Notes: generated by a model not told the origin, from the sequence alone. A DNA stretch of 64,000 nucleotides from Camelus dromedarius (GCF_036321535.1 NC_087436.1:310001-374000), one strand, 5' to 3'; numbered from the stretch's first letter, positions 1-64,000 are shown. Program-made: numbers and translations.

Positions 1-3000
1 CCACGTGTGCGTCTTGGGAAGATGCAGAGGCTTCAGGGTCCGGGAGGGGAGACTCCTCAGAAGCTGGAGTTGGATTGGGGAGTGGGGAGAAGGTAGTCAC
101 ACTTACCTGTGACGGTGGGAAAGAGTCCTAGGGAGTCCCGACCCTACCGGACTCTCTTTCCCATGAACAGAAGGCAATTAGACAGAGGATCTGAGATGAA
201 AAGGGATGGGTGCTGTGAGGGGAGCCAACCTGGAGAATGGTGCTTGGACAGTTCTGGAATAGTCTTCCTGCAAAATAGAGTTAAAAAAACACAGACTCTA
301 AAGAATATTGACAGTAACTGAGGAGGAGGCAGTTTTTCTGGCCTCCTAAGAGTAAGTCATGTATACGGGGATACACAGAAGAATCGGGCAGTCTCTTGCG
401 GGGGCTTGATCCTTACCAGAGGCAACAGTGCAAGTTTAAAGGGGGAGAAGGGCAGCGGAGGTAAACTAGCCAGGCCTTGTGTCAGGTACCAGTTGGCCGC
501 CCTAATTGCGTGTTCCATTCACATCCATCCCTCCCATGTGGGCGGTGGCAGCCCCCTTTTGCGGATTGACAAGACTTCTCAGAGGGGTTAAGGTATCGGT
601 CCATTTAGCGGCTAGTAAATGCTGTAGCAGGATTCAAGCTGGGCCTTGTCAGACTTAAAGGGCATGTTTTATCTACTAATTCCGGTACCTCCCTGTTGTA
701 CCTGGAATGGTGAAGTGGGTCAGTTTTGGAGCCTTTCAGAAAAAGTGTGATTTAAGTGCCTCAGGACTGTTTCACAAAGCTCAGTGTTCTTTGATTGTTC
801 GGAAACAAAGCAGTGCTTTATGCCCCACCGATGTAAGGTCTTACTCCTTTGACGATGACGTGGTTGCAAATGACATACAGGTGCAAAACCAGACTTAGCA
901 GCTTCTGAAGGGAAACTCTCCAGTTCTTCCTTGATCCGCTGTCTTCTGCGGGATGTAACTCTGCTGCAGCGTAAGCCTGAGTTTTCCGTATGGATTGAGG
1001 GTTTGATAACCAATGTTAACATAAAACGATCAGATGGAGAAAATCGACGTTGGCAATTTATTTTTGGGTATCATTAGACAAGATGCACTATCGGTTAATG
1101 GCCCATATAACGTATGAAATTGAGTACAGAACATTGCATTTCTTACTTTCTACTTAGAACTGTGTTCCATTGTAAGGTTGTCTGCTTTGAAAATTCAGCT
1201 CAGCCACTAGGGCGCCTGTCAGTGTGTTGGTGTGATTGCATTTACACAGTGCATGTAATCTGGGCTTCCTCAACCCCAAACACTCCAGTGCAGAATCATG
1301 GGCTGTAGCAATCACTTAGTTATACAAATACTTCTGAAACTATGATTCCAAAAAAAAAAAAAAAAAAAAAAAGGAGAGAGAGATTGCCTTTATCATAGTT
1401 CCTTTGGAATTAAACTGCAAACTGTTGTTGAGCAGTTCTGGCTTGCTTTATATATGAATATATACATTTCTTTGCATGTAACTTGGTTTTTGGACTAGAA
1501 CACCAAGCTCTTGTTTTCCATGAGCCACAAAAATCGTAGCCAAATGACACACGTATGAAACATTTTATTCCTTTTTTCTGAGAAAGGATACTTAAATTTT
1601 GAACTTAGTCTCTGATTTTGGTTTTAGCTCTTCCCTACCCTCTTGTCATCTCACTCCTATTTCCCACGTGGCCTCCAAGATGTCATGGTCTCAAAGGAGT
1701 GGGTGGACAAACACCATTTGGTCACCATGCAGTGCTGCTCTAGATGAAGCCCAGCCCAGAACTAAAGGACATTATCAGAGAGGACTTCCTGGAAGAAATG
1801 GGCTCTACATACAGTTCTGAGGACAGAGTAAGAGTCAGCCAGGAGAAGGAGTCAAGAAGGTGGCTCAGGTGGCAGGTGAAGCCCGGGCAGAGACATGGAG
1901 GCTTGTGGGGTGGGGACCCGGGGAAAGTGCCCTCTGTGGTCCAGGGTGAATGGTGCCCTTACTGGGGAGGACAATGGAGAGGACCTGGGAGGAGGGCTTT
2001 GGAGGAGCTTGGGTTTTACTAAAACTGACCAAGGAGGCAGTGAAGGGTGTCAGCAGTAAGTGACTCTCAGGAAAGGTACTTCTGGTTTTGCTTCTGATAT
2101 TCTACAGAAAGAAGGGCAGGGATGGGCGAGAGCAGGTAAGTCTCTCCCTTTGAGACCCATCCCGTCATTCATTTATTCATAACATGCGCAGTTCTGAGTG
2201 TCTAGGGGAGAGTGAGCCCACATTAATAAGCAAAATTTATTAGCTTCTTGGGAGCTTAGAAGTGTCAGAAGTTGACTTAGCCTAGAATGTTCTAGGAACA
2301 GAGGAACAAAGTGCCGAGGTTGGAGGGAGGGAAGGCTTCCTTGAGAAATAGTCAAGATGAGCCTGGAGGCAAGTGGAAAGTAGGAGCAATTCAGGGGTCC
2401 CCTGAGGTCACTGGGGACCATGGTGCTGAGGTGAGGCTTGGCGAGCAGGGTCAGGGTCAGGGGTGGGGCTAGAACTCTACCAGGGAGCCTCTGAAGTGTT
2501 TGAAGTGGGGGTTGATGTAATCAAATTTGTGCTTTGGGAAGGCTGCCCTGGCTATGTGTGTGTGTGTGTGTGTGTAACGGGGAAGAGGGGGAGGGTGCCA
2601 CCAACTGGGGGGGGGCATTAGAAGACCATTCTCAGGCTGGGAGGCGACCAGTGGGAGAGGGACGTCGGGGTTGCTTGGGGAAGTCAGGGGCAGTATGGAT
2701 GCCGGATTTCCTTTTGGGGAGGGTTTGTTAGCGGGGCCGCCCTAGCGGCACCTTGTGGCTGGAAGGAAACAGATGGAGGTCGCCAGGTGGACTTTCCACT
2801 TCTCTCCTTCCCTGCCTTGCCTGATGATCTTAGCTCAGCCAACATTTGGAACAGAAGAGGTAAGTTCTAGGGTAGCCCAGTACTTTGTTCCGCTCGTTCG
2901 AGTGAGATCTGATAGGACATAAGTTTGTGTTCAGATCTGCATGTTCACTTAGCTAGAAACGTCCCGTCTTTTGGATTTCCATAGGGGTTTTTATTCTTGA

Positions 3001-3116
3001 TAAAGATTGCTTTCTTGGTGAGAGGAAATTTAATACAGCTGTTGTTTTTCTCAAAAAGAAATCATATCTTTTAAGAAATTTAGCATTCAAAAGAATCAGA
3101 ATATTTAAAAATGATA
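1..3116 (+). repeat. Segmental duplication block, copy A (direct repeat of 60897-64000)
   Basis: Colinear match from ccacgtgtgcg (1 vs 60897) to aatatttaaaaatgata (3116 vs 64000). About 34 substitutions plus one 3-nt gap in the 300 bp compared by hand (721-1022), with more indels elsewhere. Both ends are cut by the window edges. Confidence 0.97.
2554..2575. repeat. (TG)n microsatellite; paralogous tract at about 63439-63463
   Basis: Directly visible. Confidence 0.9.
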
Positions 3117-3749
3117 AAGTAAGGTTTTGGTGTAGTTTCTTTGGTTTCTGAGTTAATGTGGAGTTAGAGCCTTTGCATTACTTAATAGCACATCCTTGTC
3201 AGTATTTAAAGAGCAGTTAGTGAGCGCCACAGGCCCCACCTCTCAAAGCATCGTTAAAGTTTGCTCTGAAATAGTGAAGTCATACAGTTCTTGTTTGCAG
3301 AAGCCAAACAGTTGGTTTATAATATGCAGCATAGCTCCCTTTATAAAATAAACATAGGATCAACATTAAGAAAGTGGAAGATAATTGATTTTTTTTAAAG
3401 CTGAAACAAAAACTTTCTTGTTCTAATGTTGCAACTGGAAATTTTGAAAAGAAAAATCCTTCTGTAATATCATCTACTTGGAATACATATATACCTTTCA
3501 CGTTTGAAAAGTAATTGCGCAGTGGTTTTTGAAGTCAGGAGAATTCCACATCAGATACTGGCAGTGATGGTTGCTGGTTTTCAATGGAAGAGCCCAAATT
3601 TGCCTTCTTAGCTTTTTTTCTTTTTTTTTTTTTTGTAGTGAGCGGGTTGAGTAGTTCTTTGCCAGCATGATTTTGGGGCAATTTGGGGGCAGATGTCATG
3701 CACCAGCAGTGAGATATTTCCATGCATTTTACTTTCTTGACATCAACAG

Positions 3750-3860
3750 GGTACATGTTGGGTTTATACCTGCAGGCTGGGATGCTGAAGTACTCCCTGA
3801 TCCATCACCGTTATGTCCTGGAGCTGCTCCGGTCAGTGAATGATTTTCTGTGGCTTGGAT
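3750..3860 (+). pseudogene. TRAPPC9: TRAPPC9 exon 3 remnant (5'-shortened, 111 nt)
   Basis: caacag|gg...ggat|gtaagg. Translates [36 protein letters not shown] versus TRAPPC9 [35 protein letters not shown]. Confidence 0.92.
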
Positions 3861-4218
3861 GTAAGGTGGTCTGATGCAGATGATCAGATGTGTAGTTAAA
3901 GTGCTATTACTTGAAATAAGAGAAACCAAGTAACATGGCTCTAAAAATACAGGATGAGGGATGAGAATTACCTGAGCTGCTTGCAGTAGAGAGTCTTCTC
4001 AGATGACACCCTCACCGTGATTCCTGCCAATATCAGCCCCAGCCATGCACGGTAATCCTGCCGAAGCAAGCATGCACTTTGCTCAGAAACGCAGTGAATT
4101 TCCTTGTGCCTCCATTGGTTGGGTTTTTTTTTAAGGTACATCTTGCCCTTTGTTTAAATGCCATCCCTGTTTTTCACATTTTTCACTCATTGTTCTGGAC
4201 CTCGTACATACATAGCTG

Positions 4219-4800
4219 CTGAATGGATGAAAAGAACGTAGTATCTCCATGTAGTGGAATATTATTCAGACGTAAGAGTGACAAAAAAAGAAAAAATAAA
4301 AATAAAAGGGCAGATGAAAAAGGGCTCCTGTTCTGGGAAGTCCACCCTGTCTGCTCAACCCGACCTTTTATCTTTGAAAACCAATCCATTATATTCCACT
4401 ATACTCTTTTTGACAGTACTTACCACCTTCTAATAAACTTTAACATTTTCAAAAAAAAAAAAAAGAGGGAGATGCTGATACCACTTCAACATCTACGAGC
4501 CTTGATAACAGCATGTTAAGTGAAAGGAACCAGACACAAACGGCCACATATTGTTGATTTCAGTGATCTGAAATGCCCAGAAAAGGCACATGCAGAGGCA
4601 GAGAGCAGGTGATGGTTGAAAGGGGCTGGGTGGAGGGGTGTTAGGGAGTGACTGCTAGTGACAGGGGTGCTCTTCTCGGGTGATGAAGTGTTCTGGAGAT
4701 AGATGGTGGTGAGGGCTGCACAACCGTGAGTGTGCAGAAGACTGCTGAGCGCTGTCTCTGGGAGTGCCTGTTGTTGGGGCGGCTTTATTTTGACCTCATT
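4219..4800 (+). mobile_element. Old L1 (L1MB-like) 3' end, interrupted at 4282-4462 by a poly(A)-tailed insert
   Basis: tggaatattattcag...gttaagtgaaaggaaccagacacaaacggccacatattg...ggggctggg...gttctggagatagatggtggtg motifs typical of L1MB 3' ends. Confidence 0.75.
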
Positions 4801-5822
4801 CTACAATGTGAAGAGTCATCTTCTGCTGTGGCCTTTCTACTCCTGTGAGTGGTGAGGGTCAGACACTTTGCAGAGTCATGTTTCTTTTTTCACCCTTGCT
4901 AAGTGTAGGCAAAAAAGGTTTAAGCCTGAGAAAGTGCTCCATCTGCAGAAATGTCTTTTAGTTTTGCATGGTGTAAAAATCTTGAGAGCATTTAATCGTT
5001 GAGGACAGTCTGTTGGGGGAAAGAGCCCGTGAAGCCTGGGTGAGACCTGGAAGAGCCGTGCTTCCCTTCCAGACACGGGTGGGGACTTCACCCCCGTTCA
5101 GGCAGTGAAGGGCCCAGACCCGAGAGCGGAGTTGACACTCGTGAATATTTACGTGTATCCGCTGCTTCATCTTGGATATTAATTTCAAGCTGAGTCAGTT
5201 TGTGGCGGCAGCCTCATCCTACATCAGGAATTTATAGTATCTGCTCTTTGAGGTGAAGACCAGACAGACTTGATTATTTAAGTCTCTCTTGAATTGATAT
5301 CTTAGATTCCCTTGTCAAAAGCAAAACAGCAGAAATACAGACGTCCTTTAATGCCGATGTGACCTGGAACGGGTTTAGTCTCAGTGCCTCAGTAGCCTTG
5401 TCTGCGGGTGGAGAACATGATAACAATGCTTCCCTCAGAGGGGCTGGGGAGGGGGGAGTGAGAAGCACAAATGTAGGACTTACACGTGATGCTCATGAAT
5501 GACCGAATTTAGTGCTCTCAGCCTGGTGAGGCCTCAGGGGCAGAGATGTCAGAACAGAGCAGTCCTAGCCGGAACTCGATCCGTGTTGGCAGCTGTTACG
5601 ATCACTATCACCACTGTGGGTTATCAGGTAGTTTTAAGACTTGGTAATATGAATTCTTGAATAATGTTAAAAGACTAGACATCTCAGACCCAGTTTACAT
5701 AGTTCTCAAGAATTCCTCTGAGAAATGGATGTTTTTTTCCCCATCTTAAATCTGAGTTGAGTCTCTAAAAAAATTCTGTATTCCTCCATCATTTTGCTTT
5801 AATTCTCCATTTCTTAAAAAAA

Positions 5823-5909
5823 TTTTTTAAATGAAGTTACTGGGGACTGAACTGAGGGCCTCGTGCATGCTAAGCACAAACTCTCCCAAATGAGGTATAA
5901 TCTCCTCCC
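5823..5909 (-). mobile_element. Vic-1-type tRNA-derived camelid SINE
   Basis: tactggggactgaac...gcctcgtgcatgctaagcac...ctcctccc is the reverse complement of the tRNA-like head. Confidence 0.75.
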
Positions 5910-8900
5910 TTTTTTTTTTAAACTTTAGTTTCTTAATATTCAGAGTTTAGAGGCCTCTAATTCTTTTTCTGAAGACTTGTCCATGAACCTGTAAATCTAT
6001 AATTAATGGACAAAACTTGTTTTATTAAAAAAATCAATAGAATATTCTGCAATCCATCCAAAAGGAAATGCTCATTGACATAAAATGTTTCTCCTTTATG
6101 GTGATTTCTCCTTTTTGGTCTAGCTTAATTTATTAACAGCCATCCTCATCATCATAATGACCAAACTCTCTGTGATTGGACACTTACCTAAGGCTAAAAT
6201 GCTTTCCTCATGTTTTACTTCATAGCAGGTGTTTGAGGGTAGGTATCAGTGTCTCCTTTTTTGCAGCTGAGTGATTGAGAGATGGGCCAGCTTGTCCCAA
6301 ATCACACGCAGCTGGTGGTGTCTAGCTCGGTGCTGGAATCCAGGCTGCACAGGATGCAATCTCAATTGCTCCTCTAATCAGCCTCCCATTGAGTGGTTTC
6401 CCGAACTCCTCTGAGTCCATAAATGACCGATTTTAGCGATCTCAGCCTGATGAGGTCTTCAAAGGAGAGACACCAGTGAGAATGTGAGACAGACTGGCAT
6501 AAATTAAAATTGTACATTTTCACAAATGTTTTATTCTCAGGTAATGACTTAAAAAGGTAATTATTTTTTATTTTAGTGCTTTGTAAGCACTAAAAACAAA
6601 ACATTTAAAATAATTATTGTGCAAAAGAGAAGTGGGCTTTGAAAATCCAACCGGTGCTAATGATGTTACAGTTTTTCTCTAGGAGAGCTTATTGACTGAA
6701 AAATTTACACAGACTGAATTGTTTTTATGTAGCCTTAGTATGGAAGAAAAGATTGTCTGTGAGTATTGTAAGTAAAATCCTTACTCTTTTCTTTCCTGAT
6801 GATGAATATGTTAGTTGTTTTCATGGCTGAAATACATTTCGTTATTTGTGAAATTTGAGTAATATCGTTTACCTTGTCTGACTGTGAGAGTTAGACTCCT
6901 TGTATACAAAGCACCGTAGAGGTGCTTAATAAAAACGTGCTGTCACAATGACTGATACTTTAGAAGTATCAACTCTGAATACTAAAAAGTGTAGCTTATT
7001 TCCGATGCATATTCAGTATGTATATATATGATATATATGAATATGGCTTAAAATAACGAGGATTCAGTTTTTTTTTCCTTAGTGCAGTATGAAGTTTTAA
7101 TGAAATCTGTATCATTCTTGTGAGACAGGGAATACATAAATTGCCTTAAGCAGACGACCTAGAAAATTATTTACACAGAATGTGTAGTGTTAAAGCTCAA
7201 AATTAATGTTGCCGTGTAAACATCCACTCAGACTTTTAAATTCGTGGGATTGTGACCAGAAACATTAAGCTTAGAAAAATCCGCATTGATCACTTTCAGG
7301 GAATAAGCTTCTCTCATTTGTGATTAAAGAAACTTTTGATATTTTTTCTGCACTCTTAACAGGTTTTAAAATATCAACATTTTGATTAGACATGTCACAT
7401 TTTTAATAGAGAATAAAGCTCAGGCTGTTTTAATATGTAAATAAATGTTTTTTTATTTCAACAAACTTGTATGATTTCCTGGCCCTTTGAGAAGTATTTT
7501 GCAAGATATTTTGATTACCTGCTGTTGGAAAATTACAGACGTGACTTTTCTGAATATAGGCCTAGTACAGATCTGTTGGTTTTTGCTACAGTGCAAGACA
7601 TGAGGCCTAGGAGAGCTTTGCTGAGGATTGCCAGGAGGACATATCCAAGGTCTCAGTCTCCCCTCCTATAAAATGAAGTGGCTGGACTGGATTCTTTCCT
7701 CTTCTAAGATGAGTTTCCATGAGCCTGTGTCTTTTGTTTATATTCAGGAGTATTAGCAATATCAGATTAAATACTGACTACCCCTCCCTTCCCCCAAAGC
7801 AAAGTGCAGTATGTGGTACACAAGCTTTTAGTTACCTGATTCTCTTTTCTGATCTTACAGGCAATTTTTGTGTTGCATGTTTCCTGGGAACCTGGAAGGT
7901 ATTTTTAGCCGTAGGTGGCGCTGTTGCACCGTCTTAGAGTCTTAATTTTCCTGTTTATAAAAGAAGGTTTAAAAAACATGATTTTATTTTGATTTCTTCG
8001 CTTAATGCTTCAGAATAGCACAATGTCCATTGTGTCTGTCTACCTGGAAAAATTATTCTGCTTATAACTTAGTTTTATTCTGTCATATCGCTGTGAACAT
8101 TTCAGACTTGCTGTGCAAACAATGGCAAAATCGGACTTTTCTTCCAGTGTTAGAAATCAGTGGGCCGGGATTTTATAAAAGAGCAAGAAGGGGCCTCTGG
8201 AGCAACTTAAAGCTAAAAAGTGTGTTGAGTTCCCTGAGAATTGACCCCGCCGATGTGTGTTAATTGGTGGGAGATGACTTGGTACATATACAAAGGGGTG
8301 TAGTTTTTTGACTTGGATTTGTGTGTACGTGCTGCCACTGAACCACGTGAGCCTGAGTCAGTTCGTTCTGAGTTTTTCCCTCGTCTGTGAGATTGGGACG
8401 CTCATATCTGCTTTGTAGAATTGTGTGAATTAGAAGTTATGTGAAGTGTTTACCACAGTGGGTATGTCAGGAGGGCTCATAAACTTTAGCTGCTGTTTTC
8501 TGTGAAGCATTCATTTGATGGTCTTTGGCAATTACTAAGAAACAGGAAAATAAGAAAAGCTGGTTTTATGACGAAAGATATTTGAGGAGGTTCCATAGTT
8601 CCTATACCCATAATTTAGCATCAGCAGAGTCAGAACTGTTACACAGTCGCCCTGAAACAATGTTAAGCCTCAGAATTTTTTGTTACTTCATATATGTTGG
8701 GGCCTAAGGGGATCCAATAATATACATATGTTGTCTCCAGCACCAACTGAGAGATGACACAAAAGAGTAGACAGGCGATAAATGTCTTATTTTTTACTGA
8801 TGAAGCCAAGTTCTCCATGAACTTCAGGGCTGTGGGTAAATGAGTGTCGTGATACAGTGTCCCAGAAGTAGAGACTTACCCTGTCCCAGGTATCTCTGGG

Positions 8901-9312
8901 CCACAGCGAGCCTTCCCTTGAGAGGATCTGCCCCATCATGCACAGGGATGTCCTGCCATGGAGCGGAGCATCCAAGGTGCTTCCCAAGGGTGGCCAACCC
9001 TGGAGGGAAAGGAAGGGTTTCACATGCCCTGCTTGTCTCCCTGGAATCACACCTCACTCTGTTAGTGTGAGGAGGGCTAGCTGTGTGGAAAGGGGTCAGG
9101 GGTGTGAAGGGAGATGCACTCTCCATGGCCCAGAGGAGTGGGGAGGAGGTATCACCTCCCTCAGTTTAAAGACGTGGTGGGATGGAACAGAACGGTGCAC
9201 CCCAAGATTTTATAAAAGGAGAAATAAGGGTTTTCTTTGGGACTTAGACTAGCCAGGAAACACAGAAGATGATTAGAAGGGAGACTTGTAAACCACTGTA
9301 ATATTAATTTGA

Positions 9313-9527
9313 CATTTGTTGAGCACCAAAAAAGTGCTACATTCTTTTCTGAGCGTTTTACAGAAATGTATCCTTCAATCTTCTCAACAAGCGAGTAAGA
9401 AAAGTTTGATTTTTATCCCAGCTTTACAGTGTGGAAATTGAGGCACACAGAGGGTAAGTTGGCCAAGGTCACAGAGCTAGTAAGTGGTAGAGCTGGTATT
9501 TAAACCCTGGCTGTCTGGTTTTGAGGC
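9313..9527 (-). mobile_element. MIR SINE (clearest of many; others near 6180-6350, 8330-8490, 15660-15820, 23130-23330, 24410-24570, 37735-37930, 54690-54830)
   Basis: MIR core tttacag.gtggaaattgaggcacacagagggtaag...ccaaggtcacagagctagtaagtggtagagctgg. Confidence 0.8.
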
Positions 9528-10957
9528 TCACAGAGACGGGCTTTGGGTGTTTAGATGTATCTGCATCCCTGGACTTCTGTACATCTGTGCATCAGTTAGC
9601 CCAGAAAGGACAGAGAAAAGAGTCACACAGTTGCTCACATTCGTGTCTCGGCCACTGTCCACGAAGAGTGCACCGTGATTAGCGTTGTTTTCCTGGCAGT
9701 AGATCTGTTGGTATAACAGAAATTCAGTCCATTGAATTAATCTAGAAATCCTTACTGCTCTGCTTCTGTCCACGCTTGCCATGTGACTGCCTGCCCGTGA
9801 TTGGGCCATGGAGGAGAACATGTACTCATGGTTGAACTCTGATATTGCAGTCTGATTCATATTTTCACGTCTTCTGTTACATTAATAAGTTAAATTTCTG
9901 GTTTTCTTGCATCAGTGTCTCATGAGTTTGGTTAATGTGAAACCAGTCCATGGGAGCCCAGGGGTAAAGACAGTATAATTTCTTAGCACGTTGTGGCACT
10001 TCTAGCAGTGCACACCTGACTGGAGGATGTTCGCGTTCCTCAATGATTTCTCCCAACTGCAGGGTCCTCTCCCATCCCTGGATGTGACGCTGGGAGCTCT
10101 CTGAGTAGGCCAGTCAGAGGCCATGTCCACCAATCAGAAAATGATGAAGTACCTGGAAGTGGGTTTAATAGAAGAAAAGGGCTTCCAGGTAGTCCGAAGG
10201 GCTGTTCGAGTAATTTAGTGAAAAGCTGTCCACTGTCTGTGGTTGAGCTGCTTCTTTGCTGTTGAAAAGTCTGGATTAGATGAAGGGATTTTAAAAAGCA
10301 GAAAGGAATGATTTCAGGTGGTATATCCACACCGGGGAGAATTGATGGATGACCGCCTGTGTGAGGCATAGACAGAGTCTTACAAACTTAATAAAACAGC
10401 TTTAAAAGCTCTGCCATCTGAGTGCACTTCATAAGGGGTCCAGATCATCACTGGTCTTGCTGAGAGGGCAAGTAACTGATGATGGCAGAAAGGACACGGA
10501 GGCATCTAAAAGGTCTCAGTCACGTTCCCTTTTTAAAGAATGAGGCACAGTGTAATATATTTGAGCTGGTATTCCACTGAAAAATTTTTAGTGTTTTCTG
10601 GGACTCCCCAGTTCCCCAAGGTTCCATGCAGCTGGGTGTCCCCTCAGTACAGCTCTGTCAGCTCTTGCCCTGGGCTGACGTGTTGTCACGGGGAGCAGGA
10701 CGGTCAGCGTCCCCGGCTCCTCCGAGCTTCGTCTCCTCATCCTCAGTGCCGGGTTTCTCATCTGTGTCTATTTAGTAGGGTTGCTGAGAATCACACGTGA
10801 TGGTTGTCAAGGGTGATTTGTGGTTGTCTCTGTGATTGGCATAAAGTCAATATTTGATAGAAACACTTGTTTTTTTTATTCCAATTGTGGCTCCTAGATT
10901 GAAGTGGTTTTTATTTGAATCTTTTTATAACTTTACTCATTTTTAAATAAGCACTTA

Positions 10958-11050
10958 TTTTTATTTATTTTTTTGGAGGTACTGGTGACTGAAGCCAGGA
11001 TATTTTGCATGCTAAGCAGGTGGCCTACAACTGAGTAACACCCACCCTCC
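10958..11050 (-). mobile_element. Vic-1-type SINE
   Basis: T-rich tail plus ggaggtactgg...gcatgctaagcagg...ctgag...ccctcc. Confidence 0.75.
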
Positions 11051-11912
11051 TTGTCTGCACTTAAAAATAAATATTGCAATACACAAAAGAACTCTTAACA
11101 CCATCATGGGACATAGTCTCTGTATAGGCATTTGAACATGTATACTATATCAAGAAGAATAAATGTTGTTGGGACAAACCTTTCTGAATCTGTTAATGTG
11201 CTTAAAAACGATCATAGCTAGTGATAAACACGAGACTTGGATCCAGTACTTCTTAGGGTCTGTTTTGCCATCATGGGAAATTACATTCTACAGAGAAGGC
11301 TAATTGGGTCTCTTTGATAATTGGATGGTTTAGCAGATGATCAAGGCTTTCAAAAGCTGACAGTTTTGTATTTTAAACTAACTACAAATTTATCTTCTAG
11401 AAGTTGGAAGTCCTAAGCTTGTGAAGTGCCCAGTAATCCAGGGGGAATATGTCTGTGTCCCTGTGAACGATTGTGTGTGTTATTTCAGGAATGTAGAAAG
11501 AAGTTCCATATAGACTTCTGATATATTACTCCTCTAGTTTAAGCTGTAGGCATGTATTTACACAAATAAATTGATATTCTTTTGTCATTTGGCATATTGG
11601 TGGGAATAAGTTGTTCTCATACTTGTTTCAGAAGGGTTGGGGAGCATGAGCTTAGAAAACGGGAGGAGAAAGAGGCAGGGAGGCACTTCACACACTGCAG
11701 GATGTGAGAAACAGTAGCTTTTGTTTTCTCTTTTATTCTAAAGCAAACTGGCACTGAATCGTAACATACTATTACTCAGAATTTCTTTTCTAATCAGATA
11801 CAAGTGCCTCAGATTTTTCAAGGCAACATGAATGATGAAATGTGTTTTAGCATTTATCTTTAAAAGTAGTTTTATTTTTCAAGGAAAAGGGTATAGTTTT
11901 TCTTTCTTCCAG

Positions 11913-11939
11913 CGGTACATGAAGTTCTCATTGATCCAG
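11913..11939 (+). pseudogene. TRAPPC9: TRAPPC9 27-nt micro-exon (exon 5) remnant
   Basis: ttttctttcttccag|cggtacatgaagttctcattgatccag|gtacat. Reads VHEVLIDP versus TRAPPC9 AQEVLIDP; exactly 27 nt. Confidence 0.9.
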
Positions 11940-14574
11940 GTACATGATCTATGTGCTTAGTTTCTTTGGGTTTTTTGTTTTTTTTTTTAAGTGCTTGTTT
12001 CATTGTGGTGTGAATGAATGTTTAAAATTTCTGGATTTTAATCTTTACAACATGCTGATTTATCAGAACTGTTAAAAAACTGATTGTTCTTTGGTCCTTG
12101 TTTGGTGGGGCACCCTATTGATTACTGTTGTCTGATAAAGAGAAAAATTCTTCCTCTAGCCTGCAGATCATTAAGTGAATGGTTTTCAGTGTGCCTTTAA
12201 ATTTCCTTGAATGCATTGAACATGATTGTCCAGTGAATTTTGAATTGACTCATAATAATGACTTTGCTTTGTTTCTGTGGCTTTTGCTCCTCTCCACAAG
12301 AGTTTGAATTCTCTGTTGCATTTTGTATACGTGTTCTTAACAGTGGAAGAAATTTTGAATATTTTACAGAGGTGGGTTTTCCTAACCCCTCTGAATGCCT
12401 TCTGTAATTGATACAACAAAAATCTGTTATTGCACTGCTTCATTATTTCATACACTAGTTTTTGGCTTAATCAGAAACAATGACAGAGTGATAATAAAAA
12501 TAGGAAAACCTTGCTTCCTTTGAATAATAGAAGTCAGGTGGTCAGGCCCACCCATGCTTTACTCTCATGCCATTGTGTATCATGATTCGGAGATGGAGTT
12601 ACTTCAGGTTTATAGATTTTTGTTTAAACATTTGTGCTGAATTCTTTCTCCAGGCTGATGTATCCTGTTGGGTATGTTGAAAGTGTAGAAGGGAAACAAA
12701 TGCTTTTATTTTTTTGGTTTCCGGAGGCCTGAGTTGCTGATGATAAAGAGTTGAGGGTGAGCTGAGGAAAAAATTGACACTCCCTATACTCCCAGCTGAA
12801 ACTGATGAACAATGAAATCAATTAAGTGTATCGGTATTTGACCAATAGAATTCAGCGAGACCAAACTGGCTAGTTATGCCCAAAGAAAGTACTGAATTCA
12901 CGTGCAGAATTAGTTGCTTTTCCAAGAAGAAGCAGCTTAGAGCAATCAGAAAAATCAGTCCTATGATGAGATATAAAATGAATATAATACCTTTTATTTC
13001 TGAAACTTTTCTACGTTAAGTTGTGTAGAGCTAAAATTAAGTTTCAAGCACCAGGAGTTAAGAGTGTGGGTGGTTCTGTAGGATCGTTATTCAGGGATCT
13101 GCCTAGACCCTGCTAGAGAGGCTGAAGCTGGCAGGAAAAGGCCCAGAGCCAGGATTTGTCACCCAAGGGTGTCCTCCATAATGGTTCCATGTGGGAGGCC
13201 ATGATTGGATTAACAAATTGAAACAGAACCCAGCCGCCTGTCAACTTTAAGGAGAAAAAAATAAGCTTAGTAACTGCTTTGCAAGCAAGCGCCTGTGCAT
13301 CCTCACTCCTGTCTTCTTGCCTTAAAATGCAGAGAAAATGTTTTGCTTGCATAGTTGAGATTTTAGATAGCACTCTGTTCATTGCAAACCAAGGACCCAG
13401 GCCCTCAGCTATAAACGCTGGGCTTGTGTGCAGTTAGATAGTCTGTTATCCCCAAAACAAGGACTTAGCTGTTCTGGTGGTCTGCTTTGTAATTCACATA
13501 TCAAAGAATGTATCTTATTCCCCTCAACCCATGACTTCCCTAAAGATACAGTAAGACTTTGTACTCATGGTGGATTCTACAATCTCTTTCTCATCCCTTC
13601 TTTCCCCAAGTTTCTGCTTAGTATCACACAACTGTTAATGACTTTTTCCTTTGATTATACACAATAAATATGGGAGCATTTGATAGGCTCGTGGAGTTGG
13701 CTCCCTACTCCCTATCGATTTCTGGGTTTTTTCCACAGAGTCTTGAGTAATCATTTACTGTAGCTAAGACTTCTGCAAGCAAGAAACCACAGTTCCAGGT
13801 GAGAAGGATGCAGATTTATCTCTCCTACCCGAGGGAGAGAGAGTAGAGAATTGAGATCTGCTCCTTCATGGTCCCTTCCTGCCCCAGGGCAACTCCAGTT
13901 CACCTGCAGCCTTCTGGCCTCTGCTCACAGGGCCTCTGTCCCAGGACTGACTGCAGCCTTTTCTTCCCTGGTCAACATTTCCTGTGCCTTTTAGAAGTTG
14001 GTCTCTTCTCTGCAATACAACCCTGGCAGATATGATGGTGGTCAGTGTGCTGGTGGGCAGTCACTTGGGGACTGCCAGGAACCATGCTGATTCTCCTGAG
14101 TCTCTCATTCTGGGTTACAGAACTGTCGAGCACCAGAGAAAGCCCATTCACGTGAGGCCAGCACAGCATTGCGTCACTTTCATTTTATTTTTGAAATTTC
14201 AGTGGAGAAATTATTTGTAGCTAACTGTTCCAGAATTTCGGCCACCTGCTTTCCTCACCACCATTTCCTTGTTGGCTCTGGTGCTTGTTTTAAGAACCAG
14301 GTTTCTTCTCTGGTCATTTTTAGCAGCTGGGCTTGCCGAATCCTTGATCTTCATTTGAAGCAGTATGCTTCTTCGTGATGTCAGACTGATTTTCCTATTT
14401 CTGAATATTTCGTGTACACTCAGCAAGTGTTTCAAATGAAATGCTCTTGTCCAATTTCAGTTTACCCACATTTGAAGATCTCCTGCTTTCATGCTGAGGG
14501 CAGTTTCTTCTTCCTGTGATAAAAGTTAGCAATTTGCATCTACTATTTGAAAGTACTGGCCCTAGGTGCTTTTG

Positions 14575-15605
14575 TCCTTAACAGTTTTAATACAATTCAC
14601 CCATTAAAATGTACAGCGGTTTTTACTCTATGCCATAATTGTGCATTGCAGTCAATCTTAGAACATTTTCATCCCACAACAGGAAGCCCCGTACGCACAA
14701 GCAGTCATTCCCATCTTCCCCATCCTCCCCCAGCCCCAGGCAGCCATTGTTCTCTCTCTGTGGATTTGCCTGTGTTGGACATTTCATGTAAAACGAGTCA
14801 TTTCATGTAAAAGGAACCGTCTATTATGACTGACTTCTTTCACACTGAGTAATCTTTTAAATGTTTGTCCATGTTGTTGCCTGGGTCAGTACTCTATGCT
14901 TTGCTATTGCTGAATAATATTCCACTGCATGGCTGGGCCCCACTGTTTACCCATTCATTAGGTGATAGTCATTTGTGTTGTTTCTGCTTTTTGGCTGTGA
15001 TGAGTAATGGCGCCGTGAATATTCCTGTAGGAGTTTTTATGTGGACATTGGTTTTCAGTTCTCTTACGTGTGTGCCCAGAGAGCAGAAAGGCTGGGTCAT
15101 TCATAAACCAAATGTTCAAATATCTGAGGACCTGCCAGGCTGTTTTCCAAAGTGGCCACACAGCGTTACATCCTCACCAGCAAGGGCTGCGAGTTCCGCT
15201 TCCTCTGTGTCCTCATTAGAGCTTGTTACACTTTTTGTTATTATAACCTATTGTAGTGAGTGTGAAGCCGTTTCTCCTAGTGGTTTTGACTTGATTTCCA
15301 TTACAGCTAATAATATTGAACATCGTTTGATTGTGCTTATTGGCCATTTGTATATTTTCTTTGAAAAATACATTTCCAGATCCTTTATTCACTTTTTAAT
15401 TGAGTTCCCTTTTTATTGTTGAGTTATAGGAGTTATTTTTTTTTTAATTTGAAGATAAAAATTCCTAATCAGATAAATGATTTGAAAAAATTTTCTCCTG
15501 TTGCTTTTTCACTTTCTGGATGGTGTCCTTTGAAGAAAAGATTTACATTTTGATGAATTCAAATTTATCATTGTTTCCTTTGTTCCTTGTGTTTTGGGGT
15601 AATAT
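14575..15605 (-). mobile_element. Old L1M fragment (3' UTR and ORF2 end)
   Basis: Antisense L1 motifs (caattcacccatt..., ttgctgaataatattccactg, ggttttgacttgatttcc, tttgatgaattcaaatttatc). Confidence 0.85.
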
Positions 15606-18600
15606 TTATAATCTGAGGTATTTTATTTAAACATTTATATATAAAATAACTTAATTCTTAGGACCGTTCTAGGAGACGGGTTCTGTTGTTGTCCTCAGTC
15701 TATGGATAGGAGACTGAGATGCAGAAAATTTCACTGACATATCAGTGTCAAAGCTACCAAGTGCTGAGGGAGTTCAGACACTCATGTTTGTCCCAAGCAT
15801 CTGTGCTCTTCACCACCATGCTCCACTCCTTCCTGGAATTGTTATGGAAAATGTCTTTCCTTTTTTGATTTCTTGTTAGTTTGTTTTCTCATTGGGGACC
15901 TCAACTCCTCATTTTCCTTGCAGAGATCAGTGTAGGTTTATTTTAGGTCTCATGTAGGCAGAAGCATTGCTATCAGTTTACTTCTTTATTACTCACTTTC
16001 CAGTGATGATTGTTGCTAGTTGAACTAATCAAGTCATGCTTAACTCTTTCCTGCTCATGACACTAAAAAGAGAGTCATTACTTACAGAATGCTCAAAGAA
16101 GAAAGTACTTGAGTGATTTTATTTTTCTAACAAATCAAACCAATCAAATAAAAACCCCTATGTTGGAATAGATTATAAGCCCTCCAGAATAGGGTCACTG
16201 TCATCCTTGTGTTTCATTTGTTTAGTCACAGTGTCTGGATAGTGCCTTGTTGTCCAGCAGTTTTGTTAGGATACGGTGCTCGTGAATCATTGTAAGGACA
16301 GAATTTTGACAACAGACTGTGTTGTTCATTTCACGAGGGAAAAGATCATATAGAAATACTGCTCAGATCTATTTTAAAATTAAGCTTGGAATTTTGAGAA
16401 GAGTTCAAGAAAGCATATAAAGATCTTTTTCACTAATTTTAGATCATACACACATTATGTTTACATAGCAGAGTAACTTATCAACAAGATTTGACAAGAG
16501 TAGTGTATTATTGATTATTTGTTTTAGTTGAAATATTCTACCTGGGATAAAGTAATCAGTGCCCATAAATGAACATATATATATGTATTTCTATGCAACA
16601 TGGGAGCAGACTTCATATATTTCTGTATAATATATATGACTGTGTGTTTTAATCTGTCTGTCAGTGTTTTTAGTTTTTCAGCAATGTTGTAGCCTTAGAA
16701 TTCTTCTAAGAAAATCACCCCCTATTCTAGTGCAGTTTGTACTGTGTATCCTGTCTTATGCATGGGATTCCACTCTTCCCTCAGTGAGGAATTTCCTCTC
16801 CTACTGAGGTAGTAGCAGAGTTAAAGGAACTGTGATTTCTAGGACTTTGCTCTCCATGTGTTTGCAGTTGGCTGTCAATCACGATTTTCCCTTTCTTGAG
16901 TTTTCATTCTTCAATTAGAATTTTTGAAAATAACTATTAATATGTTGCATCAGTCTCCCTAGAAACTTGATGTGTTTGTACTTTTCAGTTTTCAATTTAT
17001 GAAAAATATAAATGCACTCTTGTTTTAAGTAGTCCTTTTTCACTAGATATTTGTTTACCTCTTTATAGTTAAAATATTACTTTCCCAATGAATGAATCTG
17101 TGTGCATGTTTTAAAAGATACCTTACTTTTTATTTTTCTTATTGTAACAGTTATATTCATTGTAGAGAATTTAGAAAATAAGGATAAACACAATAATAAC
17201 TTAAAAATGGCCTCTAGCCTCACCTAGAGATACAGTTGTAAGGTTTGAAATTGAGAATTACAAGTCCTCTCACGTTGTTCTTTTTCAAGCACATTTTGGT
17301 TACTGAGACCCTCGAATTCCCATATGAATTGTAGCAGCAGCTAGTCAGTTTATGCAGTGGAACCCACTGGGATTGTGATCAAAACCACGTTGCATGTATG
17401 GATTGCTCTGGGGAGCACTGCCATTCCAAGAGCGCTGTCTTCTGATCCAGGAATGTGCGTGCTTTGTCTGTCCAGGAATTTAGGTCTTCTTTAATTTTTT
17501 TCAAAAATGCTTTGAGTTTAGAGAGAATTATTTTACTTTTTTTTCTTTGCCTTTATACTGAGGACAAGTGTGCCAGTTCCGGGATCAGAAGTGTATTTGA
17601 GCCCCGCCACTTGCTGCCACCATGGACGCTGCACTCTTGCTTTGCCCTGTGTAAAATCTTGCACAAAATAGGACCTCAGTAACTCTCTTTTGAATGAATG
17701 ATAATATGATTGTTGAATGATGCTTGAGAGTCCTTGTAATGATGTATTTTTCCCAGCCTTTCCCCTATTCATAATGAAGCCCTTTCCCTTCCTTTCCTCC
17801 AGCCTGGTTTTCAGCCTGCCTGTGGCATTGATTTTCCCTGTCTGTAGACTCTTCTTTTCACTGGTTCACGATAATCTTACATGTGCCCTTTGGAAACTTG
17901 CTAAATGACAAGAAAGAGCAAATCCATTGCATGCTAGTATTTTTAGAGTGTGTTATTCTTTTATCGATTGAAATTAAATCAGGCTTACCCCCTGAGCCCT
18001 CCCATGAGCTTTTTCTGCCTTCCTACAGGTGATACTGCTCTGGTTGCTGCATGTCCCTGCCCCCAGCCTTGGTTTTGGAGTTGAGTAAGTCACCATCAGT
18101 GGAGTACTCTCTTTAAAATTTGAAGACATTTGCTCCTTCTCCCTTGTTGGGGAATTGGATGAGATGAGGTACCAGATAAAGAATGGAGCCCCACCTCATT
18201 CTGACCCCTGCTCTTTCCGTTCCTTTCTCCAGGGGAAAAGAGTACAATTCAACAGTATAAAGATTGATTGTGAGCTAATGAGATAGACAAGACAACCGAA
18301 CATTTATTAAATATACTTTCATGCCAGAAAAAAATGTATTATACACACAAAAAGCACACAGAGCACGTTAGTACCGTGCTTACAAATGTGGGTCCGAGTT
18401 CGAGTCCTGCTCTGGAGTGACCAGTCCTGTGAGATGGAGAAATGTTAGGTCAGCTTAGCCTCTCCCGGACTTGTTTCCTGTCCTGCAAAGACGGACTCGC
18501 TAGGCGTCCCACCCCCATAGAGGTGCTGTGGGGTGTAAATGACGTGCATGGGCAGACCAAGCACAGCTTCTCGTTCCTCGTAAGTGCAGGATAGAATGGA

Positions 18601-19956
18601 TTTGCGGAGACGGCGTTATGGCCGCACCGTTTAGACTCTCAGTGCTCCAAAGGGAAGACTTGTGGTTTGGAGATGGGATTCTCACTTCGGTAAATACCCA
18701 ATGTTTGTGTTATTAGGCTCTTCTGATTTGAATCTATTCTTTGGAAAGTACATATTGTAGATATATTTTTTCAAGCATGCGTGCTTTTTTTCTTTTATTA
18801 TTTACAGTTCTTCTCTCTCATCTCTTGGTGTGACTTTTCATGGAATCCAGGAAACAGCCCTAAGCCACCTGCCTCTTCACACTTCTCCGTGGTGGTTTTC
18901 TTCCCTGACTAGAAGAGGGTTTTGCATAGGAAATTTTCTTTGTTCCCCTTTTCTTGCAGTCTCTCTCTCTGTCTGCCCATCTCTCACCTGTCCATCTGTC
19001 CATTTATCTACCCACTCATTCTTCTGACATGTTCCAAGAAGCACTTCAGGCAGCTTACAGAAGAATAGATACCAAATAAACAGGTGAGAAAATGGGGCCA
19101 AGTTCAGACAGTGAGGCTAGGAAGCGAGCTTGTGTGATGTTTGCAGGCGTGAGACCCACGACTCTGCCCTGTGACTTATCAGATCGACAACAAGAGTGTG
19201 CCTGAGGCTCCCAGCAGACACAGGGAAATAGGGTTTGTGGGAGATGCTCACTGGCTGTGAAATAAATAAGTGGATGTGAAGAAGCCCAGCCTTTCCAGCT
19301 ACTAAGACTTAGGAGGATATTTTGAGTGTCTTCCAAAATCAGAGTATTTCATCTTTTATATTGTCAGAGTTCTACATATTGTTGGTTACATTCTATACCT
19401 GGAAATTTCTCCAAAACTCCTTCCTACATGAGTCCCATGGCTCAGGAATGGGGTGGTCCTGCTCATTGACAGTGTTTGGACAGAAACAGAAAATGACAGC
19501 CTCAAAGGAGCCTAGGATTTGTCAGTTATGTTTTGTCAGTGCTGTAGATTTCAGAGAATGTTTTCACAGTTTCTCTCCATCTGAGGCGGCAGTGTGCTCT
19601 CTTAGCAGCATCAGGAGCTCAGGGCCACGGGATGGTGAGTGCTGACTGCACTGCCGTCAAGGCATCTAAGGTAGTCACTGCAGGCGTGGTGCTTTTACAT
19701 ACGGCATTTCATGTTCTTTAATAGAAGGTTTCAACAGGGAGTTAATTGAGTTAATTAACATTTAATAAATATGATAATTTTTTGAAAAGACAGTTATAAG
19801 CAGAATATAAGCTGTGAAGATTTTAAGAACGGTTTCATTACTGAAATTTCAGTAGGGAAGATTCAGTTTACCTTATTTATGCCTCTCTTTTAAAGTAACA
19901 AAGAAACAAGACAGAAAAAGCAGAGGATGATTTCTTTTCTTCCTCTCGGCTTGCAG

Positions 19957-20077
19957 GTGCCCTCACCTCCAGTGACATCCATCCAGACACCAGCACTGAC
20001 ACTGGCCGTGCTCAGAACTGCCTCAGCCCTGAAGACACAACTGACAAATAGAAGGGGGCCACGCCCTGTTACAGCAG
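19957..20077 (+). pseudogene. TRAPPC9: TRAPPC9 exon 6 remnant with premature TAG
   Basis: ttgcag|gt gcc ctc... reads [39 protein letters not shown] versus [41 protein letters not shown]. TAG at 20049-20051; GT at 20078. Confidence 0.93.
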
Positions 20078-20269
20078 GTGCTCTCACTTAGTGGGTCCTT
20101 ATGTAACTGTGCGGTGTTAATCAGGATCGCCCGTTCTACATTACATGACTCTGCTGCGGTGTCTCCTAGTTACTTGTTTCTGTATGTACTCGTGTATTTT
20201 CTCCAATGTGTAGTACTACACATCTTAAAATTCTTTTTTCAGATGAAAAATAATGTGTATTTAATATAA

Positions 20270-22690
20270 TAAGTCTGAAAAAAGGGGCAAAAGAGGCTAT
20301 CCTTATCCCACTACTCAGAGATAATAATTAACACTTTAACATCTATTTTCTGTTCTTTTCATCAGTGTGTATCAACTCTCTCATAAAAACCAGTGAGCAC
20401 TCTGTGCCTGTTTACTGTGTGGAGACCTCCATTTTCCATTTGGCTTTTTATATGTTTTTCTACAATATTCTAATTCCCCTGGCATGATTTTTAATGACCA
20501 GTATAGCATTCTGTCTTGTGGAGGCATTGTCCATTTTACTTCGGACTTAAATAAACTTTTAAATTCCAAGTATATTTAACTGAAATACTGAAAAGAGAAC
20601 TGTGGTGGTACTGAAAGGCCCCTATATCCCTTCCCCTTTTTTCCTGAGGGCAAAACTGTTGACAATGTGGTGTATATATTTCATGACATTTATGCCTATG
20701 TATATACACATACATACATAGATACATACACGAATCTGAGAAATCTATGTATATGTGTGTGTATATATGCTTTATTGAAAAATAAGGCCATAATACATGT
20801 TTTATGCAGCTTGCTTTATTCACTCAGGGGTATAACATAGACGTCCTCCAACTCCATACTCACCCGGTCCTTTCAGATAGAGTGGAGGGGTCCCCTGATG
20901 TGCAGGTGTGTTATCTTGTGCAAGGACACCTTTGGTGGGAGAGTGCTGTGATCAAGGCCCTGAACCATGCCGAAACGCCGGCCCCATCAGAGCCCACAGC
21001 TCGCCGTGATTTACCGCTTCATTGTATTGATGGTGGACACTTAAGTTTTCTCCATTTTCCACTGTCAGAAAAGATGTTTGACTGGCATCCTTCTTCTGTA
21101 AATATTCCTGTGATCTCATATGAGTATTCCTTTAGTTAAGGCTTCTGGAAATTTAGTCCCTGGATGTGACATTTACATTTATCACAGGCTCTTTTCAAGT
21201 GACTCTAGAAATTCCATCTCCAGTGGGGAATGAAAAGATGTAGAATTACTTATGTAACCATTTCTCTATAGCAGGATTTGATTTCACTTCAGCTTTTCAT
21301 CCCACCATTGTAAACAGTGCTGTGAAAATATCCTGATGAGTACATCTTTTTGAACTGATTTTTTTCTAAACGAAACGATTCCTAGAAGGGGAGTTCAGTC
21401 TGTGTGTACACACGTTTTTCAGAGTTTACATATCCATTGACATGTCGTCCTCCAAACACGTTGCTCACAGTTTGTTCTCTCACAGATGGACACTAGCTAG
21501 AACAACTTTTAAAAATATTTGCCAATATGATGAGCAAAAGTGCTTTTTCATTGTTTTAGTTTGCATTTGATGACCAATGAGGTATTCAGCATTTTTCACT
21601 TATTAGCCATCTGACTTTTAAAAAGTGAATGATCCCTTTTGTCCTTCGCACACAGTTAAGTGAGGGAGCTTCTTGTTGCTTTGTGACAGCTCTTTGTATG
21701 TTATGAACATTAACCCCTTGACTTCATCAATATGTATCACGCAGTTTTTACTTGTCATTTCTTGCCTTTCATTTTATTCAGTAGGTTTACTTTTGTTGTG
21801 GCCCAAAATATACTTAAGATAGTAAATGTCTTCTTTTTGGGTTTTATTTTTGGTATTATTTTAGAAATACTTTCTTATAATGGTACAAATCTCTTCTGTA
21901 GGTTTTTTAATCTCTAAGATGGAGATGATAATAGTACTTGTTATAGTGAGGAGAAGTTGAATTAATATGAGCAAAGAGTTGTATTTGCTGTTATTAGTAC
22001 TTTTCAATATTTACATCACTATCTGTAATTTTTCTTGTGGTCATTATGACAGGAATAGAATTTGTTCTTTCCAGGTGATTCTCTGATTTTCCCAGGACAA
22101 TTACTGAATTCATACTTTGCTCTTTGATTTGAAATCCCACATGCACAAAATACTTATGTACACTAAAGTCTCTTTTTGAGCTCATGGTTTATTTCTGTCA
22201 ATCTTACTTTATTACTCTAGCACCATAACTTACATATTGTAAAAATTTATTTAATATCTGACAGTGTGATTTTTTTTTGATTCTTTTCTTCCATCCCAAT
22301 TTTTCTTGGCTAGTATTATGACTTTATTATTCCTGAAGAATTCTAAAATACTTTGTTCAAGTTAAAGAATAAAAACAGATAAGGGTTTTCATAGGATTTT
22401 TTAGTAAGTTTTGAATTATCTTTAACAGAGCATTCATTTTACAAAGCTGCTTTCCTCCATGCAATATGTTGATGTCTCTACATTCACATCTCTTACTTTA
22501 CCCCTCAGTATAGTCCTGTATTTTTCCCCATGTACAACATGGGCATTATTTTTGAGTTTAGCCCAGATTATTGTTTATGTTTTACTTAATTTTGTAAGTG
22601 AGAATTTTTTGCAATTATATTTTTTAACTCTTCAAACTGACACCTAGGAAGGCAGATTCGGATTGTCAATACTCACTTTGTAACTTGTCA
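20270..22690 (-). mobile_element. Cluster of highly decayed L1M fragments
   Basis: Scattered antisense L1 motifs (attgatggtggacacttaagttttctcc, tttgccaat...gttttagtttgcattt). Boundaries approximate. Confidence 0.5.
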
Positions 22691-23637
22691 TTTAAAATTG
22701 TAAGTATTAAATACTTGTTCCAGAATCCTTTCTTTTCTGTTTTTCAAAATTTGTTTCCAAGATTATCAAAGTGGTCGTAGCTAAGTAGTATATTTGGGGA
22801 GACTGATGGAGAGAGGTAGTGTGGCTCATGTACAAACTGTGAGCATTTTCATGGCTGCCTTTAGGCTGGAGAGGCCTCCGAAGAACCCAGGTTAGACCAG
22901 GGATGGCTTTTTATGCACTTGAAAGCCAGCATTCCTGCCTTTGTGGAGAAGCCTGTTGGGCGTGACAGGTAGATGATCAAGGTCCGATGGAGGCCATTGG
23001 CTGCACAGAGCGCTGTGACTGTGAGAACTGGCGACCATTAACATGGGAAATGCTTGGCGCCAGGAACACTGCAGGGGAGCTGGGGAGCCTGTGTGTTAAG
23101 GATTTTCCAGTCCTGGGAGTGAGAAGAGCAGACTCTGCATTCAGATCTGAGTTTGAATTCATCCTCTCTTGTTTAATGGTCCTCTGACTTTTGTCAAGTT
23201 ATATATCCGCTTTGAACTCCTGTTTTCTTGTGTCTCAAAATAGGAGAATTACGGCCTGCTGCTAGAGTGTTTGATCAGGGTAAATGATTTGTGTCTATAA
23301 GATGCCACGTACTGTCACAAGTTCAGTGAGAAATGGGCTGTTGCCTCTTCTGCAACTCAGTGTTCGACAAGACACCTGGGGAAAGCCAGTCCCTAATTTG
23401 TGTGTGATGCAAGTAGGAACAAAATTAATGTCTTGCCTTTCGCTAGCAGTATTCTTACTCCTTTGCTTCATTTACTTCTTTCCTCCTTTCATTTCCCCTT
23501 TCCCCTCCTCCACCAAAAGAACCTGAGAATGTCTCAGAACACTAGATTCAAATTACTTTAAAGGTTGTCTCATCCTCATGAAATGACAGTAACATAAAAA
23601 AATCTGTACACATCCCAGAATTCATTGTATTTGATTT

Positions 23638-23648
23638 ACGCACACACG

Positions 23649-23692
<44 letters not shown>
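23638..23692. repeat. Compound (CA)n-(CG)n-(CA)n microsatellite
   Basis: acgcacacacgcgcgcgcgcacacacaca... Confidence 0.95.
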
Positions 23693-23696
<4 letters not shown>

Positions 23697-25088
23697 CAGG
23701 CTACCTCCCACTTACAGAGGAAGAAGAACCACTTATTCTGAGTTTTCATTCACTGTCCGTGAGAGCAAAGTGTCTTACGCAGACTTTCACCTGGCTTCAT
23801 GCATGGTGTTTTTAGTTGGATTTCTGCTTTGTGGCCATAGAATTATTCTCCTAACAGAAGAGAGGAAGTGGAGACATAGACATTCTGCTCAGATATTGGT
23901 GTCATCATATTTGAGTTGGGAAGGACTTAAGACAGCATAGAGTCGTATCTGTTTATGGGTGAGAATCCATGATAGTGTAACTTGGACAAGAACCTGGATC
24001 TTCTGCCATCGTGCCCACGAGGGTGAAGAGGCAACTTGGTGGCGGATGGCAGTGATCCTTCTTGCTTGAGTTCCAGGGTCTTGCTAGTTTTCATTGCTCA
24101 CCTGCCTTTAGTTAAGGTCCATGTGGCCTCTCATGGGAAGGTCACGCTGTTCTGATAAATAAAGTTACTAATCAGCAAAAAGCTCTGGACCCACTCATAT
24201 TTCCCAGAGATTTTTCTGCTGACCTGCTGACACTTTATGTAAATGAGACCTAAGAAACTACTGGATATAAAATCCTTTGTGTTATCCTCGAGTTCCATAG
24301 GAATGGGGTGCTGTCTCAGGCTGTCTAAGGCTAGATCTGAATAAAGATAGGGTGATAGGCTTTGCTGCTGGACCCTCCACAATCAAATGTGTTTTCCACC
24401 TTAGTGTTTAGAATCAGGCAGATGAGCTCAAATCTTGCCTTTACCAGTTATTAGCTTAGTGACCTTGGGGAAGAAACTGTACTTAATTGTGTTCAATTTT
24501 CTTTGTTTGTAAATAAGTTCAGTATTTATTTTAAGGTTTTTGATTTAGAGTTGAATGAGTTAATTTCCTCATTTATACCTAAAATATATATCGCGTGGCT
24601 CTATGATGGTGCCTTGGTTGTTGATTACTAAGGCACTCGGCAGGGAGAAAGGGGGTGGGGGACCCCTGGATTCTAGAGCTTATTATATTCCAGGATATGC
24701 TTGTAAAAGACTGGATGTGCAGTGGATTTTTAGTAAATATCCATTCCTTTCCTAATCCGCATTGATTGTGTATATATCTTTATATTAATATATGAACAAA
24801 TTTATAATGCAATTTAAATATTTCTGTAGAATTTAAAATATGTAGTTGTAACAAAAATACGTGAAATAAAATGATTTCACTTTTATTTTCTTTTCAATAA
24901 GCAAAACAAAATAAAATAGAAAAGAAAAAAAAAGGTTTGAAGGAGTAGAAATAACTTTCTTTCCGTAGTATCAATTCCCTAACAAAGGTTTTTTGGTTGT
25001 GTTGTTAAACAGCACATAAAATTGATAGGTTGTGACATATTGGAAATGAGGAAACAGTGGAGACATACTACCTCCAATGAAGTCATTT

Positions 25089-25625
25089 AGTTACCACGTC
25101 AAAACTAGTTCTGCTTCCTGAATGACAGGCCAGTAAATCGGGAGATGAGGTGTTAGAGCAAGGAATACTGACTTTATTTGAAAAGCTGGCAGACCCAGAA
25201 AATGGCATACTGATATCCTGGAGAACCCTCTTCCCCAAGTCAGAATTCAGTCTCCTTTTTTACTAAAAAGGGGCGGGGATGTTGTTGGTTGTTGCAAACT
25301 TCTTGCTGTACGAATTGATTTCCTTGGAATCCTTTGTTCTTGCAGCTGTCCATGTGGGTCAAATCATGGTGCCCCTGTAAAACCTCCAAAAATAAACAAA
25401 GTTTATTCTGTTTTACTACTTGCCATCTATATATAAGTGCAGAAGAGCTAACATCCTTAAAGATCAGAGCCCGGAGAATAGTCTCTCCTGGATATTTCAG
25501 GCTAAAGGCAACTTTCTTTTACAAAAGCTCCAGAGCTAACAAGTCTGAACCTAGAAAACAGGGCAGAGGTTTAAAGCCAAAGGAACACATCTAATATGGA
25601 GTCAAATTTGTTCTTTTCTATTACA
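25089..25625 (-). mobile_element. Solo ERV1-type LTR
   Basis: 4-bp TSD ATTT at 25085-25088 and 25626-25629. Minus strand starts TGTAATAGAAAAGAACAAAT and has AATAAA near 25175. Its 5' end is shared with 49811-50294. Confidence 0.8.
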
Positions 25626-26787
25626 ATTTCTTTTTCCACCTCATAAATAATTTTATTAAGAAACATGGGCAATTTTTTTTTATTTTTGCTTCTTAATAAC
25701 GGATAAGTGGTCCAAATACATTTTTGTGAACAGGGATGCTGTGCGTGCCTTGGGGTCACAGCAAATTCTTGTTGGGGGTGGTCGACCCTGCAACATGCCT
25801 GCTGCCCCATGACCCTTGGTGAGAGTCCCCCTAACCAGGGGCTATCTTCAGGAACCAGCATATGGGCATTGACCTCTGAAGACCTCTTTTTCAGGTGCAG
25901 GAAATTTTTTCAGATTCTGTGATTGAAAACTCACTCCAGCTGGGGAAAATTAGGGAATAAATGAAGAGGAAAGGGGCTTGGAGTAGAGTAGAAGAGAAGG
26001 ACAGAAGATCATGGAGCCTGGAGGCTTGGCAGCGAGGCCTCCGGAGAGAGAGAAGCAGGGGTGGGGATGGGCCCTGTTCCAGAACCAGCTCCTGCACATG
26101 TCCCCGCGCCCAAGACACACAGCCTTTAATGACCCAGGACTCTCTGCTGTCTGGGCGTCACCCTAGGCAGAACCTTGAGAACAAAATTAAGGGGTGGGCA
26201 GTACTCACATAGGGGGTCACAGAGGACTTTGTTCAAGTCCACAGTGCCTTTTCTGGTCATGTGTTTTCAGTTGTCCTTTATCTTAGGATCTGAGGAACAG
26301 GAGCAAGGAACTCAGGGAGAGATCCAGGAAGACATCTGAGTGTGTTAGGGAGGACATTCACAGCGAAACGGGGAGCGAGGACACCTGCAGCAAAGTAAAA
26401 TGACTTTACAACTATTGCATCAGAGCTGCAGGTATGAGAGAGCCTAAGCCTGTTTCAGAGTGCAGGGGACAAGTGGAAAGGAATGGTAAAATTTCCACTG
26501 ACAATTGAAATTTTGTTAAACAGCCTGCTACTCTTAATTGTATCACTTGAATGTAGGCAGGTGTATGTCTGTGAGCATTTATAGGTTCACACAACCCCAC
26601 CAGCCCCTCTTGACCCCATCAGGGATGGGCTTTCTCAAGCACAGTGCACCTCCTGCTTGGGTGGGCCATGCTGCATGTCCTCACCTTGGGCCGGGCTGCT
26701 GCAGGGCACTGAGTCCCCAGGCACGGGCTGTGAGACACGACAGGAACATCTCTGCTCATAACTGAGAGCATCCGTTTCCCCCTGCAG

Positions 26788-26911
26788 TGTAAGAATGCCG
26801 GTGACTCAGTTAGAAGCATGCTTCAAAGCTGTCCGTGTCTTTGCCATCCAGAAGCGGAGCCTGGGAGCTTCCGAATTTCTCCAGAATGCGGTTTACATTC
26901 ACATTCGATAG
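26788..26911 (+). pseudogene. TRAPPC9: TRAPPC9 exon 7 remnant (2-nt deletion, terminal CAG>TAG)
   Basis: cctgcag|tgtaagaatgcc...cgatag|gtgagt. Reads [41 protein letters not shown] versus [42 protein letters not shown]. Confidence 0.94.
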
Positions 26912-29900
26912 GTGAGTGCATGTCCACTTACAATTGGAGGAATTACTGCAGTTTTTCTGAAACTTACCACTATTCCATCTGATTTTTCTGTGCTAGGATT
27001 CAGTATAGCCTGCTAAAAACTCTGGAGTCAGATCTTGAAACCCTGATGAAGAGGACTATTTATCTTATTTCTTTATATGATAGTATTTTACTTTCAAAAT
27101 TCAGAGTTTTTGGTTTTTTGAGGAAATTTGGGGGGGGGTTGGAGAATCAACTTTTCTCTTACCATCTATGTGACCTGTTGCTATATGCCTCTCACCTGTC
27201 TTCTGTCACTTGTGAGGCAGTTCCATTTGTGACCCTGTCTGGTTTGTTCATGTTATAAAACATAAAGTCTGTAAAAGTACAGTCCCTTTTACTCTGAAGA
27301 CATTCCACAAGTACTACTTAAATCTGAGTGTGGTTTTTAGAAGAGAGAATCATTAGAACATGTACTTGCAGGTTGCTAGTGCAAAATCCCCAAATCAATA
27401 CTCTAGCTCAACATCTAAGATCTTTCTAATCTACCTTGGATTTATATGGATAAGTGAAGCAGTTTGCTAAGAACACAAGACCAGGTTTAGAATACAGGCT
27501 GGTGTAGCTCAGCAGGTCCTTCCATGCTGATGCTCTGCCAGAGGGCGGGGCCGAGGAGAGAGGGCGTGTCCTGCCCTCCCTGAGCTGACAGTTTCATGGC
27601 AAAGACCTTCATCAGGTGAAGAACTGGGAGTTTCTTCTAAGAACAGTGGGATTGAAAAGAGTCCTATAAGCGCGGGACTGACAGAATCCCATTTGACTCA
27701 AGTAGGGGAGAGCGGTTGTGGGGCCACTTGGGAGACTCGTGAGTCCAGGAGTGCAGTGTTGGTGGCTTCCACTTGAGCGGTGAGATGGTCAGTGGGTAAA
27801 AGCGAACAGATTGAAGACATGTTTAGATGGTAAAAAGAAAGGATGAATGCTGTCTGTGAAGGTAGGATGGAGTAAGGCCCAGCTTTCTGGGTGGATTAAT
27901 CAGGTAAATGATGGTCCTGCTGTGCTTTTAGGAGGGAAACTTGCAGAGGAATTTCGGGGGGAAAACTGATGAGTTCAGTTGTGGGTAAAGTGAAAGGCTG
28001 CTCGATGTGTGGTCTGGGAACTCAGGTGAGAGCCAGTAGTGAGTAGAGGAAGGGGAGAGAGTTTTTCAAATCATTTTGTCTTGTGAACATACAAACAAGA
28101 ATGAGTAATGACACACAAAACCTCTAAATTCTGGATTTAAAACCCAATAACATTTTGTTATATTGAGTGCAGAGGTTCTTAAATTTTTAATAGAAATTAA
28201 ACAAATAGAAACAAAATAGTGGAGTTAATCAACATCTTAGAGTTGATGTGTGTCCTTGTATGTATTTTGATACCTCATCTCTTTATAAGCATAATCTACA
28301 AAAGCTTGTTTAGCATAAGATTTAAAAAAAGGGACGGGGCACACAATGTTGTGGGTTGAGGCTGATCACCTTGGGCAAATTTTGTAGTCTCTCTGTGCCT
28401 TAGTAGCATCTTCTGTGACTGCCCCCGGGCCCCTCATCACAGCTGATTTCCTAAACTAGATTTTGGGAGGGAGGCTGCTGAAGGGATTAAGAAGTGGCAA
28501 ATGCTAGAGATACTGAAGAGAGACAATAAAACAGATTAAAGCCTATAAACTTTGTACAAATACCCTCAAAATTGAAAGAATCCCGCAGTGTTTTGAGCCA
28601 CTTAGCGTAAGGGAAACAAAATCACGTGGACCCAATTCTCTTGAGCATGTGAGTATTGTGGGTGGGAGGATGTCATCAGAAAAGTGTTGAGAAGAGGCCT
28701 TTTGGTTTCCCTTGACATTTCCAGTAAGGATGGGGCAGAGGAGCGAAAACCCCCTCTTCACAGTGGAAGCTGCTGTTTTGTGCGAAACTGACCAAAGGTT
28801 GGAGACCAGTCATCAGCGGTGCTGGCAAATGAAGAGACTTCAAGATTGGGTGGGGCACTTGCTGTGACTTCCAGGTGACCTGCTGACTGGGGGCTGTGAG
28901 GAGGGCAGTAGGTTTGCAGGGTGACCCGGGCATAATCCCTGGCTCTGAGGCTGCTGGTCTGATTAGCAGACCTGGGCACCCGCAGTCCTAATGGGGCAGC
29001 TCATGATGTAGCCTGGGACACCTGCCATTCTGAGGGCGAGAAGAGGGCTCCTCTGAGGGGGTGTCCCTGCGGAGAGTGGAAACATCCTCCTGCAGGGGAG
29101 AAAGTGCCTCTGAGCACGGGGCCGGAAACACAGGCAAGACCAGCCTGAGCACGGAGGGTTTGGGAACCCGGAAGTCATACAGTGGCCTGAGCAGCCTTGT
29201 TCCTGAGAGACTGGAGGGACAAGATGCTGAAAAGTCAGGCAATGGTCCGACCCTGTGGTGGGTTATGAGTGACAAGAAAGGACTGGTCAGGCAGGCACGA
29301 GAGAACCCTGTGGCCATCCCAGCTGGGGCACCACGCCGGAGGGAGGAGCAGTTATAGACTTTGCCACTTATTAGCTGTGTGACTTTGAGCAATATCACTC
29401 CACCTCTCTCTACATATATCTTGATGTGTAAAGTGACAGAGTGACAGGCTCGTGTCATCAGAAGGCTTAGTTTAGCTCTGATCCTCTGTGTCCTGTCCTG
29501 TCAGTGCTACCCTGCAAGTTTCTGCAGCGGCTGCTCTTACCCTGAGATGGGAGGGCGCAGAGGGACATTGTAGAGCCTGAGGGCAGGAAGAGGTTGCTTT
29601 AAAAGCAGACTTATAGCCGCCTGCATTTGCAGACCTTCAGGCAGTTTGGTTGAAGTTAGTGGAGAGAACTTTGGAGGCCTTAGTATCCTCATAAATCTTG
29701 TTTTCCCTTGGGGACTGGATTTAACTTTGCAGATCCATGTTGAAGATTTGAGCTTCTGGCAAAGCTGTTTTCAGAGATGGGTATATACATAACATATGGT
29801 ATAAAATAAAATGCTTTTATTTAATGTGTGGGACTTTGCAGGTCTTGGGAACAGCTAAGTTGGCCTGGTCTCCACGGATGACAGTAGGGGTCAGCAGAGC

Positions 29901-30140
29901 GTGCGGGAGGGCAGGCTGACCGCCTTGCTTCTGCAGGGGGTTCTCCATAGCAAGACACTCTGTTGAGTTGACTCTTCTCTAAGTTTGGTCTGAGCAGACA
30001 GCAAAGTAATGAGTTCTGGTGGGATTGTATAATGACAGGAAGAAAGAGGAACCCGTGGTTTTCGGGACTAGAACACGCTTTTGGTTCCTGATCCAGTGTG
30101 TTCCATTACATAATTGATAAGTTGTGTCTATTCTGGGACT

Positions 30141-30624
30141 TGATTGAAAGAAACATTCAGCCTTAAATTTAAGAGTTATGTATTATTTGGAGGGAGGACT
30201 CGAGCCGGGATGACAGCCTTTCAGATCACTCTGAGGGACTGCTCCCAAGAGGTAGGGAAGGAGCTGGGATATATAGGAGCTTTACAACAAAGACCAGGTA
30301 GTTGGAACAATAAAAGATTGTTATCTAAGAAAGCCAGGTATCTCAAGTTCAAGAATTTAGTGTTTTTCTATGTATGGGAGGATGCGAACATTTTGGTCAT
30401 TGAATTCAATTCTTTAACGAGCACCTGGCTATCTAGGGCCAGTATCCTGTTGTTTCTTACTGTGAGTCCGCTCAGAGGGCACCACTGTGAGTGGCTGAGA
30501 GGCTAGGCTGCAGGCTTGTACTCGCTGAGGAGTGGCAGCAGCTGCTGATGACTTGGTTTCAGCATTCTTTGTTTACTGACATGGATGCAGTATTTTCATT
30601 CACATTGTAGTATTTTCATTCACA
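30141..30624 (-). mobile_element. 3' LTR of the provirus
   Basis: About 87-88% identical to 36877-37367 by hand count. Polypurine tract AAGGGGGAG adjoins it on the minus strand (about 30628-30636). Confidence 0.92.
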
Positions 30625-31534
30625 GTGCTCCCCCTTGGTCCTAAATTCGACCAATATTTTGAGAGACATTTCATGACCAATTTTGTCCCATTGTGCTAGG
30701 ATGGCTCATTCCTAGTTAAGTTGAAGAATATTCTGAGCTGCCATTCAAGGTGTTAGATTTTTTATCAGGACCTGTTGATACTAAAATTTCTCTGGATCGC
30801 CTGTCTTACTAGTCTATTATGATCGAGGAAATGTTTGCCCTTCGTTGCTCATTCCCATACCTAGAATCACACTATTACAATTATTTTATACAGGGTTATA
30901 AATTTTATCTATTTCTTCAAGATGTTTAGCCATCATCAATCTTTTAGGCCTAGTTACACATTGGGAAATGTAACAGACAACAATTTTATTATATAGACAG
31001 GATATAAGTAATAAAGCTAGTAAAGTTAATAAAGTCACGAATGAGAATTTAATAGTCGAGAAGTTATATTTTTGGGTTAAAATTTTGCTTGTGTTCCTGA
31101 TTGAGTTTGAGTCATCTTATGAGAAATTTCATATTTATGGTCAGGGTCAGAGCAGGTATTAATTAGCCTGGTGAGGTCTCCCACCTTGTAAGATCAACAG
31201 TGGCCTAAACAGAACTATAATTTCCTTTTTAGAATAACGTTTCTGAGGGCTATCTAGTTAGAGCCTTGGAGTAGGGAAACCCACCAAGGTAACACAGAAG
31301 TACTAGACATAGGTAATTTACCATAAACTTAACAGTTGGAGTAGTTCATAATCAAAGGTAGGAGAAATTATCAAAGTAATTGGCATACAGGCCTGGTTCG
31401 GTGTTTTGGGTCAGCTGTCTTACCTCAGATGTCGTCGTCTTCTCATCCTGGCCTGGGTAGATTTTTCTTCATTTGGGCATTGTTTTAAGGTGACCAGTGC
31501 TCTATAGGCCAGTGCACTGCAGGGGCTGTTTCTG

Positions 31535-31690
31535 ATAGGAAATGAATCCAAAAGTCCATTTCCTTCAGCTTTGGTATGTACGGTCTAGTTAAGAGTACCT
31601 GATAAAGGATCCTTCCATTCAGGTAGTAGACAGTTCTTTAAGTCATGCCTGTTCCAGTATGTATAATCCCCTGGCTGCAGGTCATGGGGC
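31535..31690 (-). pseudogene. Degenerate retroviral integrase C-terminal (GPY/F) remnant
   Basis: Minus strand reads PHDLQPGDYTYWNRHDLKNCLLPEWKDP/(frameshift)YQVLLTRPYIPKLKEMDFWIH, matching the LQPGDxVxxK...PxWKGPYxVLLT...WIH motif. Confidence 0.85.
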
Positions 31691-34600
31691 ATTGGAACTT
31701 TACCCAAGGATAGATTACTGAACTTCAGAAACAAACCTAGAGTATTCTTTTCATAATTCAATTAACCTTTACAGCAATGTGACATAACAGCAAGGAATGA
31801 TCTGGGAAATGTCTTAGTAAATATAGACCTCAATTAACAAAACTAGAATTTAATATCCACTAAAATATAATCTTTTTTCTCTCTAAAGTTACCCTCATTT
31901 TTCTCAAATATAGTCAAATCAAGAGTAATTTGTTTACAAGTTAAGTCTGATTATTTGATCATATAGGCTTTTTTAAATTGGCTGTGTTGGAACTTTTAAT
32001 TAGGAGTCTCAGGGTAGAATGTTAATAAGGTTTTCTAAGGCCAGGAAAGCCACATCAAGGTCTTGTCATGGTTTTCTGCCTTACACATTTAGGTAAATTC
32101 TTTTCCTTTTAAAATCCTTAAAATACCTTGAGATTCCTATATCTGTTAGGAGATGATCTTCCTCATTTGTCTGATTGAGCCATTGGGGACCTAAGAGATT
32201 TTAGTCTCTTGAGGGATCAGATAGAGAGAAAAGATAACTGTTCCAAGTCTGCTTACATAGGTATAATTTATCAAATTTCTGTGAATCATAACTAGTTAAG
32301 GAGAAGAGTTTCTTTATGTCAGGGAAACAGGTTAAAAGCCAGTAGTATGTCAGACAAAATCAAAAATTATAACCATATTCACCAGTTTACTCAGTCCCAT
32401 GTAACTAATTTTTTAATCAGTTTTCATTAGACATTTAAAATTTCTTACCGAGTTTAGTTCAGTGTTATAGTTTGAAATTTATTAGAAACGAGTAAATCTC
32501 CTTGAAGAGAAAGCATTTTGCAAAATCATCAGAAGAAAGCAATTAACTGTCTATAAATGACAAAAATTTAAAAGCATGTTTAGACACCGTTACACTATAA
32601 TCGATGAAGAAACCTGGTCACTATAACCAGAAATATGACTGGTAACATTTTAGATATGTCAGATTTTAGTGAGTCCATATAATTTCTAGAGTATCTATAT
32701 TAATAATATTTTCTCATACAATATAACCTTAGAAGATTTATTATTCATTTGATAATACCATGTATTTAACATGCCAAATAAATTTACTAGTTTAAAATCT
32801 CTCTTTGGGATGTTTCAGGGGCCCTCTGTAGCATCCCAAACTTAACTGGAGATTAAAAGAACTTTAATTAGAAATTGATATTTGGGGAGTTTGTTAAAAG
32901 ATTTCAAAACACTTGGTCACGTAAACATATAGATCACTGTGAAGTAGTACTTATTCATTAAGAAAATACGTCAAAGGTAAAGGCAGAACAGATCAGGTAA
33001 GTGGTATAAGAAGCTTTATAATTTGTTACTGAAGGTGGATTAACATTTCAAGACAATTTTGTCCTCTTAACAGAGAGTAAACCAAATCTACTCTTGTACC
33101 AGTTTATGTCTAAGATTCATTTACTTTGCCCAAGTTGATTCTAAATTTAGCCAATTCTGACAAAGTACAAATCCCTTTCTTCAGGGTTCCTCTTCCACAA
33201 GCCTTCCACAGCTTTCTATACTCATATTAGTTTGTTCCTTATTTTCTATTCCATTCAGAAGTAACCAGCTTCAGGACAAAGTCACTATTTTTCATTAACA
33301 AAATATAATTCCATTCTTATATCTTCCTTTACACATTTATCTTACTTTCCTAGGATACTGAGATCATTCCCTTAATAATAAAGACTATTTCAAGGTGGCA
33401 CCAACCATTTATTAATACTTCTAAACACCTTTATTTTCTCTGTAAGAGGAAGTTAAATGTTAAATAATTCATATTTCAATCTTATTTTATCTGAAAATGG
33501 CATAGCTATTTAATAAAATCCTATCATTTAACTTAATGTAGCACAACTCTAGAATTTAAAGATATCAAACATTTAGAGATTATCTTAAATATACATTTTA
33601 AAAATATATTTTAAAAATTTACCCAAAGCTCTCATCTCATTTGCATTTAATTTATTTAAATTTTACCACACCACATTACTATTATATTTTTTAACAAATC
33701 TGCACCAGATATAACAGGATCTTATTTGACTTTCATTAAACCTAGGTTCAGTAAAAGTACTATACTTAATATTGGTGACGTTAAAGATGTCTATATTAAT
33801 TAGAACATACTTAAACTAAACAATATCAAATATTATCTTAATATTGAATATTTTCCAGTTCACATGAAGCTGAAGGTCAATTTGGTCAGTTTTTATTTTA
33901 AAACTACTTAATTTGTAAGCTCTTATTTTTTACGCCAATTAAGCAGAGCTCTTTGACATTGAGTTTTATTTTTTCAGCTGTAGAATTATCTCACATCTAC
34001 AATGTGTACGCAGGCTTATAAACAGACAAAAGTTAGAGATTTCATAGCTTCACTACAAAACTTACTTATGAGATAAGTATAATAATAGTTGTAGTGAACT
34101 GAATTTGCTTGCTCAAATCACTAAGTCTTACCATTTATGAAACAGACATTTAAGATTTCTTGACAAAGACTTAAGGACCCATCAGGGTTCTGAGTTGTAA
34201 AATGCCACAAATTTCTTTGGCCCTGAGTTTTATCTCGTTGAGCTAATTAGGCTCAGTCCTAGGTCACTGTTTGCTGTATTTACATTTCTGATCTGCAAGA
34301 CAAAGACACACGCTTCCAGTTCCCCAGAGAATTTCTCTGTCATGCAGGCCCAATTGTATCTCCTTAATTTGCTTCTTTGTATCAGTGAGAAGAGCTGTAA
34401 ACAAAGAATTCCATGTTTAAAATTTTAAGGTTTATTTATCTTGCCTTTGAAAGCTTGCATAAGGCATTTAGTAAGGTCTCTTTTCCTTGAGTTATAAGTT
34501 AAACCCAGGGTAAACCTCTTATTATATTTTTTATTAGCTACTGAATATTAGTTTTTAGTTTTACGTTATATTGGACAGCTCATGTAACTCTATTGGTTTC

Positions 34601-35003
34601 CTTTACTGTGTTCAATTAGTATTTTCTGAGGGATAGATACGTGCCCAGCCTTGTAATACCAAGAAAAGGAAGCGTTTTTCCATTGAAACATATCTATCCC
34701 AAAAGATAATTAAGGAAGATGTTTATACAAAGCCCATTTAATATACCAATTTTACAAACTTTTATCTCAATTTTATTAAATCTTTTACCTTTAATTTTTA
34801 TATTTATTATGTTTAATCAATAATTCTTATTTCTAGAAGGAGTGCCAAAAGCCTTTTTTTTTTTTCCGTGCATTGTATCTAATTTTATAGAAAAGTCTCT
34901 GGGATCCCAAAGTTTGAGCCAAAGAGCTTAGGCCCTTCTCAATTTTAATTTCATTAATTGGTCTGTTGTCCCAATCATTGATCAAGTATTTCAGTCTATA
35001 TAT

Positions 35004-35006
<3 letters not shown>

Positions 35007-35049
<43 letters not shown>
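35007..35049. repeat. (TA)n microsatellite inside the ERV
   Basis: Directly visible. Confidence 0.95.
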
Positions 35050-35052
<3 letters not shown>

Positions 35053-36156
35053 CCCTATAAATACATATATTTAAAACTGTGGTAAATAAAACGGACTTGT
35101 TTGAACTTTAATGTTGGAGGTAGTAGGTGATATCTTTGGCTCTTTTTTTTTTTAACTTTACGTAGTGTAGTATCAAAACCTTGCATGTAAATGCAAAAAT
35201 CTCCATTTTATTTATCTCATTCAAAATAACCATATAAAAATATTTATCCATTTGGGATAAGCCCCTTATCTTTTTTTTTCCTACATATTTACAATTCTTT
35301 TTCCAGTTATTCAACCTAATTAACATTAATTATTCTAAGTTTTTATTAGCATGTCTAAAACCATTGATTGGAAAGTAAAAACACAAATGTAGCTTTTGAA
35401 ACCAGTTTTTTTTTTTAACTGAGTTATTAAGTTAAACATTAGATATATTTTTCGACCTTTAAACTTGATTTTATTAGTTACCAATAAAACAGATGTTTAT
35501 ACAGAGAGCTCTTTCAACTTTCACCAATTTAAAAGTTTTTCCAAATTAAAGGATCCAACATATGGCCATCAATTTATATATATTCATTTATATAAAATAA
35601 AATATATATATATTTTTTAAACCAATAAGATGAAGAGGATTTTCCACATGAGAGTGGGTGTGTTGCCTAAATAAAATTCAAAAGTTTACTCTCCAAAAGC
35701 TAAAGGCCTTTGTGTTACATGCTGATGAAACAAAGGTTAAGATGGCAAAATATCTGAAAATTGGTACAATCAAAGGATTGTTGAGAATCCCAATTTATTT
35801 GCGTGGCCACCATATGTACACAATATTTCTACCATTTGTATGGCAGATTCCAAGGTTTCCTTTAAAAAAAAATGAAACACATATATATATACGTACACAA
35901 AAATAAAATACCCAGAGAAAGATAAAAAGATTTCATTTCAAGGACATAGGAAAAAACATCCAAGATACCCCTAAAGGGGATTTTGTTTTATAAGTTCAGA
36001 ATTCCTAAAAATGTTTTTAACAGTCCTGGTTAGTTACTTTCAGGGTGAGGTTTTTTTTTTTTTTTTTTTTTTTTGCAATTAATGTTGTAAGATTTGTACG
36101 TATATAAACCTGGCTGTGGTATAAGACGGAGGCTGGCAATCTGTCATTTCTTTATC

Positions 36157-36188
<32 letters not shown>

Positions 36189-36477
36189 CTTTTTTTGAAA
36201 GTTCTATTCCCCATTCTAAGGTCGGGTTCTCAAAATAAAATTGCTAGTAAGTTTTCCCACAGGGACAACTATATGGCATGAAGTATTTGCCTCTACCAAT
36301 CCTGCAAGTTTCTCTGTCACTGGAGAAAGCTGTTACCAGCCAGGAGGAGGGTCCCAATTTTGGAGTTGAAAGGTTCCTCATAAGAGTTTTACTTTTATCC
36401 TGAAAAATTCAGTAGAGGTAACCAAATTGAGGAAAACATTAGACCAGCCTCTTACCTAACCACTCAGTCCTGAACCC

Positions 36478-36660
36478 AGTGTCTTTCAACTTGGACCAAC
36501 TCGGGACGTCTCCACTGGGTGAGTACTTTCCTGGTATGTTTCCACCAGCCCAACTTTGGACGTCTCCTCAAGTTGGGTGTTTCCTGTTATCTTTCAACCA
36601 GGCCCCACCCAGCATGTCTCCACTGGGTGGGTAATTTTCCCCCCAGTATCTTTCAACTGG
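36478..36660. repeat. Degenerate ~55-bp tandem repeat, about 3.3 units, in the ERV leader
   Basis: Recurring tRtctttcaac...gacgtctccactgggtg...tttcc. Confidence 0.75.
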
Positions 36661-36876
36661 AGGGCCAGGTACCTGGATACACTGCCAAATAAAACTCAGG
36701 ATCATCAACCAATATGGGAGATCCTAGAACCAGAAGAGACTCACTCAAATTCATCTGGACTCCCCGAGGAGGCAGACGGGCACAAAGGGCCACTGCTGGT
36801 ACCAAGGCTCCAGTTCCTCGGAGAGTTCAGCTGGAGAGAAGTCTGCTCTGGGTCCTTTCATGGTTTCCAAAACTTT

Positions 36877-37367
36877 TGACTGAAATACATGTGCAGCCTA
36901 AAAGTTAAGAGTTATGATTTATTTGGCAGGAGGACTTGACCTGGGATGACAGCCTCTCAGATCTCTCTGAGGGACTGCTCAGAAGAGGTTCGGGAGGAAC
37001 TAGGATATATAGGAGCTTTACAACAAAGACCGGGAAGTTGGAACAATAAAAGATTGCTTGTTATCTAAAGAAAGCCAGGTATGTCAAGTTCAAGAATTTA
37101 GTGCTTTTCTATGTATGGGAGGAAGCAAACATTTGGACTCACTGAATTCCTTCTTTAGACAAACACCTAGCTATCTAGGGCTAATATCCTGTCCTTTCTT
37201 ATTCTGAGTCTGCTCAGAGGGCACCGTTGTGAGTGGCTGCAGAGGCTGGGCTGCAGGCCTGTACTTGCTGGGGTGTGTTGGCAGCCGCTGATGACTTGGT
37301 TTCAGCATTCTTTGTTTACTTACATGGTTGCAGTATTTTCATTCACATTGTAATAATTTCTTTCACA
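36877..37367 (-). mobile_element. 5' LTR of the provirus
   Basis: Paired LTR. Followed on the minus strand by TGGAAACCATGAAAGGA (about 36853-36869), which resembles the tRNA-Arg PBS TGGCAACCACGAAGGGA. Splice donor AG|GTAAG on minus near 36455. Confidence 0.92.
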
Positions 37368-39671
37368 GACTGACTATGGATAATCTGCAACCTTGGAAAG
37401 CAACCGAGAGGGAATTACTGCAGGTACCTTCTGCTTTAATAAGCTGCGTGCAAACATAAACATGGAGGAAGGATACAAAATGATTTGGTGGTGTAGGGAA
37501 GGCTTTCTGCACATTACAGGAGAAGGCAAGGCAGATTTCCTCTCCTTTGTGGACAGGGACGTGATTCCACCTTTCTTTTCTGTAGTGGTTTCTGAGAACA
37601 ATTTATGGTAATTAACCAACATTGACAAAAGTTGGAACACAATGCATTTAAGAGCTGGCCAGCTGGAAATTGTGTATTGGACAGGTGGATTTCATAGGCA
37701 AGTGGTCAGGTGGATGGGAGAGAGATGGAGCCCACGTCTGGGCCCAGATTCAGGTTTAAATCGCCATTTCTTCACCATAGGGCCTTGGAATAGAATGTAA
37801 CCTCTCTTAACCTGTTGGTGATTCTGTGAAATGTGCATGATAATACTCTTTTGTTCCTGGGATTGTTGTAAGTTGTAAAGAGTATTAGAGCACACATGAA
37901 GCACTTAACACACTGGCACTTAGCAGTGTTCCCTGTGTGCGGCCGCCCCGCTTCGCGTGTGTCAGAGCCGTAAAGACAGCATGTGTCTGTTGAGGGCGCA
38001 CTGGTGGCCCCTTGAATACGTTGTGAATTTGGTGATTTCTATTAATCCTTGTAACTCTGTGTGCCATGGGCAGTTATTTTCATGGACAGATGAGGAATCT
38101 CAGGGTAAAGAAGACTGTGTAATTTGCCCAAAGTCAGACCATAATTTTGGGTGCAGGTGCCTCGATTTGGCATGGGCCCCTGGGCCTTCTACCCTCTTCG
38201 TTAAGCACCAGAGCCAGATGTGGGGTCGACTGTCACCCAGCACAGAAAATCCAGCAGGTAGCAAGACACACCTGGCCCTGTGCTCCTTGAGCAAAACTCC
38301 GGAGGGGAGGCAGTTACAAAAGTGATAAACATAAAAACAGATGACTGCAAACTGTGATCAGCTCTGAGAAGGAAAGGAACAGGCCTCGCAGTGCAGCGCT
38401 GGGATCTTTCTAGTCGGGGCTGCTCTGGGGCGTTCATCTCAGATAAACAAGCTCTGCTGCTGCACCAAGGCAGGAAGGCAGGGTGCTTGTGACCAGGTAG
38501 ACTGGGCCTCGTTGATCATTCTCATTCCCCATTAAGTGGCAGCTGTCACTGTCACTTACCTAGTAAACAGATGTTGGCCATAATCATCATGCATTTTGCT
38601 AGGTAGTTTTATTGGCCCCACCTTTGAGATGAGGTCATTGAAGCTGGGAAATTTGCTGCATGCCCGTGATCACCATGGAAATAACCCCTCTTGTCTTTCA
38701 ACTTAGACTGGTGTGGCTCTCATGCCCCAGCCCTGTGAATGGCATCATGTAGCTTCTCCCAAGTGGCCCAAATGACTGACATTGATTTTCTTAATTCATA
38801 GGAAATGGTATGTGACAATAGGAGAAAAAGATAGTAAGAAATTTTTTGGAAAAATAGAAAAAAAACCATTTCTTCCCCAGCTGGGGAAGCGTACCCTGTG
38901 TCACTCACCCCACTCACTGCCTGGCACCTCCTCCCTTCTGACTCCGTGTTCAGAAGCCACTCTGAGCCTTTGAAGAACATTTTGCCTCATGACACTCTTG
39001 ACTAGGACCTGCGACCTCTCTGTCCCTGGTTAACTCTCTCTTCAAAGCCATTTAAATTTTATGCAGGCTCATCTGCTCAGATGTAAGAATAGCCTCTTTA
39101 AAACGTCTTGATGCAGCTCCTTAATGAAGATCTTGAGAATGAAACCTAGCCAAAAGCAGGGAAGTATGCACATAGTGACCGTAAACTCAGCACTTTGTGA
39201 AGTTCAGAATCAGTTGGGTGGGAGACTCAGGAAAGACTTTTTTTAAGGTAGCAAGGGTAAAGTGAAAGGACTCAGGCTGTGTGAGACTGAAACATCTCGG
39301 TCCCAACCAGCAAGGCACCTGCGTTCACGATGGTGTGTGGGGAGTGCAGAGTTCTCACAAATAAAGAAGTGGTGGGATCGGAGGGAGGACAGTTAGGTTT
39401 TTACTGGGGAAGGAAAATGTGGGCTGAACATTTCCTGGTTGAACAAGAGGACTGTGACATGATGTGCTTGTATTTTGGAGAGAAGGGTTTTGTGGGGATA
39501 GGCCTAGGGAGAACTCTCTCTGGCTGGGGAGTCAGCACAACAGAGAACCACAGAGAACTGAGCAGACCCCAGGCCCCTGCTGGGGGAGGGGCTGCCCGCC
39601 AATTCGAGCCCTGGGGGCTGCTTCTGTCCCTTAGCTGGGTCCTCAGAGCTCCCTGCAAAATCCAGTTCTGT

Positions 39672-40831
39672 TGATACAAAAAAAAACATGGGGCATGAGA
39701 AGGGCTGTGCCCCAGGCTTTGGTTGAGCCCCTGGAATGTGCCCCGTCCGATGTGGGTCCCTGGTTTCATGCAGGAAAGAATTCAAAACCAAGCCACTGTT
39801 GAGTAAAGGTAGATTTATTCAGATAGATTCATTGAAAGGCAAGAGAAACACCACGAGGTTTTGGGGTTTGATGCTCTGATTAAAAGTAGGTACTGGGATA
39901 TCAAAATTGTAGAATAGATAAACAAGATTATACTGTACAGCACAGGGAAATTTACACAAAGTGTTATGGTAACTAACAGAGAAAAAAGTGTGACAATGAG
40001 TGTTAATATGTGCATGTATGACTGAAAAATTGTGCTGAATACTGGAATTTGATACAACATTGTGAAATGATTATAAATCAATAAAAAATGTAAAAAAAAA
40101 AAAAAACAATGTGAGGAAGTTTTCAAAGAATGGTTCCAGATATAAAACCCTTTCTGAGCATTTTCTCTATTTTGTGTGAAATGCATTTTTACTTGAAATT
40201 TGACTATAGTTGATCTTAATTCTTTCAAATATGGCAGGGTTTTTTATTTTTTTCAATTTCTTCTTTCTCTTTTTTTTTGTTTTTTTGAGCATGAAATCTG
40301 TTAGAACTATGGCTAAAGCGTAAACAAAGCGTTGCTGAATTTTAAGTGTCATCTGTTGGCTGTAATGCTTAGAAAACGTCTGTATTTTGAAATAAAAATC
40401 TTTAATGCTAACTAAAAAAAAAGTAGGTACACACTCCACAGACAGAGTGTGGGCCTTCTCCAAAGAGGGAGAGGGAGGGGTGCCCGCGAGGTGGTGCTGT
40501 GTTGCTGGTTTTCATGGGCTTGGTGGTTTCATATGCTAATAAGTAGAAGGACCTGCCTAGGGGCAAGGGGTTGGAATTCCCAGGGAGTTGGCCATTTCCC
40601 ACCATTTGACCTTTTTTGGCTAGCCTTGGGACTGCCATGATGCCTGGGGTTGTGTTATTCACCATGTTACTATTACAGTGGGTGTAAAATAATGCTCAAG
40701 TTCTGCTAGAAGTTAAATCTCTTCATCCTGAGCCTCAAGGCCTATTGGGGGTTGAATGCTTCACCATTTTGATGTTAATTACTGTGGCCTTCCTTGAATG
40801 GCTGTGCTCTGGCCCCTTCCATCCTGTCTCA
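39672..40831 (-). mobile_element. Solo LTR interrupted by an L1 insertion
   Basis: TGATAC...GTCTCA termini and 4-bp TSD CTGT (39668-39671, 40832-40835). Minus-strand AATAAA near 39815. Confidence 0.75.
39894..40418 (+). mobile_element. 5'-truncated L1 3' end with a ~305-bp 3'-transduced segment
   Basis: TSD AAAAGTAGGTAC at 39882-39893 and 40419-40430. L1 3' UTR with poly(A) to about 40107, then non-L1 sequence, AATAAA at 40391, and a second poly(A). Confidence 0.85.
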
Positions 40832-41094
40832 CTGTGGTGACACAGAGAGAGCAAAGGCCAGGCCCTGCTTGTGCTCCTGCATTTAACAGGGGGAGGGGTG
40901 GTGTGGGCTGAGGATGACTCTGAGTGGTGAGAAGGATGTTTCAGATTTTCCCACGTGGGACATGGGGACTTGCCAGCAGCCACCGCAGATTTATCTCACG
41001 GGCATTATCGCTTGTGTCACTCATCTTTTTCTATTTTTTTTTAAGTATTTAATCGAAATTAAATATCAGATATCTTTCATAAAGAAATTTCTCT

Positions 41095-41228
41095 TTTCCT
41101 TTTCTTTGGGGCTCTTTTTGGGGGTTAGGCAATTAGGTGTATTTATCTGTTAGTGGAGGCCCTGGGGCTTGACCCCAGAACCCCGTGCATGCTAAGCACT
41201 CGCTCTACCACTGAGCTCTACCACCACC
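41095..41228 (-). mobile_element. Vic-1-type SINE
   Basis: aggcaattagg...ctggggcttgacccca...gtgcatgctaagcactcgctctaccactgagctc. Confidence 0.8.
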
Positions 41229-41579
41229 TCATCATCTTTTTCTTTTTGCTTTAGCTGCCAAGAATCTTACAGCTGAATTTCTAGTCGGCCTTTAACACTT
41301 ACCCTGACTTCATGGCATCCATTTTTATGACTTTACCTCCCCCTGGTTTCATTTAAGTATTGAATCTCCTTTTTCTCTTCACTGTCACTTTTGTCTTTTT
41401 GTTGTTATGGTTGTTAAGCTGTGTTTAAAAAATTGTTTAAATTCTCTTTTAGCAGGAAGTTGAAAGTAAATATATATGTAAACAAATTTATCACACTTAA
41501 ATGCTTTTATACATTCTAAGCTGTTTAGTAGTTACTTAAAAACCGAATGGAATATTAAAGGGAAAACATTTTAAAATCA

Positions 41580-41765
41580 CTTTTTTAATTTTTTATAAAG
41601 GTATAGCTGATTTACAATATGATATAAGTATCAGGGTGTTAAATAGATGCACAATTTTTAATGTTATGCTCCTTTTATAGTTTTTGTAAAACATTGGCTA
41701 TATTCCCTGTGTTGTAAGATACATCCCTGTAGTGTGTTTATGTTACATGGAGAAGTTTGTATAAG
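41580..41765 (-). mobile_element. Short L1 3' end
   Basis: T-rich tail, then gtatagctgatttacaatat...aacattggctatattccctgtgttgta. Confidence 0.7.
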
Positions 41766-42259
41766 AAAGCTGGTTATCGCAGAGTCTGGGGCGTGGCTGT
41801 GTCTGACCCAGGTTCACGCTCACCCTGCCTGTCAGAGCCCAGGCCCTCACTCCTGCCTGCAGGGCCGCAAGTGGAGGCAGGTCTCATCAGCGCTGGCACC
41901 ACCCCCTGAGTGGCAGTGACAGCAGTGACTGTCTGTGGACATGCAAATTGTTGTTCCAGGAGCTTTACATGCATTTCTGCATTTAATAATTAAAGCCCTC
42001 CTGTGAGGAATCGTTTTATGTTTTTAATGAATAATACATTTTATTTTGATTTTGATAGAATTCAAACCTCCGGAAAATTTATAGGAATAGTACAATAAAC
42101 GCTTAGATACAGTTCACCTAAAAGGGCACAATTAGCCCTTTTGTGTCTGGCTTTTTTTAGCATAAAGTTTGAAGGTTCACCCATGTTGTAGCCTGAATCA
42201 GTACTTTATTCTTTGGTTTGATAATATCCTTTATCTTTTTGTTCGTTTTTGGTCTATTT

Positions 42260-43670
42260 AAACATATTTTAATTGAAGTCTAGTCAGTTTATAATGCTGC
42301 ATCAGTTTCTTGTGTACAACACAACACTTCAGTTATATAGGAACATACCTGTATTCATTTTCACATTCTTTTTAAACATAATTTACTATAAGATACTAAA
42401 TATATTTTCCTGTGCTATACAGTATAAATTTGCCGTTTATTCTATACATAGTCGGTATCTGCAAATCTTGAACTCCCAATTTATTCCTTCCCATACCCTC
42501 TCCCCTCTGGTAACCATAGTTTGGTTTCTATGTCTCTGTGTCTGTTTCTGTTCTGTAGATAACTTTATCTTTTTGTTTGTTGGTTGTTTTATTTTTTTTT
42601 AGATTCCACATGTGAGCGATCTCATATGGTATTTTTCTTTCTCTTTCTGGCTTACTTCACTTAGAATGTCATTCTCCAAGTCCATTCATGCTGCTGCAAA
42701 TGGCATTAATTTATTATTTTTTTATGGATGAATAGTAGTCTAATGTACAAATATACTACAACCTCTTTATCCAGTCATCTGTCAGTGGACATTTAGGTTA
42801 TTTCCATGTCTTGCTATTGTAAATAGTGCTGCTCTGAACATTGGGGTGTAGGTGTCTTTTTGAATTAGGGTTACTTCTGGATATAAGCCCAGGAGTGGGA
42901 TTTCTGGGTCATATGAGAGGTCAATTTTTTGTCTTTTGAGGAACATCTATAGTGTTTTCCACAATGGCTCCACCAAACTGCATTCTCACCACACTGTAGG
43001 AGCGTTCCCTATTCTCCACAGCCTCTCCAGCATTTATTGTTTGTGAACTTCTGAATGATGGCTATTCTGACTGGTGAGAGGTGATACTTGATTGCAGTTT
43101 TGATTTGCATTTCTCTGATAATGATATTGAGCATTTTTTCATGTGCCTATTGGCCATTTGTATGTTTTCATTGGAGAAATGTTTGTTTAGGTCTTCTGCC
43201 CATTTCTGGATTGAATTGTTTGTTTTTCTTTCTTATCAAGTGTAAAAGGTGTTTACATATTCTGGGAATTAGGCCCTTGTCAGTTTAATTCATTGCAAAT
43301 ATTTTCTTCCATTCCATAGGTTGTTTTTTTGTTTTGCTTACTGTTTCCTTTGCTGTTCAAAAGCTTGTAAGTTTAATTAGATCCCACTTATATATATTTG
43401 CTTGTATTTCTATTGCTTGAGTAGACTGCTCTAGGAGAACATTGCTGAGATGTATGTCAGATGATTTGCCTATATTTTCGTCTAAGAGGTTTATAGCGTC
43501 TTGTCTACATATTTAAGTCTTTAAGCCATTTTGAATTTATTTTTGTGTATGCTGTGAAGGAGTAGTCTAACTTCATTGATTTACATGCAGCTGTCCAGTT
43601 TTCCCTACACCATTTGCTGAAGAGGCTATCTTTATTCTATTGTATGTTCTCACCTCCTTTGTCAAAGATT
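42260..43670 (-). mobile_element. Younger lineage-specific L1, ~1.4-kb 3' end, nested in the older L1M
   Basis: Well-preserved antisense ORF2 C-terminal and 3' UTR motifs (ttagattccacatgtgagcgatctcatatggtatttttctttctctttctggcttacttcacttagaatg). Confidence 0.88.
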
Positions 43671-43812
43671 CAAAGACCAAAACTTTGTGGGACTATGCTT
43701 GGTAATTTTGTTTATACATTCATTGATGGATGGATATTGTTTGTAACTTTTGGCTACTATGAATATTGATGTACAAGTTTTTTGTGAGAATATGTTTTCA
43801 TTCTTTTGGCTG

Positions 43813-43953
43813 TAGAGTTGGCCCACCTTATGTGTAGTTTCCACTTCATGGATCCAGATGGCTGATTGTAAAGAGACTCGAACATCCTTGGATTATGGTA
43901 TCCAGGGTGGGGGTTCCAGAAATCAACCCCCCGAGGATACTGAGGGATGGCTC
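43813..43953. mobile_element. Internally deleted MER2/Tigger-like DNA transposon fossil
   Basis: Ends resemble the MER2 termini (agttggccc...; ...ggatactgagggatggct). Confidence 0.6.
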
Positions 43954-44389
43954 AATATGTAGGAGGGGAATTGCTGAGCCATATAACTCTAAACTTTTGA
44001 GGAAACACCAGACTTCTGCAAAGAAGCTGCACCATTGTCCCTTTCCAATGGCCACATATAAGGTATCTCTTCCTCCTGAACGACACTTGTTATTGTCCAT
44101 GTTTGATTATAACCATCCTATTGGGTGTAAAATGAGATCGCATTTTGATACTGATTTGGCTAGTGATGCTGAGCATCTTTTCATATGCTTATTGGACGTT
44201 TGTGTATCTATTTAAATCCTTGGCAAATTTAAAAATTGGGTCGATTTTCTTTGTCTTGTTCAGTTGTAAGCATTTGTTATATATCCTGGATACTAGTCTC
44301 TTATTAGATATATGCTTTGCAAAATTTTTCTCCTATTCTGCAGATTCTCATTTCACTTTAGTTTTCTTAAACATTAAAACAATTTCTTT

Positions 44390-44472
44390 ATAGGGGAGGT
44401 AATTAGATGTATTGATTTATTTTATTTTTCTTGCTAAGCACGCACTCTATCCCTTAGAAACAACCTTCCCCT
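44390..44472 (-). mobile_element. Partial Vic-1-type SINE
   Basis: ggggaggtaattag...gctaagcacgcactcta...cttcccc. Confidence 0.65.
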
Positions 44473-47400
44473 GTAATTTCACTTTCTTGATGATGTCCTT
44501 TGTAAGAAAAAGGTTTTAACTTTGATGAAGTCCAGTTTATCTGCCTTTATCTTCTGTCACTTCTGCTCTTGGTATTGTATCTAGGAAACCAAAACCTATC
44601 CTAGGACCACAAAGATTTATACTGTGTCTTCTTTTAGAATGTTTATAGGTTTAGTTATTATGTTTCTGTCTGTGATCCATTTTGAATTAATTTTTATTTG
44701 TTATATACATTATGGGGGGTCCAGATTCCATATTCATTCTTTTGCCTGCAGATACCCAGCTGTCCTTGCACCATTTGTTGAATAGACTATTCTTTCAATG
44801 GAGTGTTGTTGGCACTCTTGTGGAAAACTGACTGTAAATGTAAGTTTTTCCCCTCTGGGTTTTATTGTGTCTCATTGACTTATTTATCAAAACTTATGCC
44901 AGCACTATACTGACTTGAGTACTATAGCTTTTTAGTAAACTTTAAAGTGAGTCCTCCAACTTTGTTCTTCTTTTTCAAGATTGTTTTGTCTGTCCTGGTC
45001 CCCTTGCACTTCCATATGAATTTTGGTATCAGTTTTTCAATTTTTGAAAAGAATTCAGCTGGAATTTTGATAGCGATTCCACTGAATTTGTAGATCACTT
45101 TGGGGAGTCTTAACATTTTTAACAATATTGTCTACTATTCCATGAACATGGGATGCCTTCCATATATGTAAATCTTTTAAAGTTTTCTTCGGTGATACTT
45201 CAAAATGTTCAATGTACAAATCTTGTAAATTTTTGTTAAATGTACCTCTCATTTTATTTTTAATGCTGTTGTAAATGGAAAGGCTATGCTTCTTCAGGCG
45301 GACTATATATCAATTTGTTTATTTCTAGGATTCCTACACAACAAATACCCTAGGTTTAAATTTGCTACATAAATCTATCCACATCTCTTCCCAACCCTGT
45401 GTTATAAGAAACCAAGACCCAAGTTAGGCTACATGAACACCTATGTGGAAGTGAGAAATGAGAAATGAGACCCTTGGGTGGGGCTTTGTGTAGATGATAC
45501 TGACAGCTTATTCAGGATGGCTTTATCTTAATTTCTTTTAAACAACTCTTCCGGTGTATTTAGTCAGATACATTAAGAACATGCCCTTTTGATGTGCAGA
45601 GGAGCTAAGATTATCATTTTCAAATAATTTCTAGTGAGAGTGTTGTACTTGAAACCCAATTTGCATCAATCTTTGAAGATTTATGTTTCAGGAGCTTTGA
45701 CTAAACTACACATGTTTATTCAATAATGACAACTAAATGCTCAAGCAACATGTAAGAGTTTGAGCAAACTGCCCCCGGCCCATAGTGCTGGTTGGCTGCA
45801 GCTGTAAATGGAGTCAGCGCTTACCTCTCCCTGTACGCTTGTGCTGATCTGCTCAAAGGGTTTCATCCAACAGTTTGTCTGTAGTCTGTTGGACAAAGCC
45901 ATAAAACGTTGATTTAAGTTTGCTGGAATGGAATATATTCTTATTAATATTAAGTAAGCACATATTGAGCGCTTACTGTATGGTGGAATTGTCCCTCAGC
46001 CTCACATGAATATTATTTCTCTTAAAACCTCACATATTTCCTTGTTATTCTCAATTTACAGATAAGGAGACTGAGAATTAGGTCTTCTCTCTTTTGGGGG
46101 GAGCTCATTATCAATGACTGGAAGTTGTGAGGAAAAAGATATTGATTCATCCTGAAAAAACATTTTTTTGAGAGTCAGCAATGAAGAGGGTGACCACTGA
46201 AGAAGGTGATCATTGTTCGAGTGAGATGAGCCCCAGGTTGTACGGAGTCAGCATCCTTGTCTTGGTCATGGCCAGTGTAGAGCTGCGTTGTGGGTGAGGT
46301 GGCGTGGCCGTGCAGGGAATGAGGATGCCGGGCCATTGGGCTTTTCTCAGGCCCAGTGGGGCTTTCTCTTAAGGGCAGTGGACCGTCATTGACAGATTTT
46401 AAATAGGGGAGTAGGGTGCTCTCATAGATCACTTTTGTATTGTAGAATGCTGGGAAACATTTAGAAGGCTCGGCAGGAGGTGATGTGATGAGTCAGAGTA
46501 GGGTGGCTGCGAGGTGTAGCAGTGTTCAATTTTCAAGTGGTTTTCAGTCCCATGTTTGTGGCTTAGTAGCCGTTTCACTTTGGATGACGCACTCAAGGAA
46601 GTGAAACAATTTATCTAATCAATTAAAGCAGTGACGTACCGACTTCCCAGGACTGCTGTGGAGATCCAGTGAGATAACATGTTCACAGTGTGCAGCATGG
46701 ACCCCAGCACAAAGTCAGTGCTGAGTGAGTTCCAGTGAGTACCTGGTAGGTCAGGTGTGGGTGGTGGGGCTCGGTGACTGAGGAAATCTGGGCCCTGAAG
46801 GATGGGTCCAGTCACATCTGTGAGTGATGGGCCTGAGCTGGGGGAGGCAGAGAGACCTTGCCCCCCAACCAGTGGCCCTGGGCAGGACGGCTATGGGAGG
46901 AGATCCGTGAAGTCAGCTCTTTGCAGGTGGAGTTGGAGGTGCCCTTGAGACATCTAAGTGCAATGTCACGAGCTCAAAGAGGAGGTCTGGGCTCAGGCTG
47001 TGCATTTTCCTATAATCTCAATCCCTGAGGACGCCGAGGTATTGATCACTGAACGTGAAGACATACTTTACAGGACAAGTGAATAGTAGTATCATCTCTG
47101 TCATGAAAGCTCACGTCTCTTTATTCATCACCCACTTTCCTAATTGGGTACTTACAGGGCGGTTCTTCACCGCCCTCCCCTGGGCTCTGGCTCCACATTA
47201 AAGAGCTGGTGGGCCACCCTCTTTTCCAGAAGAAGACACATTTAGCTGGTAGCCTTCTGTACCTTGCCAGACGTAGAATTTCAGTTTGTTGTTTTAATTC
47301 TATTTTCTGTTGGCCATCTCCTGACAGGAGAGAAGTTCTACCTCATGGTCATGTTTCAATTAGCTGTTACTGAGAATTGCTGCTCTGATCCATTATGTAT

Positions 47401-49337
47401 GTATTTTATTAACTTTGTAGAGTATTTCTCATTTTTCTGTCTTTGCCCTTTAATTTTGTATGCCATTTCAAGGTTCTATCCTATTTGGGGCCTTATTTTT
47501 TTAATTAAACAGTATCTGTTAGTTAAGAAAAGAAAAGCAAAGAAAAAATGCACATGATACCTAAATTTAGAAAATATCTAGTGTGTTTCCTGTCTCGGCA
47601 ATGGAGTGATATAGAAACTCGTTAAAACCTTCATTACATAAGTTCCTTAAAATGCTGATTAAGAAATAAAACCTTCCTTCCTCATCTTTCCAGCTGCACA
47701 GCTAATTGCCAAGAAAGTGAGGGGAAATACTCAGAATCCAAGACAAACAAGAAAGGGATTCTGGGAAGTAAGCGAGCATTAGAAGCGCTTGGGGGGCCGT
47801 TTGGCTCCTGAGCTGGGTTTCAAATGCCCTGACAGGAGGGCAGGAGTTGAGCCCCAAGCCTCTCACAATGGGAGTTGAGTGGCTGATCTTATGTAAGGCC
47901 AAGCAGATCCTGAGAAGCCTGGTTTACTAAAGGGTGAACTAAGAAAAAAAATTCCTCAAGGCAAGAAAGTAAGGAAAGTCAATTTTGTTGGGAGAGGGGA
48001 AAATAACAAATCCAAAGTAGGGATATAATTTAAAGCTGTTCTGGCATGAGAGTGACCACAAACTCCTGGCAGAAAAACACAGCTACTCCTGGAATGAGAA
48101 ACTGTGTTTTGAATGGATCAGTGAACCGCCATTCCGAAAAAGGCCTCCAGAGTCTTGTGGATCAAGATACTGGACCGCAAACACCTCTCTTCCAAGGTCT
48201 CATTCAAATAACCAGAAAGGTTTTAAAGGAAAGAAGCCATAATCATAGTTCTATTTATTGACATTACTGTATGCTAGGAATTCAGAGGTGACTATGGAGT
48301 CACCTCTTTTATGGACCTCACTTTCTGTTTGGGGAGACAAACTGACATAGTTGGGGAGCTTGGTGGAGGGAGTTGTTAGTCTGTTGCAATTAGCTAGGAA
48401 AGGAGATTAAGAAATCAGTGAAGAGTGGGTGAACTTTTTAGCTGAGGAGAGTCTTGTTCAGTTGGCTTTTAATTTCAGGCTCGATGAGTTTTCACTGGAG
48501 GGAACAGATCTTATGGAGGATGGACTTTGCTGAAGCCTCTTTAGAATGGACAAGTGAACTTGGACAAAGACAGTCAAATCTGTGCAGACATTGAAGTTCA
48601 CTTGAATGAGCTCCATCCCTGAGCCAAAAATAGGACAAATATTCAGCACTCCTTGAGGACAGAGGAGTGGTTTTTAAGGTTCTCCAAGAATGAATCCCAG
48701 GGAACTCTGATGGCCAGTTGTCAAACTGTGACTTTGTTCTTTGGACGGTGTACCCACCAAGTGTATTGGAATTTTATAGGTTTCCATTTCTCTTTAATTC
48801 ATGTCAGGTGATGAGGACGTGGTCACAAGCATTTGACACCTTGTCGAGGTGACTTTGGGTACCTGCCTAGAAGCGCAGGCACAGCTGAGGATGCATCATA
48901 CGTCTTGCCGCCCTTCCCGTTCCCTGGCTCCGTGATCACGGCAGAGTGGTTCCTTGTTGAGCTGTCCGTCTCCTCTGTGACATCATAACCCATGAAAAGA
49001 CTGGAGCATATTAACTTGGCTTTGTTAAAGTCAAAGGAACAGATCTAATATGGAGTCAGATTTGTTCTTTCCTACTTCAGTAGTACCATGGAGAAGGCAC
49101 TTTGGGCAGCTTTTTATAGGGTCCTGGAGGCTTTCTCTCTCAGCCTCTGGGCGCCTCTATAACAAACTCTTCATAGATATCTGGCTTGCTGGAAATCACT
49201 CCGACTCTTTTGCCCTGAAAATGTGTTCTGTTTATAACCCTTCCCTACACCTTGGAAAAAACTCAATAAAAACTCAGTGGGTTTTACACAAACCAAGGGC
49301 AGGGGTGAGGGATAGCATGTTACAATTTTATAAAATT

Positions 49338-49361
49338 AATAATTAATAATAATAATAATAA

Positions 49362-49407
<46 letters not shown>

Positions 49408-49426
49408 TAATAATAATAATAATAAT
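49338..49426. repeat. (AAT)n microsatellite
   Basis: About 90 bp of AAT with a few interruptions. Confidence 0.95.
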
Positions 49427-49810
49427 GGAATACTTAAAACAGCACTGGGCACATAGGAGAGAGTCAATAAATGGTTCCTGGCTTAAATCAAAAGTGATGG
49501 TTCAGTGATTCCATGGCTGCTGTATTTGCTGTGCTAGTTACTCCTTTGCTCCATTACAATTTTTTTTACTGAAAAAGAAATACATGCATGTGGTTAAAAA
49601 AATTCAAACAGAGCACAAAAATACACAAGTGAAAGAAGTTTTCCCTCATCCTCTGTTCTTTCAGCCCTCCCTGGAGATGCCACTGTTTACTAATCTTTGT
49701 GTGATTTTCCAGATATGCTATGCACATTCCCACCTATGTATGTAAATTCCTTTAAAGTTTTAGTTATATTTAACTTAAAGTGATGCAAATACTGAAGTGG
49801 CTTCTTCCCC

Positions 49811-50294
49811 GGTAACAGAAAAGAACAAATCTGTCTCCATATTAGATCTATTCCTTTGATTTTAACACTGTGCTCTGCCTCCTAGGCTTCATCTTGCTTG
49901 TATAAAAATGTTGCCTAGAGCCTGAAATATACAGGAGAGCCTATTCTGAAGGCTCTGCCCTTTAAGGATATTTAACACTTTTTCATTCATAAAAAGATTA
50001 CAAGTTGCAGAATAGAAAATAACGTTTGTTTTGCTGGAGGTTTACAGAGATTTGACCCAGGCAGATAGGTGCAAGAACAAAGGATTCTAAAAACAAAGAA
50101 TTCCTACACCAAGAAGTTTGCTACAACTAAGCACGTAGGAAAGGAGCCTGAATTCTGACTTGGGGAGATGGTTTTCCAGGACATTAGTTTGCCATCTAGG
50201 TCTACAGAAACTTGCTATTCCATGCCCCAACACCTGGTCTCCGAACTTATTGGCCTGTCCTAAACTGAGGAGAATGAATTTGGACTCGGTAACA
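49811..50294 (+). mobile_element. Solo ERV1-type LTR upstream of the CpG island
   Basis: Starts (G)GTAACAGAAAAGAACAAATCTGTCTCCATATTAGATC, related to the LTR at 25089-25625, and ends GGTAACA. Imperfect TSD CCCC/CTCC. Confidence 0.75.
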
Positions 50295-50939
50295 CTCCTA
50301 TCTACCTAGCAAGCTGGGCACTGGAACTGAGGACATCTTTCCCACACCCAGGGAACTGCTGTGAGCCCTTGATGGTTCCACTAGGGTGGGGTGTGGTTTA
50401 CCCAGGAGGGATAGGGACTATGCACCAACACTGAGGCAGTCTGCTCTGTCTGGGGCTCTGATCTACCTCCCGCTCCCCACCAGCCCAACAACTGGGACAG
50501 TGGAGCCAAGGCAGAGATCGTGCCTGCCTGTTTCCCAGCGTGTAAAAGCTGAATATGTACTCTTCCCAAGGTAGTTCTGAGCGACAACACCTTCGGGCGC
50601 TTGGTTCCCAGAGCAACAGAAAACCCAGCTCTGCGTGGGGGCAACGGGTGTGATCCCTGTAGGGGTTCTGCAGAGGCCTTGGCTGGAGGGCTGGACCAGG
50701 GAGGTAAAACTTGAGCTGCGGGCCTTGAAGTGTTAGAGAAGGGTACAGAGGCAGGACTGCCTCCTCCTTTGTGGTGCCCCCAGAGGTAAAGATTTTTCTC
50801 CCCATCTCCGCTACTCCCCTCCCCTCTCCAGATCCCTCCCTTCTCTCTGCACCTCCTGTCCATCTGTTTCACTCCACTTTCCCCTCCTCTCCTCCTTCTC
50901 CCATCTTATCCCTCCATTGCTGCCCCAGCTTTTCTCGCA

Positions 50940-51620
50940 GAACCAAGAGGATCCCTGGTCCTCCTGCGCATGCGAAGTCGGTGCACGCTGGACCGCCGGG
51001 TTGGAAGCCCCAGCTCCAAGCCGGGGATCGGCCCCAAAGGCTTCTCAACTCTGTCTCCCTGTAGGCTTTGGCTCCTTCCAGAAGCCTGGGCCTCTTGCTG
51101 TGGAAGTGCAAGTTGGGGTCTCCCGGGAAAGGGGTCAGGCGGCTGCGGGAGGGCGGTCTGCGTGTCACAGCATGCGAGGGCATGAGTCAGCGTGTGTTCA
51201 GCTGAATTCCTTGGACCAGGCACCTCTGACCGCACCACCTGCCCCGGCGCCCCGGCCACAGCTGCCCAGGGCCAGGTGTGCACCTGCCGCCTCTCGCCCC
51301 AGCCGGGCTCCCCTCAGTCCGCGGCTGGCGTCCCCTTCCCCTCTCCCGCTCGTGAGTCCTCTCCTCCCGGGCTTCCTCTCCTCGGCTGCCGGCCCGTCCC
51401 TGCCCCTGGGAGGGCTGTGTCCCGGGCAGGCGGGGTCTGCGGACCCAAACGGGGGCGGGCGGCTGGGGCTGGAGCTGGCCTCCTAGAGGGGCTGCAGCCC
51501 GCGTCCACACACCGCCACTTTCCCTGCCCCGCGACCCCGGGGCTCCCCTCCTCTCCCTTTCCCGCTCCCTGAGGACAAGCTCAGCAGCGTGGGTGCTGCT
51601 CCCCGGGCTGAGAGTCTCCA
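50940..51620. promoter_or_regulatory. CpG island / probable promoter and first exon of unit B
   Basis: Only long GC- and CpG-dense stretch in the window. NRF1-like TGCGCATGCG at 50965-50974, AP-1 TGAGTCA at 51183-51189, GC boxes. Lies about 4 kb upstream of TRAPPC9 exon 2. Confidence 0.75.
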
Positions 51621-51710
51621 GCTGTAAAGCCCAGCTTCTCCTGGTGGAGTCAGGAAAAGGGAGCGCCAGTGCTGAGCGAGCTTCCTTCTCCTCCCTCAGT
51701 GTTTCTGCTC

Positions 51711-51719
51711 CAGGTAAGT
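51711..51719 (+). promoter_or_regulatory. Consensus 5' splice site CAG|GTAAGT at the 3' edge of the CpG island (putative exon 1 donor)
   Basis: Perfect donor consensus, junction after 51713. Confidence 0.6.
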
Positions 51720-52734
51720 ACCTTGAACACTTTCAGTTTTTATGATGGCGGTGCTTGTTTATGACACGTGTTTTTGTAGTGAGAGGGATTACAGTGTTGA
51801 AAGCAGGGCTTTGTTCAGTTAGAAATGAACTGAAGGCATGAGGCTGCGACATCCTCCTTCCTTCCCTCTCCCAGAGTGAAACATGTGACCGCTGATTTTA
51901 GGAATACAGTTACAGTCCCTAAGTAGTCCAGCCCAGCTAGTGTGTGTTAACAGGAACAGCACCACCAGAGGCGTTGAAGACCTAGGGACATTGCAGTCCT
52001 AAAGAGCTCCTGGCACAGTTTGGTTTGTTTTGGTTTTTTCTTTTTCTTAAATTGTGGGGCAGACTAGTTGTATAGAGTGAAAAATAATTGTCAAGAAATA
52101 TTTTTTCATATAACAGCTTTATTGTGATATTCTTCACACACTGTGAAGTCCATCCATTTAAATGGTACAATTCAGCAGCGTTTAGCATATTCACAGTGGT
52201 GCAACCATTATTATTCTAGAACGTTTTCATCACTTCAGAAAGAACAGTGGAAATGAATGACCTAACTACCCTTCCCCAGTGGTGGTTCTAAAGAAGTTTC
52301 TTGGCTGTTCCTGACCCTAAATTAACTTGTTACATTCCATGAAATATCTGGTTGGTATTCTAATCAGAATTGCATTGAAACTGTCTATCAAGACAGGAAG
52401 AATTAATGTCTTTATGGCTTAAACTTCTTCTACGCATGAATAAATCTGGGATCCTATCTTTTCATCTGTCCAGAGCCTGGCCCATGGGAAGTCCTCACTA
52501 ATTTTGGGGCTTGTGAATGATGAGATTCTATACATCGTTAGTTGCAACTGTTGCCTTTCACAGGAGAGAAAAGTAACCTCAGTGAAGCCAAGTAACTCTC
52601 TGATGGTGAGAAAGATTTCAGTCAGTGCTGGAGTGATCCAGTGGACTTGGTGCTTGCAACCAGAATTCTCCACCACCTACTGCTAAGGGGATTAGAGTTT
52701 TCTTCTATTTTTTTCTTAATGGCGTTGCTTTTAT

Positions 52735-53010
52735 TTTTACTTATTTTTTAAATTATTTTCATTGAAGTGTAGTCAATTTTCAATGTTAGTTTCAGGTGTA
52801 CAACAGAGATTCAGTTATAAACATATTCATATGTATATACATGTTTTAGATTGTTCTTAGTACAACTCATTACAAGAAATTGAATATAGTTCTCTGTGCT
52901 ATATAGTAGGTCCTTGTCATTTATTTTATATTTATTAATGTGTATCTGTTAATCCCCCCTTTCCTGCCTGCTAAACACAGTTTGCTTTCTATGTACATGA
53001 ATCCATTTCT
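52735..53010 (-). mobile_element. Short L1 3' end
   Basis: attgaagtgtagtcaattttcaatgttagtttcaggtgtac...ttgaatatagttctctgtgctatatagtagg. Confidence 0.75.
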
Positions 53011-55224
53011 GGCAGCACCGTTTTTCCTAGTAATATATGCTGGTTGGCTGCTTTCAGTTTCAGTAATTCCATCTTATCTGTGGGCGTTTTTCTTCTGGTG
53101 GGCCTCTATGTGTTTTGCACACGTGGTAATAGAGATCTGTATTTGGGAGAACTCCAGGCCTATTGTCGTCCCTGGTATGGAGTGCCCACTGAGCTGATGC
53201 TTGAACTGGGAAAAAAGCATATTAAATGTTGGAATTTCCACTATGGTTGAGAATTCCAGGTTTCTATAATCTGTTTAGCCCATCTTAATATTGGCTGCAC
53301 CCATACTGGGTAATTTGGTGGAAATTCATGGTATTGTGTTGTAGATACAAGGACGTGTATGCTTCTTCTCTTTCCTTTTTCTAACACATATTCTCCTGGG
53401 CCTCCCAGATCCTCCCCCAGAAGTGCCGAGGGAAGGTTTGGTGCTATGCTGAGGCAATATCTGTTAATAAGGCCCTTTCCTCATCTCTTCTGAGCCTCCA
53501 TTTCCTTCTCTGCACAATGAGGGTTTAGACTAGATAAGTCCTTTTCAGTTTCTTTTTAAGCCATGTTTCCTTTGAGAAACAAAAAATGCAAATCTCTCCT
53601 CCCATCCCAACACTTTAGATTTTGATAAGTCCTCCAAGGAGTGACATAGCTCTTTGTGGAAAATTGATGTGATTGTGATTCCAGGTGTCATAGAAAAGAC
53701 TCTTCAGTGATTTATTGCAAGGAGAAAGCAGGAAAGGGTCAGTATGTCACACTTTCTAGTGTGAGCACTGGAGTAGGGGCTTGGGTTTAAATACGGTGAC
53801 TGACGTGGACTCTCTCTAATCTTGCACAATGTGATAAACCTCTCTCCCTCAGTTTCCTAATGTGTCAAGTTGGGGTGATAATATTTTAAGGCTTTTGTGA
53901 AACATTATACACATAAACCATTTGTGTCTCGGTAGAAACAAGACCTGCTAAGGAGTCAGGGATTTCTTCAAAAAAAAAAAAAATCTTGTCCATAGCAATC
54001 TGTCTGTGTGTATTTTGAAGTTTCTGGGGAGTGAGGATTGAGTCTAAAGTCCATCATGGGACAGGTGGCCCATGGGTCTGTGTGCCTCAGATTGCCCCCT
54101 CTCCCCAGTCCTCTTCCTCTCAGTCCAGGATGAAGTTCCCTAGTATATTTACACAAAGGCCTTGTGGAAATGGCTTTTCATTTTATTGTTTCAACAAGAA
54201 AGGCTGCCAACATGATCTCTGTGGTCAGTTTTTGGTGACCTGAAGGCTATGCAACTGGGGGTTTCTATTTAATAAAAAGAAAAAAAAATTATGAATACAA
54301 AATAAGACCTAGGGTGGTGACAGGGGCTGTTGGAAGTGGGGAACATTAGCTTTGTTAGTTTCAGGTGCAATGTCCTCTGGCCACGAGGACACATCCTCGT
54401 GCTCTTAAGTTGGAGGGACAAGTGGGTTCAGTTTGAAATTTAACTGAGTGTATCTCATGGGCTGGGCATTGTTCTATTTGTACTGTGTGTTCCTTATTTG
54501 AGACTGTGAGCTCATTTAACCTCAATAGCCTCTTTAAAAAATTAGACTTTTTATTTTAAGATGTAATGTAGATTCCCATGTAGTCGTAAGAGATTATATG
54601 GAGAGGGCCTATGGTCTTTTGCCCAATTTTCCTTAATGGTTCCACCTTGCAAAGTTGGGATACAATTCATTACTGACTCACTAACCCTTTGAGGTTTGTG
54701 TTATTGCCCTCATTTCTATTCATGATTAACCTGGGTCTTAGAGAAGCACACAGGCATGCCCAGGTCACCCACATGGTTAATGTAGAGTCAGGTGGAACGT
54801 GGGCTTGGAATTTCCAGGCAGTACCATTATGATGGTCTGTGGCAGGCAGCAGCATTCACTTTGCTTGTTTATTCATTCATTCAACAAACTTTTATTGACT
54901 AACCTCAGTTGGTCAGATGCTTTCATAGGGTTATCTGATTCTTCAGCAGTACTGATAATCAGGTAATATTTTTTTTTTAATCTGAGAAAATTAGCTCTGC
55001 GAAGTTATAAACCCCCCAAAGGAAATATAGTTCATAAAGGAGGGATAGTAAATTTGTACAGTTCCCATTTTTTATGCAGGTGGTACCCTAGGCATTTTAC
55101 ATTTTACATATCCATAATCCAGATATATTCTTGTAAGGCAAGGATTTATTTTTAATTGAAGTATACTCAAGTTTACAATGTTGTGTCAATTGCAAGGTGT
55201 TTTTTGAATTTTGAATTAAAAAAT

Positions 55225-55350
55225 ATTTTTTGAGGAGAGTAATTAGATTTATTTATTTGTTTCATTTTTTAAAATGAGGTACTGGGGATTGAACCCAGGA
55301 CCTTGTACTTGCTAAGCACGTGCTCACCACTGAACTGTACCCTCCTCCCC
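55225..55350 (-). mobile_element. Vic-1-type SINE
   Basis: gtaattagatttatttat...ggtactggggattgaacccaggaccttg...gctaagcacgtgctcaccactgaactgtaccctcctcccc. Confidence 0.85.
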
Positions 55351-55782
55351 AAGGCAAGTTTTCTTATCCATTATTCTGCAACTTAGGAGTTCAAATAAAT
55401 TGGAGTTGAAATCCAGATGTTTTGATCCCACTGTGGTTCTTTTGTTTATATTCTGCTGAAGCGGGTTCGGGAAAGCAGTTCCTTTGTTCATTTCTTTATT
55501 CAGCAGTTTTGAGGACTGACTATGCATAAGGGTCTGGCTAGGTGCTTGGTACAGTAAACAATAAATGATCCTTCTCTGCAGGGCCCGGAAGCCTAGACCA
55601 AAAGCTGGGTAATGTGATCCGAGCTACGGTAGCCATGTGCAGACTCTGAGGACAAGCTGTACCCCCAGCTTTGCTTGGACTTCCCTTGCCTTCTGGCTGG
55701 TACACACCAGGTCACCGCAACCCAGAGGGGCCCGCAGCCCGCAGCACAGTATGTACTTCGATCTCCTCTCCCCTCTCTGCAG

Positions 55783-56352
55783 GGCCTGCAACACGAGCAT
55801 CCCTGACTACGTTCAGAGTGCTGAGGACTACAAGACTCTCCCCGTGGTGGTCCAAGCCGTTGGGATCATCTCAGAGGAGAATTTCTTTTGCATTTATAAG
55901 CAAATCTCCTTGGTGAGCCGGATCATCCCCTGCGGCTCCCAGTGGGCACTCTGTATCTACTATAGGCACCACTATGCACCCGAGAATGGGTGGAGCGAAC
56001 TCCAGACCAACCGCAAGGTCGTGGGCCTTGTCACCATTATCGACTGCCTCTTGGCCAAGGCCTTCGATAAGCTCCACATGCAGAGGAGCTGTATGGCACC
56101 ACGCTTAATGACTCTCAGCTCTTTGTCTTTGTGCTGCATGGGGAGGTAGCCGAGCAGACACGCACCGACGTGGCGTTCAATCTACAAGGACTGCAGTGTG
56201 GCGAAGAGGATCAAGGGCTTCACTGAGTCTCTTTTCATCTCGCTCAAGTCTAAGTGGCTGGATGGGGCCCCCGACAACTCTGGGGACAAGATCCCGCTCC
56301 TCTGCATCCTCTTTGAGAAGGAGGACTTCATGGGACTGGACACAGACTGAAG
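55783..56352 (+). pseudogene. TRAPPC9: TRAPPC9 exon 2 remnant, unit B (start codon ATG>ACG, frameshifts, stop)
   Basis: ctctctgcag| then 10 nt of UTR, then ACG at 55793. Reads [36 protein letters not shown]...[23 protein letters not shown] then ag|gtaatt, versus [36 protein letters not shown]...[25 protein letters not shown]. First frameshift near 56084. Confidence 0.96.
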
Positions 56353-56590
56353 GTAATTTACCTGGCGGCCCGCCCGCCCTGGTTCTGTGCCAGGTTGCTT
56401 CCCTACATCCAGAAAGGGATCAACAAGGAAGAGGGCTGTCTAGTAGCCAAGGGTGGAGGGAGGTGCAGCCCGCCGGTTTACAGACATTTAAAAGTGAATC
56501 CGCCTTTGTTTCAGAGAGATCCTTTTAGGGTTATTGTGGACACTGCCTCCCACTTTTCAGACAGGAACCCTGGTGGGACACTTGGAGTTG

Positions 56591-56914
56591 CTGTCCAATA
56601 GATTAGCCACAGCCACTGATGCTAGGAGCTCTGGGGAGGAGGCTGGTCTGAGCTGAGAGGTGCTGTAGGTCAAATGCACATCAGATGCTGAGACTTGTCT
56701 AGGAAAAAGAATGTAAACTATCTTGTTACTTTCTATATTGATTACATGTCAAAATGATAGTATTTTACATACAGTAGAATAAGTAAGATCTGTTCTTAAA
56801 ATCAGTTTCTAGTATTTGTTTTTGTTTGTTTGTTTAGTTCTTTGTTTACTTTTTAAATGTGGCAACTGGGAAACTTTCTTTACATGGATCTCATTTCATT
56901 ACTGATGGGCAGCG
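56591..56914. mobile_element. MER33/MER3-like hAT-Charlie fossil
   Basis: ctgtccaatag...aatgtaaactatct...tatattgattacatgt...ttttaaatgtggc...gggcagcg. Confidence 0.65.
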
Positions 56915-59900
56915 TGTCCTGGGATAGTCTCATCCCTTTGCTTATAGATGAGATGCTGAATCCCAAGATGCAGAATGAGGCTCCGGTTGAGGTGGGGGTG
57001 GAGCCTGTGTCTCCTGACTCCTAGGCTCAGCACCTGCACGGCTCAGGCCCTCTCTTCATGCCTGACAGTCACCATGCCAGGTTAAGACATCAGAAACACC
57101 GCCAGGGACTTCCGAAAGAACTCCTTATGCAGGAAAAGGCTTGTCACGGAGTTTGGGACAGAGCAGGGAAAGGTTCATATTCACTTTGTCCCTGTGATTA
57201 TGTCAAAGGCCTCACATTGCCTCGAAAGTGCAGACGAGCTCTTCTGGGCTGCCTACTCCCCACCTTCTGCTCTGTTTCCCCGTGTGTCCAACATGCTGTC
57301 CCTCGGGCAGGAGAGGTTGAGATGCCTTTGCAGAGAGGTGGTCTTCCTTTGCTGCGGAGAGTGAGGGAATCTGTGTCTCCCCGGCCTACGGCCTTGGGCC
57401 TTGAGTCTGGAGAGCGCTCATGGCGGTCTCACAGGTGACGGTCGGAGCTCCTAGAATGTGCAGCTGGGTCCGCTGTGGAGGCGGTGATCTGTGATTCTTG
57501 AACTTACTTAAGATCAGATCCTAATTTCTGGTTGTTGGTCAGTTGGAGGAGAAGGTGCCAGAGAATTGATAAAAAGAAAGTCCAGAACAGCCCTGTGAGT
57601 GAGAGGCACAGGGGACCCGAGTCCCACCTGCGTGTGTTGCCTGGCGAACTCTGGATGAATTTTCAGTTCCTCCCCGGAGATTCTTCTATGGCTTAAGGAA
57701 GGGGCAAGTAATGTCGTGGCCGTGATCTGTACTTGTCCTCACAGGGTCCTGTGATCTACATGTCCGCACTCCCCTTCTGCTCCTTGGAGATGAGGTGGCA
57801 GGTTTAGGAGCCTGGGCACTGCTGAAGGCACAGCTGCCAGCACCGGGCTTCTCCCAGACTGGCTCCGTTCACCTCACCTGTCACCTCCTGCTGAGCCCCC
57901 AGGCATTAGTCCAGGTAGGTGCATCGGTGCAACGTAAGCAGGGACCAACTTCTCCCCCTGGACAGACTGCTGCGTGAGCAGTGGAAGCCTGGAGCCATGC
58001 CCCAGCCCAGTGGCCATTGCCTCCTCTATTGTCATAGGAGGCACTGGTGACATTTTTGTTCAGCAACTGCTTGGCTCTGAGTCTGTAGACCCACCAGAGA
58101 ATGCCAGCTTGTTTTTGCCTTTTCAAGTCTTTCCTTGGGATTTCACAGAGTAGTTGGATGTGTGCTTAGCCCATAGTGTTTGACACTGTCACCATTGTTT
58201 ACCCAGAACCTCGTGTACCAGGCATGGTTCTCAGCATCAAAATACAGCAGCGCATTAAACCTCCCTCCTGGTGGGTCTGTCTGTTGTGGTACAAAAAGCA
58301 CCCAGCCAGCATCAGAACGTCAGTGAGATAACGCGGCCTGTGAGCTCGGGTCAAGCACGTTCTTCTCCAGTCACTTTTACTCCATTGTTCCTTTTACTAT
58401 TCTACAGTCATTAATTTATAAAACAATGCTTTGGCGCAGGAGCAGAGCCTAATCCTCTCCTGCTACTCTTGGTGGGAGTGAGTAAAACTGTCCAGCCTGA
58501 AATGTGACCATAATTTGTAGCTCAAAATCTATCTAGACGCATGTAGGTGGAGTTTTGGTTTGGGGTTCTGACCACTTTGGTGTCCCCCGGCAGCACTGCT
58601 CCACACAGGCCCCTGCCTTCCCTGGAGCAGGAGGTGAGAATGGGTCTCACTGTCCCTGCGTCCCTGGCCTCACACACTCACGTAAATTCTTGTACAGGCT
58701 GTCAAATTCATTTTTGTTCTTGTGTGTTTCTAATTTTCGCTTGTTCCTCTTTTCCTTTTTCTTTTTCCCTTTTTCTCTTGTACTGGCCTTTGAGTATGTT
58801 GTTGCATCTGAAAAGGTGGGCTGTGCACACCCTGCATTGGAAATAGCTGGATCGCCCTCCGTGCAGTCTCCATCACTTTAAAAGACAAAAACTTAACAGC
58901 TGCCTTGATCCATGTATTATCCTAGTCATCTTTTTATTTTCTTATTTTTGGAATGTTTGCTTTGTTATCACATCACACACTGGTGTTTGATACCTGTTAA
59001 AATCCTTGCTTTGAGGAACCTGTTTGGTCCTCCTTATATTTGGTGACAAATGCGCCCTTATTAAATTTGTTTGATTGTTTTCAAGAAGTGAGATACGAAT
59101 TGATTTAGGCGGCTGCTGAGGGATTCTTTTCATGGAGTATTTAATCTTGTCAAGTCAAATTCTGCAGCATCTTGCTCAATTCCTGCTTTTCCACAAACGT
59201 GCTCGGCACGCGGTTCCTGGCTGTCGCTCTGTGACGTGCGTGATTGTGCTGCCTGGCCGGCGGTCACTGGTGAGGAAGTGGCCGGCTCATGGGTGAGCAG
59301 CTGTTGGAGGAAGCAGTCACCGTTTTTTTTTTTTTTGCATTCAACTTCCCAGTGCCATTTACTTTACTTTGCCTTCATAAAGGGGCAGAAGCGGGTCTAA
59401 AATCCATGCCACTCTTTTGTTCCCTTTACGAGGCTGTTTTTTCTGAGTATCAGGACAACATTGCCTTCTCCTAAGTAGCTGGCTCACCTGGATCTGGTGG
59501 ACACAGGGTCCGCTAAAGGGGACCGTGGCTTCCTCTCTGCTTCAGCGAGTTGGCATGCAGAGCCAGGTCTGTGGTTTGGCTCAGCAGCCATGCAGTCCTC
59601 CCTACACAGGACTTTACTTTTAACACATGTTTTCAGTAAGTAGCTGACTCTGTGTCTGTTGCAGCTGACGTCAACCACTGACGGCCGTGTCGTTAGTTTG
59701 CCGAGTGAGTCTCCAACACCTAAATCAGCCGTGTAGGAAGAAGCTTTGACCGACCTAGGACCTTGGATTTTTACCCCCACTCTGGTTCATCTCACCTGGG
59801 GGAAGTGTTTGGCCACCACCGTCATGCTGGCCATGAGGCCTTGTTCTCCTTTCATGCTCTGGTCCAAATGTCGACACTTCACCCTTCACTGACTTGGTCT

Positions 59901-60896
59901 CGCTTGAGACAGGCCAGGCTTTCTGAAAGAGTCCATCACATTCTCGGGGGGAAGAGAACAGATGTAAGTGTCACAAGTAGAAGGAGTCTAGGCTGTCCGG
60001 GTTGGCAAATGCAGGCTTGGATCTGTGATGGCTGGGCTGTGCCCTGGACACAGGCCTTTCCCGTGGCTCCTGAGAGCCCAGGGTTCAGAGTGAGAACAAC
60101 CTTGCCTGGGTTCCTCCATCCTCATCTGCTCACTGGCAAGTGTGTCTGCTAATTAGGAGCTTCCACAGACCTCGGGCCCTTCAAAGTTCAGACCACGGGA
60201 GAACCTTGAGTCCCTTCTCCAGGGCCTCCTTTGTGAGAATCCAGTGCCTACTGAGGTGACCCGTGCCAGGAGATGCCTCCCCATCCAGGGAGCACCCTTC
60301 AGAAGATTGTGACTCACTGCACCATGCTATGAGCTTGTGGGGTTCCGGCCGTGGTCCCTGCAGAACCAGACTTGAGATGGGCTTAGCGATGGAAATGACA
60401 AGACAGATTCCAGTGCAGGGCTAGGTGGAGGGAACAGGGGAAATTTAATGTGACCTCAAACACATAGGTGGGTGCTGGGGCTGTTACTAATATGGGGAGC
60501 GTGGGAGGTACCTCCAGAAATCGAATTCCAGAGTAAATGGTGGACATGAGGCATTTTTAAGATGCCATTTGTCATCCAAGTTAGGACTTCAAAGACGCAC
60601 TCTCGTTTATGAGCCTGGGGCCCAGGTGAAGGTGCCGGTCTAGAGATACACGTTGTGAGTCGTCATTCTTAGCTGGTGTTCACAGCCGTGTAGGTGGATG
60701 AGCTCATCTCGAGAGGTGCAGACTGAGGCTGAGGGGGGGCAGGGCTGTGCCTCGGTTAGAGGAAAGCCCAGACAATGCAGGTTTGGTGTGTCAGTCAGCG
60801 GCAGCGTTTGCGATTTTCAGAGCAATACCATTTAACCTTAAGGGGCGGGGGGATGGGGAGGGCCACCCAGGAAGAAATCTGAAGGGAAGGTTGTGG

Positions 60897-63800
60897 CCAC
60901 GTGTGCGCGTCTTGGGACGATGCAGTGGCTGCAGGGTCCAGGGTCCGGGAGGGGAGTCTCCTCAGAAGCTAGAGTTGGAGTGGGGAGAAGGTAGTCACAC
61001 CCATCTGTGAGGGAGAGAGGGAGGCCTAGGAAGTCCCCACCCTACTGGACTCGCTTTCCCATGAACAGAAGGCAATCAGACAGAGGATCTGAGGTGAGAA
61101 GGGATGGGGGCTGGGAGGGGAGTCAACCTGGAGAATGGTGCTTGGACAGTTTTGGAATAATCTCCCTGCAAAATAGAGTTAAAAATTCTCAGACTCTTAA
61201 GAACATTGATGGTGACTGGGGAGGAGACAGTTGTTTTTCTGGCCTCCTAAGGGTAAGTCATGTATCCGGGGACACACAGAAGAATCAGGCAGTCTGTTCC
61301 GGGGGCTTGACCCTTACCGGGGGGAACAGAGCAAGTTTGAAGGGGGAGGAGGGCAGCGGAGGGAAACGAGCCAGGCCCCGTGTCAGGTAACAGTTGGCCG
61401 CCCTACTTGCGTGTTGCATTCACATCCATGCCTCCCAGGTGGGTGGTGGCAGCCCCCTTTTGCAGATTGGGAAGCCTTCTCAGAGGGGTTAAGGAATTGG
61501 TCTGTTTTGCGGCTAGTAAATGCTGTAGCAAGATTCAAGCGGGGCCTTGTCAGATTTCAAGAGCATGTTTTCTCTACTAATTCCGGTACCTCCCTGTTGT
61601 ACGTGGAATGGTGAAGTGGGTCAGTTTTGGAGCCTTTCAGAGAAAGTGCAACTTATGTGCCTCAGGACTGTTTCACAAATCTCAGTGTTCTTTGATGGTT
61701 CGGCACCGCAGTGCTTTTCGCCCCACAGAGGTAAGGTCTTACTCTTTTGACGATGACGTGGTTGCAAATGACGTACAGGTGCAAAACCAGACTTAGCAGC
61801 TTCTGAAGGGAAACTCTCTAGTTCTCCCTTGATAGACTTTCTTCCGCGGGATGTAAATGTGCTGCAGCGTAGGCCTGAGCTTTCCGTATGGAGTGAGGGT
61901 TTCATATATAAAGTTAGCATAAAACGGTCAGATGAAGAAAATCGACGTTGACAATTTATTTTTGGGTTTCACTAGACAAGATATACTATCAGTTCATGGC
62001 CCTTATAGTGAATGAAATTGAGTACAGAACATTGCATTTCTTCCTTTCTATTTAGAGTTCTCTTACTGCATAAGGCTGCCTGCTTTGGAACATCAGCTCC
62101 ACCACCAGGGCGCTGTCTTTGTGTTGGTGTGATTGCATTTACACAGTGCATGTAATCTGGGCTTCCTCAGCCCCAAACACTCCAGTGCAGAATTACGGGC
62201 TGTAGCCATCTCTTAGTCACGCAAATACTTCTAAAATTATATGATGCTAGAAAAGAAAAAAGAGAGAGAGAGAGACTGCCCTTATCAAAATTCCTTTCAA
62301 TTCTAACTGCAAACTGTTGTTGAGCAGCTCTGGTTTCCTTTGGATATGAATATATACATTTCTTTGCATGTAACCTGGATTTTGGACTAGAACACCAAGC
62401 TCTTGCTGTCCACAAGCCACAAAAATAGTAACCATATTGCATACGTGTGAAATATTTTATTCTTTTTTTCTGAGAAAGAATCCTTGAATTTGGGACTTCA
62501 GCTGTGATTTTTGCTTTTTGCTTCTCCCACCCCTCTTGTAATCTCTCACTCCTTCACACGTGGCCCCCAAGAGGTCGTGGTCTCAAAGGAGCAGGCAAAC
62601 ACCCAGTTGGTCTCCATGCAGTGCTGATGTAGAGGGAGCCCAGTCAAGACCTAAAGGACATTATCAGAGAGGACTTCCTGGAAGAAATGGGCTCTATATT
62701 CAGTTGTGAGGACATAGTAAGTGTCAGCCAGGAGAAGGCATGAAGAGGATGGCTCACGTGGCAGGAGCAGCCCGGGCAGAGGCCTGGAGGCTTGTGGGGT
62801 GGAAACTCGGGGAGTGTGCCTTGTGTGGTCCAGGGTGGAGGGTGCCCTGCTGGGGAGGACACTGGAGATGACCTTGGGTGGAGGGCTTTGGATGAGTTTG
62901 GGTTTTACTAGAACTGACACAGGAGGCAGTGAAGGGTGTCAGCAGGTAGTGACCCTCAGAAAAGGTACTTCTGGTTTTGCTTCTGATATTCTACAGAAAG
63001 AAGGGTCGGGATGGGTGAGAGCAGGAATGTCTGTAACTTGGAGTCCCACCCCGTCATTCATTTATTCATTACACGAGCACTTCTGAGTGGCCAGGGGAGA
63101 GAGAGTGGACCCACATTAGTAAGCAAAATGTATTTGCTTCTTGGGAGCTTAGCAGTGTCAGAAGTTGACAGCCTAGAATGTTCTAGGAACAGAGGAACAA
63201 AGTGTGGAGGTTGGGGGGAGGGAAGGCTTCCTTGAGAAACAGTCAAAATGAGCCTGGAGGCAAGTGGGAAGTAGGAGCAGGTCAGGGGGCCCCTGAGGTT
63301 ACTGGGGACCTGGGAACTGTGGTGAGGCTGGGTGAGCAGTGTCGGGGGTGGGGCTAGAACTCCACCAGGGAGCCTCTGAAGGGTTTGAAGTGGGGGTGAT
63401 GTAATCAAATTTGTGCTTTGGGAAGGCTGCCGTTGCTCTGTGTGTATGTGTGTGTGTGTGTGTAGCGGGGAAGAGCGGGAGGGTGCCACCAACTGGGGGG
63501 GGTCATTAGAAAACCATTCACAGGCTGGGAGGTGACCCGTGGGAGAGGGGCGTCGGGGCTGCTTGGGGACGGCAGGGGCAGTGTGGATGACGGATTTTCT
63601 TATGGGGAGGGCTTGTTAGCGGGGCCGCCCTTGCGGCGCCTTTGGGCTGGAAGAAAACAGATGGAGGCCACCAGGTGGACTTTCCTCTTCTCTCCTTCCC
63701 TGCCTTGTGTGATGATCTTAGCTCAGCCAACATTTGGAACAGAAGAGCTAAGTTCCAGGGTAGCCCAGGACTTTGTTGAGCTCGTTCGAGTGAGATCTGA

Positions 63801-64000
63801 TAGGATTTAGGTTTGTGTTCAGATCTGCATATACACTCTGGTAGAAATATCGGTCTTTTGGATTTCCATAGGTGTTTTATTCTTGATAAAAATTGCGTTC
63901 TTGGTGAGAGGAAATTTAATAAAGCTGTTATCTTTCTCAAAATAAATCATATCTTTTAAGAACATTAATATTCAAAAAATAGGAATATTTAAAAATGATA
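60897..64000 (+). repeat. Segmental duplication block, copy B (period about 60.9 kb)
   Basis: Same alignment as copy A. Paired ORFs in the track: 707..898/61608..61796, 720..1022/61621..61920, 109..321/61007..61390. Confidence 0.97.

Follow-up and report, generated by a model that had tools for sequence, protein, structure and literature searches.

A decayed, tandemly amplified fragment of TRAPPC9 in the dromedary belongs to a large camelid family of partial TRAPPC9 copies

We analyzed a 64,000-bp stretch of dromedary DNA (hereafter the window) and found that it holds one full period of a head-to-tail repeat, with units longer than 1 kb, built from the 5' part of TRAPPC9. This unit is a member of a large, decayed camelid family of partial TRAPPC9 copies carried on many camel and alpaca chromosomes. 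Judged at the protein level, its members are unprocessed pseudogenes that have been amplified, and we found nothing to indicate that a function maintains them. The best reading of these observations, in which we place considerable confidence, is that duplication, decay, and unequal and ectopic exchange produced a neutrally drifting family with leaky transcriptional read-through.

Anatomy and arrangement of the unit

Self-BLAST aligned the two ends of the window on the same strand (2720 of 3143 positions identical, 24 gap openings, E = 0), with an offset of 60,896 bp between the copies and a match that extends to both window ends (Table 1). An earlier note, written from the sequence alone, had described these ends as diverged direct copies about 60.9 kb apart, and the alignment confirms this. 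Neighboring units are 86.5% identical, or 88.4% when gaps are excluded, and differ by a K2P distance of 0.126 over 3077 ungapped columns. Segmental duplications are strictly defined by at least 90% identity between copies; neighboring units fall below this value, and younger subfamilies elsewhere would pass it.

Table 1 Features of the 64-kb window
Feature	Position	Strand	Description
Left overlap copy between neighboring units	1..3116	+	86.5% identical to 60897-64000; lies between exons 2 and 3, hence positionally TRAPPC9 intron 2
Exon 3 remnant	3750..3860	+	Frameshifted; 5' part gone; GT donor kept; parent aa 212-243, 72% identity, E 3e-8
Exon 5, 27-bp micro-exon	11913..11939	+	AG/GT splice sites intact; matches EVLIDP segment of parent P0078
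Exon 6 relic	19957..20077	+	In-frame stop; aa 296-336, 61-63% identity
Solo LTR-like repeat	25090..25624	+	69% identical to inverted copy 49812-50293
Exon 7 relic	26788..26911	+	Last TRAPPC9 exon of the unit; 3' end encodes first codons of P0187
Tail with tail-to-head unit junction	26912..50690		Repeat-rich; no Pfam family above cut-off
Decayed LTR element	30140..37368		Two 490-bp terminal repeats, 86% identical (K2P 0.136); 4-base target-site repeat
LTR-like repeat	49812..50293	-	Directly upstream of GC-rich 5' region; same adjacency in alpaca model P0225
Decayed promoter / first-exon region, GC-rich (probably TRAPPC9's own)	50400..51713	+	3' end is a GTAAGT donor; serves as first exon in family models
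Exon 2 relic	55783..56352	+	ACG for start codon at 55793; frameshifts; stops
Right overlap copy	60897..64000	+	Next unit's repeat of 1-3116 begins here; self-BLAST

Mapping full-length mammalian TRAPPC9 proteins onto the window revealed a permuted order, in which residues 212-243 (3764-3859), 296-336 (19956-20078) and 342-380 (26801-26917) precede residues 2-200 (55796-56368). The protein order itself was computed; the exon numbers 2, 3, 5, 6 and 7 were assigned from the human TRAPPC9 gene structure. The permutation, likewise proposed in the earlier note, is also seen in the dromedary RefSeq model P0187 (XP_064350356.1, on a 63.8-Mb record), which agrees with the window's splice of exon 7 to exon 2 at 129 of 130 amino acids. 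GenBank model P0189, on a 61-kb contig, belongs to this subfamily too but differs a little more. Because RefSeq models are collinear with their assembly, another dromedary assembly must carry exon 7 upstream of exon 2 together with the same start-codon loss, and the order in the window is thus not an artefact.

A local two-copy duplication or an assembly error would fit the fact that the overlap visible in the window spans only 3.1 kb. This explanation is largely refuted and can hardly be credited, since a divergence of 12.6% and 24 small indels far exceed allelic difference or error, the exon 7-to-exon 2 order recurs in another dromedary assembly, and dozens of paralogs are present in four species.

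The unit retains five exons, kilobase-long introns and the GC-rich 5' region, the structure of an unprocessed pseudogene. Together with the K2P distance between units, this anatomy bears out the proposal of an old, truncated, intron-containing tandem amplicon of the TRAPPC9 5' end. The more specific claim of a unit with exons 2 to 7 stood for exons 2, 3, 5, 6 and 7 and failed in part: exon 3 retains only its 3' ~110 bp, and exon 4, like all exons beyond exon 7, was undetected in the window even by relaxed tblastn. The disabling lesions are those of a pseudogene: the start codon reads ACG, the frame is shifted, exons 2 and 6 contain stops, and exon 4 is lacking. Within exon 2, we found a family-wide frameshift after about codon 97, a TAG at codon 119, a second frameshift that restores the parent frame, and another stop where the exon ends. 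RefSeq models of other copies, from camels and alpaca, additionally use cryptic exons corresponding to 13993-14170, 14675-14810, 18827-18946, 19515-19690, 25126-25242, 57218-57324 and 57744-57974, which derive from intronic and repeat-derived stretches.

Upstream of exon 2, the best 500-bp window of the 5' region has a GC content of 0.70 and a CpG observed/expected ratio of 0.59; the CpG island of the earlier note is therefore present as a GC-rich region, but in decayed form. This region is probably TRAPPC9's own 5' region. Residues 81-93 of a primate long isoform match 50692-50730 weakly (10 of 13 residues, E 0.13), and three of nine further parent N-terminal extensions gave this same weak match, whereas the N-terminal extensions of six parent isoforms had no match in the 5' region.

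The tail-to-head junction of the unit falls between 26.9 and 50.7 kb, within the repeat-rich tail. The solo repeat at 25090-25624 is presumably LTR-derived, a label given from its features. The interior of the element at 30140-37368 is AT-rich and lacks a 120-codon frame. The divergence of its two ends (K2P 0.136) is close to that of the units, suggesting that the element inserted near or just before the unit split. Just upstream of the GC-rich region lies a 51-bp inverted pair (49023-49073 and 49817-49867; 92% complementary, 743 bp apart), formed by ends of the same LTR-like family, and its surroundings are a candidate for the neighborhood of the unit junction. About three copies of a 54-bp unit occupy 36482-36637, in the interior of the LTR element next to its right terminal repeat. 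Copies of a tRNA-derived SINE were found at 41154-41225 (minus strand), 55226-55345, 5822-5877, 10955-11022 and 44387-44429; the head of this SINE was the sole Rfam match in the window, with one copy over the tRNA threshold.

Breadth and history of the camelid family

We searched protein databases with exon 2, and all 22 longer proteins and all 33 proteins of similar length proved to be TRAPPC9-like or unnamed models from Camelus or Vicugna. Because word-based searches favor close relatives, absence of the family from other mammals is likely rather than proven. These camelid-only matches support the lineage specificity claimed earlier, but the family is not confined locally, as it occurs on many chromosome-size camel and alpaca records. 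Including cluster members, family proteins were placed on 24 alpaca, 7 Bactrian, 13 dromedary and 6 wild-camel records, of which 17, 7, 4 and 2, respectively, exceed 20 Mb; the tally is by record length, and the dromedary and wild-camel counts pool several assemblies. For three large alpaca records, accession numbers adjoining those of small scaffolds suggest that they may be unplaced, gene-poor sequence. A metagenome scan for parent or paralog DNA yielded 143 pattern matches and no confirmed locus, and a PDB sequence search with exon 2 returned a single match, by chance.

Multi-unit arrays are implied by the family models themselves. When 112 family proteins were mapped to the window, at least 26 passed from a downstream exon into an upstream exon, although a good number of these models are isoforms of one another or nearly identical, and hence not independent events. 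The multi-unit array that the earlier note had raised as a possibility is accordingly very likely. Models P0050-P0052 start in exon 7 and continue through the 5' region, exon 2 and exon 6 to a further exon 2, an order that takes a minimum of three consecutive units. Across the 112 models we counted 31 splice patterns. Fifty-five alpaca proteins lie on 23 records, six of which carry two or three diverged subfamilies, and individual subfamilies reappear across different records. These recurring sets suggest that blocks of several units were copied together.

Such recurrence could also reflect a structural role, in which a gene-derived macrosatellite with higher-order organization is kept in pericentromeric or short-arm heterochromatin. 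Neighboring units differ by 12.6%, yet certain copies from separate records show no difference over 91 residues, and the subfamily sets recur together; moreover, PMC13751797 describes camelid satellite blocks common to 16-20 chromosome pairs. We regard this explanation as very improbable. No satellite is present in the 64-kb window, whose tandem repeats number seven and are all small, and higher-order copying can arise without function.

We next consider the relationship of the copies to the parent gene, a comparison that the earlier note had proposed. In a protein tree of 67 rows and 91 columns (61 copies and six mammalian parents; bootstrap values not fully settled), all 61 copy rows grouped together in a single clade (support 100/100) whose stem measures 0.26 changes per site, whereas the six parents barely differ. 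The copies have in common a one-codon gap, a four-codon gap and the frameshift after about codon 97. These lesions and the long stem indicate that amplification came after a period of decay. A clade with 97/94 support holds camel and alpaca copies together, and recent expansions are separate in each lineage. The mixed clade places the beginning of amplification before the camel-alpaca split, which is put at 11-25 million years in PMC13751797. Since the local rate may be unusual, we assign no clock date to the amplification. Among the alpaca copies, 16 proteins agree fully over a stretch of 91 residues, and 15 of the 16 fall in a single row. A further dromedary protein, P0198 (55.7-Mb record), keeps several parent residues that are lost elsewhere and carries the family frameshift; too short for the tree, it is possibly the earliest-branching copy.

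Coding constraint, expression and substitution spectrum

To assess constraint, we used 55 copy rows, 88 columns and 79 distant orthologs, after dropping six partial or mis-predicted rows. Changes on the stem did not avoid conserved sites (mean site conservation 0.43 vs. 0.40, p = 0.58), and substitution within the family did not follow conservation (rho = +0.09, p = 0.40). The median identity among the 55 rows was 79%, compared with 76 ± 4.5% under simulated neutral drift at intronic divergence. Over the first 91 residues, the copies are 64-75% identical to parent TRAPPC9. By these protein-level tests, the TRAPPC9-derived frame evolves as neutral DNA.

The frames of the copies end at codon 91 in 8 proteins, at 104 in 33 and at 118 in the 9 identified by the motif used. 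Many copies retain an ATG and 91-118 open codons, in a protein database that takes in frame-bearing copies only. Codon 119 is W, Y, K or stop, depending on the copy, and TAG alone is one step from all of these. With TAG as the hub, the long frames look like revertants selected by annotation. We had considered a founder with a 190-codon frame maintained by compensating frameshifts, and this idea is weakened by the codon-119 pattern.

The earlier suggestion that the array is maintained for something other than TRAPPC9 protein found no support: the frame is neutral at the protein level, and neither other coding content nor an RNA family was found beyond the SINE head. Pfam returned no match for 15 frames, and three matches, all below the curated cut-off, for 269 of 270 stop-free frames of at least 62 codons beyond base 3200; because Pfam misses the TRAPPC9 relics, its sensitivity here is low. 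A hidden gene in a 115/116-codon minus-strand frame present in both terminal copies was rejected, as the frame has no Pfam match and identity between the copies is not raised there.

Transcription of the family is plausible. RefSeq records many isoforms per family locus, and such abundance usually reflects RNA data. By sampled-word sharing, part of 50300-60200 is present in 20 of 24 rows. The shares are 0.49-0.63 for four coded organisms and 0.10-0.43 for six RNA rows, and those of the RNA rows may stem from transcription or from carried-over DNA. The highest RNA shares (0.42-0.43, from sampled words rather than alignments) came from runs labeled as reproductive-system samples.

These possible signs of expression bear on the possibility that the unit is a core duplicon comparable to NPIP/LCR16a, in which a functional, fast-evolving transcript (a lncRNA, a circular RNA or a short peptide from exon 2) drives or selects duplication. 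The surviving promoter-like region and most splice sites, the many isoforms per locus, the reproductive-system word shares, and recent lineage-specific expansions such as that of the 16 alpaca proteins are all compatible with it. Primate core duplicons (PMC7419210) are likewise lineage-specific, serially duplicated and intron-containing, with changing exon structure. The same source describes an open frame kept throughout NPIP, with positive selection, whereas the frames of the TRAPPC9 copies are broken variously, stopping at 91, 104, 118 or later by subfamily, with the ATG lost in the window, and no selection signal was found at the protein level. Conserved sites are not avoided, divergence is at the neutral level, and splicing of the models is heterogeneous. 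We therefore consider a core duplicon unlikely, and favor a neutrally drifting pseudogene family.

One feature, the low transition/transversion ratio between units, does not fit simple neutral decay with the spectrum of the genome as a whole. The two overlap copies differ by 176 transitions and 181 transversions (0.97), and other alignments and isolated mismatches gave 1.01-1.11. Camel SNP ratios are given as 2.29-2.44 and 1.70 in PMC6946651 and PMC11877447, respectively, and the unit pair departs from 1.7 at p = 3e-6. In the LTR pair, the counts of 32:28 do not differ from 1.7 (p = 0.13). Mismatches between units are skewed toward A/T in the left copy (160 vs. 112, p = 0.004), and 33 CpG sites are preserved in the two copies alike. 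A transversion excess is also seen in human segmental duplications (Ti/Tv 1.78 vs. 2.06; PMC10172114), but the shift in the camelid unit pair (about 1.0-1.1) is much larger and involves all transversion classes, not C>G as in the human duplications.

We then looked for this ratio across the family, indirectly, from amino-acid changes in two exon-2 segments. The first segment (44:60, again leaving out the six partial or mis-predicted rows) fits a ratio of 1.0 and excludes 2.06-2.3, with p of about 0.01 for 1.7-1.8, whereas the second (25:20) fits 1.8-2.3, with p = 0.04 for 1.0. A whole-family ratio of 1 is thus supported by one segment and contradicted by the other. Stem changes were richer in transitions than later ones for the first segment (13:1 vs. 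51:66, p = 0.0004) and in the pooled data (p = 0.002), whereas the replicate showed no significant difference (12:7 vs. 28:24, p = 0.59). Because SNP ratios are not old-divergence ratios and a matched camelid neutral control is lacking, we treat the odd ratio as a lead only. The family offers a ready case in which to ask if the mutation spectrum of duplicated DNA embedded in repeats differs from that of other DNA.

A bolder account would have a gene-derived macro-repeat of about 55-60 kb, with higher-order structure, turning over across much of the camelid karyotype from before the camel-alpaca split onward. Its transcription would cross from unit to unit, possibly in germ-line cells, and after amplification it would have entered a distinct transversion-rich regime of break repair or conversion, which would make it a non-primate core duplicon or a hub of ectopic exchange. 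We give this account an outside chance.

Proposed origin, known systems and implications

In the reading that we prefer, duplication followed by neutral drift, a single DNA-level event in the camelid stem lineage would have copied about 60 kb of the TRAPPC9 5' end, from the promoter to past exon 7, introns included. The founder copy would then have decayed in that lineage, acquiring the shared indels and about 20% amino-acid change, before unequal exchange amplified it head to tail. Single units and multi-unit blocks may have been copied between non-homologous chromosomes by ectopic exchange, probably in repeat-rich heterochromatin. Amplification would have been under way by the time South American camelids and camels diverged, and would have continued independently in each lineage. 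Relic promoters and splice sites could give rise to read-through transcripts spliced across units, annotated as 'TRAPPC9-like' genes, while the encoded peptide would drift neutrally.

Parent TRAPPC9 (NIBP, Trs120; Pfam PF08626, PF26251-PF26283) is the source of the unit's exons, intron spacing and micro-exon, and probably of its promoter. Unlike the parent, the unit is limited to the first third of the coding region, without exon 4, has lost the start codon, bears frameshifts and stops, and exists in many copies rather than one. The window unit corresponds to one of the Camelus and Vicugna models named 'trafficking protein particle complex subunit 9-like' (P0187). These models are annotated singly as protein-coding, and we came across no account that treats them together as a tandem family spanning many chromosomes. 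Nor did we find a paper on this family in the literature on TRAPPC9 duplication and on camelid assemblies and repeats, although the VicPac4 assembly paper may mention it.

The closest likeness is to pseudogene-rich blocks in alpaca (NEK10-, ATF5-, FMN2- and ABHD17A-like). In PMC13751797, the authors read them as duplication followed by decay, and the blocks are multi-copy, fragmented gene copies in camelid repeat-rich domains. As described there, they occupy one or two chromosomes, are not simply tandem and have no counterpart in camel assemblies, whereas the TRAPPC9 family is tandem, present in camels and alpaca, and spread over many records. The main text and one text supplement of that source do not mention TRAPPC9.

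These results have practical consequences. Read-through of pseudogenes appears to account for dozens of the camelid models annotated as 'TRAPPC9-like' protein-coding genes, and short reads from one family copy will be mis-mapped to others. Camelids are known for a frozen karyotype, and a multi-chromosome duplication family common to camels and alpaca provides a substrate for ectopic exchange. Neither TRAPPC9 nor POFUT2 is known to have its true locus on camel chromosome 14. In two dromedary GWAS papers (PMC10357240, Table 2, and PMC8027435), SNPs at chr14:31.1-31.4 Mb point to TRAPPC9 as a candidate, in one case beside POFUT2, and the listings also include hits within the first 100 kb of several chromosomes. 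The chromosome 14 hits may therefore be amplicon copies and may reflect mis-mapping among them.
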